A stretch of 18,612 bases of DNA from the IMG/VR virus record IMGVR_UViG_2645727905_000004, positions 1 to 18,612 of that record; one strand, written 5' to 3'. This document shows, piece after piece, positions 1-18,612 of the stretch. Each line of letters opens with the position of its first letter. Within the stretch, counting starts at the first letter, position 1. Source of the stretch: a virus. Taxonomy: Duplodnaviria > Heunggongvirae > Uroviricota > Caudoviricetes. Below the pieces are notes generated by a model. The model was not told the origin of the DNA, ran no database searches, and saw only the letters and a list, made by a program, of their open reading frames with translations. A program made the position numbers and the translations under genes.

Positions 1-98
1 CAGTAGCGGAGCAGGAAGGACATCTGATGGAAATGGAAGCCACGCAAGCACCTTAAAATCACCATCATACACTAAATCAGTAAGTTGGCAGCATTACC
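1..98 (-). mobile_element. IS1-family insertion sequence, terminal segment with left inverted repeat; element continues leftward off-window
   Basis: Reverse complement of 1-98 reads GGTAATGCTGCCAACTTACTGATTTAGTGTATGATGG..., recognisable as an IS1-type left end (a variant of the canonical sequence as recalled); terminus at 98. Confidence 0.65.
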
Positions 99-743
99 CA
101 CACAGGTATCATGCTCAATAACAAAGTGCTACCTGTAACCATTTACAACATAGTACCATTCAATAAAACATTCTGGAATTTAATCAAAAACAGCCAGGAA
201 TGCCCTACAAATACAGATAACGTATTGAATGAATGCTTTAATAACCGTTGCACTCTGCAAATATGTCCTTATGGGCTAAAACAACAAAATCCATAAGGAG
301 TTTACTCACATCTGACAAAATCAATATAAACAGCCCCTCCGGAGAGGGGCTGGAGAGTGGCGCTATGTGCCATTGCATGGTGCCGGGTGCCTCCCGGTGA
401 ATTCAGTACCAGCACCTGAATCCGCGATTATCCCATATACCTACTCGCTGATTGCCCCTCCGCACAGGGGGATTCACCATGCCAGTTTCTTTTAACAAAC
501 TCCCCGCAAACCAGACAACAGTCAACCGCCTGAATTGTGAAGTATTTAAAAATTTCTCCCGCTAACTGATACCCGGCTAACAGTCTGGCGTTTTCTTTTT
601 CAGCAACGGGAAAGCAACAACCACCACACCCGCCACCAGCACACCGTCAGCCAGCACTGACATTATCCGGCTGCTGCAATGCCATTCACAAAAACAGTAA
701 GCAATCACTTTTTACCGTAACAGGTGATAATCCAGATATGTAT

Positions 744-1097
744 CTACCCCAGATGAGTAATCCGAAGTTCATCCATACCACAGGTCCTGGCTATTCTGTT
801 GTACTCCTGAACAAGAGCAAATAATTCTGAATTAGCAACCATGAACTCATCGCAAACCCTCTGTATAGCATCACTATTCAGAATAATAACGTCTCTTCCC
901 GAAAGACGATCAGGAGTACAGAACAAAACTGTCAAACGGCTGAAGGCCTTTGCTCGTGCTGCATTGACTATATCAATACGCTGCCTAAGGATGAAACACC
1001 CCGACGCCTCATCAATATTCACTCTACCCACACCATATGAATGATAAATATTTAATGCTGAAAAAACCATTAGACCGTATAACAAATATTCAATCAA
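744..1097 (-). CDS. hypothetical protein, first ORF downstream of the phage tRNAs; start uncertain (TTG at 1097 or ATG at 1070), possibly a frameshifted fragment
   Basis: 117-codon ORF in the late-operon orientation; no strong SD at either candidate start; the adjacent frame continues into a short hydrophobic tail (577-663). Confidence 0.3.
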   Translation of the reverse strand: MIEYLLYGLMVFSALNIYHSYGVGRVNIDEASGCFILRQRIDIVNAARAKAFSRLTVLFCTPDRLSGRDVIILNSDAIQRVCDEFMVANSELFALVQEYNRIARTCGMDELRITHLG

Positions 1098-1207
1098 TAC
1101 TTAACAGAACTTTTATTTTTGACAAACATATAATATTTTCAACAATATCCTGAGCCAGGTATATTTCAGTATAAGGCTCTGCCGGAAGGAATCTGGAAGA
1201 ATGAATA

Positions 1208-1284
1208 TGGCGCGCTGTACTGGATTCGAACCAGTGACCGATTGCTTAGAAGGCAATTGCTCTGTCCGGCTGAGCTAACAACGC
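1208..1284 (-). tRNA. tRNA-Arg (anticodon UCU), phage-encoded
   Basis: Reverse complement GCGTTGTTAGCTCAGCCGGACAGAGCAATTGCCTTCTAAGCAATCGGTCACTGGTTCGAATCCAGTACAGCGCGCCA folds as a cloverleaf with anticodon loop CTTCTAA, T-arm GGTTCGAATCC and CCA end. Confidence 0.85.
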
Positions 1285-1385
1285 TGAATACCGATAATGG
1301 ACCGCCATCGGGGACCCGCCCCCCGCACCAACAACCCTGTTATCGTGTCGTCTGCTCTTCCTGATAAGCTAATGGCGGTTTGTGA

Positions 1386-1461
1386 TGGTGGCCCTTGCTG
1401 GATTTGAACCAGCGACCTGGCGATTATGAGTCGCTCGCTCTCACCACTGAGCTAAAGGGCC
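1386..1461 (-). tRNA. tRNA with CAU anticodon, ileX/ileZ-like (tRNA-Ile2 with lysidine; Met not excluded by anticodon alone)
   Basis: Reverse complement GGCCCTTTAGCTCAGTGGTGAGAGCGAGCGACTCATAATCGCCAGGTCGCTGGTTCAAATCCAGCAAGGGCCACCA; 76 nt cloverleaf, anticodon loop CTCATAA, closely resembles E. coli ileX as recalled; one A-C mismatch at the top of the anticodon stem. Confidence 0.8.
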
Positions 1462-1500
1462 GGGAGCAGAATAATAACGGTCCGTAATTAATTTCGCAAT

Positions 1501-1528
1501 AAAAAACCCGCTCAGCGGCGGGTTGTAG
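1501..1528 (-). terminator. rho-independent terminator downstream of the Q-dependent late promoter (tR-prime-like)
   Basis: Minus strand reads ACAACCCGCCGCTGAGCGGGTTTTTT: GC-rich hairpin followed by a T6 run. Confidence 0.6.
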
Positions 1529-1571
1529 AAACTCTTCTAACGTCAGGCATAAAACGCCCATCGTTATGACG

Positions 1572-1599
1572 AATTTACCACAGATTCCGGAAAAATCAA
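1572..1599 (-). promoter_or_regulatory. candidate late promoter (PR-prime-like) with probable Q-utilisation site immediately downstream of the Q gene
   Basis: Minus strand TTGATT-16 nt-TAAATT directly after the Q stop codon, followed about 40-60 nt later by the hairpin terminator at 1501-1528; arrangement parallels lambda PR-prime/qut/tR-prime. Confidence 0.45.
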
Positions 1600-1604
1600 C
1601 CTTG

Positions 1605-2426
1605 TTACCTAGTTACCTTTTTTAACTGCCGCTCAGCCCATGCTTCTTCAATATCAAACCGGGTCACCAGCGCATCATAAAATTTCTTAACTGTTTTTTC
1701 CCATGACGCGCGTGTTATCTGGTTTGTCACCTCGCATATAGCATTAAATGCCTCCGTTGATGGTAGTCTTTCATAGCCACGACCACCACAACGCTGGCAG
1801 TCTCTGATAACAGGCATACCACGTTTTACCGACTCTTCACGATGAATGGCGACACCACGCCCACGGCAATCCTTACAGGCGGTGGAAACCTCACCCTTTC
1901 CGCCACACTCCGGACAGGCAACTTTTACCACCTCCCTGACTTTTTTCCATTCTTCCCAGTAAGACGGATACACACCTTTCGTACACTTTGCCCATACCGG
2001 CGGCTTACCATCCGGATACTGGACCTTGTTTGTAAAAACTATGCTTTCAATAAATTTTTCCCCATAGCAACAAGGGCACTGCTTTTTACTCGCTGCGCTG
2101 CGGGCATAATCCTCAAAAGCGTACGAAGCCATAATGCGCATCACTACCGGTTTTATTTCTGCCGGAAGTTTTCTCAACGCCGCCACACGATCGCACCGAC
2201 TGAGTGCATAATCTGCCAGTAATTCTGTTGCCCGCGCCCTGTCATTCATACTGATGCCCATTTTCCCCAGGAACGCAGAAAAACCCATCTCAGCCCGATT
2301 CTGTGTCATGCCCTGCGCGGCCATCACATCAGTGATACTCAGCGCATCTTTTGACGTTGAGGCCGATGCATCGGTCAGGCCAGGGGATTTTGGGGAGTAG
2401 TATTTCGGTAAATCTTCCAGTTTCAT
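1605..2426 (-). CDS. late-gene antitermination protein Q (lambdoid Q family, zinc-finger type)
   Basis: 273 aa; several CxxC pairs (CPCC, CPECGGKG, CKDCRGRG, CQRCGGRG); sits between rusA and the late promoter/tRNAs as in Qin and Stx-type prophages. Confidence 0.75.
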   Translation of the reverse strand: MKLEDLPKYYSPKSPGLTDASASTSKDALSITDVMAAQGMTQNRAEMGFSAFLGKMGISMNDRARATELLADYALSRCDRVAALRKLPAEIKPVVMRIMASYAFEDYARSAASKKQCPCCYGEKFIESIVFTNKVQYPDGKPPVWAKCTKGVYPSYWEEWKKVREVVKVACPECGGKGEVSTACKDCRGRGVAIHREESVKRGMPVIRDCQRCGGRGYERLPSTEAFNAICEVTNQITRASWEKTVKKFYDALVTRFDIEEAWAERQLKKVTR

Positions 2427-2440
2427 TTTTTGACCTGCTC

Positions 2441-2797
2441 TTAATGCATTATGGGGTAAATCTTCACCCCCAGACGTCCACCAGATACTGGCTGACCACG
2501 AACGATATTGATTTCATCAAACTGCTCATCGTCCATTAACACTCCCGCATGCGTCAGCGCATCCAGCGGTGCTTTCAGAATGTTGTCCAGGTCGCGACGA
2601 CGCTTATCCGGTGGCTCTGCAATCACCTTTATCGCCAGCCTTCCGGACAGGCTTAATTTCAGCCGCTGCTGGCGAACAATAAACGCCACAGCCCGGCGAT
2701 AACGCTTTCCCTCCTCCGAGATAAAATATGTGCTGCCACGGCGTCGCCAGTAAGTGTTCACCGTCGGCGGGTAAGGTAAAACCAAATCTATGAGCAT
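2441..2797 (-). CDS. rusA: crossover junction endodeoxyribonuclease RusA (Holliday junction resolvase)
   Basis: 118 aa; motifs YRRRG...PPDKRRRDLDNILKAPLDALTHAGV...GGRL match the RusA family; located in the nin region upstream of Q. Confidence 0.85.
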   Translation of the reverse strand: MLIDLVLPYPPTVNTYWRRRGSTYFISEEGKRYRRAVAFIVRQQRLKLSLSGRLAIKVIAEPPDKRRRDLDNILKAPLDALTHAGVLMDDEQFDEINIVRGQPVSGGRLGVKIYPIMH

Positions 2798-2809
2798 CAG
2801 TCACCTCTT

Positions 2810-3859
2810 TTACCCAAGCACGCCAGTTGCAAAGGCGTGATCAAGAAAACGAAAAATTAAATCAACCTGAGAACCATGCTTTTCTTCGAACGCCAGCGGA
2901 TCCGCATGAAGCTCGTTGTGATGCTCCCGACACAGCGGTAGCGTGAAAATATCGTGAGATTTTGTCCCCATTCCGCCCTGACCATGACCAATCAGGTGAT
3001 GGGGATCGTCGGCTGGCTTACCACAACACGCACACGGCTGTGTCTTCACCCAGCGTGTGTATTTCTCGTTAACCCAGCGGCGACGTTTAGGTCGTTTCAT
3101 GAAAGATTCCGGAGGCTCAGGATCAACGGCAATGCTGACCACCGTCTTTTCCTGTGGTGGGTTCTGTTGCTGGTGGGCGTGAGGCAGCGGCGCAAGATTT
3201 TTTGTGCGCTGTTTCAGTATGCTGATGGCGGTCTGCTCTCCCGGTACGATGTCGCTTTCGCGGTACAAGGGGCGGATTTTTTCCGCACGTAACCCCAGAG
3301 AACGACGTAATACTGCCTCCGGAAGCGCGTCCGCCACCTGATTGCAGACCGCCCACCAGGATAATTCAGCCAGAGATAATTCACGCTCCTGCGTACCGCT
3401 TATTGCGTGACCGATGACGTCAATCATCCATGCTGACAGGTTTTGATGAGCAAGTTGCTCGAGTGATTCGGATGTCTGGTCACGCAGCTGGTTGTCGCAG
3501 TGCCAGCACAACACCATTGCGCCGGTACCATAACGGTGAATGACGGTTTCGCTGTGATGATAATCGCCGTGTGGCCACTGGCAGGATTTAATATGGCGCA
3601 ACAGCCAGTCAGACAATGCACCAGCACCACCAGCAGCACGAATCACCCGTGCGTTACTGAAAAACGGCAGCAATGTTTTGTCTTCCACTAGCGGCTGGTG
3701 AACGGCAGGAACAACCCCGGACGGCAGATTACGCATGCTTTTCGGTTCCGGCTCCACCAGTACCCGGGTATTGTGGAATACCGGCATGGATTCACGGCCC
3801 GGCTTAACGATCACCAGCCCGAGTTCCGGTACCAGAACAGGTCGAAGTAATACCCGCAC
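2810..3859 (-). CDS. ydfU: YdfU-like prophage protein (DUF968) with C-terminal HNH-like zinc-finger motif
   Basis: 349 aa; C-terminus CACCGKPADDPHHLIGHGQGGMGTKSHDIFTLPLCREHHNELHADP; GTG start with GGAGG SD; synteny with the Qin quuQ-ydfU-rem-hokD block. Confidence 0.7.
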   Translation of the reverse strand: MRVLLRPVLVPELGLVIVKPGRESMPVFHNTRVLVEPEPKSMRNLPSGVVPAVHQPLVEDKTLLPFFSNARVIRAAGGAGALSDWLLRHIKSCQWPHGDYHHSETVIHRYGTGAMVLCWHCDNQLRDQTSESLEQLAHQNLSAWMIDVIGHAISGTQERELSLAELSWWAVCNQVADALPEAVLRRSLGLRAEKIRPLYRESDIVPGEQTAISILKQRTKNLAPLPHAHQQQNPPQEKTVVSIAVDPEPPESFMKRPKRRRWVNEKYTRWVKTQPCACCGKPADDPHHLIGHGQGGMGTKSHDIFTLPLCREHHNELHADPLAFEEKHGSQVDLIFRFLDHAFATGVLG

Positions 3860-3860
3860 G

Positions 3861-4139
3861 TTACCTCCAGATGCGTTGCTGGAATGTGCGGGACGGACGC
3901 GGTGGGCGCTCGGAGTAAGGAAGCCTGACGGAGATTATCCAGTGACGATAATCGAGGCTGAGGGCTTTCTTAATCTCGTATCCGTGTCTGCGGTAGCACT
4001 GAATTAGCCACTCGGCCTGTTCTTCAGTGCATGGGGGATGCTGGAACCAGTCAGATTTGAAAGTGCGGGAACGCCGCCCGTGCCTGCTGGCAAAGACGGC
4101 AGAATCATCAGAATTGTGTAATTTGGTATCGTGCGCCAT
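3861..4139 (-). CDS. small nin-region protein (position equivalent to Qin rem); function unknown
   Basis: 92 codons from the ATG at 4139; the longer ORF-track start at 4268 would run through the hok terminator hairpin, so the internal ATG is preferred; stop overlaps the ydfU-like start region. Confidence 0.45.
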   Translation of the reverse strand: MAHDTKLHNSDDSAVFASRHGRRSRTFKSDWFQHPPCTEEQAEWLIQCYRRHGYEIKKALSLDYRHWIISVRLPYSERPPRPSRTFQQRIWR

Positions 4140-4209
4140 CGGTTGTCTCTGCTGGCGCAGCAGGTGCCAGTTGTTCAGGCTGGCGTGCGAATTGTAAACC
4201 AGAACGACC

Positions 4210-4238
4210 AGAAAAAACAAAACCCGCCGAAGCGGGTT
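4210..4238 (-). terminator. rho-independent terminator at the 3' end of the hok transcript
   Basis: Minus strand AACCCGCTTCGGCGGGTT hairpin followed by TTGTTTTTT, about 70 nt downstream of the hok stop. Confidence 0.65.
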
Positions 4239-4306
4239 AAGTGCGGGTGCGTTGAGGATGCCTGACACATCAGCGGTGGCGAGGGATTTCTCCCCCGCCG
4301 GGTCTC

Positions 4307-4462
4307 TTACTCCTCAGGTTCGTAAGCTGTGAAGACAGCGACCTCCGTCTGGCCGGTTCGGATTCGTACCTCGCAGAGGTCTTTCCTCGTTACCAGTGCC
4401 GTCACTATGACGGTTAAACAGATGACGATCAGGGCGATTAACATCGCCTTTTGCTGCTTCAT
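4307..4462 (-). CDS. hokD: Hok-family type I toxin (HokD/RelF-type small membrane peptide)
   Basis: 51 aa MKQQKAMLIALIVICLTVIVTALVTRKDLCEVRIRTGQTEVAVFTAYEPEE, matching HokD as recalled; SD AAGGAG upstream; an in-frame upstream ATG at 4519 gives the 70-aa ORF in the track. Confidence 0.85.
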   Translation of the reverse strand: MKQQKAMLIALIVICLTVIVTALVTRKDLCEVRIRTGQTEVAVFTAYEPEE

Positions 4463-4753
4463 AGCCTGCTTCTCCTTGCCTTTCGGCACGTAAGAGGCTA
4501 ACCTACATTTGTGAGACATAGATTGGGCCTCAGATTAATGTTAAGCGTCGTGCAGGACGCGTAATGTTAACTGGGGCTTTTCTCTATCTGCCTTTTGGTG
4601 TTCATGCCTGAGACAGATAGCCTCAAGCACCCGCAGTCATTCTACTTAACTAAGATTTCCCCGCAAACCGTTTTTATCCCCAGCTGCAAATCGAATACAC
4701 AACAAGTGCTGCCGCCATTGCAATTCCTGTCGTTGTGAATGCCTCCGGCCAGG

Positions 4754-5176
4754 TCATCGTAAAACATCCTCCGCGCTTATCAGCCCATTCCGCTCCAGAT
4801 ACCCCATCGCCATATCCGGTAATTTGCAATCTGGTTTCGCTTTTTTCAACTGACTTACCAATTGTTTAACCAGCATTGCCAACTCTTCCTCATGTGAAAG
4901 TGATGCCGGTTGCGCAGCGTACAGGGGTTTTGGCGCAATGGCTGAGTGTTTTGCGTATGCCGCAACAGATTCAGCATTGAACAAAACCATATTGTGAGCA
5001 CAGGACCATGCAACTGGCATTGCTTCAAGTGAGGCAAGCGCAATACGGGCAAGCGCAAGATCCATTTCAATGGCAACTCTTGAAGTCTTAAACACGGTCT
5101 GTCGCGCAGCAAATTTCATGGATTTCACACTTTCATTAGCATGAGCAATCAATTGCTCTCTGGTAAATTTCGTCAT
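4754..5176 (-). CDS. hypothetical protein (141 aa from ATG at 5176), no recognised family
   Basis: ORF in early-right orientation; the internal ATG is preferred over the track start at 5227 because the latter has no SD; moderately biased composition. Confidence 0.45.
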   Translation of the reverse strand: MTKFTREQLIAHANESVKSMKFAARQTVFKTSRVAIEMDLALARIALASLEAMPVAWSCAHNMVLFNAESVAAYAKHSAIAPKPLYAAQPASLSHEEELAMLVKQLVSQLKKAKPDCKLPDMAMGYLERNGLISAEDVLR

Positions 5177-5209
5177 ATTTTTCTCATCCAGTCCTGTCGC
5201 TATGCCTGC

Positions 5210-5252
5210 GCAACCATTACCCCACAATTACATCACAGGGGGTAATGGTTGC
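5210..5252. repeat. perfect 14-bp inverted repeat (GCAACCATTACCCC / GGGGTAATGGTTGC) with 15-nt AT-rich loop in an intergenic gap
   Basis: Read directly: arms at 5210-5223 and 5239-5252; no flanking T-run on either strand, so not a classical intrinsic terminator. Confidence 0.8.
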
Positions 5253-5347
5253 AATTCAGTGGCCACCGCGAGATTCACATCATTCACAATAAATCATAAA
5301 AATACACGCAATCACAGACCATAATAAAAGAACTGTTTCGGCCACAA

Positions 5348-5698
5348 TCACAAGACCTTCCCACATTTCTTTTTCCCACACCTCCTGAAACCAGAGAATC
5401 GGCATATCGCCCCCCTCTGAAAAACAACCACATGCCCTAGCTTCTCCGCCAGAGCCAGTTCCGCTTTAGCGCCTGCTGACCGTTGCCAGTCTTTCAGCAT
5501 ATAAATCGCATCCACGCTACGTATCATTGCCATGCAGATATCCATGTAGTGCGGCTGTGTCAGCCCGTCCGGAAGTACTGCCGGGTTCAAGACTGTATGC
5601 CCTTCCCGTTTCAGTTCCTCTTCCGCCTTGTGGAACGCCTCACGGTTGAAATTTTTATACCCGGTCATTGGACCGGCAATATAAACTCTCACCCTCAC
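5348..5698 (-). CDS. DUF4406-like protein (nucleoside 2-deoxyribosyltransferase-like fold), prophage accessory
   Basis: 116 aa; N-terminal VYIAGPMTG motif typical of this family; GTG start overlapping the upstream stop (GTGA) with GGAG SD. Confidence 0.55.
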   Translation of the reverse strand: MRVRVYIAGPMTGYKNFNREAFHKAEEELKREGHTVLNPAVLPDGLTQPHYMDICMAMIRSVDAIYMLKDWQRSAGAKAELALAEKLGHVVVFQRGAICRFSGFRRCGKKKCGKVL

Positions 5699-5976
5699 TC
5701 CTGAACTCTCCTGTCGAAATAAACGTAGTTATTCACTGTGCGCAACGGCATTCCAAATTTTCTGGCGATTTCTCTCCTGGGTACGCCACGCTGATGCAGC
5801 TGTCGCGCCAGTTCAATATCACTCTGTGGATATTTTGTTGACTGGTGATAATCACCCCGTAACATCAGACTGACACCCAGTTCCCGCGCTTTCGTTCTGA
5901 CAGCATCACCTGTACGACCGGTCAGCCTCCCAATGCTTTCGACCGTCATCGTTCCCGCACACTGACGGAGTATCAT
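5695..5976 (-). CDS. small helix-turn-helix DNA-binding protein, unknown role
   Basis: 93 aa from the ATG at 5976 (GAGG SD 8 nt upstream); two HTH-like segments (ESIGRLTGRTGDAVRTKAREL and RREIARKFGMPLRTVNNYV); stop overlaps the next start. Confidence 0.5.
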   Translation of the reverse strand: MILRQCAGTMTVESIGRLTGRTGDAVRTKARELGVSLMLRGDYHQSTKYPQSDIELARQLHQRGVPRREIARKFGMPLRTVNNYVYFDRRVQE

Positions 5977-6008
5977 GATTTCAGCCTCGTACCACTTCTT
6001 CCAGCCAC

Positions 6009-6770
6009 TCACCGCTGCAGCTCTCCGGTCGCGGTAATATCCCGAAGAATATCCCGGTGCTTGTTCAGCTCCCGCAGCGCGGCGCAGACTCGTTCCCACT
6101 TCTGGACATGACTTTTCGCCCGACGCAGTTCGAGGTTTGCCATATGCAGCGATGGTAAAATCAGGTCATCCGCTCGCGTTTCAGTAAACGATGGCAGCGA
6201 CTGCACAATGCCCGCTACAGTTTCTGTTTTAATTTCTTCCTGTGTTGCGGCTTCCCGGACTGGTAACGCAACACCTGCTGGCTGAGGAAAGGTCTTACCA
6301 TCATTTTCCGTTACCGATGCTGCTTTCGGCTCTGCTGGTAAATTACCGCCCGGCATGCAGTAACGAAATTTACCGCTCTGATTAACGCGTGCCAGCCGCC
6401 CCGTTGCGGTTACCACCGCCAGCGTGGAAGCAACCTTGCGAGTACTGATGCCGAACTTACCCGCCAGTTCCTCACACGTTTTAGCCCCATCCTGACCGAT
6501 AAACTCAATCATCATGTCTGCGGTAACTTTTTGTTCGACCTCCCCGGTCAGCATATCCTGTGCTTCAGATTTTACTGGCCGCTCTTCGGTTACCAGGGAT
6601 TCACTTTCGCCAGCCAGAAACCAGGTGTGACCAGTTTTATCAACGACGCCATTTCTTTTGAGTTCCCACAGCTCGTTGAGAACCTCTTCACGACTGATAT
6701 CAAGTCGCGCGGCCAGTTCTACCGATGTGGCTTTTCCCATTGCTTTCAGTGCGTCAAAAACGGTTTCCAT
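6009..6770 (-). CDS. prophage protein with two winged-helix-like repeats (DUF1627-like)
   Basis: 253 aa; internal repeat [29 protein letters not shown] and [29 protein letters not shown]; GGAGG SD 9 nt upstream of the ATG. Confidence 0.55.
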
Positions 6771-6791
6771 TAAAATTTCCTCCGGACAAAA

Positions 6792-7538
6792 TTACTTCAC
6801 AACCCTCAGGTGTCTGACATTCGAACGCCAGCTCTCCCAGTTAAAATTCACCCAGCGACCACCGTTCATGACCATGCGGTCCATCACACGCTCGCCAAGA
6901 AGCGTACTCATCGCTACGTGGTTCAGGTTCGTCAGCATTCCGACACTACGCATCGAAGCCGTTCTGCGGTCGACTATCTGGTTCAGTGTGACCTGCTCGT
7001 TGCGCGTATCCCGCTGCATTCCGATTTCATCCAGGACAAGCAGGTCAACATCACACAACCCCTGTAAAAATTTTTCGCCTGAGTTTTTGTTGTCGTAGCT
7101 GTTGTGTAACGCCAGCATCACATCAGCCACCGTTATCACAATCACGCTGCGACCTTTCGCCAGAAGATGATTGCCAATGGCGGCTGCAAGGTGGTTCTTT
7201 CCGGTACCCGGCTTACCGCTGAACACAAAATTCGTGCACCCGGTCATCAGTTCGTCAGCGATGGATTTTGCCTGGCTCAGCGCGTGTTTTTGCCCGTCGT
7301 TCTGCACCTGATAATTCGCAAACGAGCATTTGCTGTGCAGAGGCTGGATGCCCGAACGATTCAGGATTTTTTCCACCCGCAACTGGCGATTCTGGCGGTT
7401 GATCTCCTCGCTACGTTTTCGCCCTTCTGCCAGTTGCCACTCGCGCCACTCGTCCACTGTCCGGTACGGCGCGATTACATGCTGCGGGGTCAGCTTACGG
7501 ATACGCTCAAGAACACCACCTGTCGCGATATTTTTCAT
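6792..7538 (-). CDS. DnaC-like replicative helicase loader (phage P-analogue, AAA+ ATPase)
   Basis: 248 aa; Walker A GKPGTGKNHLAAAIG and Walker B LLVLDEIG; immediately downstream of the O-like initiator. Confidence 0.85.
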   Translation of the reverse strand: MKNIATGGVLERIRKLTPQHVIAPYRTVDEWREWQLAEGRKRSEEINRQNRQLRVEKILNRSGIQPLHSKCSFANYQVQNDGQKHALSQAKSIADELMTGCTNFVFSGKPGTGKNHLAAAIGNHLLAKGRSVIVITVADVMLALHNSYDNKNSGEKFLQGLCDVDLLVLDEIGMQRDTRNEQVTLNQIVDRRTASMRSVGMLTNLNHVAMSTLLGERVMDRMVMNGGRWVNFNWESWRSNVRHLRVVK

Positions 7539-7544
7539 GGCCCG

Positions 7545-8510
7545 TTACCCCCTGAACCCCGGCGGAATTTCGGTATCCGGCTCAGAAATATGATTCACAC
7601 AACGCTGTACAGACGAACGCCCCAGGCGGATAACCAGTTCATCCCATTTTTCGCGAAGCTTTGACGGACTCATGATATTTTTTACCCAGAATGGATCCCG
7701 CTGCACCCGACCAAACATTTCACAAATTTGTCTGTGAGTTCTGCCATCCAGCATCCGCATTGTGCGCACGTCGTTGGCCCATGCGGTCCAGTTGGGTTCT
7801 TTCGGTCGCGAAATCTCGCCATCATCGCTGGCGGCCTGCTCGTAAAGACTCACGATTCGCCCCCAGATCCACTGCGCACACGCCAAATCCTCCTGGTTGC
7901 CCCACTGGCGTTTTTTTGCACTGAACACAACCGCGTCAGGGTGTCGGGTTAAAAAATCCTGTTCAACCGTCTGCGGGTCCGGTTGCGAAGCTTCCGGACG
8001 AGAAGTGTTTTTATTCTCTGTAGTAATCTCTGTTGTATTCTCTGTAAGATCATCAGGCCATTTTGACCCGATGACATTGAGTCGTTTTGAACCAATGGAA
8101 CGTGCCATTTTGGCCTCTTCCATCGTGTCATTTTGACCTGATGGAGCAGCGCATTTTGATCTGATGGATTCGCTCACTTTGCCACCATCTAAAAGCTCGC
8201 TCTCGTAATTAATCGTGTAAAAATTAGTCATATCACGCTTTGATTTATTGAGCTTTTCGCAACGTAAAAGCCCCAGCGTTTTCAGACTTGCAAATGCGCG
8301 TTTTAACGTTGACTCTGACCAGAACGGGAACTGCTCCAGCCATTGTTCTGTTGTGTTATAAATCCAGCGAACACCATCACATTCCATGCCGGAACCGGTA
8401 TCTCTCAACCAGTAATGCAACTGCTGCAACACGATGGCTTCGTTCAGACCAATTTTCATCGCCAGCTGCGTGTTTATAACCAGCGGACGTTCAGCAAAAA
8501 GGAGCTTCAT
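7545..8510 (-). CDS. replication initiation protein (lambda O-like) with iterons inside the gene
   Basis: ATG at 8510 (the track uses TTG at 8534); N-terminal winged-helix-like region; the iteron array at 8057-8167 lies within the coding sequence and encodes an SIGSK-type repeat linker. Confidence 0.7.
   Translation of the reverse strand: MKLLFAERPLVINTQLAMKIGLNEAIVLQQLHYWLRDTGSGMECDGVRWIYNTTEQWLEQFPFWSESTLKRAFASLKTLGLLRCEKLNKSKRDMTNFYTINYESELLDGGKVSESIRSKCAAPSGQNDTMEEAKMARSIGSKRLNVIGSKWPDDLTENTTEITTENKNTSRPEASQPDPQTVEQDFLTRHPDAVVFSAKKRQWGNQEDLACAQWIWGRIVSLYEQAASDDGEISRPKEPNWTAWANDVRTMRMLDGRTHRQICEMFGRVQRDPFWVKNIMSPSKLREKWDELVIRLGRSSVQRCVNHISEPDTEIPPGFRG
8057..8250. repeat. candidate phage replication origin: five iterons at about 23-bp spacing plus adjacent AT-rich region
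   Basis: Copies of CATTTTGAYCYGATGG at 8057-8073, 8128-8144, 8151-8167 and degenerate copies near 8084-8098 and 8105-8115; AT-rich block 8190-8250. Confidence 0.6.
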
Positions 8511-8530
8511 CCCCCCCCCAGAACACGTTA

Positions 8531-8956
8531 TCAATGCGCCACCACGGCATTTCCCGCCGGACCACCACGATTCATCTGATCGAACAACACGATCGCTGCC
8601 GCAACAAACTCATCGATATCTTTCACCAGGCGCTCCCGTCGCTCGACAAGCTCCCGGTGATATTCCGAACTGTGGCTGCGCATTCGGGCCACCAGCGGAG
8701 GCGGCATTGCTTTTTCGATCGCCGGTAACAACGCCTGAATTTTTTTAACCGCATCAGGGGTGTTTTTTTCTACCCAGCGGAAAATTTTCTGGGTATTACG
8801 AGACAGGGCTTCCGGATGGCTGTCGTCGTACAATTCAGGAAACGTCATACCCAACTCAAAATAAGACTGGGTTATTTCAGCTGCCGGAACTTTTTCACCG
8901 TCCGAATGAGCCCAGGCATTCATCGCCATGCGGATGTGTTCATGCTTGATTTTCAT
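8531..8956 (-). CDS. YdaT-like (CII-like) prophage regulatory protein
   Basis: 141 aa beginning MKIKHEH, characteristic of the YdaT family as recalled; AGGAG SD 8 nt upstream; directly downstream of the Cro-like gene. Confidence 0.6.
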   Translation of the reverse strand: MKIKHEHIRMAMNAWAHSDGEKVPAAEITQSYFELGMTFPELYDDSHPEALSRNTQKIFRWVEKNTPDAVKKIQALLPAIEKAMPPPLVARMRSHSSEYHRELVERRERLVKDIDEFVAAAIVLFDQMNRGGPAGNAVVAH

Positions 8957-9221
8957 GAATCAAGCTCCTAGAAAGTGGTTGTGTTAACGTTTTGGTATCT
9001 TCCAGCTCGGGCCAAATATTCATCCAATCAAAAGGCCTTAGTTGCTGACGTGTAACTTCACCATTACTGGCTCGCTCAATAAGGACACATAACGATGCCC
9101 CTAACACTTGACCTTTACTCAATGCCTTTCTTAGATAACCGATGCTGGTACCACACTCGCATGCAAACATACGCTGTTCATCTGACGAAAGAGAATTGAG
9201 AAATATTCTTAATTCTTCCAT
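8940..9221 (-). CDS. YdaS-like Cro-type HTH regulator (first gene of the early-right operon)
   Basis: 93 aa; motif ERASNGEVTRQQLRP resembles the YdaS/Cro family; AAGGAG SD 5 nt upstream; divergent from the repressor gene. Confidence 0.6.
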   Translation of the reverse strand: MEELRIFLNSLSSDEQRMFACECGTSIGYLRKALSKGQVLGASLCVLIERASNGEVTRQQLRPFDWMNIWPELEDTKTLTQPLSRSLIHENQA

Positions 9222-9246
9222 AGCTACTCCTTAGTAAACACAGCAA

Positions 9247-9316
9247 AGAATACCCACAGGTAAACAAAAGTCAATACCCACAGGTTGTTTACCTTGCGGT
9301 AATCGCATCTATTATT
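9247..9316. promoter_or_regulatory. divergent promoter/operator region between the cro-like and repressor genes
   Basis: Operator-like TACCCACAGGTA at 9251-9262 and TACCCACAGGTT at 9275-9286; minus-strand promoter TTGACT-17-TATTCT overlapping them; plus-strand TTTACC-16-TATTAT ending 6 nt before the repressor ATG (leaderless-type). Confidence 0.6.
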
Positions 9317-9321
9317 TACCT

Positions 9322-9741
9322 ATGGACAAATATGAATTTAGACGACAGCAACTCATCAAAATTCGTGATGAGAAATGCGATGGTAAAGCGGTTAACGTGG
9401 CCAGAAAGATCGGGCGCGAGCCTTCTTATGTATCAAGAATGTTGTACCCAGAGGGGAAAAAGGGAAAAAAACGGATCGCTGATGATATGGTGGAGATTAT
9501 CGAAGAGTCCTTTGGGTTACCCCGGGGATGGATGGATGGTATCGTTTCATCATCAACGAACACAGCCTCCAGTTATGAAACAAGGGTTCTAACGCCACGA
9601 CAACGTATTTTTTTAGATCTCTTAGACGAACTGCCAGAAAGTGAAGCGGATAACTTATTAAAAACTCTTGAAGAGAAAAAACAGTATTACAATATGATCT
9701 ACGAAGAAATCCGTAAAAAGAAAGCACAAAACGCATCATAG
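9322..9741 (+). CDS. prophage repressor, XRE-family HTH, DicA-like
   Basis: 139 aa; HTH KAVNVARKIGREPSYVSRML; C-terminal segment LTPRQRIFLDLLDELPESEADNLL resembles the DicA C-terminal region as recalled; flanked by operator palindromes. Confidence 0.7.
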   Translation: MDKYEFRRQQLIKIRDEKCDGKAVNVARKIGREPSYVSRMLYPEGKKGKKRIADDMVEIIEESFGLPRGWMDGIVSSSTNTASSYETRVLTPRQRIFLDLLDELPESEADNLLKTLEEKKQYYNMIYEEIRKKKAQNAS

Positions 9742-9784
9742 CTCACCAAACAACTAGTCACCAGTTAAGACACCGCAAAAAAGT

Positions 9785-9821
9785 TACCCATGGGTATTTA
9801 CTTTTTAAATACCTATGGGTA
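9785..9821. promoter_or_regulatory. paired operators for the dicB-operon (early-left) promoter
   Basis: Perfect palindrome TACCCATGGGTA (9785-9796) and near-palindrome TACCTATGGGTA (9810-9821), same consensus as the sites at 9251-9286. Confidence 0.6.
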
Positions 9822-10007
9822 TCCTTCTTTTCATACCAACCCACCCCGCCCCACAGAACGCAGGGAAATACTTCGAGTTACCCGGCAGTGGTCAGGGGTT
9901 AAGTAGCCAGCCCGAGGCGTAAGAACATGACGGCAGGGTTCAACTTTAATAACTATGCAGCAGGTTTTTGTTCCGCTACCCCGGCGTTAAGGGGGAATGA
10001 GGTCAGC

Positions 10008-10163
10008 ATGGATACTATCGATCTTGGCAACAACGAATCTCTGGTGTACGGCGTGTTTCCAAACCAGGACGGCACGTTCACCGCAATGACGTATACCAAA
10101 AGCAAAACGTTTAAAACCGAATCTGGAGCGCGTCGCTGGCTGGAAAGAGATTCAGGTGGGTGA
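10008..10163 (+). CDS. ydfA: YdfA-like small protein (dicB operon)
   Basis: 51 aa MDTIDLGNNESLVYGVFPNQDGTFTAMTYTKSKTFKTESGARRWLERDSGG, matching Qin YdfA as recalled; an in-frame upstream ATG at 9927 would give 78 aa. Confidence 0.65.
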   Translation: MDTIDLGNNESLVYGVFPNQDGTFTAMTYTKSKTFKTESGARRWLERDSGG

Positions 10164-10164
10164 T

Positions 10165-10293
10165 ATGGATTTCGACACAATCATGGAAAAGGCTTACGAA
10201 GAATACTTCGAAGGCCTTGCCGAAGGCGAAGAAGCCCTCAGCTTCAGCGAATTTAAACAGGCGCTTTCCAGCCCGGCAAAATCTAACGGCTGA
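10165..10293 (+). CDS. ydfB: YdfB-like small acidic protein (dicB operon)
   Basis: 42 aa MDFDTIMEKAYEEYFEGLAEGEEALSFSEFKQALSSPAKSNG translated by hand; too short for the ORF track; starts 2 nt after the ydfA stop. Confidence 0.6.
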   Translation: MDFDTIMEKAYEEYFEGLAEGEEALSFSEFKQALSSPAKSNG

Positions 10294-10322
10294 TAAGCGA
10301 AGCAGCACCGCGAGGAATCAGT

Positions 10323-10541
10323 ATGCAGAAACGAGAACCCGTCATCATCGCGCCAGACTATACCGATGATGAACTTTATGAGTGGATGCACCAGAAAATT
10401 AAGGCTGCGCAGGACCTGAAATGGGCCAATGAAGCCAGGGCTAAGCAGGCTGAAAATCTGTCCGCTCTGGAGCAGGATATCACCAATCTGGAAAAAGCAG
10501 CGGCATTAAGCATTGCCAGAATGATTACATACCCACGTTAA
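10323..10541 (+). CDS. ydfC: YdfC-like protein (dicB operon)
   Basis: 72 aa; GAGGAA SD 5 nt upstream; position and length match Qin ydfC. Confidence 0.7.
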   Translation: MQKREPVIIAPDYTDDELYEWMHQKIKAAQDLKWANEARAKQAENLSALEQDITNLEKAAALSIARMITYPR

Positions 10542-10563
10542 TAGCTAACCAACGAGGCTAATA

Positions 10564-10971
10564 ATGGAATTTAAAGATTTACCAAAAGAAATCCAGACAA
10601 TTGCTGCAACGACTCTCGGTGATAGTCTGGTGAAAATTGACCCGGCATACACCAAAAAAGAAACCATCGATAATATGGTTCGTAATGTGCGCAATGCTTT
10701 TTCTGGGCTATATGGTTCTGATAATCAAAAGCAGGAAAGCGATGTTAATAAACGGGTAATTTCTGTTTGCGTGAATGGCCATGTTCTTTCATCAATCAAA
10801 ACAGAAACGGCGACAGTCTTCGATTGCCTTTGCATTGTACAGAGCCTTGTTGATGCCCTGTTTCGTTCAGTGAATTTAGAAAATGATGCAAATCTGCGAG
10901 GGCGCACAATAGCACATCCATATGCACATACTTTAGGCTCTGTGGATATCAAAGATCCCACAAATCTTTAA
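10564..10971 (+). CDS. hypothetical protein, inserted gene between ydfC and dicF
   Basis: 135 aa; GAGG SD 6 nt upstream; AT-richer than flanking operon genes; no family recognised; absent from the K-12 Qin arrangement as recalled. Confidence 0.55.
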   Translation: MEFKDLPKEIQTIAATTLGDSLVKIDPAYTKKETIDNMVRNVRNAFSGLYGSDNQKQESDVNKRVISVCVNGHVLSSIKTETATVFDCLCIVQSLVDALFRSVNLENDANLRGRTIAHPYAHTLGSVDIKDPTNL

Positions 10972-11182
10972 TGAAATAGTTAACGCGAATTGTACTTGCT
11001 CTTTCAGTTGCTTTCAGAATACGCGTTGAAACTGCTGGCGGTAATTTGGTATTCCATTTATTAAAATCATGCCCGGGAAAGTACTCTTCGAAAATACTTT
11101 TAACTGCAGACTCGCCTATTGAAATGCTGCTTACCATGCGATTTTGATAAAGGCATTTAGCAATAAGAGTTGATTTTAACAT
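10949..11182 (-). CDS. hypothetical small protein convergent with, and overlapping, the 135-aa ORF
   Basis: 77 aa; AGGAGG SD 4 nt upstream of the ATG at 11182; 3' end overlaps the 3' end of the plus-strand ORF by 23 bp. Confidence 0.45.
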   Translation of the reverse strand: MLKSTLIAKCLYQNRMVSSISIGESAVKSIFEEYFPGHDFNKWNTKLPPAVSTRILKATERASTIRVNYFIKDLWDL

Positions 11183-11505
11183 TCACCCTCCTGAGGGTTG
11201 GTAATTAAGGAGTTCTCCATGGGTGAAGTGGAGTGCGTGCGCCGGACACGGGTGAACATCCGGCACTGACAGTTTACTGAAAGGATATTTCTCTGAAAAG
11301 TCAGAGCATAACGCGAAAGCGCACGGCGAGGTTGCTGGTTCATAGATAGCCTGTCGTTAAATTTTCGTCGACCGTGCGCTTCCGGTTGTGGCACTCCGCG
11401 AAATGGCGCGGCGGTAAGTATGGCGGGGTTATTCCTTCCCCGTTGAGGACACCGGGTTGTCAGGTTGACCATACGCCTGAGTGACAACTCCGCTACAACA
11501 ACCCA

Positions 11506-11565
11506 TGTTGATTACCTTTTGGCGGGTATTCGTTTTGTTTTTCCCGTGATACCCGCCCCTTTTAA
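11506..11565 (+). ncRNA. dicF: DicF-like small RNA (variant) ending in an intrinsic terminator
   Basis: Sequence TTGATTACCTTTTGGCGGGTATTCGTTTTGTTTTTCCCGTGATACCCGCCCCTTTT resembles DicF as recalled (GGCGG..GTTTT..CCGTGA..CCGCCC + U-run); sits between ydfC and dicB as in Qin; boundaries approximate. Confidence 0.5.
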
Positions 11566-11740
11566 AGTGAATTTTGTGATGCGGTGAATGCGGCTCAGCG
11601 CACGCGGAACAGTTAAAACAAGCGGTCTTTTACTTGCGTAACAGACATCAACTAACAATCCGGCGTTAATGGTTTACTGGTTAACGTCACCTGGAGGCAC
11701 CAGGCGCCGCATCACAAAATTCATTGTTGAGGACGCGATA

Positions 11741-11929
11741 ATGGAAACGTTATTACCAAACGTTAATACGTCTGAAGGTTGTTTTGAAATTGGTGTCACT
11801 ATCAGTAACCCAGTATTTACTGAAGATGCCATTAACAAGAGAAAACAAGAACGGGAGCTATTAAATAAAATATGCATTGTTTCAATGCTGGCCCGTTTAC
11901 GCCTGATGCAAAAAGGATGCTGGCAATGA
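11741..11929 (+). CDS. dicB: cell division inhibitor DicB
   Basis: 62 aa METLLPNVNTSEGCFEIGVTISNPVFTEDAINKRKQERELLNKICIVSMLARLRLMQKGCWQ, near-identical to K-12 DicB as recalled; the longer track ORF starts upstream in frame. Confidence 0.85.
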   Translation: METLLPNVNTSEGCFEIGVTISNPVFTEDAINKRKQERELLNKICIVSMLARLRLMQKGCWQ

Positions 11930-12129
11930 ATACTACATTTGCACTTGTTCTGACGGTTTTTCTTGTTTCCGGTGAACCGGTTGACATGGTTACTGGCGTA
12001 TACGGCTCAATGAAAGAATGCATGGTTGCCGCAGCGGAACAGAAAATTCCCGGTAACTGTTATCCGGTCGATAAAGTTATTCACATGGATAATAACGAAA
12101 TCCCGGCAGGACTTAAAACAGCACCGTAA
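11926..12129 (+). CDS. ydfD: YdfD-like small membrane/lysis protein
   Basis: 67 aa MNTTFALVLTVFLVSGEPVD...; start overlaps the dicB stop (ATGA); hydrophobic N-terminus. Confidence 0.65.
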   Translation: MNTTFALVLTVFLVSGEPVDMVTGVYGSMKECMVAAAEQKIPGNCYPVDKVIHMDNNEIPAGLKTAP

Positions 12130-12209
12130 TTAATATCCGGTTTCATTTTTATATGCCAGCAATGGCAGGGATTTGTTCACCCTTAAATCTGTAATGAGGT
12201 TAAAACAAA

Positions 12210-14681
12210 ATGAGTAAAGTCTTTATTTGCGCCGCCATTCCGGACGAACAGGCAATAAAGGAAGAAGGTGCAGTCGCTGTAGCCACTGCCATTGAAGCTG
12301 GCGACGAACGCCGTGCTCGAGCAAAATTTCACTGGCAGTTCCTGGAACATTATCCGGCTGCTCAGGACTGCGCTTATAAATTTATTGTCTGCGAGGATAA
12401 ACCTGGCATACCCCGCCCTGCCCTCGATTCATGGGATGCTGAATATATGCAGGAAAACCGCTGGGATGAGGCGTCTGCTTCCTTTGTCCCGGTTGAGACT
12501 GAATCAGATCCGATGAACGTCACTTTTGACAAGCTGGCCCCTGAAGTACAGAACGCTGTCATGGTTAAGTTCGACACATGTGAAAACATCACCGTTGATA
12601 TGGTTATTAGCGCACAGGAATTGTTGCAGGAAGACATGGCAACATTCGACGGACATATCGTTGAAGCGTTGATGAAAATGCCAGAAGTTAACGCCATGTA
12701 TCCGGAGCTTAAGCTGCATGCCATCGGGTGGGTTAAGCATAAATGTAAGCCTGGTGCCAAATGGCCCGAAATTCAGGCAGAAATGCGCATCTGGAAAAAA
12801 CGTCGCGAAGGTGAACGCAAGGAAACCGGAAAATACACGTCTGTTGTTGATCTCGCCCGCGCCAGAGTCAATCAACAGCACACTGAAAATTCAACAGGAA
12901 AAATCAGCCTGGTCATTGCTGCCATTCATCGCGAATACAAGCAGACATGGAAAACACTGGATGACGAACTGGCCTACGCTCTCTGGCCTGGTGATGTGGA
13001 TGCCGGAAACATTGACGGCAGCATCCATCGCTGGGCAAAAAATGAAGTTATCGACAACTACCGCGAAGACTGGAAGCGTATCTCGGCATCAATGCGCAAA
13101 CAGCCTGATGCCCTTCGCTACGACCGCCAGACTATTTTTGGCCTTGTCCGTGAACGTCCGATCGACATTCACAAAGCCCCTGTGGCACTGAACAAATACA
13201 TTACTGAATACCTGACTACAAAGGGCGTGTTTGAAGATGAAGGAACAAATCAGAGCGCAACTGATACTCTCTCGTCGCCAGTACCAGAAACTGATGCAGT
13301 GGAAACGGCAATTCCGGACAACGAAAAAACCGAATGCAAAGTGGAAGTCGAACCATCTGTAGAGCGTGAGGGGCCGTTCTACTTCCTCTTCACCGACAAG
13401 GATGGCGAAAAATACGGTCGCGCAAACAAACTTTCTGGTCTGGATAAGGCACTGGCTGCCGGGGCTACTGAAATCACGAAAGAAGAATATTTCGCCCGCA
13501 AAAACGGTACATACTCAGGTTCACAACAAAATACTGGTGCATCTGACACGACCGCACAACCAGAGCCGGTAAAAGTTACCGCTGACGAAGTAAACAAAAT
13601 TATGCAGGCAGCCAATATCAGCCAGCCTGACGCCGATAAGTTGCTTGCTGCCTCTCGCGGAGAATTTGTTGCAGGGATTAGCGACCCGAATGATCCGAAA
13701 TGGGTTAAGGGGATCCAGACCCGCGATTCTGTAAACCAGAACCAGCATGAATCGGAACGGAACTACCAAAAAGCGGAACAAAACAGCCCAAATGCGTTAC
13801 AAAACGAGCCAGAAACGAAACAGCCTGAACCAGTGGCGCAACAGGAAGTGGAAAAAGTCTGCACCGCCTGCGGTCAGACCGGCGGCGGCAACTGCCCTGA
13901 TTGTGGCGCGGTGATGGGCGACGCAACATACCAGGAAACATTCGATGAAGAGTATCAGGTTGAAGTTCAGGAAGATGATCCGGAGAAAATGGAAGGCGCT
14001 GAACATCCACACAAGGAGAACACTGGCGGCAATCAGCATCATGCCAGCGATAATGAAACTGGCGAGACGGCAGATCACTCAATTAAGGTGAACGGTCATC
14101 AAGAAATCACATCCACCAGCAGGACGTGTGACCATCTAATGATCGACCTTGAAACCATGGGAAAAAATCCTGATGCCCCGATCATCTCAATAGGTGCAAT
14201 ATTTTTCGATCCGCAAACCGGAGATATGGGACCGGAATTTAGTAAGACTATCGATCTGGAAACTGCTGGCGGAGTCATTGATCGGGACACCATTAAATGG
14301 TGGCTTAAGCAATCACGCGAAGCGCAATCTGCCATTATGACCGATGAAATCCAGTTAGATGATGCACTGTTACAATTGCGGGAATTTATCGACGAAAACT
14401 CCGGTGAATTTTTTGTTCAGGTCTGGGGAAATGGAGCCAACTTCGACAACACGATTTTGCGCCGTTCATACGAACGGCAGGGGATCCCCTGCCCGTGGCG
14501 TTACTACAACGATCGCGATGTACGCACAATCGGTGAGCTGGGGAAAGCCATAGACTTCGATGCCAGAACGGCTATTCCATTCGAAGGTGAGCGCCATAAT
14601 GCACTTGATGACGCCCGTTACCAGGCAAAATACGTTTCAGTTATCTGGCAAAAACTGATCCCGAGTCAGGCTGATTTTTAA
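12210..14681 (+). CDS. large prophage exonuclease (exodeoxyribonuclease VIII / RecE-annotated type) with C-terminal DEDDh 3'-5' exonuclease domain and internal zinc ribbon
   Basis: 823 aa; C-terminal motifs MIDLETMG, WGNGANFDN, HNALDDARY typical of DnaQ-like DEDDh exonucleases; CTACGQTGGGNCPDCG zinc ribbon; acidic low-complexity linkers; position matches Qin ydfE. Confidence 0.7.
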   Translation: MSKVFICAAIPDEQAIKEEGAVAVATAIEAGDERRARAKFHWQFLEHYPAAQDCAYKFIVCEDKPGIPRPALDSWDAEYMQENRWDEASASFVPVETESDPMNVTFDKLAPEVQNAVMVKFDTCENITVDMVISAQELLQEDMATFDGHIVEALMKMPEVNAMYPELKLHAIGWVKHKCKPGAKWPEIQAEMRIWKKRREGERKETGKYTSVVDLARARVNQQHTENSTGKISLVIAAIHREYKQTWKTLDDELAYALWPGDVDAGNIDGSIHRWAKNEVIDNYREDWKRISASMRKQPDALRYDRQTIFGLVRERPIDIHKAPVALNKYITEYLTTKGVFEDEGTNQSATDTLSSPVPETDAVETAIPDNEKTECKVEVEPSVEREGPFYFLFTDKDGEKYGRANKLSGLDKALAAGATEITKEEYFARKNGTYSGSQQNTGASDTTAQPEPVKVTADEVNKIMQAANISQPDADKLLAASRGEFVAGISDPNDPKWVKGIQTRDSVNQNQHESERNYQKAEQNSPNALQNEPETKQPEPVAQQEVEKVCTACGQTGGGNCPDCGAVMGDATYQETFDEEYQVEVQEDDPEKMEGAEHPHKENTGGNQHHASDNETGETADHSIKVNGHQEITSTSRTCDHLMIDLETMGKNPDAPIISIGAIFFDPQTGDMGPEFSKTIDLETAGGVIDRDTIKWWLKQSREAQSAIMTDEIQLDDALLQLREFIDENSGEFFVQVWGNGANFDNTILRRSYERQGIPCPWRYYNDRDVRTIGELGKAIDFDARTAIPFEGERHNALDDARYQAKYVSVIWQKLIPSQADF

Positions 14682-14739
14682 TGTTCAACCCTAATTGCCG
14701 CTAACCGTATATAGTTAGCGGCGGTTATGAGATATAGCT

Positions 14740-14943
14740 ATGAGCAACTTATTTTTAACCGAAGATGAATTGCTAATATTAACGGGCTGCAAATATGCAA
14801 GCCACCAGCGAAAATGGTTAACGGAAAACGGGCTTCCGTTCTATACCAATCGTAGTGGCAAACCGATTGTCAGCCGGGATCTATTTACCTGCAATAAAAC
14901 TTTACCACCACGCGAGGTAGAGCCGAATTTTGGTGCAATCTAA
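14740..14943 (+). CDS. excisionase-like small DNA-binding protein
   Basis: 67 aa directly upstream of int with overlapping stop/start (TAATG). Confidence 0.55.
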   Translation: MSNLFLTEDELLILTGCKYASHQRKWLTENGLPFYTNRSGKPIVSRDLFTCNKTLPPREVEPNFGAI

Positions 14944-15968
14944 TGGGAAGACGAAGGAAAAATCCTGAACACGAAAAACTACCTCCAAATGTATACCCAA
15001 ATAAATATAGTTATGTATGGAAACCAACATCCAGAGAATCTGTCACACTAACCGCCATCAAGGATGGTTTAGCTGCTTTATGGAAAAAGTATGAGGAAAC
15101 TGTAAATAATCGCGATCGTGCAATGACATTCGGTCGCTTGTGGGAAAAATTCCTCGCCAGCGCCTATTACAGTGACCTCAGTCCAAGAACACAAAAAGAT
15201 TATCTGCAACATCAAAAAAAGTTGCTTGCCGTATTCGGTAAGGTGCCGGCAGATTCCATAAAACCAGAACACATCCGTCGATACATGGACAAGAGAGGGG
15301 AACAGAGTAAAACGCAAGCCAACCATGAAAAAAGCAGTATGTCCCGCGTTTACAGTTGGGGGTATGAGCGAGGGTACGTGAAGGCTAACCCATGTGCAGG
15401 TGTAAGTAAATTCAAGGCCAAAAACCGCGAACGATATGTAACCGACAAAGAATACCAGGCAGTATTAAGCGTTGCACCTCTTCCTGTTTTTATCGCAATG
15501 GAAATTGCCTATCTGTGTGCAGCGAGGGTTTCCGATGTGTTATCGCTGAAATGGGAGCAGATTGGAAACGACGGAATCTTTATCCAGCAAGGGAAAACAG
15601 GAAAAAAACAGATAAAAGCATGGAGTCCACGATTACAGGCGGCGATCGAAAAAGCAAAACAGTTACCAACATCCGCCTATGTAATCAGTAATCAATACGG
15701 CAACCGATATATGTACAAAGGCTTTAACGAAATGTGGGTAGAAGCAAGAAATCGCGCAGGCAAAATTTCAGGTATTTTAACCGACTTCACCTTTCATGAT
15801 CTGAAGGCGAAAGGAATTTCAGACTATGAAGGAAGCAGTCGGGATAAGCAACTTTTCTCTGGTCACAAAACCGAGGGGCAAGTGCTAATCTATGACAGGA
15901 AGGTTAAAGTTTCACCGACACTTGATGTCCCGTTACCTGAAAATATTCCAAGAAAATATTCCAAGTAA
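14943..15968 (+). CDS. phage integrase, tyrosine recombinase
   Basis: 341 aa; catalytic-region motifs AARVSDV, FHDLKAKG, HKTEGQVLIYDR; adjacent to a tRNA gene. Confidence 0.9.
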   Translation: MGRRRKNPEHEKLPPNVYPNKYSYVWKPTSRESVTLTAIKDGLAALWKKYEETVNNRDRAMTFGRLWEKFLASAYYSDLSPRTQKDYLQHQKKLLAVFGKVPADSIKPEHIRRYMDKRGEQSKTQANHEKSSMSRVYSWGYERGYVKANPCAGVSKFKAKNRERYVTDKEYQAVLSVAPLPVFIAMEIAYLCAARVSDVLSLKWEQIGNDGIFIQQGKTGKKQIKAWSPRLQAAIEKAKQLPTSAYVISNQYGNRYMYKGFNEMWVEARNRAGKISGILTDFTFHDLKAKGISDYEGSSRDKQLFSGHKTEGQVLIYDRKVKVSPTLDVPLPENIPRKYSK

Positions 15969-16020
15969 TTCCAAGTGTGATTTTTGTCACTGACTTAATG
16001 ATGTATAAGTGATTGAATTT

Positions 16021-16110
16021 TGGCGGAGAGAGGGGGATTTGAACCCCCGGTGGAGTTGCCCCCACTCCGGTTTTCGAGACCGGTCCGTTCAGCCGCTCCG
16101 GCATCTCTCC
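16021..16110 (-). tRNA. serU: tRNA-Ser (anticodon CGA), serU; prophage attachment site
   Basis: Reverse complement GGAGAGATGCCGGAGCGGCTGAACGGACCGGTCTCGAAAACCGGAGTGGGGGCAACTCCACCGGGGGTTCAAATCCCCCTCTCTCCGCCA, 90 nt with long variable arm. Confidence 0.9.
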
Positions 16111-16203
16111 GTTCAGATGGTTGCCATGATGCCAGGAAATTTGGCATTTTAACAGTCCCTGTCCGTGCAATTTTGTTCAAGTGACGAGTTTGCGAGCAAA
16201 ACG

Positions 16204-17001
16204 ATGATTAAGTGGCCCTGGAAAGTACAAGAATCAGCACATCAAACTGCCCTTCCCTGGCAGGAAGCACTATCGATCCCCCTTTTAACGTGTCTGACAG
16301 AACAGGAACAAAGCAAATTAGTCGCTCTTGCCGAACGTTTTTTACAACAAAAACGGCTTGTTCCTTTACAGGGCTTTGAGCTGAATTCATTAAGAAGCTG
16401 CCGGATAGCACTTCTATTTTGCCTGCCCGTTCTGGAGTTAGGACTGGAATGGCTGGATGGTTTTCATGAAGTCTTAATTTATCCTGCGCCATTTGTGGTC
16501 GATGATGAATGGGAAGACGATGTCGGTCTGGTGCATAACCAACGTATTGTTCAGTCAGGTCAGAGCTGGCAGCAAGGGCCTATCGTTTTGAACTGGTTGG
16601 ATATACAAGATTCTTTTGATGCTTCTGGTTTTAACCTGATTATTCATGAAGTCGCTCATAAGCTGGACACCCGTAACGGCGATCGCGCCAGCGGAGTTCC
16701 CTTTATTTCGTTGCGTGAGGTTGCTGGCTGGGAACACGATCTTCATGCTGCAATGAACAACATTCAGGAAGAAATCGAATTAGTTGGTGAGAATGCGGCG
16801 AGCATTGATGCTTATGCTGCCAGTGATCCTGCTGAATGTTTTGCCGTACTTTCTGAATATTTCTTTAGCGCCCCAGAACTTTTTGCTCCTCGTTTCCCTT
16901 CATTGTGGCAACGTTTCTGTCAATTTTATCAACAAGATCCTTTGCAGAGACTGCATCACGCTAATGATACAGACTCGTTTTCGGCGACGAATGTTCATTA
17001 A
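16204..17001 (+). CDS. mtfA: Mlc titration factor A (MtfA), host gene
   Basis: 265 aa from [23 protein letters not shown]..., matching E. coli MtfA as recalled; HEVAHKLD zinc-peptidase-like motif; the track ORF starts 13 codons upstream. Confidence 0.9.
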
Positions 17002-17101
17002 TTAACAACTTTGCAGATTAATTAACCAATTGAAATGGCTTATGAAATTTAGTGTTGACAGACAAGGTACCGCTAAGTAATATGCGCCCCGTTCTCACGA
17101 T

Positions 17102-17177
17102 TCCTCTGTAGTTCAGTCGGTAGAACGGCGGACTGTTAATCCGTATGTCACTGGTTCGAGTCCAGTCAGAGGAGCCA
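17102..17177 (+). tRNA. asnT: tRNA-Asn (anticodon GUU), host
   Basis: TCCTCTGTAGTTCAGTCGGTAGAACGGCGGACTGTTAATCCGTATGTCACTGGTTCGAGTCCAGTCAGAGGAGCCA; which asn paralogue it is follows from K-12 synteny with mtfA and serU. Confidence 0.9.
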
Positions 17178-17265
17178 AATTCTAAAGATTCGCTTTTTTA
17201 GCGCAATGTCACTGCTCTTAGTTGAGCATTGCTTTTTAACGGATAGCGGGTTTTTGACATCTTAA

Positions 17266-17298
17266 GCGCCCTCAATCTTCATGGTTGAGGGCGTTTTG
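17266..17298 (+). terminator. rho-independent terminator downstream of tRNA-Asn
   Basis: GCGCCCTCAA-tcttcatgg-TTGAGGGCG hairpin followed by TTTTG. Confidence 0.65.
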
Positions 17299-17439
17299 CT
17301 ATGAACGCCATCACCATTTTCCCCTTGATTATAAAACTTGAGTAATTCAGTAGTCTCCCCTCTTGCAACTCACACCCAAAACTGCTTAACGAAAAGTTAT
17401 TAATTTTCAATCATATTGCTATCAGGATCTACTTTTTTT

Positions 17440-18513
17440 CGCTGTGCTAGAAAGGGCGCATTTATGTTAGCTCGTTCAGGGAAGGTAACCGTGAAGGTTA
17501 CTGGCAACTCAAGCACCGCCCATGTTGCTAGCTTTATCGCTGATCCATCGACTATCGCCGCCACCAACAGTGATTTAAGTACCTTAAAGGCAACGGTTGA
17601 GGATGGCAGTGGTAACCTGATCGAAGGTCTCACTGTGTACTTCGCCTTAAAAAGCGGCTCCACCACATTAACGTCATTAACAGCAGTGACCGATCAAAAC
17701 GGAATCGCGACAACAAGCGTGAAAGGAGCGATAACGGGGAGCGTCACTGTAAGCACAGTCACAAGCAAACAGTAGATATATCGCTAGTGGCAGGCCCAGC
17801 AGACGCCTCGCAGTCCATCCTTAAGAACAACCAGTCATCACTGAAAGGGGACTTTACCGATAGTGCTGAGCTACATCTTGTTCTGCACGATATATCAGGC
17901 AATCCGATCAAAGTTTCTTAAGGGATGGAATTTGTGCAATCAGGTACAAACGTGCCCTATATGAAAATTAGCGCAATTGATTACAGTCAAAATATCAACG
18001 GTGATTACAAAGCTACTGTTACAGGAGGCGGAGAGGGTATCGCAACGCTGATCCCCGTATTGAATGGTGTTCATCAGACGGGCCTGAGTACCACGATAGA
18101 ATTCATTAGCGCGGAAACCAGACCAATGACCGGTACAGTGTCAGTGAATGGTGCAAACCTACCGACAGCTTCATTCCCTTCGCAGGGATTTACCGGGGCG
18201 TATTATCAGTTGAATAATGACAGCTTTGCACCAGGAAAAACGGCGGCTGATTATTTGTTTCAAGCTCGGCCTCCTGGGTAGGCGTTGATGCTACTGGTAA
18301 AGTGACATTCAAAAATGACGGTGATAGCAATACTGTAATAATCACAGCGCCCCCAAGATCCGGTGGTGCTATTTACCAAACAGTTCCGCATGAATCGCGT
18401 TCGGTGTGACTATGATCATTTTCGGTGAGTATTGCTTTGCTCCAAAGGCTGGTTTTCTGTGATGATTGACCAGCCTCAGAGTATTGATGACACTACCGTT
18501 CATAACAGATCGG
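17440..18513 (+). pseudogene. yeeJ: remnant of a YeeJ-type inverse-autotransporter adhesin gene: C-terminal Big-domain region only, frameshifted, truncated by IS1
   Basis: Big-domain-like translations spread over three frames (17416-17775, 17776-17924, 17925-18281, then a further frame to about 18410); they resemble the YeeJ C-terminal region as recalled; sequence stops at the IS1 end at 18514. Confidence 0.6.
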
Positions 18514-18612
18514 GGTAATGACTCCAACTTATTGATAGTGTTTTATGTTCAGATAATGCCCGATGACCTTGTCATGCAGCTCCACCGATTTTGAGAACGA
18601 CAGTGACTTCCG
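18514..18612 (-). mobile_element. IS1 insertion sequence, right-end inverted repeat and adjacent ~100 bp (element continues rightward off-window)
   Basis: GGTAATGACTCCAACTTATTGATAGTGTTTTATGTTCAGATAATGCCCGATGAC... is the reverse complement of the IS1 right end, nearly identical to canonical IS1 as recalled. Confidence 0.85.

Follow-up and report, generated by a model that had tools for sequence, protein, structure and literature searches.

Composite elements flanked by IS1 are known, with Tn9, Tn1681 and the argF segment as examples, and IS1 also promotes adjacent deletions. Transposition of IS1-flanked units reportedly drops steeply with length, a result attributed to Chandler, Clerget and Galas in 1982. 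In composites of the Tn9 type, direct IS1 repeats surround a passenger segment; Tn9 itself is small, occurs in several contexts and is bordered by outer target duplications. A second arrangement of this kind is found in E. coli K-12 MG1655, where IS1B (279163-279930) and IS1C (290634-291401), both on the minus strand, form a direct pair around argF in the cryptic prophage CP4-6. The K-12 argF segment has reportedly been described as a transposon (Tn2901).

IS1 ends are also encountered as a product of assembly. Contigs of an IS1-bearing draft genome often end in IS stubs (PMC5343135). In the contig-edge stubs treated with ISseeker (PMC5343135) and ISMapper (PMC4558774), a multi-copy IS is collapsed, the assembly breaks at the position of the IS and a short stub is left.

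The stretch of DNA analysed here (hereafter the window, 18,612 nt) carries an IS1 end at each edge and can be compared with all of these systems. It is the entire contig JHTC01000070.1 (18,612 bp) of the short-read E. coli draft assembly GCA_001266305.1, and its stubs of 98 and 99 nt, at both edges of one whole contig, do not differ materially from the contig-edge stubs above. Like the K-12 pair, the two ends are in direct orientation around prophage-associated chromosomal DNA of at least about 10 kb, but the K-12 copies can be seen in full and lie 10.7 kb apart, as opposed to 18.4 kb here. Unlike Tn9, the passenger would be about 18 kb of native DNA not seen elsewhere, with the outer ends lying beyond the contig.

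We favor, with a probability of about 0.82, the reading that the window is a complete short-read contig lying between two separate, strain-private IS1 insertions that share their orientation and are 18.4 kb apart by chance. More specifically, the contig would break off 98 and 99 nt, or roughly one k-mer length, into IS1, a repeat that is presumably multi-copy in this genome and impassable for the assembler. Stops at this depth are as expected for an assembler collapsing a multi-copy IS, and IS1 lies at both window edges because IS1 set the window boundaries, the contig having broken at collapsed IS1 repeats. The bracketing by IS1 is real but ordinary, and it is largely a product of repeats breaking assemblies. 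IS1 was found in 4,958 of 5,426 complete E. coli genomes (median 10 places per genome, up to 68), and at about 10 copies, pairs no more than 18 kb apart are expected about 0.4 times per genome; such a pair would be mildly unusual if the source strain were IS1-poor. The direct or inverted orientation of edge stubs is a 50:50 outcome. For scans of this kind the lesson is one of method: where the window is an entire draft contig, edge repeat stubs are caused by the assembly break, and a pair of them should not be read as framing the sequence in between in any meaningful way.

Identity and orientation of the IS1 ends

The left stub (1-98, minus strand) corresponds to IS1 nt 1-98, i.e., the left inverted repeat and the first 14 insA codons. 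Its reverse complement aligns without gaps and is of the IS1F type, with 98/98 identities to K-12 IS1F and 85/98 to K-12 IS1A. The terminal repeat GGTAATGCTGCCAACTTACTGAT and the N-terminus of InsA, (V)ASISIRCPSCSAT, are both present in it. At 99% identity or above it is matched by more than 4,000 E. coli records, and the 100% matches are annotated as IS1 or IS1F family transposase. The right stub (18514-18612, minus strand) corresponds to IS1 nt 670-768, i.e., the last 27 insB codons and the right inverted repeat. Read as the reverse complement, it matches IS1A at 97/99 positions and the IS1 copies L020, L021 and L022 at 99/99, encodes the InsB C-terminus ...HYLNIKHYQ* (RKSLSFSKSVELHDKVIGHYLNIKHYQ*) and ends in ...GGAGTCATTACC; its 100% matches are annotated as IS1 family transposase. 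For both stubs the match to IS1 is far beyond chance.

The terminal inverted repeats of IS1 (about 23 bp, GGTRATG...) are present in both, as the left end starts with GGTAATGCTGCCAACTTACTGAT and the right one ends in the complement of GGTAATGACTCCAACTTATTGAT, and the left and right IS1 ends are alike at 18 of their first 23 positions. The gene order is likewise that of IS1, insA lying at the left end and insB at the right. Since the left stub is an insA end and the right stub an insB end, both reverse-complemented, the orientation is direct. The initial annotation had placed an IS1 left end at 1-98 and an IS1 right end at 18514-18612, both as reverse complements and in the same orientation around about 18.4 kb, and alignment to IS1 bears this out. 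From these stubs, in which only 98 and 99 nt of each element are present, we infer two IS1 copies. Of the two stubs, the left is the shorter by one base.

It had further been proposed that the left copy is more divergent from canonical IS1 than the right. The counts agree with this (13/98 against 2/99 mismatches to IS1A) but do not distinguish the copies, as a single IS1F-like isoform, L022, gives the same pattern, differing from IS1A at 14 positions within the first 96 nt and at 2 within the last 96. A divergent left end and a canonical right end belonging to two IS1 types was accordingly rejected as a reading. K-12 IS1F at the fec locus, identical to the left stub, agrees with the right stub at only 96/99 positions, whereas the IS1F-like copies L022 and L020 of other strains agree with it at 99/99. 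Because the right-stub variant is found on an IS1A-like body as well (L021), 99 nt do not suffice to assign the right copy to an isoform.

The two insertion sites

The IS1 junctions lie at 98/99 and 18513/18514, and both were confirmed against uninterrupted sites in relatives. In a comparison with strains lacking either IS1, which the initial annotation had suggested as a check, near-identical relatives read through both sites without interruption.

On the left, IS1 would have inserted into iraM of the lambdoid prophage at serU, after nt 138 of the gene. The iraM 3' fragment (anti-adapter, PmrD family; 99-296, plus strand) corresponds to nt 139-336, the first 138 nt being cut off by IS1, and window positions 96-300 are 99.5% identical to the intact iraM in L018 (4866-5201). 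The sister strain sequence CYDW01000019.1 is 99.958% identical over window positions 99-16771 and runs through the left site into an intact iraM, followed by a nanS-type esterase. In sister strain L030, where the iraM homologue is a PF11183 PmrD gene, the uninterrupted site reads ...ACACTGACT/CACACAGGTATC..., with the slash at the point of insertion. The only concrete consequence for the biology that can be seen here is the disruption of the prophage-borne iraM homologue in this strain. Searching with the truncated iraM ORF (61 aa) returned other strains only, with intact upstream sequence or unrelated contig breaks.

On the right, the insertion would lie in the yeeJ-yeeL intergenic region. 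Three relatives (L035, L043 and L036; 99.0-99.6% identical) run through the site into yeeL (6604-7656), the uninterrupted sequence being ...CATAACAGATCGG/CATTACTATGC...; the K-12 equivalent of the site is position 11253, and the complete genome L034 shows the IS1-free architecture. The adjoining yeeJ remnant (17487-18321, plus strand; BLAST against K-12, with Big_1/Invasin_D3 domains) is without 5.8 kb relative to K-12, the gap opening 60 bp before the start codon and closing at about nt 5786 (in L033, position 3936 jumps to 9782). The same deletion allele is carried by many genomes and has no link to IS1. Local G+C is 33% at the left site and 40% at the right site, compared with 48% for the window, and both insertions would be in A+T-rich accessory DNA. 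IS1 insertions in A+T-rich prophage or island DNA are routine in E. coli, as are direct-orientation IS1 pairs, K-12 included, and the biological weight of the arrangement is small.

Each stub is probably part of a complete IS1 of 768 bp, flanked by an 8-9-bp target duplication of its own. The predicted 9-bp target site of the left IS1 is CACACAGGT (99-107), with a second copy expected on the far side of the element, beyond the contig; that of the right IS1 is ACAGATCGG (18505-18513), which is intergenic between yeeJ and yeeL and 23 nt beyond the yeeL 3' end. The size of 9 bp is taken from the 8-9-bp duplications of neighboring IS1 insertions in other strains, and the inner flanks, CACACAGGT and ACAGATCGG, have no common 9-mer. 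Beyond the stubs, the native sequence would continue with the 5' part of iraM and the nanS-type esterase on the left and with yeeL-shiA-amn on the right. Simple insertion on both sides predicts that ...ACACTGACTCACACAGGT abuts the right end of IS1 and that the IS1 left end runs on into ACAGATCGGCATTACTATGC.... The outer junction would then read ...TTTACACTGACTCACACAGGT followed by GGTAATGACTCCAAC (IS1 right end) on the left, and ...GTTGGCAGCAT[T/C]ACC (IS1 left end) followed by ACAGATCGGCATTACTATGCATAAG on the right.

Neither exact IS1 junction was found in complete RefSeq E. coli genomes, GTDB representatives or JGI metagenomes, and among complete E. coli genomes the only two-piece junction matches came from IS1 copies at nearby but different sites. 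Given that the exact junctions are absent from these collections, both insertions look recent and private. In other strains, IS1 has inserted independently at distances of 26 to about 380 bp from these sites, and an 8-9-bp duplication accompanies each insertion; all four of the neighboring insertions examined are simple, and from these duplications simple insertion is the norm here. An orientation preference of IS1 (L014-L017 all have the same orientation as the window) was considered and rejected as an ascertainment artefact: the BLAST tool joins only same-strand pieces, so only same-orientation copies scored near-full.

Content of the interval and alternative origins of the IS1 pair

Most of the interval is the early/regulatory half of a lambdoid prophage (1605-15968; Pfam hits), 99.96% identical to the prophage in CYDW01000019.1. 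It begins with the Q antiterminator (1605-2426, minus strand), 3' of which ARAGORN identified a tRNA pair (1208-1461, minus strand) composed of a tRNA-Arg(TCT) at 1208-1284 and a CAT-anticodon tRNA at 1386-1461; homologues of the pair are annotated as tRNA-Arg and as tRNA-Ile or tRNA-Met. The Q protein is too widespread to trace neighboring contigs. From Q onward the order is RusA, DUF968, hok, a DnaC-like gene, a repressor-region gene with no Pfam family (9322-9741), dicB, an 823-aa 3'-5' exonuclease (12210-14681, plus strand) and the integrase (14943-15968, plus strand). The integrase adjoins the prophage attachment locus serU, a tRNA-Ser(CGA) gene (16021-16110, minus strand; ARAGORN) collinear with K-12 serU, which is followed by mtfA (16204-17001, plus strand; PF06167 Peptidase_M90, E=3.6e-60) and the tRNA-Asn(GTT) gene asnT (17102-17177, plus strand; ARAGORN). 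The serU-mtfA-asnT region is 97.4% identical to K-12. No island is present at asnT here; the sister strain has the yersiniabactin island there. The content given in the initial annotation is all present (prophage early region, serU, mtfA, asnT and yeeJ remnant), but the description of the prophage as a remnant is not established, because the sister prophage, 99.96% identical, extends beyond the left site and the prophage here may simply carry on in another contig. L011 is identical to window positions 2210-18612, and none of the 5,426 RefSeq E. coli complete genomes covers at least 80% of the window.

This content bears on whether the IS1 pair and the intervening 18.4 kb are a functional composite transposon, Tn9-like but large, that has moved or is mobile as a unit. 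The direct orientation, the intact terminal repeats of the stubs and the compatibility of both stubs with one IS1F-like isoform would suit such an element. The integrase abuts serU, however, serU-mtfA-asnT-yeeJ' is the chromosomal order of K-12 and many strains, and both inner flanks continue seamlessly in relatives without the IS1 copies. A composite would be recognized by two complete IS copies, by a target duplication outside the pair but not around each single copy, and by its occurrence in several contexts or a foreign passenger. The interior is instead collinear with the chromosome and with a prophage in its native place at serU. No plasmid was found to cover 80% or more of the segment, and neither junction was found elsewhere in the genomes and metagenomes searched. 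We consider a composite very improbable, and the composite-transposon-like mobilization proposed earlier finds no support, the inner flanks being in native context and the segment, as a unit, being found on no plasmid. Less probable still is that both stubs come from one IS1, which would close the contig into a circle of about 19.2 kb (an excised circle, translocatable unit or episome). A left edge at IS1 nt 98-1 and a right edge at IS1 nt 768-670 on the same strand are what one closing IS1 would give, and both stubs fit a single IS1F-like isoform, but a collapsed multi-copy IS gives an identical graph topology for any contig between direct IS1 copies. The circle would moreover consist of core chromosome (serU, mtfA and asnT) and half a prophage, no plasmid replication gene was present among the genes scanned, and the sister strain has this DNA within a linear chromosomal contig of 70 kb that reaches past both sites.

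It is unlikely, though less so, that one or both IS1 copies border a rearrangement (e.g., an adjacent deletion of the late prophage half, an inversion or a translocation) and have no target duplication. The outer flanks lie beyond the contig, the window being the whole of it, IS1 in general promotes adjacent deletions, and the prophage remnant of the initial annotation would fit such an event; yeeJ already carries its 5.8-kb deletion in this lineage, though that allele is widespread and unlinked to IS1. Against a rearrangement, 4/4 neighboring IS1 insertions examined in other strains are simple and carry 8-9-bp duplications, the sister prophage is intact across the site, and within the window there is no indication of one. 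Two separate simple insertions remain our preferred reading.

Deletion of the segment by IS1-IS1 recombination, also raised in the initial annotation, could in principle occur here as between any two direct repeats, but this is generic and not a feature of the locus. We regard it as highly doubtful that the segment is an active translocatable unit (a circle or transposition with half a lambdoid prophage, serU, mtfA and asnT) or a hotspot of IS1-IS1 deletion. If the hotspot were real, the prophage immunity and integration module would be lost along with two tRNA genes.

IS1 ends at the edges of a draft contig

Both edges of the window are reverse-complemented pieces of IS1: positions 1-98 correspond, in a gap-free alignment, to IS1 nt 1-98, and positions 18514-18612 to IS1 nt 670-768. 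The left stub contains one terminal repeat and the InsA N-terminus; in the right stub are the C-terminus of InsB with the stop codon and the second terminal repeat. Since the insA end lies in one stub and the insB end in the other, both reverse-complemented, the two elements have the same orientation; the initial annotation, which had described IS1 ends in direct orientation at these positions, was right to the base. The stubs differ in size by one base (98 nt left, 99 nt right), which could come from trimming by the assembler or from a flanking base shared by chance.

The window, located through its 823-aa prophage exonuclease, is the complete contig JHTC01000070.1 (18,612 bp) of draft assembly GCA_001266305.1, the part compared being identical to window 2210-18612, and this contig ends 98 nt and 99 nt into IS1. 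Short-read assemblers are known to break contigs inside multi-copy insertion sequences (PMC5343135). IS1 was found in 4,958 of 5,426 complete E. coli genomes, at a median of 10 and a maximum of 68 places per genome. For the source strain, a simple Poisson estimate with a 5-Mb genome and assumed copy numbers gives 0.4, 1.4 and 5.5 expected neighbouring IS1 pairs at most 18.4 kb apart for 10, 20 and 40 copies, respectively. It was IS1 that set the limits of the contig, and hence of the window, which explains the bracketing; for two flanking copies, direct and inverted orientation each have a 1-in-2 chance. The feature consists of the contig-edge stubs of two independent, ordinary IS1 insertions, one disrupting the prophage iraM and one adjoining yeeL, and stubs of this sort are of a kind already known. 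Of the first reading of this segment, the observation of the stubs stands and the interpretation is upheld in part.

The left copy had also been described as the more divergent. Against IS1A of E. coli K-12 (reference from NC_000913.3), the left stub is identical at 85/98 positions and the right stub at 97/99, that is, 13 versus 2 mismatches; the left stub matches K-12 IS1F at 98/98, and the right stub matches IS1 copies of other strains at 99/99. At 99% identity or more, the left stub occurs in over 4,000 E. coli records, and among the matches listed those at 100% are annotated as 'IS1 family' or 'IS1-like element IS1F family' transposase. Mismatches between IS1F-type elements and IS1A are spread unevenly: K-12 IS1F has 13 in the first 96 nt and 5 in the last 96 nt, and L022, the copy of strain 13P484A, has 14 and 2. 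Because L022 (97/98 left, 99/99 right) and L020, a copy from another strain (98/98, 99/99), each fit both stubs, a single IS1F-type isoform suffices. The right-stub variant is also present on an IS1A-like body (L021), so 99 nt are insufficient to type the right copy. Whichever type that copy is, the difference in mismatches is uninformative as to two kinds of IS1 copy.

The two insertion sites in relatives without these IS1 copies

Comparison with strains lacking either IS1, as proposed in the initial annotation, finds uninterrupted DNA at both sites. On the left, an intact prophage gene of strain 2013C-4991, annotated 'anti-adapter protein IraM' (an anti-adapter protecting RpoS from RssB), matches window 96-300 at 99.5% identity. 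By coordinates, iraM is cut by IS1 after nt 138, leaving its 3' part at window 99-296; as the first 46 codons are taken away, this accessory copy is inactivated in the source strain. The nearest relative, CYDW01000019.1 (GCA_001283865.2; 99.958% identical over window 99-16771), is uninterrupted here (...ACACTGACT|CACACAGGTATC...) and continues with the remaining iraM, then a SASA-family (nanS-type) esterase.

On the right, window 16005-17488 corresponds to the K-12 stretch that starts at serU and stops 60 bp short of the yeeJ start codon; window 17487-18321 then corresponds to the 3' part of yeeJ. Compared with K-12, this remnant (junction 17487/17488) has a 5.8-kb deletion that starts 60 bp before the start codon and ends near nt 5786 of the gene. 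Intergenic yeeJ-yeeL sequence makes up window 18386-18513, and many genomes with the same yeeJ allele are uninterrupted at the right site (...CATAACAGATCGG|CATTACTATGC...); 23 nt past it comes the 3' end of yeeL, which codes for a family 9 glycosyltransferase, then shiA and amn. The public collection contains this allele, recognised by an identical 115-aa ORF, in 831 indexed blocks, which makes it widespread, without a link to IS1. The longest contig with this ORF is just 5-10 kb in 510 of the 831 blocks, which hints that, in draft assemblies of some large clone, the locus lies on a short repeat-bounded contig. The entire IS1-free layout is visible in one complete genome (L034), with a whole lambdoid prophage including lysis and head genes to the left of iraM, and full yeeJ, yeeL, shiA and amn to the right.

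Neither exact junction was found in complete RefSeq E. coli genomes, nor the 30-31-nt junction strings in GTDB representative genomes or JGI metagenome contigs. Given this absence from all searched sets, both insertions look recent and private to the source strain. Near-full junction matches were two-piece matches to IS1 copies at other nearby positions in other strains: inside iraM, 26 bp from the window's site (L016); just upstream of iraM (L017); 58 bp away toward yeeL (L015, 4273-5040); and 294 bp away inside yeeL (L014, 4509-5276). All four independent insertions have their own 8-9-bp target duplication, so simple insertion is usual in these neighbourhoods. The search tool merges BLAST pieces on the same strand only, which limits near-full matches to same-orientation copies, so the orientation that these four share with the window carries no meaning. 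In 129 complete genomes, yeeL or the sequence just 3' of it has independent IS1 insertions, located at no fewer than two positions, which suggests that the region is a recurrent IS1 target, the same orientation there being an artefact of match finding. G+C content is 48% for the window, and locally 33% around the left site and 40% around the right one; IS1 prefers A+T-rich target DNA, with which both values are compatible. Another independent insertion in this prophage type lies in the early-left region (ydfC area) of a related prophage (L026 5643-6340, CM128605.1).

Mobilisation, circularisation and deletion

The initial annotation had raised composite-transposon-like mobilisation, in which the IS1 pair and the segment move as a unit. 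A composite that had moved would carry DNA foreign to its surroundings; here the integrase abuts serU, serU-mtfA-asnT-yeeJ' are ordered as in the chromosomes of K-12 and many other strains, and both inner flanks run on seamlessly in relatives without the IS1 copies. Among plasmid records none carried 80% or more of the segment; the top 'plasmid' matches were prophage pieces or very large records also bearing chromosomal genes, and this proposal is not sustained. A single IS1 closing a 19.2-kb circle would formally leave the stubs arranged as they are, but the content is core chromosomal DNA with half a prophage, no plasmid replication gene was found among the genes scanned, and in the sister strain this DNA is part of a linear contig of 70 kb.

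Two independent insertions remain our reading. Less probably, one copy might border a rearrangement, such as loss of late prophage genes, instead of being a simple insertion; the far sides lie outside the contig. Deletion of the interval by recombination between the two copies, also raised initially, could occur in principle, as with any direct repeats, and is in that sense generic; K-12 offers a precedent in IS1B and IS1C, a directly oriented pair that encloses 10.7 kb of cryptic prophage CP4-6 including argF.

tRNA loci within the segment

The prophage of the sister strain CYDW01000019.1 is 99.9% identical, and divergence from the window begins exactly at the asnT 3' end (window 17178). At its asnT (L010, a stretch of that record, 15130-22472) lie an integrase gene, then a chorismate-binding-enzyme gene, an MFS transporter gene and ABC-transporter genes, which we take to be the gene order of the yersiniabactin high-pathogenicity island; in the window strain, asnT is without the island. 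Two prophage tRNA genes lie on the minus strand between Q and the lysis region, tRNA-Arg(TCT) at 1208-1284 and one with a CAT anticodon at 1386-1461, called Met by ARAGORN; homologues of the latter are annotated as tRNA-Ile in three genome records and as tRNA-Met in one.

Follow-up and report, generated by a model that had tools for sequence, protein, structure and literature searches.

The hok gene of this prophage raises the question whether a hokD-type toxin gene that stands without relBE is governed by mok/sok-like control of its own. We analysed a window of 18,612 nucleotides (the whole stretch of viral DNA under study), which is the left half of a lambdoid prophage. Judged from its sequence, the minus strand carries, at about 4666-4212, a type I toxin-antitoxin cassette of the hok/mok/sok kind that is complete and belongs to the hokD/hokW subtype, and we put the probability that it is a working module, operating as in R1 and Sp5, at roughly 86%. 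An earlier note on this DNA had suggested that the locus may be an intact type I hok/sok system, regulated independently through mok/sok-like control; the presence of all elements, together with a Sok promoter identical to that of sokW, supports that proposal. Earlier publications cover its family and subtype as well as its architecture and function, and the sequence is widespread, so the system is already known; a complete leader followed by hok is a common, previously described state and no exception.

In the window, the gene order runs integrase, exonuclease, repressor, cro-like, CII-like, O-like, DnaC-like, DUF1627 and DUF4406, followed by a 141-aa gene, a 27-aa ORF, the hok module, a 92-aa ORF, DUF968, RusA and Q, with prophage tRNAs and STnc100 after Q. 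The hok module is co-oriented with the early-right operon and sits between the O-like/DnaC-like genes and RusA/Q. Two tRNAs lie downstream of Q (1211-1284 and 1389-1461, both minus strand) and two beyond the integrase end (16024-16110, minus; 17102-17174, plus); the latter two possibly mark the integration site. The STnc100 sRNA, a full-length match of 132 bits, is found at 322-511 on the minus strand, downstream of the Q antiterminator gene. Directly upstream of the module are two reading frames:

5179-4754, minus strand: upstream gene of 141 aa, with matches limited to PHROG families of unknown function
4757-4674, minus strand: unannotated hydrophobic ORF of 27 aa (MTWPEAFTTTGIAMAAALVVYSICSWG), its ATG overlapping the stop of the 141-aa gene (ATGA)

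The relBE-hokD operon arrangement of K-12 Qin is not found here: relB and relE are absent upstream and the full leader is kept. The description of the gene as a stand-alone hokD-type toxin without relBE was thus borne out, the upstream gene being the 141-aa phage ORF. The 27-aa peptide is conserved in 933W (MTWPEAFANVGTVMAVVLVVYSICRWR) and had no match in Pfam. Its ORF was considered as an integral part of the module and rejected, since no more than about a quarter of related loci have it (among 103 related hok cassettes, about 25 carry it upstream).

The toxin gene and its overlapping partner are laid out as follows:

4462-4307, minus strand: hok toxin ORF, 51 aa, MKQQKAMLIALIVICLTVIVTALVTRKDLCEVRIRTGQTEVAVFTAYEPEE, assigned by Pfam PF01848 and by identity to K-12 hokD
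4477-4472, minus strand: hok Shine-Dalgarno sequence, AAGGAG
4519-4307, minus strand: mok ORF from the ORF list, 70 codons (213 nt), in frame with hok and fully containing it
4531-4527, minus strand: mok Shine-Dalgarno sequence, GAGGC, 7 nt upstream of the mok ATG

Hok matched Pfam PF01848 (HOK_GEF) with 81.6 bits, against a cut-off of 22. The likeness to the K-12 peptide that had been noticed before is in fact complete: the protein is identical to K-12 HokD/RelF, the nucleotides of the hok ORF, 3' UTR and terminator are 100% identical to those of K-12 Qin hokD (relF), fbi included, and identical loci elsewhere carry the annotation hokD, WP_000813254.1. The upstream in-frame ATG at 4519, predicted to give a 19-codon extension, was confirmed, MSHKCRLASYVPKGKEKQA plus Hok making 70 aa. 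The length of mok, 213 nt, and its frame are those of annotated mokW, and match annotated mokC also; in R1, the mok frame differs from that of hok. The mok ATG is nearly invariant, with a pi of 0.007 among 93 unique related loci. A recent survey found the coding sequence of HokD to be toxic (bioRxiv 10.1101/2025.08.07.668861). Near the C-terminus, codon 47 of Hok, a Tyr codon, reads TAC and is followed by G (4321-4324, minus strand), which gives a UACG context. UACG is the motif of TadA A-to-I editing, for which the introduction of the same survey mentions a reported Tyr to Cys recoding in hokB and similar editing of the hokC, hokD and hokE mRNAs (bioRxiv 10.1101/2025.08.07.668861).

The contrast that the earlier note had drawn with K-12 hokD is correct. 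Homology to the K-12 locus sets in some 16 nt ahead of the hok ATG, indicating that K-12 carries a truncated version: nothing of the cassette is found there upstream of about -16, tac, ucb, mok and the Sok promoter having been lost, and relBE stands in their place. Downstream, the neighbours are alike, with the DUF968 gene ydfU and then the antiterminator.

We then asked what the sequence upstream of hok contains. An Rfam scan of the whole window matched RF01794, the hok/sok leader, over its full length (4632-4457, minus strand; model positions 1-157 of 157), with a score of 120.1 bits versus a gathering score of 59 and an E-value of 2.5e-27. The direction of the model is the hok sense, its end falls on the hok AUG and its start, at 4632, coincides with the putative 5' end of the mRNA. 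The locus belongs to the hok/sok family, with a toxin ORF, a leader RNA, mok, a tac/fbi lock, alternative pairings and a Sok gene, each of them placed by sequence, structure and homology. No IS element and no frameshift were found within the hok/mok/sok module, and in this copy the paired elements are all intact, as are the start codons, the Shine-Dalgarno sequences and the ORF. A chance resemblance or a decayed relic was rejected in view of the Rfam score, the covariation described below and the intact ORFs. The extent of the transcription unit was predicted as follows:

4666-4639, minus strand: putative hok promoter, called from position and conservation
4666-4661, minus strand: weak hok -35, around TTTGCG
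4644-4639, minus strand: putative hok -10, TAGAAT, 6 nt upstream of the conserved mRNA 5' end
4632-4212, minus strand: predicted hok mRNA at full length, about 421 nt, beginning with tac at its 5' end and closing with the U-run of the terminator
4632-4463, minus strand: transcribed 5' UTR of hok, about 170 nt
4238-4212, minus strand: intrinsic terminator of the hok mRNA, AACCCGC-TTCG-GCGGGTT then a T-run, found by terminator scan

A sigma-70 consensus scan of the same DNA found neither the hok nor the Sok promoter, and a search for terminators found the hok terminator; the promoter calls therefore rest on homology and conservation. Indeed, the -10 TAGAAT is identical in 933W and kept in at least 80-95% of 93 unique related loci. 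The proposal of a 230-bp non-coding leader holds in that a full leader is present; its extent has to be given anew, as the gap between the stop of the 141-aa gene and the hok ATG measures 291 bp, of which the first 84 bp are the conserved 27-aa ORF and about 40 bp more the hok promoter region. The terminator is common to K-12 hokD and most related loci and absent at the equivalent point in 933W. Placed where it is, it would act in a tR-like manner, and early transcription must read through it to reach Q. Among 93 related loci, conservation extends from about 4665 to 4212 and collapses both upstream and downstream, so the cassette of about 450 bp moves as a unit.

To describe the anatomy of the leader, the window was aligned with 933W hokW, K-12 hokC/mokC/sokC and an R1-type plasmid hok, using the element definitions summarized in PMC9841398. 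All four regulatory elements that the earlier note had named for such an alignment, tac, fbi, ucb and dcb, were found at homologous positions:

4632-4621, minus strand: tac, GGGUGCUUGAGG, at the mRNA 5' end; kept in R1 hok, K-12 hokC and 933W hokW
4614-4604, minus strand: partner of tac in the metastable hairpin
4580-4571, minus strand: ucb (anti-SD), AAAGCCCCAG, bound to the mok SD when the RNA is folded at full length and to tac in the open fold
4573-4531, minus strand: target hairpin
4498-4494, minus strand: dcb, GCCUC, with which the mok SD pairs in the open conformation, located within the spacer of the Sok promoter; a helix in RNAalifold and Rfam
4257-4245, minus strand: fbi (fold-back inhibition), CCUCAACGCACCC, complementary to tac with one bulged C

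The possible partners of tac are thus fbi, ucb or 4614-4604. In R1, too, dcb overlaps the Sok promoter (PMC9841398). In the minimum free energy fold of the 421-nt RNA (-167.4 kcal/mol, z = -7.18), the 5' end with tac pairs with fbi and ucb masks the mok SD, through GCC.CCAG with CUG.A.GGC. In the first 48 nt of the hok mRNA, tac is predicted to form the metastable hairpin. When the 3'-truncated mRNA was folded without constraints, the metastable 5' hairpin persisted and the textbook tac/ucb form did not appear, so a constrained fold was needed to show a nearly iso-energetic open form. When the open tac/ucb stem was forced, it cost 10 kcal/mol at full length and 2.1 kcal/mol without the segment of fbi and terminator; this drop upon removal of fbi fits a switch triggered by processing. 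The alternative tac/ucb and SD/dcb pairings and the metastable hairpin are thus present as a thermodynamic prediction.

The comparative evidence points the same way. By pattern scans, 129 unique hok loci were collected from GTDB genomes and IMG/VR, 127 of them with a clear hok ORF. The scan of genome contigs used a 19-nt tac pattern with 17 specified bases over 596 Gb; many matches in unrelated phyla were chance hits, as expected, and were removed by requiring a Hok tblastn match. Across the 127 loci tac and fbi covary, as GGGUGC/GCACCC, GGGCGC/GCGCCC, GGCGC/GCGCC or CGGUGC/GCACCG. RNAalifold applied to 33 diverse leaders recovered the stem of tac with ucb, the first hairpin and the helix of SD with dcb. 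The tac/ucb pairs, which are also part of the Rfam structure, are retained in 31-33 of the 33 loci; in the consensus structure the mok SD/dcb pairs are retained in 31-32 of 33, with 2 compensatory changes, and one pair of a leader hairpin varies between AU, UA, GC and GU.

On the opposite strand, the antisense RNA gene was delimited as follows:

4476-4504, plus strand: Sok promoter, with TTGCCT at 4476-4481, a 17-nt spacer and TAACCT at 4499-4504
4511-4581, plus strand: predicted Sok RNA, about 71 nt, its ends transferred from annotated sokW

The antisense promoter TTGCCT-17-TAACCT suspected from the sequence is real, its position being 4476-4504 and not 4487-4515 as first given. It is the single exact match to this pattern in the window, and none of 200 shuffles matched. 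It is almost invariant among 93 loci (pi 0.065) and, base for base, it is the sokW promoter of 933W/Sp5. In Sp5, changing the sokW -10 from TAACCT to GAGCCG abolished the protection by the antitoxin (PMC8621323); the primer used, YO-421, turns AGGTTA of the sense strand into CGGCTC (PMC8621323). The target of YO-421 is the TAACCT hexamer, identical here, which identifies the proposed antisense promoter with the known Sok promoter. The predicted 5' end of Sok also agrees with that of sokC, whose annotated start is 6 nt beyond the mok ATG.

Sok is predicted to fold (-29.5 kcal/mol, z = -5.64) into a 14-nt single-stranded 5' tail, a long imperfect hairpin at 4525-4579 and a U-tail. The GCGTC-gtgcag-GACGC hairpin described previously is real and proved to be the tip of this much longer imperfect stem. 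As to the direct repeat TAATGTTAA said to flank it, the copy at 4562-4570 stands and the first copy lies at 4536-4544 rather than 4538-4546. The repeats and the GCGTC/GACGC hairpin are therefore the arms and the tip of the Sok terminator stem. Several G·U pairs of Sok would correspond to A·C mismatches on the mRNA side, so the antitoxin has a stronger hairpin than its target. Compared with the Rfam consensus, hokC and R1, the Sok/target hairpin (4531-4573) carries an apical extension of about 16 nt with the GCGTC/GACGC tip, an extension common to about half of the 33 diverse leaders. The loop reads GUGCAG here and UUGCAG or UUGCCG in others, the unusual base occurring in 3 of 93 unique sequences.

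The closest characterized relative is the cassette of 933W and Sp5. A megablast search against phage records returned about 520 bp of approximately 90% identity to mokW/hokW/sokW of 933W, which was annotated in 1999 with mokW, hokW and a 'SokW antisense RNA' (AF125520). The match spans the 27-aa upstream ORF through fbi (AF125520; PMC8621323); besides the identical Sok promoter, the Sok hairpins, including the extension of about 16 nt, are two loop bases apart, mok is equal in length and in frame, and Hok is 92% identical to HokW. Unlike 933W, mok codons 2-5, and with them the Sok tail, read MSHKC here versus MLNTC, 6 of the first 19 nt being different; an intrinsic terminator directly follows fbi here and 933W has none at that point; and the module here lies in a nin-like region, from the replication genes to Q, whereas the 933W copy lies at the distal end of the genome. 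Functional data come from Sakai prophage Sp5: Takada et al. (2021) found HokW to be toxic and the locus with sokW to be non-toxic (PMC8621323). Mutation of the sokW -10 restored toxicity, and sokW in trans partially relieved it (PMC8621323). Both the hokW mRNA and the sokW RNA were detected by northern blot in the uninduced Sp5 lysogen (PMC8621323).

More distant systems share the same plan. In E. coli hokC (gef)/mokC/sokC, the order of elements is the same, mok is in frame with hok and SokC is annotated to start 6 nt beyond the mok ATG, at exactly the distance predicted for the present copy; hokC is a chromosomal locus outside any prophage, its SokC is 59 nt long with a short hairpin, and the K-12 copy is disrupted downstream by IS186. 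In the plasmid R1 hok/mok/sok (parB) locus, tac, ucb, the mok SD, dcb, fbi and the position of the Sok promoter are alignable with the present ones, as is the layout of coupled mok-hok translation, and the folding logic is the same (PMC9841398). The R1 system stabilizes a plasmid, and its Hok protein shares only about 45% identity with the present one; the first hairpin of R1 is about 17 nt longer, and the R1 Sok hairpin is short.

From homology to R1 hok/sok and Sp5 hokW/sokW, which also provides the view taken here of transcription, processing, toxicity and role of this copy, a working scheme may be suggested. A weak promoter would yield a stable hok mRNA of about 421 nt, and while the mRNA is nascent tac would be held in the 5' metastable hairpin. 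In the finished mRNA, tac (4632-4621) would pair with fbi (4257-4245) and ucb would mask the mok SD, so that neither translation nor Sok binding takes place. Slow trimming of the 3' end would remove fbi and allow tac/ucb pairing; the mok SD would then pair with dcb or open, mok would be translated, and the in-frame hok start at 4462 would be translated by coupling to mok. Meanwhile, the constitutive plus-strand promoter at 4476-4504 would produce an unstable Sok of about 71 nt (4511-4581), which has a single-stranded 5' tail complementary to the region where mok starts; pairing of the two would block mok/hok translation, and the duplex would be cleaved by RNase III. For homologues it has been shown that an unstable Sok is made and neutralizes Hok, and that the hok mRNA is stable and undergoes 3' processing (PMC8621323; work on R1 summarized in PMC9841398). 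Once the supply of Sok stops, Hok would accumulate and the inner membrane would be depolarized. Sok could be lost upon loss of the element or, as shown for Sp5, upon prophage induction. The role of the module could be stabilization of the element or, as shown for hokW, help in lysis upon induction.

These two roles call for separate consideration. According to work cited in the recent survey, chromosomal hokA, hokB and hokC show neither post-segregational killing nor a response to rifampicin (10.1101/2025.08.07.668861), and an intact architecture is thus no guarantee of classical addiction behaviour. The intact module may instead be an induction-coupled lysis helper and not an addiction module, with which the same RNA mechanism is compatible; we regard this as a serious contender, at a little under even odds. 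Sok would keep Hok off in the lysogen, and upon induction Sok would be lost and Hok would pre-permeabilize the membrane, resulting in faster release of phage. Consistent with this, sokW RNA of Sp5 is lost once mitomycin C is applied, the appearance of HokW depends on RecA and deletion of the locus halves phage release (PMC8621323). The location of the present module, between the O-like/DnaC-like genes and RusA/Q and on the same strand as all of these, is also in favour: rightward early transcription from repressor/cro would traverse the module in the same sense as hok and meet the Sok promoter head-on. However, the 933W locus, at the far end of its genome, has a different transcriptional context, so the idea of read-through or interference is not transferable from 933W. 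Moreover, a read-through RNA would likewise be subject to the terminator of the module (4238-4212) and to the tac/fbi lock.

Other explanations would deny the module its own activity. If hok had no promoter of its own, it would be expressed by read-through from the 141-aa and 27-aa genes alone, as in K-12 relBE-hokD, and the leader would be a relic. The gene is indeed oriented as the upstream genes are, and the putative hok promoter has a poor -35 and was missed by the consensus scan; yet the -10 TAGAAT and the exact 5' end are kept across loci with unrelated upstream DNA, the mRNA of hokW and the RNA of sokW were both detected in an uninduced lysogen from a near-identical sequence, and a relic would not retain covarying tac/fbi pairs and a nearly invariant mok ATG. 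We therefore consider read-through alone highly improbable. A silent or decaying copy, keeping the architecture and inactivated by point changes like the K-12 chromosomal hok loci, is also quite unlikely in our opinion. Several chromosomal hok loci are reported as inactive (10.1101/2025.08.07.668861), and GUGCAG at the Sok apex holds a base seen in 3 of 93 unique sequences. That base, however, sits in a loop, the paired elements, start codons, Shine-Dalgarno sequences and ORF of this copy are all intact, exact copies of 610 bp occur in at least ten independent genomes and the ORF is identical to that of the toxic HokD.

How exceptional is such a module? The junction of sok, mok and the hok start found in the window occurs in 4284 of 5426 complete E. 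coli genomes (median, 2 places per genome; maximum, 9), a count that at this identity threshold probably takes in related hok loci beyond the hokD subtype; the relE-hokD junction occurs in 1173 of the 5426 (coverage of at least 80%). With these counts (4284 vs 1173), the complete leader form is commoner than the relE-hokD form. Per E. coli genome, hok/sok cassettes are found in up to 9-12 places, and hok has been reported in almost 80% of Enterobacteriaceae genomes, with enrichment in prophages (10.1101/2025.08.07.668861). The copies of 610 bp that are 100% identical in at least ten independent genomes bear 'hokD' as sole annotation; E. coli E200139 and isolates of O166:H15 are examples of strains with 100% identical copies. 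In 40 sampled genomes, the RefSeq features under the leader (4463-4640 and identical loci) included neither mok nor a Sok RNA, both of which are annotated in 933W and in K-12 hokC. The mok ORF and the Sok RNA are missing from the annotation of thousands of genomes because RefSeq labels such loci 'hokD' and leaves the leader unannotated. A literature search for the name 'sokD' returned nothing relevant.

The conservation of the cassette has one marked gap. Window positions 4526-4505 correspond to the Sok 5' tail and, on the other strand, to the spacer from the mok SD to the ATG plus mok codons 2-5. In 93 unique hokD-type cassettes, this stretch is hypervariable (pi 0.37-0.40) and falls into about 14 discrete alleles, versus a pi of 0.06-0.10 in the Sok promoter, the hairpin and hok; with the nearly invariant mok ATG included, the range is 0.01-0.10. 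The tail of the window is the third commonest allele and differs from that of sokW at 6 of 19 nt. That the 5' tail of Sok is hypervariable and sorts into discrete alleles is the sole mildly new point of this analysis, and we met no earlier description of it. Tentatively, the pattern of sequence variation may point to a diversifying specificity determinant that could define non-cross-reacting classes, an idea we consider less likely than not.

The practical value of the present results is a correction of annotation, since the name hokD suggests the truncated state of K-12, though it is the complete module that is usual. As a discovery they carry little weight: among RNA-regulated toxin systems this one ranks with the best studied, and a copy of 90% identity has already been examined at the bench. 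Being the same module at another position in the phage, and with its own terminator, the locus contrasts naturally with hokW and could help to test the induction switch of Hok. Finally, if the Sok tail does define specificity, several prophage hok/sok cassettes could coexist in one genome, each of them still addictive or inducible alone.

Follow-up and report, generated by a model that had tools for sequence, protein, structure and literature searches.

Between its replication module and hok, the prophage DNA studied here (the window, 18,612 nucleotides of the Caudoviricetes record IMGVR_UViG_2645727905_000004) carries a run of short genes, which raise the question of whether they form one functional cluster or a set of exchangeable neighbors, and of what their products might do. 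The initial annotation had described four co-oriented, tightly packed genes at this place, and both the coordinates and the PGAP annotation bear this out. The ORF list of the window contains all four on the minus strand with positions unchanged, and PGAP assigns the same coordinates in an E. coli chromosome of 99.9% identity, under the names DUF1627 (6009-6770, 253 aa), hypothetical protein (5695-5976, 93 aa), DUF4406 (5348-5698, 116 aa), and hypothetical protein (4754-5176). They are flanked upstream by the genes for a DnaC-like loader (6792-7538) and an O-like protein (7545-8534) and downstream by hok (4307-4462) and the sok RNA (4457-4632). Chance ORFs are excluded by the Pfam matches to DUF1627 (E = 2.4e-96) and to DUF4406 (E = 3.5e-37, with the YIAGPMTG motif) together with the homologues found in hundreds for each of the four genes. 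The sequences are already known: RefSeq lists them with these family names.

The segment between the replication genes and hok

We consider it likely that this segment, a set of independently exchangeable small genes, belongs to the rightward operon of a Rac/Qin-type lambdoid prophage of E. coli as its nin-like, delayed-early accessory part. It has the same place as the nin region of lambda (ren, ninB-ninI), between the replication genes and Q, and likewise consists of short, overlapping genes that look non-essential. However, the four genes have no sequence relation to the Ren or Nin proteins, and the region carries DUF1627, HTH, DUF4406, an Eaa-type gene, hok/sok, and DUF968 instead. None of the four could be placed in a characterized nin family, there being no Nin Pfam match and no significant hhalign match to lambda Ren. 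The orientation and spacing of the genes suggest co-transcription from an early promoter, as does the absence of predicted coding-strand promoters and terminators between 4200 and 7000, apart from a terminator 3′ of hok. Transcription would run on from the replication genes into the small genes, whose joints are stop/start overlaps, with no dedicated multi-gene system. An Rfam search of the region matched sok alone, NCBIfam gave no useful match for any of the four proteins, and the PADLOC defense models matched the region's proteins only at noise level.

The term cluster used in the initial annotation holds for the adjacency of the genes but not for their inheritance, which is mosaic when neighborhoods are compared across genomes and viral loci. 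Of 5,426 complete E. coli genomes, 36 have all four genes arranged in this way; elsewhere, each of them turns up beside different neighbors. The ETEC strain E24377A is a lysogen with exactly the arrangement of the window. Across 80 related viral loci, the YdaW gene, the HTH gene, the Eaa modules, and the genes 3′ of DUF4406 vary independently, and a comparison of the junctions found 4-nt overlaps to be the general type of joint in the region. Mosaic nin-like regions are textbook lambdoid biology, and the segment is ordinary in this respect. Its most tangible member is the tiny enzyme-like DUF4406 protein; taken as a whole, the segment is routine.

Exchangeable genes at the two ends

The first gene after the replication module (6009-6770, minus strand) encodes a YdaW-like DUF1627 protein of 253 aa, as assigned by PGAP, PHROG 630, and PF07789 (320 bits, residues 91-245). 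It lies directly 3′ of the IstB/DnaC-like gene here, in Rac, and in Stx phages; the Rac YdaW belongs to the same Pfam family and has the same place right after the DnaC-like loader. In the related viral loci its presence or absence varies independently of the downstream genes, and YdaW is likely to be an optional DNA-binding-type gene that trails various replication modules. HTH Pfam families score below threshold at residues 4-46 and 87-133, and weak PDB matches (E = 0.017-0.3) were obtained with the winged HTH of MntR (residues 2-66), the tandem winged helices of Lhr (2-128), and Z-alpha (86-128). These sub-threshold matches are all that supports the two winged helices named in the initial annotation; the N-terminal half may be a tandem winged-helix region, followed by a conserved helical C-terminal region, as judged from sequence. 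BLASTP between the two halves detected no mutual similarity. The homologues considered for structure modeling were at least 85% identical.

Two more specific identities were considered for YdaW and rejected. The best PDB matches had pointed to Z-alpha, but the key Asn and the Pro-Pro are absent from the putative winged helices: against the poxvirus E3 Z-alpha, Leu31 takes the position of the Asn, the Pro-Pro is missing, and agreement is limited to the aromatic positions (W35 opposite Tyr, W50 opposite Trp); in the second domain, both positions of the recognition helix are occupied by Ala. A weak match to PHROG 142, in which no stretch passes by itself, had suggested lambda Ren; hhalign gave a probability of 0.5% (E = 0.12), and the likeness to Ren is positional only. 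The sole functional hint for YdaW comes from a screen in which plasmid-borne ydaW of K-12 blocked RcaT, the toxin of retron-Sen2, and our literature search found no functional study of DUF4406, DUF1627, DUF977, or LygF.

The gene at the other end (4754-5176, minus strand) had been described as encoding a 141-aa protein with no family; it encodes 140 aa plus the stop codon. The lack of a family stands insofar as Pfam, NCBIfam, and PADLOC gave zero matches, but the protein is recognizable as part of a large mosaic group of Eaa/DUF551/Ea22-like proteins. It consists of three modules: an N-terminal helical hairpin (residues 6-51), a small alpha/beta middle part (54-86), and a C-terminal three-helix part (95-139). 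The AF2 model has a pLDDT of 86.6 and a pTM of 0.55. PHROGs 660, 5117, 60, and 924 match separate stretches of the protein, and 494 representative clusters match its N-terminal, middle, or C-terminal part separately. The C-module is always found at the extreme C-terminus, joined to many unrelated N-terminal parts. All the marks of the Eaa-type group, namely an N-module with MTxxTxEQL...IALASLEA, a PLYAAPP linker, and the C-module (...LPDKAMDYLKRNGLISAEDVLR), are present and combined piecemeal, and Eaa protein is the name given to an abundant relative. DUF551 is carried by 21 of 150 relatives and Ead_Ea22 by 2 of 150. Membership of Ead/Ea22 (PF13935) or DUF551 (PF04448) itself was rejected since neither HMM matched; what the protein shares with carriers of these domains is only the N- and C-modules that flank them. 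A PDB fold search with the model returned no match at E < 0.8, and a BFVD search returned uncharacterized phage proteins alone, the best being N15 gp45 (E = 2.4e-3).

Ea22 has been described as a mosaic three-part protein (PMC10834534). Like the 140-aa protein, the Ea22, Eaa, and DUF551 proteins have short conserved N-terminal and linker segments around exchangeable cassettes, whereas Ea22 is encoded in the exo-xis region and the gene studied here in the rightward nin-like region beside hok. We consider that this mosaic of the Eaa/DUF551/Ea22 type likely arose through in-frame recombination at the short conserved linkers.

The DUF4406 protein

The third gene (5348-5698, minus strand) starts with GTG and encodes a DUF4406 protein of 116 aa, as called by PGAP and by Pfam PF14359, which matches residues 4-93 with 127.1 bits against a cut-off of 22 and covers profile positions 2-91 of 91. 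The initial annotation had placed DUF4406 in the nucleoside deoxyribosyltransferase (NDT)-like fold, and the relatives in the Pfam clan, the AF2 model, and Foldseek all agree with this. The core (residues 1-96, 5410-5698), to which PF14359, PHROG 355, AF2, and Foldseek apply, is modeled with a pLDDT of 85-94 and has the order beta-alpha-beta-alpha-beta-alpha-beta. The best Foldseek match was 2a0k, the NDT of Trypanosoma brucei (E = 2.7e-5, TMq 0.64), followed by 6evs and 8pqt and then by DNPH1, MilB, and BcmB, with a probability of 1.00 throughout; these fold matches have 15-24% identity and target-normalized TM-scores of about 0.5. The protein is not a canonical NDT, for its score against Nuc_deoxyrib_tr (PF05014) is 15 bits, below the cut-off of 28.8. 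Searches by sequence found no solved relatives of either the DUF4406 or the 140-aa protein, and the profile search for DUF4406 gave only NDT and DUF1937, both marginal. By its model, DUF4406 is a minimal domain of the NDT/DNPH1 fold.

Tyr6, Asp53, Ser74, and Glu80 are invariant in an alignment of 20 DUF4406 sequences down to 52% identity. In a weak profile alignment (E about 1), Tyr6, Asp53, and Glu80 align to the Tyr, Asp, and Glu of the T. brucei NDT, and Ser74 stands opposite the Asp of its DxGTxxE motif. A Tyr/Asp(Asn)/Glu triad defines the NDT superfamily, whose (d)NMP-hydrolyzing members have no Asp/Asn to hold the 5′-OH (PMC12884076). DUF4406 has in common with DNPH1/Rcl, MilB/BcmB, and DmtZ the Rossmann-like fold and the Tyr/Asp/Glu triad. 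A small uncharged residue, Ser74, may stand where transferases carry the 5′-OH-binding Asp, a change that would leave room for a 5′-phosphate and fit the hydrolase pattern, although the alignment is weak and the second phosphate-binding elements of DNPH1 could not be mapped onto it. It differs from them as a separate Pfam family (PF14359) that is about a third shorter. The earlier suggestion that a nucleotide-directed activity is conceivable can therefore be strengthened, and the fold plus the conserved catalytic residues make such an activity more than conceivable. We read DUF4406 as probably a nucleotide N-glycosidase, which would remove bases from nucleotides.

If so, DUF4406, which is probably dimeric, would act as a DNPH1/MilB/DmtZ-like N-glycosidase on nucleoside 5′-monophosphates. 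Glu80 would attack C1′ of the (deoxy)ribonucleotide with the assistance of Tyr6 and Asp53 to form a covalent ribosyl-enzyme, and water acting on this intermediate would release (deoxy)ribose-5-phosphate and the free base. During early lytic growth, such an activity would reshape or sanitize the pool of nucleotides. What is shown here extends to the genes, their families, the fold, the conserved residues, the mosaicism, and the linkage counts; the reaction, the type of substrate, and the role in the phage are inferred. DmtZ, a phage enzyme of the NDT family, is a dAMP hydrolase/transferase that remodels the dNMP pool and needs its triad residues for activity (NAR 2026, PMC12884076); it demonstrates action on dNMPs by phage members of the NDT family. 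DUF4406 differs in its gene context, where no dUTPase, PurZ, or modified-base genes accompany it.

The small size of DUF4406 leaves room for another reading. Its domain has about 95 residues compared with 113-160 in the solved NDT/DNPH1 enzymes that it matched, so that it may lack C-terminal elements that complete the active site and could bind instead of cleaving. DUF4406 would then be a small nucleotide-binding sponge or sensor that keeps the pocket of the NDT fold and is not a catalyst. The sequestration of nucleotide signals by phage proteins is a known strategy, and the target-normalized TM-scores of only about 0.5 fit this reading too. However, the invariance of Glu80, Tyr6, and Asp53 is the pattern expected for catalysis, and the same triad is required in DmtZ, which makes the sponge or sensor very improbable.

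The window copy of DUF4406 is aberrant at its C-terminus. Homologues mostly have 96-101 aa, whereas this copy carries an atypical tail of about 20 residues (...RGAICRFSGFRRCGKKKCGKVL; 5348-5409), which is apparent from both the pLDDT and the junction alignment. Residues 97-116 have a pLDDT below 50 and are predicted to be disordered, a feature by which the copy differs from the NDT-superfamily hydrolases. The tail occurs solely alongside the downstream 140-aa gene, and we attribute it to the loss of the usual stop at the module junction.

DUF4406 is widespread: about 22% of complete E. coli genomes carry it, as do temperate phages from many phyla. The literature search returned incidental mentions alone and no characterizing paper. 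An enzyme identity would give a function to a very common phage gene; as DUF4406 appears to keep the full catalytic signature of nucleotide N-glycosidases, the segment has a modest value as a pointer in this direction.

DUF4406, its neighbors, and the junction segment

The gene upstream of DUF4406 (5695-5976, minus strand) encodes a 93-aa protein with two HTH-like repeats. It starts with an ATG at 5976 preceded by a GAGG Shine-Dalgarno sequence, and its stop overlaps the start of DUF4406 by 4 nt (GTGA). HTH_23, HTH_28, and HTH_7 fall just below threshold at residues 89-127 (numbering as reported), PHROG 323 matches with E = 8e-25, PDB 2lvs aligns as two repeats, and some RefSeq records name the protein DNA-binding protein. 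A 4-nt overlap of the upstream stop with the DUF4406 start is present in all 80 related viral loci, the upstream partner being DUF977 in 67 and the HTH protein in 13. Among the 5,426 complete E. coli genomes, the HTH gene occurs in 770 and DUF4406 in 1,178 (about 22%), and the two form a contiguous pair in 564, O157:H7 among them. The linkage of DUF977/LygF or the 93-aa HTH protein with DUF4406 is the only recurrent one in the region.

A related arrangement was found in phage D6, which is P1-like and unrelated. Its DUF4406 has 203 aa and a C-terminal extension that resembles the C-module of the 140-aa protein (36% over 53 residues, E = 6e-6), and a 73% homologue of the HTH protein follows 3′ with a 4-nt overlap, in reverse order to that in the window. 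The D6 block is not simply the same DNA since gene order and fusion state differ. The recurrent linkage and the D6 fusion sit uneasily with a view of these as independent genes; the parts may act together.

It could accordingly be proposed that the HTH protein, DUF4406, and the C-module of the 140-aa protein constitute one functional unit, for example a regulated or targeted nucleotide-cleaving module for counter-defense or host takeover. Control or guidance of the enzyme would fall to its DNA-binding partner, with the C-module serving as an adaptor. The overlap with a DNA-binding-type gene in every one of the 80 loci, the contiguous pair in E. coli, and the D6 fusion adjoining an HTH homologue all speak for this proposal. 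However, the upstream partner swaps between two unrelated proteins, and LygF/DUF977 is present without DUF4406 in phage Rac. In Serratia, Vibrio, and Mu-like phages, no DUF4406 gene was found up to 2.5 kb from the HTH homologues. Outside E. coli, across many bacterial phyla, DUF4406 stands alone as a protein of 95-115 aa, and its neighbors (methylases, RusA, DnaB, lambda P, DUF968, and exonucleases) include no constant partner. Overlaps of 4 nt are general here, and many N-terminal parts without relation to each other carry the C-module. We regard a single unit as unlikely and keep to exchangeable genes as the preferred reading. Decidedly unlikely is the bolder idea that the pair of DUF977 or the double-HTH protein with DUF4406 is an unrecognized phage module, in which DUF4406 would, as a minimal N-glycosidase, destroy a specific (d)NMP or an immune-signal nucleotide early in the lytic phase. 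If it were true, the partners would target or regulate DUF4406, and a new class of counter-defense or host-takeover functions would be present in about a fifth of E. coli genomes.

In its layout the pair also resembles a type II toxin-antitoxin operon: a small HTH gene leads, and its stop overlaps the start of a gene for an enzyme of about 100 aa. The NDT fold has relatives among the NAD-cleaving folds, and one might imagine a prophage toxin-antitoxin or abortive-infection pair in which the HTH protein is the antitoxin and DUF4406 a nucleotide- or NAD-depleting toxin. However, DUF4406 has no HTH neighbor in many genomes, including those of most other taxa, where an unneutralized toxin would not be tolerated. 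The gene order is reversed in D6, the PADLOC defense models match neither protein above noise, and the genes are located inside a lytic early operon and not under lysogenic expression signals. We find such a pair scarcely credible.

On the other side of DUF4406, all the genes that follow begin at +292/293 from its start, as the junction comparison revealed. In the window this boundary falls within a rare junction segment of 244 bp (5177-5420, minus strand), picked out by genome search and composition, which comprises the DUF4406 tail, a 41-aa ORF, and an inverted repeat. Its GC content is about 43% compared with 50-58% in the flanks, and it occurs only in 36 of the 5,426 E. coli genomes, always with at least 98.4% identity. 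A gap of 170 bp had been reported between DUF4406 and the 140-aa gene; the gap is present (5177-5347, 171 bp) but is not empty. The 41-aa ORF (5280-5405, minus strand; MPILWFQEVWEKEMWEGLVIVAETVLLLWSVIACIFMIYCE), found from the ORF list and the junction comparison, encodes a candidate single-pass membrane protein. Its ATG is at +293 from the DUF4406 start, the site at which the downstream genes of related phages start, and is directly preceded by GAGGGGGG. Some depositors called it a putative membrane protein, on 194 contigs, and tblastn against the phage collection returned zero homologues.

Just 5′ of the 140-aa gene, the repeat search found a perfect 14-bp inverted repeat (GCAACCATTACCCC / GGGGTAATGGTTGC; 5210-5252) with a 15-nt spacer, which is unique in the window. 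The RNA of 5177-5290 is predicted to fold with -37 kcal/mol (z = -2.46). The repeat is not a typical terminator as no T-run follows it, and the terminator scan also made no call there.

Besides the 41-aa ORF, a further small ORF had been overlooked when the region was described as four genes, and the two candidate membrane ORFs would fill the apparent gaps. The second one (4674-4757, minus strand; MTWPEAFTTTGIAMAAALVVYSICSWG) is unannotated, was found in the DNA sequence and from its conservation, and would encode a hydrophobic, putative membrane peptide of 27 aa. Its start codon and the stop codon of the 140-aa gene overlap as ATGA, and some 40 nt separate the ORF from the sok/hok RNA region downstream of it; it is kept in many loci upstream of hok. 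Its 19 alleles have 34 variable sites, distributed 11/6/17 over the three codon positions; the replacements are conservative, and one allele contains a stop. Lying beside hok, the two ORFs are candidates for small proteins, and a variant of the 27-aa ORF is already annotated as a bacteriophage protein on 79 contigs.

Gene content and flanks of the region

The prophage is of the Rac/Qin lambdoid type with E. coli as its host, and all the genes under study are on the minus strand in the ORF list of the window. The initial annotation placed four accessory genes here, and its coordinates are those that PGAP assigned on an E. coli chromosome with 99.9% identity to the window over 4300-7600: a DUF1627 protein (YdaW; 6009-6770, −), a hypothetical protein of 93 aa (5695-5976, −), a DUF4406 protein (5348-5698, −), and a hypothetical protein (4754-5176, −) composed of 140 aa plus the stop, not 141 aa. 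The observation of four genes was thus confirmed as real and not a chance pattern, and the description and its cautious interpretation were supported with four corrections. Besides the protein length, these concern the number of ORFs, which we count as six, the view of the region as a cluster, and the affiliation of the "unrecognised" protein, which we place in a recognisable mosaic group. The region is within known lambdoid biology, and public annotation already includes its sequences and family names.

The four genes are preceded by an O-like gene and a DnaC/IstB-like loader and followed by hok, the sok RNA (4457-4632; Rfam, 120 bits), a DUF968 gene, and the antiterminator. Between hok and DUF968, a 92-aa gene (3861-4139, −) without a Pfam family is present with 73-100% identity in most related loci. 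An STnc100 sRNA is located on the late-gene side (322-511, −), its Rfam match being strong (132 bits; gathering score, 47). Of four tRNA genes (1211-1284, −; 1389-1461, −; 16024-16110, −; 17102-17174, +), two prophage-internal ones are located 3′ of the antiterminator gene, and another, adjoining the integrase gene (14943-15968), is a possible marker of the attachment site.

Pfam assigned DUF1627 (E = 2.4e-96) and DUF4406 (E = 3.5e-37) clearly, whereas the 93-aa protein gave only HTH matches near threshold; it aligns with PDB 2lvs as two HTH repeats. YdaW is a clear DUF1627 member at the usual site after the helicase loader, and the two winged helices ascribed to it correspond to sub-threshold matches only. 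Its best solved-structure matches (residues 2-57 and 86-128) were the Z-alpha domains of poxvirus E3 and ADAR1, with non-significant E-values; a Z-alpha identity was rejected, as the Asn and Pro-Pro that Z-DNA binding requires are missing. A sequence relationship of YdaW to Ren was not supported either. The sole functional hint in the literature is a screen in which overexpressed K-12 ydaW blocked the retron-Sen2 toxin.

A mosaic region with constant joints

This region is no cluster but a mosaic, whose four genes have not been inherited together as one unit. Of 5,426 complete E. coli genomes, just 36 carry the full arrangement (at least 80% of the query covered), while 4,972 give partial matches. 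We mapped all window proteins onto each of 80 viral contigs encoding close DUF4406 relatives and found varied neighbors. In these loci, YdaW is an optional follower of several replication-module types; the gene directly 5′ of DUF4406 encodes DUF977/LygF in 67 and the 93-aa HTH protein in 13; and a highly variable run of small genes lies 3′, followed by hok and DUF968. The sole constant is the joint. The 5′ neighbor always ends 4 nt into DUF4406, and in related loci the 3′ neighbor always starts at +292/293 from the DUF4406 start, overlapping its stop. It is at these stop/start overlaps that the mosaic has recombined. Two relatives of the 140-aa protein illustrate how fluid gene boundaries are: in P0055 (143 aa), a frameshift has fused an Eaa-type C-module to the 27-aa membrane ORF, and P0030 (223 aa) carries an HNH domain ahead of an Eaa-type protein.

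It could be proposed that DUF4406 and its neighbors nevertheless form a single functional module. In the P1-like phage D6 (MF356679.1, 2360-3285), orf89 encodes a 203-aa DUF4406 protein with a C-terminal extension resembling the 140-aa protein's C-module (E = 6e-6; 36% over 53 residues), and the next gene, orf90, overlapping it by 4 nt, encodes a 73% homologue of the 93-aa HTH protein. This arrangement is suggestive of functional coupling. However, the unrelated DUF977 can take the place of the 5′ partner, phage Rac has LygF without DUF4406, and DUF4406 is absent from the vicinity of distant HTH homologues. Moreover, DUF4406 occurs alone, without a constant partner, in 80 loci of many bacterial groups, where its neighbors are methylases, RusA, DnaB, lambda P, DUF968, and exonucleases. 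Because these results speak against coupling, we rank the single module as a rival only and consider it improbable. In E. coli, 770 genomes carry the HTH gene, 1,178 carry DUF4406, and 564 have the two contiguously. That the two form a toxin-antitoxin pair is unlikely, as a PADLOC search of the proteins was empty and an obligate antitoxin was not observed.

The 140-aa protein and two small ORFs

The 140-aa protein has been called unrecognised, which holds insofar as it has no family in Pfam, NCBIfam, or PADLOC; judged by its sequence matches, however, it belongs to a recognisable mosaic group. Four PHROGs match separate parts of it, as do 494 clusters from a search of 1.8 billion representative proteins, and the parts are shared piecemeal among homologues. 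They comprise an N-terminal module (MTxFTxEQL...IALASLEA), a middle module ending in PLYAAPP, and a C-terminal module (...LPDxAMxYLxRNGLISAEDVLR) that is always at the extreme C-terminus. Among the best 150 of the 494 relatives, 21 carry DUF551 and 2 Ead_Ea22, and one abundant relative is named Eaa. The protein is a mosaic of the same kind as that documented for Ea22 (PMC10834534). AlphaFold2 with the representative-protein alignment gave a confident three-module model (pLDDT 86.6, pTM 0.55), which had no significant PDB match and matched only uncharacterised phage proteins in BFVD.

The gap between DUF4406 and the 140-aa gene is not empty. A 244-bp segment (5177-5420), with a GC content of ~43% versus 50-58% around it, is restricted to 36 of the 5,426 E. 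coli genomes, all nearly identical in it and mostly ETEC. A candidate 41-aa membrane ORF (5280-5405, −) with a hydrophobic helix begins where DUF4406 meets the canonical module junction; its ATG, at +293 (window 5405), follows GAGGGGGG. The ORF and the aberrant DUF4406 tail overlap in different frames. Because the junction reads ATGC and not ATGA, DUF4406 lacks its usual stop and gains ~20 extra codons. Some depositors annotate the ORF as a "putative membrane protein"; it stays a candidate because no homologues were detected in the phage collection. Within the segment there is also an inverted repeat, possibly an RNA hairpin or a site for protein binding, whose perfectly matched 14-bp arms (5210-5223 and 5239-5252; GCAACCATTACCCC / GGGGTAATGGTTGC) flank a 15-nt spacer; no T-run follows it.

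An unannotated hydrophobic 27-aa ORF (4674-4757, −; MTWPEAFTTTGIAMAAALVVYSICSWG) starts on the stop of the 140-aa gene in an ATGA overlap, just upstream of the hok/sok RNA region, and is present upstream of hok in many loci. In 19 alleles, the 34 variable sites are distributed 11/6/17 by codon position, the replacements are conservative, and a stop occurs in one allele, a substitution pattern that favours coding. On 79 contigs, a variant appears as a 27-aa "bacteriophage protein" in the annotation. The ORF probably encodes a real small membrane protein.

DUF4406 as a putative nucleotide N-glycosidase

DUF4406 homologues are typically 96-101 aa long; the window copy, of 116 aa, has an extra tail of ~20 residues that most of them lack. 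AlphaFold2 modelled the core confidently (pLDDT 85-94) and residues 97-116 as a disordered tail (pLDDT < 50). In agreement with the nucleoside deoxyribosyltransferase-like fold proposed initially, Foldseek ranked nucleoside 2-deoxyribosyltransferases at the top of the PDB (2a0k, E = 2.7e-5), followed by the nucleotide N-glycosidases DNPH1, MilB, and BcmB. An alignment of 20 homologues, the most distant at 52% identity, shows no variation at Y6, the GPM motif, N18, R19, D53, S74, G76, or E80. A weak (E about 1) but colinear profile alignment to the T. brucei NDT places Y6/D53/E80 on Tyr/Asp/Glu and S74 on the Asp of the DxGTxxE motif.

A study from 2026 on DmtZ, a phage enzyme whose activity needs Tyr and Glu, describes a Tyr/Asp(Asn)/Glu triad as the superfamily hallmark; the hydrolases characterised to date use (d)NMPs as substrates and lack the Asp/Asn that holds the 5′-OH in the transferases (PMC12884076). 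Because these rules fit the fold and residues of DUF4406, we infer, by analogy and from the predicted structure, that it would be an active N-glycosidase. Its substrates would most likely be nucleoside 5′-monophosphates, cleaved through a putative covalent ribosyl-Glu80 intermediate. Compared with the solved enzymes of the NDT superfamily, the domain is shorter by about one-third, which leaves binding without cleavage as a less likely alternative. Our literature search found no paper characterising the DUF4406 family. As a very common phage gene for a putative nucleotide N-glycosidase, DUF4406 is the one lead worth a bench test.

Follow-up and report, generated by a model that had tools for sequence, protein, structure and literature searches.

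A probable iteron-type replication origin within the O-like initiator gene of a lambdoid-type prophage

The O-like gene and its neighbours

The window analyzed here is a stretch of 18,612 nucleotides, positions 1 to 18,612 of IMG/VR virus record IMGVR_UViG_2645727905_000004. On its minus strand, at 7545..8510, lies an open reading frame of 321 amino acids that PGAP assigns to the 'phage O protein family' and that matches PHROG 391 ('replication initiation O-like') over the full length of the profile (E 1.1e-95; aa 18-321 against positions 13-298 of 298). Immediately downstream on the same strand (6792..7538) is a gene for a DnaC-like AAA+ helicase loader, recognized by Pfam (IstB_IS21, E 2.6e-18), PHROG (50, 'DnaC-like helicase loader') and NCBIfam (PRK12377, 1.6e-150; DnaC, 1e-94). 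Both reading frames are full length when compared with their family profiles. Upstream in the same operon, again on the minus strand, are a cII-like gene (YdaT, 8531-8956) and a Cro-like gene (8940-9221). The repressor gene (9322-9741) is on the plus strand, and the divergent region facing it contains a candidate pR-like promoter (9247..9274, minus strand), which comes from a consensus scan only and has 9/12 hexamer matches. Transcription from this candidate would run through the putative origin described below.

The original prediction had called the initiator O-like, and for the C-terminal half of the protein this name is apt. By BLASTP, aa 147-294 align with residues 135-270 of lambda O at 34% identity over 148 aa (E 3e-27), and the C-terminal domain encoded at 7626..7928 (minus strand) is homologous to the C-terminal, P-binding domain of lambda O. 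The name does not carry over to the N-terminal domain. Pfam returned no family for the protein at E<=0.01, Phage_rep_O included, and alignment of the N-domain profile with lambda O by hhalign gave a probability of 0.3%, which amounts to no detectable homology to the lambda O N-domain.

A confident AlphaFold2 model of the N-terminal domain (aa 1-105; 8196..8510, minus strand; pLDDT 87.7) predicts a helix-turn-helix (H54-60 / H66-79) with a beta-hairpin wing, the winged helix-turn-helix fold of RepA_N-like Reps, and this domain is presumed to bind the repeats described below. The best fold matches in the PDB, as retrieved by Foldseek, were N-terminal domains of iteron-binding staphylococcal plasmid RepA proteins (4pql, 4pt7, 5kbj), one Rep-DNA complex among them, at modest scores (E ~2e-3, TM 0.5-0.56) similar to those of the generic winged helix-turn-helix regulators that came next. 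At its other end (7548..7613, minus strand) the protein has a tail resembling the C-terminus of the primosomal protein DnaT (...EIPPGFRG). This was the only NCBIfam match and a weak one, far below the family cut-off (aa 300-321 against 158-179 of 179, E 0.0027), and a sequence search of the PDB likewise retrieved only the DnaT tail (chains 2ru8, 6aep and 9zbt, E 0.008-0.03). The same tail occurs in YdaU of the K-12 Rac prophage; a paper on the DnaT preprimosome gives no function for the extreme C-terminal tail.

Iterons and their co-variation with the initiator

Between the winged-helix domain and the lambda-O-like domain, in codons 108-153 of the minus-strand reading frame, six phased copies of a dyad-symmetric 21-nt repeat occupy 8052-8188, with the coding-strand consensus ATCrGGTCAAAATGACCyGAT and a spacing of 23/23/23/23/24 bp along the coding strand. 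Two copies are strong (close to the consensus), three moderate and one weak (very degenerate). In the direction of transcription, and all on the minus strand, iteron 1 (8168..8188; ATGGTGGCAAAGTGAGCGAAT) is the degenerate copy, with 7/21 mismatches to the consensus, and lies in phase 23 bp from iteron 2 (8145..8165; ATCAGATCAAAATGCGCTGCT). Iteron 3 (8122..8142; ATCAGGTCAAAATGACACGAT) is strong, having 1/21 mismatch to the consensus and arms that are complementary at 7/9 positions, and iteron 4 (8099..8119; AAGAGGCCAAAATGGCACGTT) is on the weak side, with 3 mismatches to the core. Iteron 5 (8076..8096; ATTGGTTCAAAACGACTCAAT) is followed by the strong iteron 6 (8052..8072; ATCGGGTCAAAATGGCCTGAT), which adjoins the tract of 12-mers described below. 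The arms are complementary at 6-7/9 positions in iterons 2 to 6 and at 4/9 in the weak iteron 1.

A repeat search returned a 23-nt family at 8051, 8075, 8121 and 8144, and a 12-nt family (D2) added 8104; iterons 2, 3, 5 and 6 are thus found by both the repeat search and a scan with the core, and iteron 4 by the 12-nt family and the core scan. In that scan the palindromic core GGTCAAAATGACC had minus-strand matches at 8056, 8080, 8103, 8126, 8149 and 8172 (1, 3, 3, 1, 3 and 4 mismatches, respectively), spaced 24, 23, 23, 23 and 23 bp. Because the core was taken from the same data, it is the clustering and phasing of the matches that constitute the real evidence. Among 1000 dinucleotide shuffles, five same-strand matches within 130 bp were never reached; the maximum was 3, and this occurred once. 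The original prediction, which had placed five repeats of about 16 bp and an AT-rich block at 8057-8250, was right about the location of the repeats: its consensus, CATTTTGAYCYGATGG, has 4 matches with <=3 mismatches, all at 8059-8167, where 0.88 would be expected in the whole window. It had also described the repeats as encoding an SIGSK-type linker. Three copies do read IRSK, IGSK and IGSK, but the other three are translated in other frames as GGKV, SGQN and EAKM. Since successive copies stand in different reading frames, the repeat is one of DNA and not of protein.

In the relatives, arrays are kept at the same place and with the same spacing, although their sequences differ. In mEp460_4F5 and Klebsiella Kp4882-3, GGTCAAArTGA is repeated 5-6 times at 23 bp; Erwinia PEp14 has five copies of GGGCAAATTGCCC and SopranoGao 4-5 copies of GGGGCAAAATGCCCC, and in all of these the iterons are followed by 12-mers. 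The differences go together with the protein: the iteron core co-varies with the two residues that start the predicted recognition helix of the N-terminal domain. The residues 'ES' accompany a GGTCAA core in 65/66 genes and 'xD' accompanies GGGCAA in 40/41 genes with a repeated core, counts that represent related sequences and not independent events. A further 14 xD genes had no detectable repeated core, and with 'AK' a GGACAA core was present in 1/2 genes. The core changes are symmetric in both half-sites of the iteron, and the geometry of the array is identical in 132/132 ES-type genes. Together with the predicted winged-helix fold, this co-variation lends indirect support to specific binding of the iterons by the initiator.

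The 12-mer tract and a second A+T-rich block

On the transcription-downstream (3') side of the array, at 8010..8045 on the minus strand, are three tandem 12-mers (ACAGAGAATACA, ACAGAGATTACT and ACAGAGAATAAA; repeat family D3) of the unit ACAGAGANTACW, encoding TENTTEITTENK. The tract forms a trough in GC content (0.30) with an A-rich coding strand (AT skew -0.43 on the plus strand), and no 36-mer of the O-like gene is less stable (-39.8 kcal/mol). Its nucleotides are the most conserved among 64 related origins, and across relatives grouped by GC its GC content averages about 0.34.

The original prediction had placed an AT-rich block after the repeats, and such a block does exist: GC is 0.30-0.33 over 8200-8259, with a second stability minimum at 8200-8235. 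As an element of the origin it fared less well, being 5' of the iterons and so on the opposite side to the A+T-rich tracts of lambda and P22; the equivalent of the lambda element is found not within 8057-8250 but at 8010-8045, just outside the coordinates first reported. The stretch originally flagged (8200..8250; GC 0.30-0.33) encodes the wing of the winged helix (KLNKSKRDMTNFYTINYESE), and its GC3 across 124 relatives is the same as elsewhere in the gene (0.59 vs 0.59), so its AT-richness stems from amino-acid composition, namely K/N/Y/I/F codons. It is probably not a conserved origin element. It may nevertheless be that this block opens first and that the 12-mers have another role. Its low GC and its predicted instability, which matches that of the tract (-40.1 vs -39.8 kcal/mol per 36-mer, both at about the 99th percentile of the window), would fit such a role, as would its GC3, which in the window's own lineage is somewhat lower than elsewhere in the N-domain (0.46 vs 0.57). 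However, in addition to the GC3 values across relatives and the position of the lambda and P22 tracts 3' of the iterons, the block codes for what is predicted to be a structured part of the protein, and in GC-rich relatives it is not AT-rich (GC 0.57 in 8P), whereas the tract averages about 0.34 over relatives of all GC groups. We therefore consider it unlikely that the block opens first.

The ACAGAGANTACW tract is found well beyond this family. It stands, in 2-5 copies, directly 3' of iteron arrays that are unrelated in sequence; the initiators it occurs with have unrelated N- and C-domains, their helicase or loader partners differ, and it also follows the iterons of non-coding origins. The hosts include Proteobacteria, Bacillota, Chloroflexota, Cyanobacteria and candidate phyla radiation (CPR) bacteria, among others, and the motif is nearly invariant in hosts as different as E. 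coli, Bacillus, Staphylococcus, Chloroflexota and CPR bacteria. Pattern matches in Nostocales and in an Iainarchaeum MAG were discarded as unrelated YNRD-repeat proteins. The tract is read in the frame T-E-x-T in 117/123 viral and 109/120 genomic matches, with synonymous sites that are fixed (ACA in 190/191, GAG in 188/188, the x codon always ANT) and an x residue that varies between I, N, S and T.

The constant frame of the tract could suggest that all of these repeats are just the trace of a repetitive, flexible linker in the protein (SIGSK / TENTTE) with no function in DNA, and the region does encode a low-complexity linker between two domains. This almost certainly does not account for the data: the iterons are palindromic, fall into three frames that give unrelated peptides and co-vary with the DNA-binding helix, and the tract keeps its synonymous sites while the x residue changes and recurs in non-coding DNA after iterons. 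A recent horizontal spread of the tract, or its use as a recombination 'linker' between N- and C-domains, is disfavoured, since the tract also occurs in non-coding origins and, between unrelated flanks, in distant phyla.

We found no description of the 12-mer in full-text searches for the motif as peptide and DNA strings or in papers on replisome-organizer origins. Close to the origin, DnaA boxes were represented by 1-mismatch matches at chance level only and IHF consensus sites were absent, and Rfam recognized no RNA family over 7400-9400. The tract is only ~67-70% A+T and yet strictly conserved, suggesting that it is specifically recognized by some factor rather than simply melting, and conservation over so wide a range implies that whatever recognizes it is shared by all these hosts or replicons. 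The tract might be where the replicative helicase or primase enters or is assembled, or else an R-loop or primer site that depends on a transcript. A weaker possibility is that the 12-mers are DnaG start sites, each unit having a 5'-CTG on the non-coding strand and the length of a primer; primase trinucleotides, however, differ between phyla. From these comparisons we tentatively suggest that the tract is a DNA element not described before, which phage and prophage origins share across bacterial phyla, a proposal to which we give somewhat less than even odds.

A putative origin and its relation to known systems

The N-domain, iterons, A+T-rich tract and C-domain follow one another as in lambda, and the comparative evidence favours the iteron-type origin within the initiator gene that was originally predicted. 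On sequence grounds, we give a probability of roughly 0.8 that 8010-8188, in the linker-coding middle of the gene, is where a lambdoid-type prophage starts its vegetative replication. Three features of an oriλ-type origin are found here, namely a position inside the initiator gene, at least four dyad-symmetric iterons about 20-24 bp apart and a downstream A+T-rich tract with strand asymmetry. The order of the elements agrees with both lambdoid regions compared, that of lambda, where the iterons are annotated, and that of P22, where a rep_origin is annotated.

Plasmid iterons also act in copy control and autorepression. The iterons here might likewise be mainly regulatory, serving autoregulation, a transcriptional roadblock, 'handcuffing' or partition and not the start of replication, and two reports describe inhibition of phage replication by cloned lambda ori fragments (PMC3349717, PMC4488673). 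There is no adjacent partition gene, though, and the core scan detected no further iteron copy near the promoter. In no characterized iteron system, to our knowledge, do such regulatory roles replace origin function; they come on top of it, and we regard a mainly regulatory array as very unlikely.

An origin with this architecture could also persist as a silent relic, owing to defects elsewhere in the prophage or to permanent repression. Many E. coli prophages are cryptic, the window is intact in no complete E. coli genome of our collection, and the prophage of strain JNE25-003, which has an identical O module, carries an IS3 insertion and pseudogenes in its tail-fibre region. That ~39-kb prophage has a full set of structural genes; the window simply ends in the late-gene/tRNA region, and the original description of a truncated prophage finds no support. 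The full-length O-like and DnaC-like reading frames and the presence of the repressor, cro-like and cII-like genes with a pR-like promoter candidate speak against a relic, as do iterons and a tract that match those of phage relatives whose records are named as isolates, among them HannyBb, PhiR42_1 and mEp460, in which the O gene is 90% identical and has the same iterons. We judge a relic improbable, and the intact reading frames together with the same origin in these records make it plausible that the replication module functions. DNA of the O gene is matched in 3211/5426 complete E. coli genomes, near full length in 237.

By analogy with oriλ, dimers of the N-domain would bind the iterons through the helix starting at E66-S67 and form an O-some-like nucleoprotein complex. 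This complex would destabilize the adjoining 12-mer tract, the proposed element for unwinding and helicase entry, possibly aided by pR-type transcription through the gene. The C-domain and tail of the initiator would then bring in host DnaB along with the phage's own DnaC-like loader, the product of the downstream gene.

An origin inside an initiator gene is a well-known arrangement, of which this is an ordinary member with very little that is new. For a family of replication modules that is very common in E. coli prophages, the analysis adds a putative origin with clear limits, coordinates for its iterons and a predicted specificity helix, which may be of use in annotation, in predicting replication incompatibility or exclusion between prophages and in building phage-derived replicons. 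The new by-product appears to be the unexpectedly universal 12-mer motif flanking the iterons. Should helicase or primase be delivered at the ACAGAGANTACW tract, the tract would amount to a 'landing pad' common to the origins of mobile elements, and it would also be a simple sequence tag for locating origins in phage genomes.

In lambdoid phages the origin is made up of iterons and an AT-rich tract, midway along O (PMC7466680). The window shares with oriλ a mid-gene position, several dyad-symmetric iterons with a central CAAAA at 20-24 bp spacing, a purine/A-rich tract on the transcription-downstream side of the iterons and an operon in the order cro, cII, initiator and helicase-loading gene, with the C-half of the initiator homologous to lambda O. 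The AT-rich tract of lambda itself ends on the right with one degenerate 12-mer unit, TCAGAGAATTCT (SENS). In contrast to lambda, the N-terminal DNA-binding domain has no detectable homology to that of O, there are six 21-nt iterons of another sequence instead of four of 18-19 nt, the AT-rich element is a strict tandem repeat of a 12-mer, the initiator has an extra DnaT-like tail, and the partner is a DnaC/IstB-type AAA+ loader and not lambda P, so that this is not an O/P module.

Gene 18 of Salmonella phage P22 also contains an annotated rep_origin, in which iterons of the TCGGTAAAAC type precede a directly repeated motif of ACA plus a purine run (ACAAAAGACAAT), whose 14-bp period places it in two reading frames. 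P22 differs in its iteron sequences, its lambda-O-like N-domain, its repeat motif (ACAAAAGA, not ACAGAGA) and its phage-encoded DnaB-type helicase, gp12, which takes the place of a loader. Six iterons, as found here, have been reported for the origins of the Stx phages 933W and P27 (PMC7466680), although those iterons and the O proteins are of the lambda type. The O gene of Stx2_14040 contains a 40-nt stretch 97.5% identical to 8012-8051 of the window, with four ACAGAGAnTAC units directly after its own, unrelated iterons of the GGGAAACCC type; it differs in having a third kind of N-domain and a helicase gene downstream.

The K-12 Rac prophage has the same gene order (YdaS-like, YdaT-like, initiator, DnaC-like YdaV) and the ...IPPGFRG tail, and its oriJ has been described as an active origin (PMC3945230). 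No sequence-level mapping of oriJ was found in the literature searched. Unlike the initiator here, YdaU has a DUF1376 N-domain and internal repeats (AAGCAGATGTTCAA) at 33 bp, with no ACAGAGA motif or 12-mer tract.

In iteron plasmids such as the staphylococcal RepA_N plasmid pSK41, RK2 (TrfA) and F (RepE), winged-helix Reps bind direct iterons 22-23 bp apart, about two helical turns, and the DNA-unwinding element beside the iterons is made of repeated 13-mers. With these plasmids the window shares a winged-helix initiator (here predicted), phased iterons and an adjoining tandem-repeat element. A Rep protein that holds iteron double-stranded DNA and single-stranded DNA of the unwinding element together has been described (PMC10602881). 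The window differs from the plasmids in that its origin lies inside a coding sequence and its initiator has a phage-type C-domain and no detectable sequence similarity to plasmid Reps.

Unlike E. coli oriC, the putative origin has no DnaA boxes close by, depends on an initiator other than DnaA and has its tandem-repeat element inside a gene. The unwinding element of oriC, three 13-mers, nevertheless has in common with the tract that tandem A+T-rich units of 12-13 nt stand directly beside initiator-binding sites, and the T-rich strand of the middle 12-mer unit (TCTGTTGTATT) resembles the oriC M 13-mer (TCTGTTCTATT), a likeness that we offer as a lead only.

Iteron array of the O-like gene

The original prediction placed an iteron-type replication origin within the O-like initiator gene and compared it with lambda ori. 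This was correct in substance. The array is phased, is conserved in relatives and follows the lambda/P22 order. A repeat search recovered the predicted repeats as a 23-nt family at 8051, 8075, 8121 and 8144, with another copy at 8104. The consensus first proposed, with up to three mismatches, matched four times, all within 8059-8167 (0.88 expected over the whole window). On the coding (minus) strand the repeat unit is a 21-nt imperfect palindrome, ATCrGGTCAAAATGACCyGAT, and an A4 tract is present in each iteron. A scan with the 13-nt core gave six strictly phased copies (8172, 8149, 8126, 8103, 8080 and 8056) separated by 23, 23, 23, 23 and 24 bp; two are strong (1/21 mismatch), three intermediate and one degenerate. 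None of 1000 dinucleotide-preserving shuffles contained at least five same-strand cores within 130 bp, and the shuffle maximum of three was reached once.

Because 23 is not a multiple of three, neighbouring copies fall in different frames, all three being used (encoding DGGKVSES, IRSKCAA, PSGQNDTM, EEAKMARS, IGSKRLN and IGSKWPD), and the repeat therefore belongs to the DNA. The SIGSK peptide repeat noted originally shows up in half of the copies and is a by-product of the DNA repeat; the other copies encode other peptides.

The initiator and its co-variation with the iterons

The O-like gene (7545-8510, minus strand; 321 aa) is identical to a sequence annotated by PGAP as "phage O protein family". 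Residues 147-294, in the C-terminal half, are homologous to lambda O 135-270 (34% identity, E 3e-27). A Pfam search with the N-terminal 105 residues gave no match, and hhalign detected no resemblance between them and the lambda O N-domain (probability 0.3%). This domain belongs to a widespread family, PHROG 391, with tblastn relatives in phages of Escherichia, Klebsiella, Erwinia, Pseudomonas, Vibrio, Staphylococcus, Bacillus and Bacteroides. A confident AlphaFold2 model from 48 sequences (pLDDT 87.7) predicts a winged helix with helix 54-60, recognition helix 66-79 and a wing of strands 82-85 and 97-100. The best PDB matches of the modelled domain were the N-terminal domains of the staphylococcal plasmid initiator RepA (4pql, 4pt7 and 5kbj), including a Rep-iteron complex, with modest scores similar to those of generic wHTH regulators. 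The initiator is a hybrid of a non-lambda, predicted winged-helix N-domain, a lambda-O-like C-domain and a DnaT-like tail, accompanied by a DnaC-type loader.

The tail (aa 300-321; 7548-7613, minus strand; ...SEPDTEIPPGFRG) resembles the extreme C-terminus of primosomal DnaT, with weak scores. The same tail ends K-12 Rac YdaU and the O proteins of mEp460_4F5 and Klebsiella Kp4882-3, whose upstream domains differ; it could serve all of them for docking to the DnaB-DnaC machinery.

Conservation of the repeats in homologous initiator genes had been proposed as a check, and the iteron-origin reading survived it: arrays were kept at the same place and spacing, while iteron sequence shifted with protein sequence. 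The mEp460_4F5 and Kp4882-3 genes (N-domain identity 75-78%) carry five to six copies of GGTCAAArTGA at 23 bp, Erwinia PEp14 (61%) carries five copies of GAGGGCAAATTGCCC, and Klebsiella SopranoGao (56%) carries GGGGCAAAATGCCCC, a 45-nt family of four overlapping copies at 23 bp (about five core copies). Nearly all of 80 sampled loci, retrieved by N-domain peptide patterns only, had four to six copies at 23 bp.

The third base of each half-site tracks the two residues opening the predicted recognition helix. An "ES" start occurred with a GGTCAA core in 65 of 66 distinct genes. Of the genes with an "[S/V/A/P/H]D" start, 41 had a detected repeated core, which was GGGCAA in 40; another 14 xD genes, mainly of the AD class, gave no repeated core. 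The two "AK" genes had GGACAA in one case and GGTCAA in the other. The other palindrome arm carries the complementary change. These counts come from related sequences and are not independent events. Such co-variation would be expected if a dimer read the iterons through this helix.

The 12-mer tract and its conservation

In the coding sense, the iterons (8188 to 8052) are followed after a 6-bp gap by three tandem 12-mers, ACAGAGAATACA ACAGAGATTACT ACAGAGAATAAA, at 8045 to 8010. This tract is A-rich on the coding strand (GC 0.30) and is thermodynamically the least stable 36-mer of the gene. The AT-rich block originally predicted at about 8200-8250 exists and is equally unstable, but the evidence is against it as an origin element. 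It sits on the opposite (5') side of the iterons and encodes the β-hairpin wing of the N-terminal domain. In 124 relatives the block has an overall GC of 0.41 and a third-position GC of 0.59, equal to that elsewhere in the gene (0.59 and 0.58), so its low GC is due to the encoded amino acids. The 12-mer tract, in contrast, averages about 0.34 GC in every GC class of relatives. Together these features lead us to place the putative lambda-equivalent AT-rich element at 8010-8045, just beyond the interval of the original prediction.

In 64 distinct window-type origins no other nucleotide stretch is as conserved as the tract, which exceeds even the iterons. Codons were counted in the unbiased sample retrieved via the N-domain. 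The first Thr was ACA in 190/191 cases (15% of Thr codons in the same genes), Glu was GAG in 188/188 (background 58%), and the last Thr was ACA or ACT in 185/186 (background ACC 38%). The variable codon was always ANT (ATT 79, AAT 78, AGT 22, ACT 7), against a background in which ATC and AAC each make up about 50%. The amino acid there varies (I, N, S, T) while synonymous positions stay fixed.

Scanning viral contigs for exact ACAGAGANTACNACAGAGA matches gave at least 120 loci. Among the viral matches listed, 117/123 lay in the T-E-x-T frame of 250-350-aa ORFs, downstream of three to six repeats at 21-24 bp (mostly 22-24, with a few arrays at 21); the repeat sequences were many and unrelated, and the genes included some that have the window-type N-domain and some that lack it. 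The Stx2_14040 O gene has the same 40 nt (97.5% identical) after unrelated GGGAAACCC-type iterons, and its N-domain is different. A plain blastn search with a 65-nt stretch of the window located the tract in 123 deposited records of phages, those of Acinetobacter, Bacillus and Staphylococcus among them; in the annotated records listed it lay under replication-initiator, regulator-annotated or unnamed genes, with one weak exception. We also scanned one genome per species with a 23-nt pattern (596 Gb; about 0.5 chance matches expected). Genomic matches listed came from Gamma-, Beta-, Alpha- and Deltaproteobacteria, Bacillota, Chloroflexota, a Chlorogloeopsis cyanobacterium, Gracilibacteria, Fibrobacteres and Nitrospirae. 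Among 106 listed loci with both flanks, at least two spacings of 21-24 nt occurred upstream of the tract in 70 and downstream in one. Two pattern matches were discarded as unrelated repeat proteins.

In initiator genes of phages and prophages from many bacterial phyla, tandem 12-mers (ACAGAGANTACW) trail iteron arrays whose sequences are unrelated (window 8010-8045, minus strand; compared loci L004 ~1990-2037, L005 1965-2003, L007 1947-1994, L009 1947-1970 and L092-L411). Non-coding tracts directly follow direct repeats spaced 22-23 bp in Hyphomicrobiales MAG contigs, Planococcus soli, Bacillus sp. FJAT-29814 and Orenia metallireducens (L306, L334, L372 and L378, near the locus end; L346 240-262; L356 4049-4071; L316 6235-6257), and these look like intergenic origins on the same plan. 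In one relative, IMG/VR contig 2808606654_000010 (L260), the tract lies in another frame (…YYNKDYYRD) that ends at 151 aa; this initiator gene is frameshifted or truncated, with the DNA tract still kept.

The fixed synonymous sites, cross-taxon spread and non-coding instances argue that the constraint acts on the DNA or its transcript, not the peptide. This cross-phylum, nucleotide-level conservation is the one surprising aspect of the finding. The tract sequences were not found in the searchable literature, which is incomplete.

Prophage setting and comparison with lambda and P22

An E. coli-type lambdoid prophage makes up the window; it is integrated at tRNA-Ser and adjoins mtfA. Upstream of the O-like gene lie Cro/YdaS-like (8940-9221) and cII/YdaT-like (8531-8956) genes, and downstream a DnaC/IstB-type AAA+ loader gene (6792-7538), all on the minus strand; a repressor-like gene (9322-9741) is divergent from a pR-like promoter candidate (9274-9247). 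This order of Cro-like, cII-like, initiator and loader genes is the lambda early-right operon layout. The prophage had been called truncated, but we saw no sign of truncation within the window, whose end is the Q/tRNA region, and both replication ORFs (O-like and DnaC-like) are full length against family profiles. The phage records HannyBb, PhiR42_1 and mEp460, named as isolates, contain O genes of 90% identity in which iterons and tract are the same. Downstream of the Q antiterminator gene (1605-2426), the usual position in lambdoid and Stx-type prophages, are tRNA-Arg(TCT) (1208-1284, minus) and a CAT-anticodon tRNA (1386-1461, minus), called Met by ARAGORN and Ile in the annotation of related records.

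Among complete E. coli genomes of the collection, at most 76% of the window was found in one place. The JNE25-003 match is confined to 2839-14729, the replication and immunity core (97.5% identity). That prophage, with an identical O module, is about 39 kb and has terminase, portal, capsid, sheath, tube and baseplate genes and an IS3 insertion in the tail-fibre region. Its attachment site (yccA / tRNA-Ser) differs from the window's (mtfA / tRNA-Ser / tRNA-Asn / yeeJ). The window is a mosaic prophage, sharing its early region with the JNE25-003 prophage and differing in its integration module.

PhiR42_1 (L003, 2538-3966) and mEp460_4F5 (L005, 1513-2984), both phage records named as isolates, have this O-type initiator and share its iterons and tract; the neighbours of O are LygF/methyltransferase or a hypothetical protein. 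Since no DnaC-like gene follows O in either, the loader may be dispensable or replaceable for a window-type origin.

What is shown is the layout of the region, how it is conserved and how the iterons co-vary with the protein. By analogy with oriλ (PMC7466680) and with winged-helix plasmid initiators (PMC10602881), N-domain dimers would bind along the iterons, wrapping or bending the DNA, the neighbouring 12-mer tract would open, and host DnaB would be delivered by the C-terminal domain and the DnaC-like protein. Transcription from the pR-like candidate could pass through the origin, as in lambda. We put the probability that the region is the origin, with the iterons as initiator sites, at roughly 0.8, and give about even odds that opening and helicase entry occur at the 12-mer tract.

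Two validated origins served for comparison. In the coding direction, lambda has four iterons, ATCCCTCAAAACGAGGGA, then the purine-rich A+T tract ACACAAAAGACACTATTACAAAAGAAAAAAGAAAAG; P22 has TCGGTAAAAC-type iterons, within the annotated rep_origin of gene 18, then ACAAAAGACAAT, which recurs at 14-bp intervals. The motif ACAAAAGA is repeated in the AT-rich tracts of both, and in lambda O one degenerate unit, TCAGAGAATTCT (S-E-N-S), lies where the tract ends on the right (L002 1163-1174; lambda 39162-39173). The ACAGAGA tract may be related to the classical lambdoid AT-rich region. The origin is a new, well-delimited member of the lambdoid initiator-embedded iteron class, ordinary in kind.

What the first reader, a model, noticed from the sequence alone, without database searches (positions are those of the whole stretch)
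10564..11182. Uncharacterised two-gene insertion in the dicB operon between ydfC and dicF
Relative to the K-12 Qin arrangement (ydfC, about 110 bp, dicF, dicB as recalled), this window has about 860 bp extra. It holds a 135-aa ORF translationally linked behind ydfC and a convergent 77-aa ORF with a strong AGGAGG SD whose 3' end overlaps the first by 23 bp. Both are AT-richer than the surrounding operon and match no family I recognise. A convergent small-gene pair in a repressor-controlled early operon is typical of prophage morons such as toxin-antitoxin, superinfection-exclusion or anti-defence modules.
Basis: partly seen in the sequence, partly recalled or inferred. Interest (0 to 1): 0.6.

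Follow-up and report, generated by a model that had tools for sequence, protein, structure and literature searches.

The report
Conserved tail-to-tail prophage gene pair
The two small genes are real and form an uncharacterised, tail-to-tail overlapping pair conserved in prophages of many enteric bacteria; it is most likely a lysogen-expressed protein plus an early-expressed antagonist, but no function has been shown.

Summary
Both ORFs exist exactly as described: ORF135 at 10564-10971 (+) and ORF77 at 10949-11182 (-), with a 23-bp 3' overlap and an AGGAGG ribosome-binding site. Against K-12 Qin they form a clean 634-bp indel (10562-11195), not about 860 bp.

Both genes are under purifying selection. 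ORF77 belongs to a family of ~75-aa proteins (163 clusters at 50% identity). Its predicted five-helix fold is very confident (pLDDT 96.9) and matches no solved structure.

In about 90 loci from Escherichia, Klebsiella, Serratia, Dickeya, Proteus, Photorhabdus and more distant bacteria, ORF77 is convergent with a partner. That partner is homologous to ORF135 residues 58-135, and the overlap is almost always 23 nt. In non-E. coli lambdoid prophages the partner is usually the first gene after the cI operators, while ORF77 faces the early promoter and has its own promoter-like block.

ORF135 fuses this partner domain to an N-terminal module. In E. coli, that module is also joined to at least three other C-terminal domains, each with its own convergent small gene.

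The best reading (confidence ~0.4) is a lysogen-expressed effector with an induction-expressed antagonist, arranged as a noncontiguous operon like Tai/Ati. Function is untested. The pair is new in sequence and fold but familiar in design.

The parts
10562..11195 (.). 634-bp cassette present here and absent from K-12 Qin. It begins 2 nt before the ORF135 ATG and ends 13 nt upstream of the ORF77 ATG.
   Evidence: Pairwise alignment with NC_000913 Qin. GC is 0.39-0.41 against 0.46-0.54 in the flanks.
10564..10971 (+). ORF135 (WP_000394520.1, phrog_1363). Residues 1 to about 52 form the N-terminal 'MEFKDLPKEIQ...SGLY' module, 46-62 are a predicted disordered linker, and 58-135 are the partner ('A') domain.
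   Evidence: Domain split. dN/dS below 1.
10735..10968 (+). A domain of ORF135 (residues 58-135): a beta-hairpin, a long helix and a low-confidence tail carrying the invariant motif LE-x2-AN-x2-G-x-T-x2-H. It is homologous to stand-alone 77-107-aa partners in other genera.
   Evidence: BLASTP 37% identity, E 3e-17 to the Serratia partner. Alignments A3 and A7. AF2 model.
10949..11182 (-). ORF77 (WP_000920491.1, phrog_10348): a soluble five-helix protein with a conserved W43-N44 and conserved N- and C-termini.
   Evidence: (pLDDT 96.9).
10949..10971 (.). 23-nt tail-to-tail overlap holding both stop codons. It is near-palindromic (TTAAAGA-N9-TCTTTAA in most enterobacterial loci) and has no stable hairpin.
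   Evidence: Folding z-scores of about 0 on both strands.
11187..11192 (-). AGGAGG Shine-Dalgarno site of ORF77. It is shared with the alternative 63-aa cassette junction (tcaccctcctgagggttgg).
10323..10541 (+). ydfC, the upstream gene of the same operon. A YdfC-like gene also precedes the partner in Proteus-type loci.
9322..9741 (+). 139-aa gene in the position that dicA occupies in K-12, heading the + strand early operon (context only; its repressor function was not tested).
   Evidence: Operon logic from bioRxiv 10.1101/2023.04.14.536235.
11521..11563 (+). Terminator hairpin at the position homologous to dicF. It is diverged and is not a recognisable DicF.
11741..11929 (+). dicB. Transcription from the early promoter must cross ORF77 in antisense to reach it.
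   Evidence: Pfam DicB, E 3e-40. Annotation.

Best explanation
ORF77 and the A domain of ORF135 form a self-contained, antisense-coupled two-gene module carried in the immediate-early region of temperate phages.

Proposed mechanism (inferred):
1. In the lysogen the early operon is repressed, here by the DicA-position repressor. ORF135 is therefore not made, and ORF77 is transcribed from its own side. ORF77 acts as a prophage accessory effector, most plausibly one that interferes with development of other phages.
2. On induction the early promoter fires. RNA polymerase crosses ORF77 in antisense, which shuts it down by collision and by forming an RNA duplex over the shared 3' ends.
3. The operon-encoded partner is made at once and neutralises the ORF77 protein already present, probably through its conserved, low-confidence (probably flexible) C-terminal motif. 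The prophage's own lytic cycle is then spared.

This is the 'noncontiguous operon' logic described for Tai/Ati in phage phi80.

Shown here: both genes are real, they co-diverge as a linked pair, the tail-to-tail geometry is fixed, and the partner lies next to the repressor/operator region.

Inferred, not shown: expression timing, a protein-protein interaction, and any anti-phage activity.
For: 1. Obligate pairing. In about 90 loci the ORF77 homologue is convergent with an A-domain gene. The overlap is 23 nt in nearly all and 26 nt in two. This holds for distant members at about 40-45% identity: 23 nt in L102/L103, with the partner also present in L107.
2. Co-divergence. Non-synonymous distances of the two genes correlate with rho 0.85 over 91 pairs, and both have dN/dS below 1.
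3. Position. In Klebsiella and Serratia prophages, operator repeats identical to those at cI/cro lie between cI and the partner. That makes the partner the first early-left gene, with ORF77 facing that promoter. The same cI-adjacent layout recurs in 7 more diverse loci.
4. Independent expression. ORF77 homologues outside E. coli share a conserved upstream block with an extended -10 (TGGTATCTT) and TTCACC about 30 nt before the ATG. In L102, ORF77 has a promoter-like site, and a terminator lies just beyond the partner's start, so its mRNA would be antisense to the whole partner gene.
5. No terminator at the junction, so each transcript probably reads into the other gene.
6. Protein shapes. ORF77 is a compact, very confidently folded domain. 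The partner's invariant motif sits in a low-confidence tail, which is typical of a binding peptide.
7. Each gene can occur without the other in a way that fits this model. An ORF77-like gene stands alone in a non-prophage context in a Psychrosphaera MAG. The A domain occurs without ORF77 in 201-aa fusions. An orphan toxin would be harder to explain.
8. Precedents. Tai/Ati is arranged the same way, with the immune gene on the opposite strand inside a phage operon and the counter-defence made only on induction (PMC11364771). BstA is a lysogen-expressed defence encoded just downstream of cI, with cognate self-immunity (PMC8585504).
Against: - No activity, expression or interaction data exist, and no co-fold prediction could be run.
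- In this window and in E. coli generally, the conserved promoter block of ORF77 is missing, and no promoter scoring at least 9 of 12 lies upstream. ORF77 may therefore be poorly expressed or differently controlled here.
- Orientation relative to the early operon is not universal. In L103 the ORF77-like gene runs with the YfdP/DUF2303 operon and the partner is antisense. In L102 the module lies outside the operon.
- There is no homology to any known defence or counter-defence protein.
- Net charge of the two proteins is not conserved, so no toxin/antitoxin-like charge signature exists.
- The orphan cases are few: one MAG, and 8 of 5426 genomes.
Confidence: 0.4

Rival explanations
1. Toxin-guard polarity. 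The operon-encoded partner (the A domain, and in E. coli the N-module-X proteins in general) is a host-directed, potentially toxic early protein. The convergent small protein ORF77 is its cognate inhibitor, made in the lysogen to buffer leaky early transcription.
For: The dicBF operon is a known set of toxic, DicA-repressed early genes that switch on spontaneously in a subpopulation. The partner is an immediate-early gene. At least four alternative cassettes pair a variable C-terminal domain with its own convergent small gene, reminiscent of effector-immunity pairs. An orphan ORF77-like gene would also fit an orphan antidote.
Against: The A domain occurs without ORF77 in 201-aa fusions, which would leave a toxin unguarded. 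The partner's conserved element is a short motif in a low-confidence tail rather than an enzyme-like fold. No similarity to any toxin family was found. The E. coli ORF77 lacks an evident promoter, which a constitutive guard would need.
Confidence: 0.2
2. Mainly an RNA- or transcription-level device. Convergent transcription from the ORF77 side damps leaky read-through of the early operon into dicF/dicB, by transcriptional interference and antisense pairing. On this reading the protein products are secondary.
For: The tail-to-tail geometry is fixed at 23 nt. There is no terminator at the junction. In L102 the terminator for the ORF77 transcript lies beyond the partner's start.
Against: Both proteins are under purifying selection across saturated synonymous divergence. 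ORF77 has a highly confident conserved fold and 163 family clusters of constant length. The 23-nt overlap is explained by the conserved C-termini of both proteins even where the sequence is not palindromic (L102, L103).
Confidence: 0.1
3. Two unrelated morons that happen to be neighbours, with the overlap arising only from genome compaction.
For: Phage early regions are mosaic and gene-dense. Neither protein has a known function.
Against: The pairing persists in every prophage locus examined, down to about 40% identity and in different flanking contexts and orientations. The distances of the two genes correlate at rho 0.85.
Confidence: 0.05

Closest known systems
Tai/Ati immune and counter-defence pair of phage phi80 and relatives, arranged as a noncontiguous operon (PMC11364771)
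   Same: A small accessory gene sits on the opposite strand inside a phage operon, next to an operon-encoded gene. In the published model the opposite-strand gene is constitutive in lysogeny, the operon gene is made only on induction, and it binds and neutralises the first. Both genes are inherited together.
   Different: There is no sequence similarity. ORF77 and ORF135 gave no significant alignment (all E > 0.4) with the phi80 opposite-strand gene gp52 or its neighbour gp51 (I presumed, without checking, that these are Tai and Ati). Tai/Ati lie in the Q-controlled late operon and meet head to head. This pair lies in the repressor-controlled immediate-early operon and is tail to tail with a fixed 23-nt overlap. 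The target and activity of ORF77 are unknown.
BstA-aba of Salmonella prophage BTP1 (PMC8585504)
   Same: A prophage accessory locus encoded just downstream of the cI repressor. BstA is shown to be lysogen-expressed and has a cognate self-immunity element carried in the same locus.
   Different: BstA self-immunity is a 63-bp DNA element, not a protein. BstA is a large two-domain protein. No homology was found: PADLOC gave no hit and ORF77 matched only 12 phage records, all of its own family.
Type II toxin-antitoxin modules
   Same: Two small cognate proteins are inherited as a unit on mobile elements. One has a conserved motif in a low-confidence (possibly disordered) tail, as many antitoxins do.
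   Different: The genes are convergent rather than co-transcribed. Neither matches any toxin or antitoxin family. There is no conserved charge asymmetry.
3'-overlapping antisense pairs: lambda oop/cII and type I TA loci such as txpA/RatA (from general knowledge)
   Same: Convergent transcripts overlap at their 3' ends, which allows RNase III-mediated mutual control.
   Different: Here both strands encode conserved folded proteins. ORF77 is soluble, with a maximum 19-residue hydropathy of 0.59, and is not a membrane peptide.
PHROG families phrog_10348 (ORF77) and phrog_1363 / phrog_23433 (ORF135 and its A domain)
   Same: Direct sequence membership, with E 1e-47, 4e-47 and 1e-9.
   Different: All are annotated 'unknown function', so membership gives no mechanism.

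Membership tests
Prophage defence + counter-defence pair in a noncontiguous operon (Tai/Ati type) | One gene lies on the opposite strand, embedded in a phage operon that encodes the adjacent cognate partner | tested here: met
   ORF77 (-) lies inside the + strand ydfA-ydfC-ORF135-dicB operon. The same holds in Klebsiella, Serratia and Dickeya early-left operons. Exceptions: L102 and L103.
Prophage defence + counter-defence pair in a noncontiguous operon (Tai/Ati type) | Sequence homology to Tai or Ati proteins | tested here: not met
   BLASTP against phi80 gp52 and gp51 gave no significant alignment. phi80 is absent from the 12 phage records that match ORF77.
Prophage defence + counter-defence pair in a noncontiguous operon (Tai/Ati type) | The opposite-strand gene is expressed in lysogeny and the partner only after induction | not testable with these tools
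   Only indirect evidence: a promoter-like block upstream of non-E. coli ORF77 genes, and operators upstream of the partner.
Prophage defence + counter-defence pair in a noncontiguous operon (Tai/Ati type) | The partner protein binds and neutralises the effector, and the effector blocks other phages | not testable with these tools
   No multimer prediction or experiment was available.
Type II toxin-antitoxin system | Both genes are co-transcribed as a bicistronic operon | tested here: not met
   The genes are convergent with a 23-nt 3' overlap.
Type II toxin-antitoxin system | Membership of a known toxin or antitoxin family or fold | tested here: not met
Type I toxin-antitoxin system (3'-overlap class) | A small hydrophobic membrane toxin with a non-coding antisense RNA antitoxin | tested here: not met
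   ORF77 has GRAVY -0.13 and no hydrophobic stretch. The antisense strand encodes a conserved protein.
DicF sRNA (Rfam RF00039), named in the finding | A match to the DicF covariance model at the homologous site | tested here: not met
   No hit at the gathering threshold or at E<=10. The alignment shows a 9-nt deletion and many substitutions. Only the terminator hairpin remains.
phrog_10348 / phrog_1363 | A significant full-length HMM match | tested here: met
   E 1.1e-47 over residues 1-77 of 77, and E 3.8e-47 over residues 1-130.

The most novel reading that the evidence does not exclude
The ydfC-dicF site would be one face of a new class of polymorphic, antisense-coupled two-gene cassettes in prophage immediate-early operons. 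Each cassette has an operon-strand protein, built in E. coli from a shared N-terminal module plus a swappable C-terminal domain, and a cognate convergent small protein. The invariant 23-nt tail-to-tail overlap would act as an RNA-level switch tying the two together. ORF77, with a fold unlike any solved structure, would be a new anti-phage or lysis-lysogeny effector, and the A-domain tail motif its dedicated antagonist. Fusion proteins such as N-A-B would act as multi-specific antidotes against the cassettes of co-resident prophages.
Probability: 0.25. Interest if true: 0.75.

Novelty: new variant of a known kind. Interest (0 to 1): 0.55.

Why it matters
The cassette is common. It occurs in 12% of complete E. 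coli genomes, including O157:H7 EDL933 and many O111 and O145 STEC strains, and in prophages of Klebsiella, Serratia, Salmonella, Proteus and others. Every copy examined is annotated only as 'hypothetical'.

It sits in the dicBF operon, whose products control cell division, metabolism and phage resistance. It must be transcribed through to reach dicF and dicB, so it could change how that toxic operon behaves in pathogenic strains.

If the defence/counter-defence reading is right, it adds a new protein family with a new fold. It would also be a second, immediate-early example of the noncontiguous-operon solution to prophage self-immunity. The hotspot with four alternative cassettes gives a natural set of cognate pairs for testing specificity.

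Tried and rejected
- K-12 comparison by script: the K-12 locus file was not visible to run_python at first, so DNA alignment was used instead.
- Profile searches: PDB profile searches with both family alignments found nothing. The two families are not related to each other (hhalign probability 0.6%).
- RNA leader idea: I considered that the conserved block upstream of non-E. coli ORF77 genes might be a structured RNA leader or riboswitch. RNAalifold gave -1.1 kcal/mol and essentially no covariation, so it was rejected in favour of a promoter/operator reading. Rfam found nothing in six related loci.
- Junction terminator idea: I considered that the overlap might be a bidirectional terminator. 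Folding is no better than shuffled sequence.
- Charge argument: I considered a 'basic toxin / acidic antitoxin' signature. The pI of 9.5 for the E. coli ORF77 is not conserved (homologues range from 4.9 to 6.4), so the argument was dropped.
- Locus search with distant members: the alignment of distant ORF77 relatives was too divergent for the search for related loci. The look-up of encoding contigs was used instead.
- Literature: searches for the WP accessions and PHROG ids found nothing. The dicBF papers do not describe these genes.

Full report
**1. Observation**

ORF135 is at 10564..10971 (+) and ORF77 at 10949..11182 (-), and they share 23 bp at their 3' ends. ORF77 is preceded by AGGAGG at 11187-11192 on the minus strand. 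The region is AT-richer than its flanks, with GC 0.39-0.41 against 0.46-0.54.

Aligned with the Qin prophage of K-12, the window carries one clean 634-bp block, 10562-11195, between mostly identical flanks. The block starts 2 nt before the ORF135 ATG and ends 13 nt upstream of the ORF77 ATG.

The extra DNA is 634 bp, not about 860 bp. The K-12 ydfC-to-dicF distance is 340 bp, not about 110 bp.

The element at the dicF position keeps a terminator hairpin (-16.8 kcal/mol). It has a 9-nt deletion and many substitutions and does not match the Rfam DicF model even at E<=10. dicB (11741-11929) and a DUF1482 gene follow.

**2. Are they genes?**

RefSeq annotates both as hypothetical proteins, WP_000394520.1 and WP_000920491.1. 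Pfam, NCBIfam, PADLOC and PDB sequence searches find nothing credible (only non-significant hits: NCBIfam E 0.035, PDB E>0.5). PHROGs places them in phrog_1363 and phrog_10348, both of unknown function.

ORF77 has full-length homologues of about 77 aa at 55-72% identity. They occur in Klebsiella, Serratia, Dickeya, Xenorhabdus, Morganella, Yersinia and Salmonella, and in Proteus and Photorhabdus. A profile search of 1.84 billion representative proteins finds 163 clusters, almost all of 74-80 aa.

Codon analysis over 14 diverse loci gives pN/pS of about 0.38 for ORF77 and 0.52 for the partner, with synonymous sites near saturation. dN/dS is 0.1-0.4 where it can be computed. Both frames are therefore protein-coding and under purifying selection.

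**3. The real unit**

ORF135 is a fusion. Residues 58-135 (the 'A domain') align with stand-alone 77-107-aa proteins from other genera: 37% identity and E 3e-17 to the Serratia protein.

A script run over all fetched loci showed that in about 90 loci the ORF77 homologue is convergent with a gene carrying this A domain. The overlap is 23 nt in nearly all and 26 nt in two. In Proteus the partner frame is intact but uses a non-ATG start.

The arrangement persists in distant family members. The overlap is 23 nt in L102 and L103, and the partner is also present in L107. The one exception is a Psychrosphaera MAG, where a 43%-identical ORF77-like gene stands alone among chromosomal genes.

Non-synonymous distances of the two genes correlate at rho 0.85 over 91 pairs. 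The pairs are not independent, but the result shows that the two genes diverge together as a linked unit.

In enterobacterial loci the overlap sequence is near-palindromic (TTAAAGA-N9-TCTTTAA), so both proteins end in ...KD...L. In the distant loci the sequence differs but the 23-nt length is kept. The overlap does not fold better than shuffled sequence on either strand.

**4. Structure**

ORF135 is modelled at pLDDT 62.8, as:
- an N-terminal helical hairpin (residues 8-47);
- a low-confidence linker (46-62);
- a beta-hairpin (65-79) followed by a long helix (85-111);
- a low-confidence tail.

The partner family's invariant residues lie at the end of the helix and in that tail, forming LE-x2-AN-x2-G-x-T-x2-H.

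**5. Genomic setting**

In Klebsiella and Serratia prophages, palindromic operator repeats are shared between the cI/cro intergenic region and the cI/partner intergenic region. In L007, for example, ACAG-N7-CTGT occurs at 6492-6530 and again at 7291-7350. The partner is therefore the first gene of the repressor-controlled early-left operon, and ORF77 faces that promoter; Dickeya (L010) has the same gene order next to its HTH repressor, but no shared operator repeats were detected there. Seven further diverse viral contigs show a cI-like HTH+S24 gene just upstream of the partner.

Two loci, including Proteus, have a YdfC-like gene directly upstream of the partner. The ydfC-partner-ORF77 order is therefore not peculiar to E. 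coli, and the K-12 state could be a loss rather than the window state a gain.

Upstream of non-E. coli ORF77 genes there is a conserved block of about 90 nt. It has an extended -10 (TGGTATCTT) and TTCACC about 30 nt before the ATG. There is no support for an RNA structure in this block.

The E. coli cassette lacks the block, and no promoter scoring at least 9 of 12 lies upstream of ORF77 in the window.

Orientation relative to the early operon is not universal. In L103 the ORF77-like gene runs with the operon and the partner is antisense. In L102 the module lies beside the early promoter, with its own promoter-like site, and a terminator lies just beyond the partner's start.

**6. A polymorphic hotspot**

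The first ~50 residues of ORF135 (MEFKDLPKEIQ...SGLY) also match several other PHROGs. In E. coli dicB operons this module is fused to other C-terminal domains, as summarised below.

| Operon-strand protein | Convergent small gene | 3' relationship | Complete E. coli genomes (of 5426) |
|---|---|---|---|
| 135 aa (N-module + A; this window) | 77 aa (ORF77) | 23-nt overlap | 656, including EDL933 |
| 212 aa (N-module + other domain) | 69 aa | abutting | 600 |
| 179 aa (N-module + other domain) | 80 aa, zinc-ribbon-like | 20-nt overlap | 387 |
| 201 aa (N-module + A + a further segment) | 63 aa, unrelated to ORF77 | 23-nt overlap, same SD junction | 8 |
| 124 aa (N-module + other domain) | none called | - | not counted |

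None of these proteins matches Pfam. Stx2 phages carry a 147-aa N-module protein without a convergent partner.

**7. Mechanism**

The layout is a conserved small gene on the opposite strand of a repressor-controlled phage operon, tail to tail with an operon gene that co-diverges with it. This matches the noncontiguous-operon design shown experimentally for Tai/Ati in phi80. There the opposite-strand immune gene is constitutive in lysogeny, and the counter-defence gene is made only on induction and binds the immune protein (PMC11364771). It also echoes BstA, a lysogen-expressed defence encoded just downstream of cI with cognate self-immunity (PMC8585504).

I therefore favour, at confidence about 0.4, that ORF77 is the lysogen-side effector. 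The A domain would be its induction-side antagonist, with antisense transcription adding RNA-level shut-off.

Points in favour:
- The partner sits in the immediate-early position.
- ORF77 has its own promoter-like block outside E. coli.
- ORF77 is a compact fold, whereas the partner's conserved element is a motif in a low-confidence tail.
- The rare orphan cases are an ORF77 without a partner and an A domain without ORF77. Both are easier to accept if neither protein is a toxin needing its antidote.

Points against:
- There are no expression, binding or activity data.
- The E. coli ORF77 has no evident promoter.
- Orientation varies in distant loci.
- There is no homology to any known system.

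Rivals:
- The reverse polarity, with a toxic early protein guarded by ORF77 (0.2).
- A mainly transcriptional or antisense damper of dicF/dicB read-through (0.1).
- Coincidental neighbours (0.05), which the conservation data strongly disfavour.

About a quarter of the probability stays with functions not listed here, for example a lysis-lysogeny regulator.

**8. Novelty and verdict**

The proteins are new families, and one has a fold not seen in the PDB. The pairing, the invariant overlap and the multi-cassette hotspot appear undescribed: literature searches returned nothing. The design principle has precedents.

I rate this as a new variant of a known kind, with interest about 0.55. It is a solid, widely distributed and directly testable candidate, but its function is still inferred from architecture alone.

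Noticed in passing
window 11521-11563 (+): The element at the position homologous to K-12 dicF has diverged, with a 9-nt deletion, different loop and 5' sequence. It gives no Rfam DicF hit even at E<=10 but keeps a GC-rich terminator hairpin followed by CCUUUU. A third variant occurs in L096 (5100-5160). The DicF position therefore seems to hold a family of variable hairpin RNAs.
   Followed up: partly
window 11570-11718 (+) and 322-511 (-): A full STnc100 sRNA match (132 bits) lies near the phage tRNAs at 322-511. A weak, sub-threshold STnc100-like match (29.9 bits, E 1.7e-4) lies just upstream of dicB, sharing the CACCNGGAGGCACCNGG hairpin.
   Followed up: no
window 4457-4632 (-): There is a sok antitoxin RNA match (120 bits). 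The near-identical record annotates hokD next to it, so a type I TA locus lies in the same prophage.
   Followed up: no
window 1208-1461 (-), 16021-16110 (-), 17102-17177 (+): Phage-borne tRNA-Arg(tct) and tRNA-Met(cat) are present. A tRNA-Ser(cga) lies immediately after the integrase ORF (14943-15968) and is probably the attachment site. A tRNA-Asn(gtt) lies beyond it. The flank therefore differs from that of record NZ_AP045053, where yccA follows the integrase.
   Followed up: no
window 11219-11269 (+): A 16-codon ORF (MGEVECVRRTRVNIRH) follows a strong TAAGGAG site in the ydfC-dicF spacer. Its ATG is ACG in K-12 and in L096, so it is probably not conserved.
   Followed up: partly
L005 5925-6000, L007 5925-6000, L081 4179-4254 and others: A conserved block of about 90 nt lies upstream of non-E. 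coli ORF77 genes. It contains nested inverted repeats (GCCTG...CAGGC, CCAC...GTGG, TCTTGG...CCAAGA) over a putative extended -10 promoter, which may be an operator for an unknown regulator. The block is absent from the E. coli cassette.
   Followed up: partly
L014 5989-6228 (Psychrosphaera MAG OZ244904): An ORF77-like gene (43% identity) sits alone between a chemoreceptor-like gene and a glycosidase-like gene, with no A-domain partner and no prophage genes nearby.
   Followed up: partly
L099 3640-3849 and L100 3521-3763: The 69-aa and 80-aa convergent genes of two alternative cassettes share the same first five residues (MPNKP) and the same upstream junction. The 80-aa protein has a CPAC...CPEH zinc-ribbon-like motif.
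   Followed up: no
LC567822 and other PPompW prophages: ORF77 is 100% identical to the window copy, while ORF135 is only 84% identical. The ORF135 differences cluster in residues 58-105, and the C-terminal tail is identical. This points to a recombination breakpoint inside the A domain that keeps the tail linked to ORF77.
   Followed up: partly

Follow-up and report, generated by a model that had tools for sequence, protein, structure and literature searches.

A conserved structured RNA domain in the spacer upstream of dicF and dicB in a Qin-type Escherichia coli prophage, probably part of a DicF-family sRNA precursor

The window, by which we mean the whole 18,612-nt stretch of DNA analysed here, is an E. 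coli lambdoid prophage of the Qin/DicA type. In the identical RefSeq locus, the plus strand carries the repressor gene, ydfA, ydfB, ydfC and a gene for a 135-aa protein, in this order; next come a minus-strand gene of 77 aa, a gap of 560 nt that carries no annotation, and dicB, and 3' of dicB lie a DUF1482 (ydfD-like) gene, an exonuclease gene and, farther on, an integrase-sized ORF. The region under study, 11183-11505, is the opening 320 nt of the 560-nt gap upstream of dicB. The cryptic prophage Qin of K-12 has the same dicBF operon layout, and its corresponding gap contains dicF. The RefSeq annotation of the identical locus and of K-12 revealed that 11183-11505 holds the same position on the same strand, between the ydfABC-type genes and dicF/dicB. 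In a three-way alignment (A1) with nearly all columns invariant, the sequence from 11195 to ~11500 matched the K-12 ydfC-dicF spacer at ~95% identity, which fell off in the dicF part. The main features of the gap are as follows.

11195-11290, plus strand: conserved module A, which makes up the 5' part of the spacer, with ~95% identity to K-12 from 11195
11219-11269, plus strand: a 16-codon ORF (MGEVECVRRTRVNIRH) with AAGGAG at 11207-12; its translation was confirmed, and it was judged not to be a gene
11291-11306, plus strand: a small hairpin, CUCUGA-AAAG-UCAGAG, with compensatory changes in 2 of 4 counted pairs
11308-11389, plus strand: module B, a long imperfect hairpin of ~20 bp (5' arm 11308-11329, 3' arm 11368-11389)
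11374-11384, plus strand: a putative RNase III cut, placed by homology nominally before 11379, with an uncertainty of ~5 nt
11380-11507, plus strand: module C, a conserved structured domain with four helices, a possible pseudoknot and covariation
11500-11520, plus strand: an A/U-rich single-stranded linker, unpaired in the fold of 11379-11562, the expected RNase E zone
11508-11563, plus strand: a DicF-like sRNA variant and its intrinsic terminator (stem 11521-29/11549-57, U tract 11560-63)
11568-11723, plus strand: the dicF-dicB spacer, with a perfect 17-bp helix (arms 11568-84/11707-23)
11741-11929, plus strand: dicB, the next gene of the operon (RefSeq annotation of the identical locus)

The preliminary description of this DNA had called the region GC-rich and structured, and it is so: its G+C content is 54.2%, compared with 47.8% over the entire window and 43-45% in the flanking 1 kb on either side, and the hairpins that had been drawn at 11241-64, 11396-11411 and 11455-91 were all found. 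The fold z-score of the whole of 11183-11505 was -2.6 on the plus strand and -2.9 on the minus strand, and it contained 8 perfect inverted 7-mers against 3.0 expected from mononucleotide shuffles, ~3% of which reached 8. These composition and folding figures are by themselves unconvincing, and the decisive evidence for the region is comparative. BLAST searches against phage genomes indicated that it is modular, with separate phages having query bases 1-95, 114-202 or 203-321 in common.

Much is already known of the corresponding K-12 transcript. A 190-nt DicF species was described by Faubladier et al. 1990, as cited in PMC10448788; its 5' end has been mapped via primer extension, it builds up in stationary phase, and its production needs RNase III, while that of the 53-nt species needs RNase E, there being no internal promoter (PMC10448788). 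In agreement with the latter report, a consensus scan, which is weak evidence, detected no promoter-like site on either strand of 11183-11505. The region upstream of K-12 dicF has been termed a long untranslated region, and termination at the DicF terminator has been reported as a main route to DicF (PMC5069750; PMC9438474). The transcriptome-wide RNase III papers contained no site-level data on dicF.

Module A folds into two hairpins, CUCCAU/GUGGAG (11215-20/11228-33) and GCCGGA/UCCGGC (11241-46/11259-64). Three sequence types of this module were recognized, which diverge 5' of GTGCGCCGGACA and have the remainder in common; the variants in the stems are wobble changes only, and double compensation was absent. 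The start codon of the 16-codon ORF lies inside the stem of the first hairpin. The preliminary description had rightly reported this ORF and its AAGGAG, but its ATG is at 11219 rather than 11218, and its proposed function did not survive the comparison: among the 28 unique homologues carrying AAGGAGTTCTCC, the codon at 11219 is ATG in 2 and ACG in 26. The T at 11220, a lineage-specific C-to-T change, falls in the stem CUCCAC/GUGGAG and replaces the C-G pair of the others by U-G. The ATG is new to the lineage of the window.

A coding role for the region, whether as a 16-codon leader peptide or small protein or, on the minus strand, as a 103-aa ORF representing a gene or a decayed gene, was considered as well. 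AAGGAG stands 6 nt upstream of the ATG; on the minus strand, many close homologues have an open frame of 92-110 codons, which is annotated as a hypothetical protein in some phage records. As the preliminary description had said, no credible long ORF covers 11183-11505. The 103-aa ORF, which had looked spurious there, had no match in Pfam or PHROG; its frame is open in close relatives but is shifted or broken in divergent ones by indels of 1 nt and 7 nt. In addition, substitutions within helices compensate one another, and the G-U pairs fall on the plus strand. Neither ORF was judged to be a gene, and we consider a coding role highly improbable.

The long-range complementarity noticed earlier had two parts, which fared differently. 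The letters of the outer pairing, GGAGTGC (11230-36) with GCACTCC (11391-97), are present, but homologues lose the pairing without compensation: of 39 unique homologues, 13 have it without mismatch and the others are down to 2-6 of its 7 pairs, and it overlaps a better-supported helix. We treated it as a chance or lineage-specific match. The inner pairing of GCGCACGG with CCGTGCGC is real and forms the core of the ~20-bp hairpin 11308-11389, in which CGAAAGCGCACGG (11314-26) is complementary to CCGTGCGCTTCCG (11372-84) as an inverted repeat in the window. This hairpin is clearly non-random (z = -3.65). Its 20 pairs were 98.1% paired in 24 homologues, with 9 pairs invariant, 7 varying on one side and none showing a double change, and a conserved UGUCGUUAAAUUU occupies its apical part. 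The small hairpin immediately 5' of it (11291-11306) occurs in compensated forms such as CCCUG/CAGGG, GCCUG/CAGGC and CUCUG/CAGAG.

To place the RNase III cut, we counted 190 nt back from the annotated 3' end of K-12 DicF (position 2246 of L003) and carried this position to 11379 of the window by alignment. The nominal 5' end of the 190-nt species thus lies within the long hairpin, in its 3' arm. Because of this position, and because GCGCACGG/CCGTGCGC form the hairpin core, we infer that 11308-11389 is an RNase III substrate that would give the 5' end of the 190-nt DicF precursor, by transfer of the K-12 cut.

The last part of the region, module C, has the following consensus fold, all on the plus strand.

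11385-92/11492-99, plus strand: outer helix
11396-11400/11407-11, plus strand: hairpin H1
11413-15/11451-53, plus strand: short GGU/ACC helix enclosing H2
11424-28/11438-42, plus strand: hairpin H2, with a pyrimidine-rich loop
11454-65/11475-90, plus strand: long hairpin H3
11418-23/11469-74, plus strand: candidate pseudoknot, GUAUGG with CCAUAC of the H3 loop, one covarying pair and five near-invariant pairs

Homologues of the domain were gathered by an exact 14-mer scan of viral contigs, by a degenerate two-part pattern applied to one genome per species, and from annotated phage records, so that the set was mostly ascertained via motifs internal to the domain. In alignment A4 (56 distinct sequences), 97.0% of the cells in the domain helices were paired, compared with 33-53% in controls with slid partners; the former value is somewhat inflated because A4 was fitted to the covariance model. 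Compensatory changes were found in 14 domain pairs, compared with 1-4 in the slid controls, and no shuffle attained the observed values. A MAFFT-only alignment gave 94.8% paired cells and 11 compensated pairs. The shuffle controls were made without phylogeny, and many of the sequences come from closely related prophages; therefore, the cell counts are not counts of independent events. H2 has been rebuilt with other sequences in at least 10 lineages, and in Izhakiella and P1 most of H3 and of the outer helix has been re-coded. The domain alignment contained 185 G-U cells and 32 A-C cells, and this excess places the RNA on the plus strand. The pseudoknot is only a candidate because its support consists of one covarying and five near-invariant pairs. 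By itself the domain is not unusually stable (z = -0.93). Its unpaired positions are almost invariant, and about 12 distinct variants of the H2 loop were noted, most of which by inspection have a UCCU- or CUCC-like motif.

An Rfam scan and folding with covariation across homologues had been proposed in the preliminary description as checks. Rfam 15 was searched at the gathering threshold, where 11183-11505 had no match, and at a permissive one, where it gave only chance-level matches (E ~9), and the homologous stretch in K-12, P1, cdtI and Erwinia gave nothing at E <= 0.1. The covariation analysis divided the region, with compensated pairing in 11380-11507, decay of the outer long-range pairing and no compensation in the long hairpin. 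The domain is absent from Rfam 15 and from the DicF papers PMC10448788, PMC5069750 and PMC9438474, which made up the comparison; earlier drawings of the fold may exist. Taken together, these comparisons indicate that what is new here is 11380-11507, a folded and highly conserved RNA domain carried in no database annotation. Two of the suggestions made for the region at the outset thus hold in different parts of it: that of an unrecognised RNA element for its last 128 nt, which have covariation support and no Rfam match, and that of a processed sRNA precursor or leader upstream of dicF/dicB for the spacer, as the homologue of the RNase III- and RNase E-processed ydfC-dicF spacer of K-12 (PMC10448788).

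A search with covariance model R1 found a single copy of the domain in the window. Among complete E. coli genomes, the domain was present in 4316 of 5426 (~80%), in up to 8 copies, with no annotated feature beneath it. Beyond E. coli and Shigella, its hosts include Citrobacter, Trabulsiella, Erwinia tracheiphila, Izhakiella and Serratia symbiotica, and it also occurs in cdtI-type and P1-like phages. Four matches from marine Gammaproteobacteria (L130, L132, L133 and L143), apparently within conserved coding sequence, were judged to be chance matches and dropped. In a sample ascertained through DicB, the domain was present in 72 of 80 loci, ~235 nt upstream of dicB. In this sample, the domain had a mean identity to the window of 94.9%, dicB one of 97% and the dicF-dicB spacer one of 83%, and the DicF variant of the window was found in just 8-9 of the 80 loci. 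The mean pairwise identity of the domain was 87% in the biased sample of domain homologues, compared with 65-66% for both flanks. From these values, the domain appears to be better conserved than DicF.

The surroundings of the domain differ among phages. In P1, it begins ~25 nt past the ban promoter, which is under C1 control, and the terminator behind it ends 180 nt from the expected start, the order of the ban operon being Pban, the domain leader, and then the tRNAs, tci and ban. In phage cdtI, it lies ~280 nt past a near-consensus pL-like promoter, and a terminator follows within 5 nt of it. In a phage recorded as infecting Actinobacillus, which has DicA, Kil and exonuclease genes, it comes after the repressor gene. 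Among 49 distinct downstream sequences, 45 contained a hairpin and T-run 37-95 nt downstream of the domain; 3 further sequences have longer hairpins that the test missed, and the lone exception is one decayed copy. These terminator hairpins belong to many unrelated sequence types. Some loci have lost one part or another: one (L163) has lost the interior of the domain and kept DicF, another (L164) has a DicF variant, its terminator and dicB without modules A-C, and several have dicB without dicF. Such natural variants show that the domain, DicF and dicB are separable units.

Directly 3' of the domain, the DicF-like RNA of the window is a variant of its own. Rfam DicF (RF00039) had no match in 10900-11800 even at E <= 10, whereas genuine K-12 DicF scored 76.7 bits with this model, which spans only the 52-53 nt RNA. 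In a low-power test of duplex energy with the ftsZ ribosome-binding region, the window variant had z = -0.23 and genuine K-12 DicF just -1.43. The dependence of the 5' end of short DicF on RNase E is known from K-12 only (PMC10448788; PMC5069750), and the linker sequence 11500-11520 is unlike that of K-12; because the DicF part is a different variant and the linker differs, RNase E processing is assumed for the window. HnrS, which was also considered, is a different sRNA of the late region. Downstream, the 3' end of a 72-nt DicF species is made by RNase III (PMC5069750) and is located 19 nt beyond the 53-nt end, a position that would fall in the 5' arm of the 17-bp helix of the dicF-dicB spacer. 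This helix is likely a second RNase III site, 3' of DicF. A weak STnc100-like match was also recorded over 11570-11718.

In our judgement, 11183-11505 is probably the non-coding spacer of the Qin-type early-left (dicB) operon and the 5' part of a DicF-family sRNA precursor, with the 128-nt domain as its folded body. To the homology, helices, covariation and distribution that we observed, this explanation adds two points that would carry over from the K-12 papers: that RNase III and RNase E are needed, and that there is no internal promoter. The spacer would be transcribed on the plus strand in a polycistronic RNA from a repressor-controlled promoter upstream of ydfA, and this transcript would fold co-transcriptionally into three modules, the long hairpin first, with GGUUGU (11385-89) at the base of its 3' arm. 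RNase III would cleave the ~20-bp hairpin around 11379 and probably the 17-bp helix 11568-84/11707-23 too. These cuts, or termination at 11560-63, would release a unit of ~190-210 nt that consists of the 128-nt domain and the DicF-like terminator hairpin. With the upstream arm gone, GGUUGUGGC would pair with GCUACAAC, closing the domain, and RNase E would then cleave the A/U-rich linker (~11500-11520) and free the short sRNA. GGUUGU, AUAAC and ACAAC are overlapping alternative partner strands. GGUUGU serves twice, at the base of the RNase III hairpin and as 5' strand of the outer helix, and thus the domain would close only after the upstream arm had been cut or displaced. Most likely, the domain is a folded body at the 5' side of the long DicF species and may fix the ends of this RNA, protect it and position RNase E.

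Several observations were weighed for and against this explanation. The primary transcript of P1, at an expected ~180 nt, would have the size of the processed unit of K-12, and this was counted in its favour. Counted against it were the transfer of the cut positions from K-12 by length and alignment, the long hairpin without compensatory changes and the thermodynamically ordinary domain, and the DicF variants that lack the domain or its interior. In addition, a pure scaffold role does not easily explain the near-invariant unpaired bases, conservation above that of DicF, and the association with unrelated terminators in P1 and cdtI-type phages. The domain might be a regulatory RNA in its own right, either modifying RNA polymerase or Rho in cis or serving as the binding body of a ~180-190 nt RNA, which we consider a minor possibility. 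In the latter case, the long species itself would be the conserved functional RNA, the domain would act in trans by binding a protein or a target, perhaps with its H2 loop, and the short DicF seed would be a lineage-specific 3' add-on. The higher conservation of the domain than of the DicF part, its abundance in E. coli genomes, the stand-alone unit of promoter, domain and terminator in P1, the stationary-phase accumulation of the 190-nt species in K-12 and the UCCU- or CUCC-like motif in most H2 loop variants all agree with this, and two flanking RNase III helices would excise exactly the unit of domain and DicF. Within the window, however, the cis targets complementary to the domain amounted to just scattered 9-mers, none of them conserved; the invariant stretches are mostly predicted to be paired internally, pseudoknot included; and the published phenotypes do not distinguish the long form from the short. 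We regard a trans-acting long RNA as possible but unlikely.

The alternative in cis is that the domain is an autonomous transcription element, the nascent RNA of which acts on RNA polymerase or blocks Rho, and that transcription then passes the DicF terminator to dicB/kil, the recombination genes and int, as in HK022 put, to which it would be unrelated. Its placement agrees with this: in the Qin-type prophages, in cdtI, in the P1 Pban leader and in the DicA/Kil/exonuclease phage, the domain always belongs to an early operon under repressor control and precedes a strong intrinsic terminator, which has to be passed for transcription to go on, and it stays constant, with near-invariant unpaired positions, while the terminator hairpin sequences vary. 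A boxA-like UGCUCU(C/U) is found directly 5' of the domain in the cdtI, Citrobacter, Erwinia and Trabulsiella types, and the upstream genes include no N-like arginine-rich protein. Yet model R1 has no match in the whole HK022 genome; the domain has four helices in ~115 nt compared with the two stem-loops of ~70 nt in put; it occurs as a single copy per prophage, and the rightward operon lacks it; a main route reported for K-12 DicF is termination at its own terminator; and L164 has the terminator and dicB without the domain. Further terminators in the operon, which would make antitermination necessary, were looked for, and nothing convincing was found. We regard such an element as distinctly unlikely. 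The multi-helix junction, invariant unpaired bases, possible pseudoknot and intrinsic terminator within 37-95 nt also recall a riboswitch-like attenuator, in which a ligand-sensing domain would decide terminator formation, but no alternative pairing between the domain and a terminator arm was seen, and a metabolic gene context is absent. Since the terminators vary by lineage while the domain is unchanged, there is no co-varying anti-terminator, and a classical riboswitch is very improbable. Scarcely any weight is left for a degraded gene or coding sequence. Processing of a DicF-family precursor, with the domain as its body, remains the explanation that we prefer.

Among known systems, the closest is the 190-nt precursor within the ydfC-dicF untranslated region of K-12 Qin (Faubladier et al. 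1990 per PMC10448788; Ragunathan et al. 2023), which has the same operon position, ~95% identity and, where the RNase III-dependent 5' end has been mapped, the same hairpin. The window differs from it in having two extra genes between ydfC and the spacer, a lineage-specific ATG at 11219 and a different mature DicF variant. DicF as defined by RF00039 is the downstream neighbour in the same transcript, at its terminator hairpin end, and 11183-11505 itself is not DicF. Because a characterised RNA precursor is so closely homologous to it, we class the locus as already known. In P1, the 'dicF-like region' downstream of Pban (NC_005856) contains the same domain, which scores 86.5 bits with R1 and is followed by an intrinsic terminator; that label spans only the 3' half of the domain and the terminator. 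Unlike in the window, the P1 domain opens the primary transcript and has no RNase III hairpin before it, and the sequences of its outer helix and terminator differ.

Other likenesses are looser. The proposed trimming of a longer structured precursor by RNase E to a short terminator-bearing sRNA would resemble processing of the MicL type. Updegrove et al. reportedly described stem-loop-guided RNase E processing of sRNAs derived from 3'UTRs, MicL being an example. Unlike in MicL, RNase III is proposed to act first here, and the upstream part is a conserved multi-helix domain common to phages with different 3' sRNA parts. HK022 put is likewise a cis-encoded structured RNA of a phage early operon, between promoter and terminator, with no evident N protein. 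It has no detectable similarity in sequence or structure, another architecture and two copies compared with one, and the RNA-dependent terminator read-through of put, for which the beta' zinc-binding domain is required, would by analogy be only a suggestion for the domain. The domain was not assigned to the put family, which is defined by two ~70-nt stem-loops, as it has four helices and a possible pseudoknot in ~115 nt. In lambda, nutL and the N leader belong to an early-left leader with a hairpin cut by RNase III. The early-left leader of the window resembles it in its putative RNase III hairpin, and some relatives resemble it in their boxA-like motif; unlike in lambda, the boxA-like position of the window is GUGCGCUUCC, within the RNase III stem. 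No boxB/N pair was found, and the products of ydfA, ydfB and ydfC and the 135-aa protein include no N-like arginine-rich protein and had no Pfam match. A nut site of the lambda type was rejected, with the boxA-like motif confined to some relatives and no N-like protein among the upstream genes.

The structured region upstream of dicF is explained by the published biogenesis of DicF, and no new biology is required. The domain merits an RNA-family entry of its own, so that annotation no longer calls ORFs over it. DicF is a textbook sRNA, behind the terminator of which stand dicB, kil and the recombination genes; if a function of the domain were found, whether in processing control, read-through or trans activity, it would change the view of how this operon is controlled and would also account for the presence of the same element at the opening of the ban operon of P1. 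If the domain were a regulatory RNA in its own right, DicF, which has been studied for 35 years, would be the variable 3' tail of a larger and older RNA common to Qin-type, cdtI-type and P1 phages.

The DicF-like sRNA of this prophage (11508-11563) was missed by the Rfam DicF model even at E <= 10, and this variant was present in just 8-9 of the 80 DicB-linked viral loci. In addition, we observed that several further DicF variants, which carry other terminator hairpins, come after the same upstream four-helix domain. Natural mosaics were found among the viral contigs (L163, L164, L165, L175, L205 and L190), in which the module borders were recurring breakpoints. In L163, the interior of the domain was precisely lost while the strands of the outer helix were kept; L164 possessed a DicF variant and its terminator without the upstream modules, and others of this set contained dicB without dicF.

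In Erwinia, Izhakiella, Trabulsiella and Serratia (L146 4640-4740, L147, L144 and L135), a long terminator-like hairpin is located 3' of the domain and contains a Shine-Dalgarno-like sequence and an ATG (MFYR...). More conserved sequence lies 3' of the T-run, including an inverted repeat of about 20 bp in the cdtI type. On the other side, a boxA-like motif, UGCUCU(C/U)(A/U/C), lies directly 5' of the outer helix in the cdtI-type, Citrobacter, Trabulsiella, Erwinia and Izhakiella copies (L006, L140, L141, L144, L146 and L147). At the homologous position, the window has GUGCGCUUCC (11374-83), which falls within the RNase III stem.

Other features of the window are listed below.

Features of the window around the domain and elsewhere
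10564-10971, + strand: phrog_1363 gene, function not known; inserted between the spacer and ydfC when compared with the Qin prophage of K-12
10949-11182, - strand: phrog_10348 gene, function not known; likewise extra relative to K-12 Qin
11568-11584 with 11707-11723: perfect 17-bp long-range helix closing round the dicF-dicB spacer
322-511, - strand: full STnc100 copy (132 bits) in the late region, 3' of the phage tRNA genes
4457-4632 (-), 1211-1461 (-), 16024-16110 (-), 17102-17174 (+) and 9785-9821, jointly: hok/sok-type sok RNA (120 bits), four tRNA genes and a 16-bp palindrome

The two phrog genes converge and share 23 nt at their 3' ends; the start of the minus-strand gene directly adjoins the structured region. 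The palindrome is directly 3' of the repressor gene.

The 17-bp helix is probably where RNase III cuts to give the 3' end of the 72-nt DicF. A 9-nt direct repeat, GTTGAGGAC, was found directly 3' of hairpin H2 of the domain (11442-11450) and again as the dicB ribosome-binding region (11726-11734); the H2 loop, UUCCUU, is pyrimidine-rich and could pair with GAGGA.

The dicF-dicB spacer (11570-11718) also showed a weak match to STnc100 (RF02076; E = 1.7e-4), and the same feature was seen in K-12 and, in phage P1, upstream of tciA (L004 2842-2961). Taken with the weaker matches in P1 and near dicB, the full copy in the late region suggests a structured leader element that recurs in phages.

Follow-up and report, generated by a model that had tools for sequence, protein, structure and literature searches.

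A divergent hairpin cassette in the dicF slot of a lambdoid prophage, probably with altered target specificity

The stretch of DNA analysed here, referred to as the window, comprises 18,612 nucleotides (IMG/VR record IMGVR_UViG_2645727905_000004) and represents a lambdoid prophage whose gene layout is that of the dicBF operon of the K-12 Qin prophage. On the plus strand, a repressor gene is followed by homologues of ydfA, ydfB and ydfC, a 135-codon ORF, a long non-coding stretch, dicB, a DUF1482 gene, an 823-codon exonuclease gene and, further on, the integrase gene, with ORFs present across the operon from the repressor to the integrase (Table 1). Pfam searches of the repressor and ydfC returned nothing informative. 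Compared with K-12 Qin, the window has about 650 bp inserted between ydfC and the leader described below, where the 135-codon ORF on the plus strand is overlapped by a 77-codon ORF on the minus strand; a Pfam search of these two ORFs gave no match. Alignment of the non-coding stretch with Qin shows near-identity over the 330 nt before a hairpin and some 60 nt after it, but not in the segment corresponding to mature DicF: identity to K-12 is 0.95 in the leader, 0.58 in the hairpin-bearing cassette (about 64 nt) and 0.92 downstream. The U-tract of this hairpin lies 177 nt before dicB, compared with 174 nt in K-12, which bears out the original prediction of a terminator-like hairpin upstream of this gene. 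Given the identity of the flanks and the matching distance to dicB, the element can be placed at the dicF locus and, as judged from the sequence, it occupies exactly the dicF slot of a dicBF-type operon. With one genome considered per species, the locus is found in Escherichia, Shigella and Trabulsiella; Erwinia has a diverged form of it. RefSeq/PGAP records show no feature at this site, even on canonical dicF copies.

The element, here termed type B, forms the hairpin that ends the ydfABC-leader segment in a repressor-controlled early-left operon of the dicBF type in a lambdoid prophage. Its stem of 9 bp is perfect, and the single-stranded stretch that ends at 11520 (…CCCAUGUUGAUUACCUUUU) lies immediately 5' of it. 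The range first proposed for the element, 11506-11565, covers the single-stranded 5' tail, the hairpin and the U-tract, and the stem and loop strings given for it were exact. Folding of the 56-nt RNA yielded -16.8 kcal/mol with z = -4.0, none of 200 shuffled sequences being equally stable, compared with -15.9 kcal/mol for K-12 DicF. A simple terminator scan left the hairpin at 11521-11557 unflagged, because its loop is longer than 8 nt and its tail contains only 4 T. Indeed, the U4 tract is one U shorter than that of K-12 DicF (U5) and of one of the sub-types presented below (B3). Short U-tracts are associated with weaker termination and, as tails of Hfq-dependent sRNAs, with weaker Hfq binding, and the U4 of sub-types B1 and B2 predicts that both would be weaker than with U5. 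The fold z-score, the recurrence of the hairpin in genomes and in IMG/VR, and its match to a covariance model built without type-B sequences establish that it is more than a chance structure.

Table 1. Features of the window discussed in the text
Feature	Position	Strand	Basis or remark
tRNA genes	1211-1284 and 1389-1461	-	
STnc100 sRNA gene, full-length	322-511	-	132 bits
Q antiterminator gene	1605-2426	-	
sok antitoxin RNA	4457-4632	-	120 bits
Repressor gene	9322-9741	+	ORF listing
ydfA, ydfB and ydfC homologues	about 10008-10541	+	ORFs and comparison with Qin
Insertion relative to K-12 Qin	10564-11182		
Structured leader, outer stem GUUGUGGC/GCUACAAC around three hairpins	11384-11499	+	95% identical to K-12
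5' single-stranded tail AACCCAUGUUGAUUACCUUUU	11500-11520	+	type-specific, replaces the K-12 tail; alignment to K-12
Hairpin, 9-bp stem GGCGGGUAU/AUACCCGCC and 19-nt loop UCGUUUUGUUUUUCCCGUG	11521-11557	+	putative seed and terminator stem
Hairpin 5' arm GGCGGGTAT	11521-11529	+	sequence
Hairpin loop TCGTTTTGTTTTTCCCGTG, 19 nt, U/C-rich	11530-11548	+	sequence
Hairpin 3' arm ATACCCGCC	11549-11557	+	sequence
CC and TTTT	11558-11559 and 11560-11563	+	putative intrinsic termination point and Hfq-binding tail
Structured spacer, cassette to dicB	11566-11724	+	MFE fold; STnc100-like
dicB, cell-division inhibitor, 62 codons (METLLPNVNTSEG...)	11741-11929	+	ORF and RefSeq annotation of an identical stretch
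tRNA gene	16024-16110	-	
tRNA gene	17102-17174	+	

DicF is a textbook example of a prophage sRNA that inhibits cell division, and it targets ftsZ, xylR, pykA, manX and, in EHEC, pchA. Against the Rfam model of DicF (RF00039), K-12 dicF scores 76.7 bits, while the whole window gave no match at the gathering threshold (48 bits), the interval 11000-12000 gave none at E<=10, and the identical type-B copy in a second locus (L003) was not matched either. The lack of a match to this covariance model is one half of the refuting outcome that the original prediction had itself named, the other half being the absence of a stable transcript. On the other hand, its description of an element that resembles DicF but differs in the loop and 5' region agrees with the alignment to K-12, which reveals a shared scaffold with a replaced loop and tail. 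The blocks UUUGGCGG, UAU, GUUUU, CCGUGA and CCGCC(C)UUUU are common to both and follow the same order, and both the sequence and the fold of the window element show a 3' stem-loop built on a GGCGG/CCGCC base, with a U-tract behind it. Type B and K-12 DicF also have in common the slot that follows ydfC and the leader and precedes dicB by 174-177 nt, a conserved processing context on both sides, and a similar length and stability. By contrast, the 5' seed UUUCUGGUGACG, which the K-12 tail carries for xylR, the inner CAG/CUG stem and the CUGCUCUG segment are missing; in place of the inner stem and the CUCCG anti-Shine-Dalgarno loop of K-12 DicF, type B has the 9-bp stem and a 19-nt GUUUUUCCC loop. 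The likeness to DicF is thus one of slot, flanks and scaffold, and it does not extend to the Rfam model, the xylR seed or the predicted pairing with pykA. On these sequence grounds, position and scaffold place the element in the DicF lineage, but it is not DicF in the Rfam sense and is probably not DicF in function.

Scanning IMG/VR for the invariant motif of the leader allowed the collection of the cassette alleles present at this site, which fall into at least nine types. All of them have the UUUGGCGG…CCGCC base and a U-tract, with different loops and 5' tails, and their fold energies range from -11 to -23 kcal/mol. Scores against RF00039 decrease from type A (the canonical DicF, 76.7 bits) through types I (61.1), C (43.5), D (38.8), H (37.8) and G (30.3) to types B (that of the window), E and F, for which there is no match, and this gradation argues for one diverging family. 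Types C to I and type B have the same slot, hairpin base and tail-plus-loop layout and differ in their loops; types C, D, G and H still reach 30-44 bits where type B gives none. The DicF loop is found paired with two tails (types A and I), and the DicF tail with three hairpins (types A, C and E). Type D has its tail (CCAUGUUGAUU...) in common with type B but a different loop, and type I, whose base stem is the compensatory variant GGUGG/CCACC, joins a related CCAUGU-type tail to the canonical DicF loop. A leave-type-out covariance model (R1), built from alleles A and C-I without type-B sequences, matched positions 11504-11567 with 27.7 bits and E~1.6e-4, the sole significant match in the 18.6-kb window; the E-values of this model are roughly calibrated, the next match had E 4.2, and the four flank columns (AAAG) contribute a few of the bits. 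It could be argued that an unrelated terminator replaced dicF by illegitimate recombination and resembles it only by chance GC-stem composition, given a cassette identity to K-12 of only 58% and the failure of the Rfam model. Such an origin is very improbable in view of the DicF order of the common blocks, the intermediate alleles that link types A and B by Rfam score, the E-value of about 1e-4 obtained with the leave-type-out model, and the tail relationships with types D and I.

In the 5,426 complete E. coli genomes, the canonical type A occurs at 6,700 places in 3,975 genomes, type B (at least 90% identity) at 159 places in 150 genomes, about 3%, and type D at 115 places in 92 genomes. FDAARGOS_1077 (NZ_CP068155) is one of the type-B strains. 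A 321-nt query retrieved 11,460 places resembling dicF-dicB. A type-B-specific scan of IMG/VR retrieved 61 loci, and 57 of them have an intact 3' arm; the scan pattern (CCTTTTGGCGGGTAT) fixes the 5' arm and the loop-proximal 6 nt of the tail, whose constancy is therefore partly a matter of ascertainment. The 21-nt tail is essentially invariant in 58 loci, with rare single substitutions in 3 loci. Three main sub-types can be distinguished: B1, that of the window, with loop UCGUUUUGUUUUUCCCGUG, and B2, with loop CCGUUUUGUUUUUCCCAUG, both continue after the stem with CCUUUU, and B3, with loop CCGUUUUUUGUUUUCCCUUGUG, continues with CUUUUU; rarer forms differ mainly in the length of the T-run. The loop is the least constant part of type B, with T-run lengths and 2-3 positions varying among B1, B2 and B3, a variability that is as expected for an unconstrained terminator loop and counts against a reading of the element as an sRNA. 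Between type-B loci, identity is 0.91-0.95 in the cassette versus 0.80-0.85 in the leader, and the leader of the window is closest to that of a type-A locus; therefore, the cassette appears to move and persist as a module, and type B is kept as a unit in different flanking backgrounds. In phage vB_Apl-pPE4 (PP818812; L250:593-778), type B is present as a perfect 93-nt tandem duplication. The duplicated unit spans from the 3' strand of the leader to the downstream stem, and it may be real or an assembly artefact. These distributions bear on the idea that type B is a decaying, non-functional dicF remnant of a defective prophage, for which one could invoke the unmatched RF00039, the loss of the xylR and pykA seeds and the shortened U-tract. 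We consider this improbable: the stem has no mismatch and equals that of DicF in stability, the allele is near-constant in 150 genomes and 61 viral contigs with its 3' arm intact in 57/61, and type B occurs in an isolated phage genome and, in the window, within an operon of open reading frames.

On its upstream side the cassette adjoins the structured leader of about 115 nt, which contains the invariant loop UUGACCAUACGC. This domain is common to P1, P7, RCS47, Salmonella phage F1055, Trabulsiella and Erwinia. When 10 leader sequences, among them those of P1, P7, Salmonella phage F1055, Trabulsiella and Erwinia, were folded together, the consensus comprised 32 pairs with 96.5% of the cells paired and compensatory changes in 7 pairs, a result matched by 4 of 500 shuffles. 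No Rfam family matches the leader at 11384-11499, and a short-word BLAST comparison with the HK022 immunity region revealed no similarity to the put antiterminator RNAs. On the downstream side, the spacer is closed by a long-range 18-bp stem (11566-11583 with 11707-11724) beside the ribosome-binding site of dicB. This spacer scores 29.9 bits against the Rfam model of STnc100, under the gathering score of 47, and a sub-threshold match to STnc100 is also found at the equivalent place in K-12 and in other loci. In K-12, the same region contains the downstream RNase III site that gives rise to 72-nt DicF (PMC5069750).

The K-12 operon provides the frame in which these structures can be interpreted. 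There, the dicBF transcript arises from a DicA-repressed promoter and DicF is formed partly by termination at its own hairpin, while RNase III cuts at a site 137 nt upstream, to give a form of 190 nt, and at a downstream site, to give one of 72 nt, and an RNase E cut at the 5' end produces the 53-nt form (PMC5069750; bioRxiv 10.1101/2023.04.14.536235). The RNase III-generated 5' end of the 190-nt precursor corresponds to about position 11379 of the window (position from bioRxiv 10.1101/2023.04.14.536235). Since the leader with its RNase III site and the long-range stem of the spacer are conserved, the same biogenesis may be envisaged for type B. Following the example of K-12 DicF, a transcript from the repressed promoter would be partly terminated at the hairpin, which would thereby attenuate read-through into dicB. 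RNase III would cut in the conserved leader near 11379 to release about 185 nt of RNA (11379-11563), which RNase E, at a presumed site in the AU-rich 5' tail, would reduce to about 45-60 nt. In the resulting sRNA, the seed could be the U/C-rich loop of 19 nt, the 5' tail or both.

The possible targets of such an RNA were addressed with an accessibility-corrected duplex calculation, which reproduces the sites reported for DicF on xylR, pykA and ftsZ (PMC5069750). The 5' seed of DicF (GGUGACGUU), which pairs with xylR (AACGUCACC), is absent from the type-B tail, and the predicted xylR pairing, -13.4 kcal/mol for K-12 DicF via its 5' seed, is -3.6 for B1 and -4.0 for both B2 and B3. At the pykA ribosome-binding site, the corresponding energies are -12.1 kcal/mol for K-12 DicF and -3.2, -4.2 and -4.1 for B1, B2 and B3; for type B, pairing with both mRNAs is predicted to be at background level. 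With ftsZ, K-12 DicF reaches -9.1 kcal/mol over positions -28 to -7, compared with -7.9 (B1), -7.7 (B2) and -3.8 (B3). The DicF-ftsZ duplex amounts to -22.7 kcal/mol over 22 nt, and the predicted B1-ftsZ interaction consists of 10 bp with one bulge at ftsZ -13 to -1 (duplex -11.3, total -7.9 kcal/mol), formed by GUUUUUCCCG with CGGAGAGAAAC in the Shine-Dalgarno-to-AUG region. A short ftsZ duplex covering the Shine-Dalgarno sequence and the start codon is thus left in B1 and B2. By duplex energy only, 25-45% of 601 prophage translation-initiation regions match the ftsZ score of the type-B loops, as against 2.3% for the 3' half of DicF; with accessibility included, 13-19% of 150 regions match the type-B ftsZ score, in a comparison of low power where the authentic DicF-ftsZ pair does not stand out either. 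Altered target pairing, as initially proposed, is therefore what the calculation gives for xylR and pykA, for which pairing is lost, while the ftsZ duplex is cut to about 10 bp and falls within the background in these comparisons, so that continued control of ftsZ is uncertain. As both seed regions differ from those of DicF, the targets should differ as well, and the specificity of this element, which is real and unannotated, is probably altered.

Within the prophage, no target co-varying with the cassette was found in the spacer, at the exonuclease start, at a far-upstream site or in the Q gene. A cis target in the variable spacer at 11632-11680 was discarded, as the type of spacer shows no co-variation with that of the cassette. 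Complementarity of 11 bp between the loop and the exonuclease start (12193-12217) was likewise set aside: type-A loci have the same start region, and in B2-linked loci an A-to-C change creates a mismatch. Pairing of the tail with 11199-11225, which would close the leader in the MFE fold, shows no co-variation either, since most loci of types A and B do not differ at the upstream site. Finally, the Q gene contains 12 nt complementary to the B1/B2 loop (about 1694-1705, minus strand); this is regarded as a coincidence, since another locus (L002) has the same cassette and a different Q gene that lacks the site.

That no target is statistically outstanding fits a rival proposal, in which the element would act purely in cis, as a terminator or attenuator and as a protective 3' hairpin, to gate the toxic dicB and the genes behind it, its loop and tail drifting under the single constraint that a hairpin and U-tract persist, without targets in trans. 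A place directly before a toxic gene suits an attenuator, the nine types all keep a stable hairpin and U-tract while their loops are unrelated, and the type-B loop varies in homopolymer length. Nevertheless, the canonical allele at this very site is a proven trans-acting, Hfq-dependent sRNA (PMC5069750), and the 21-nt tail, which is superfluous for termination, is near-invariant in 58 type-B loci with differing backgrounds. A purely cis-acting role also leaves unexplained the modular persistence of the cassette, a U4 tract would make a poor stand-alone terminator, and the 93-nt tandem duplication of vB_Apl-pPE4 is easier to understand in terms of RNA dosage than of termination. We regard an exclusively cis-acting element as a serious but less probable alternative, and favour, with a probability of about 0.6, the reading of type B as a divergent allele of the dicF cassette that combines an attenuating terminator with a processed base-pairing sRNA of altered target specificity.

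The diversity of cassettes opens the way to a wider hypothesis, which is put forward tentatively as a possibility. The dicF site would constitute a modular sRNA platform, with a constant leader and RNase III stem onto which recombination swaps cassettes (at least nine), each with its own specificity, type B being functional with targets unrelated to those of DicF. The leader, common to lambdoid prophages and P1/P7-like phages, could then serve cassettes whose specificity is directed at the host or at phages. Canonical DicF would be the commonest specificity, possibly derived from a cis-acting anti-Shine-Dalgarno hairpin like those of Salmonella phage F1055, Trabulsiella and Erwinia. In these three loci (L247, L235 and L245, respectively), a terminal hairpin of about 75 nt lies about 60-140 nt past the leader motif. 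Within it, an upstream UCUUCC pairs with the Shine-Dalgarno sequence and start codon of an ORF that continues through the U-tract. In cassette types F and G, the downstream sequence is kept and the Shine-Dalgarno sequence and ATG are absent. The ORF-enclosing hairpins, together with types F and G, hint at a cis-acting translational operator as the origin of the trans-acting anti-Shine-Dalgarno loops. The loop of type G (GUUUCUCUCC), known from an IMG/VR metagenome contig (L023), is antisense to the ftsZ ribosome-binding site GGAGAGAAAC over 10 nt without a mismatch, which is cleaner than in DicF itself; type G has no occurrence in the 5,426 complete E. coli genomes.

Elements resembling dicF outside Qin have already been noted, as phage P1 is annotated with a "dicF-like region" (NC_005856, 68791-68892) between Pban and tRNA genes. 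This region has a homologous structured leader, 77-82% identical over some 97 nt and carrying compensatory changes, and behind it a terminator hairpin of its own whose loop is different. It differs from the window element in belonging to the C1-controlled ban operon, in its hairpin (GCCCAUC-UUCG-GGUGGGC, with U6) and in having no dicB downstream. A search of the literature found no description of alternative cassette alleles at the dicF locus, although one may exist. Surveys of DicF have used near-identical copies or the Rfam model, and the copies in the main survey are more than 99% identical (PMC5069750). At least two further alleles, type B (150 of the 5,426 genomes) and type D (92), are invisible or sub-threshold to RF00039. 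Strains scored as dicF-less or as having extra copies, including ETEC, STEC and O55:H7, may hold regulators of other specificity. If active, type B would represent a natural seed-swap experiment on one scaffold, and it would offer a test of whether the toxicity and phage-defence phenotypes ascribed to dicBF depend on the target set of the sRNA.

Other RNA genes were observed elsewhere in the window. The STnc100 gene lies in the late region, downstream of Q and two tRNA genes. The sok RNA belongs to a hok/sok-type locus, and hokD is annotated at the matching place in a related genome. Two further tRNA genes, located beyond the integrase end of the prophage, likely mark the attachment-site region.
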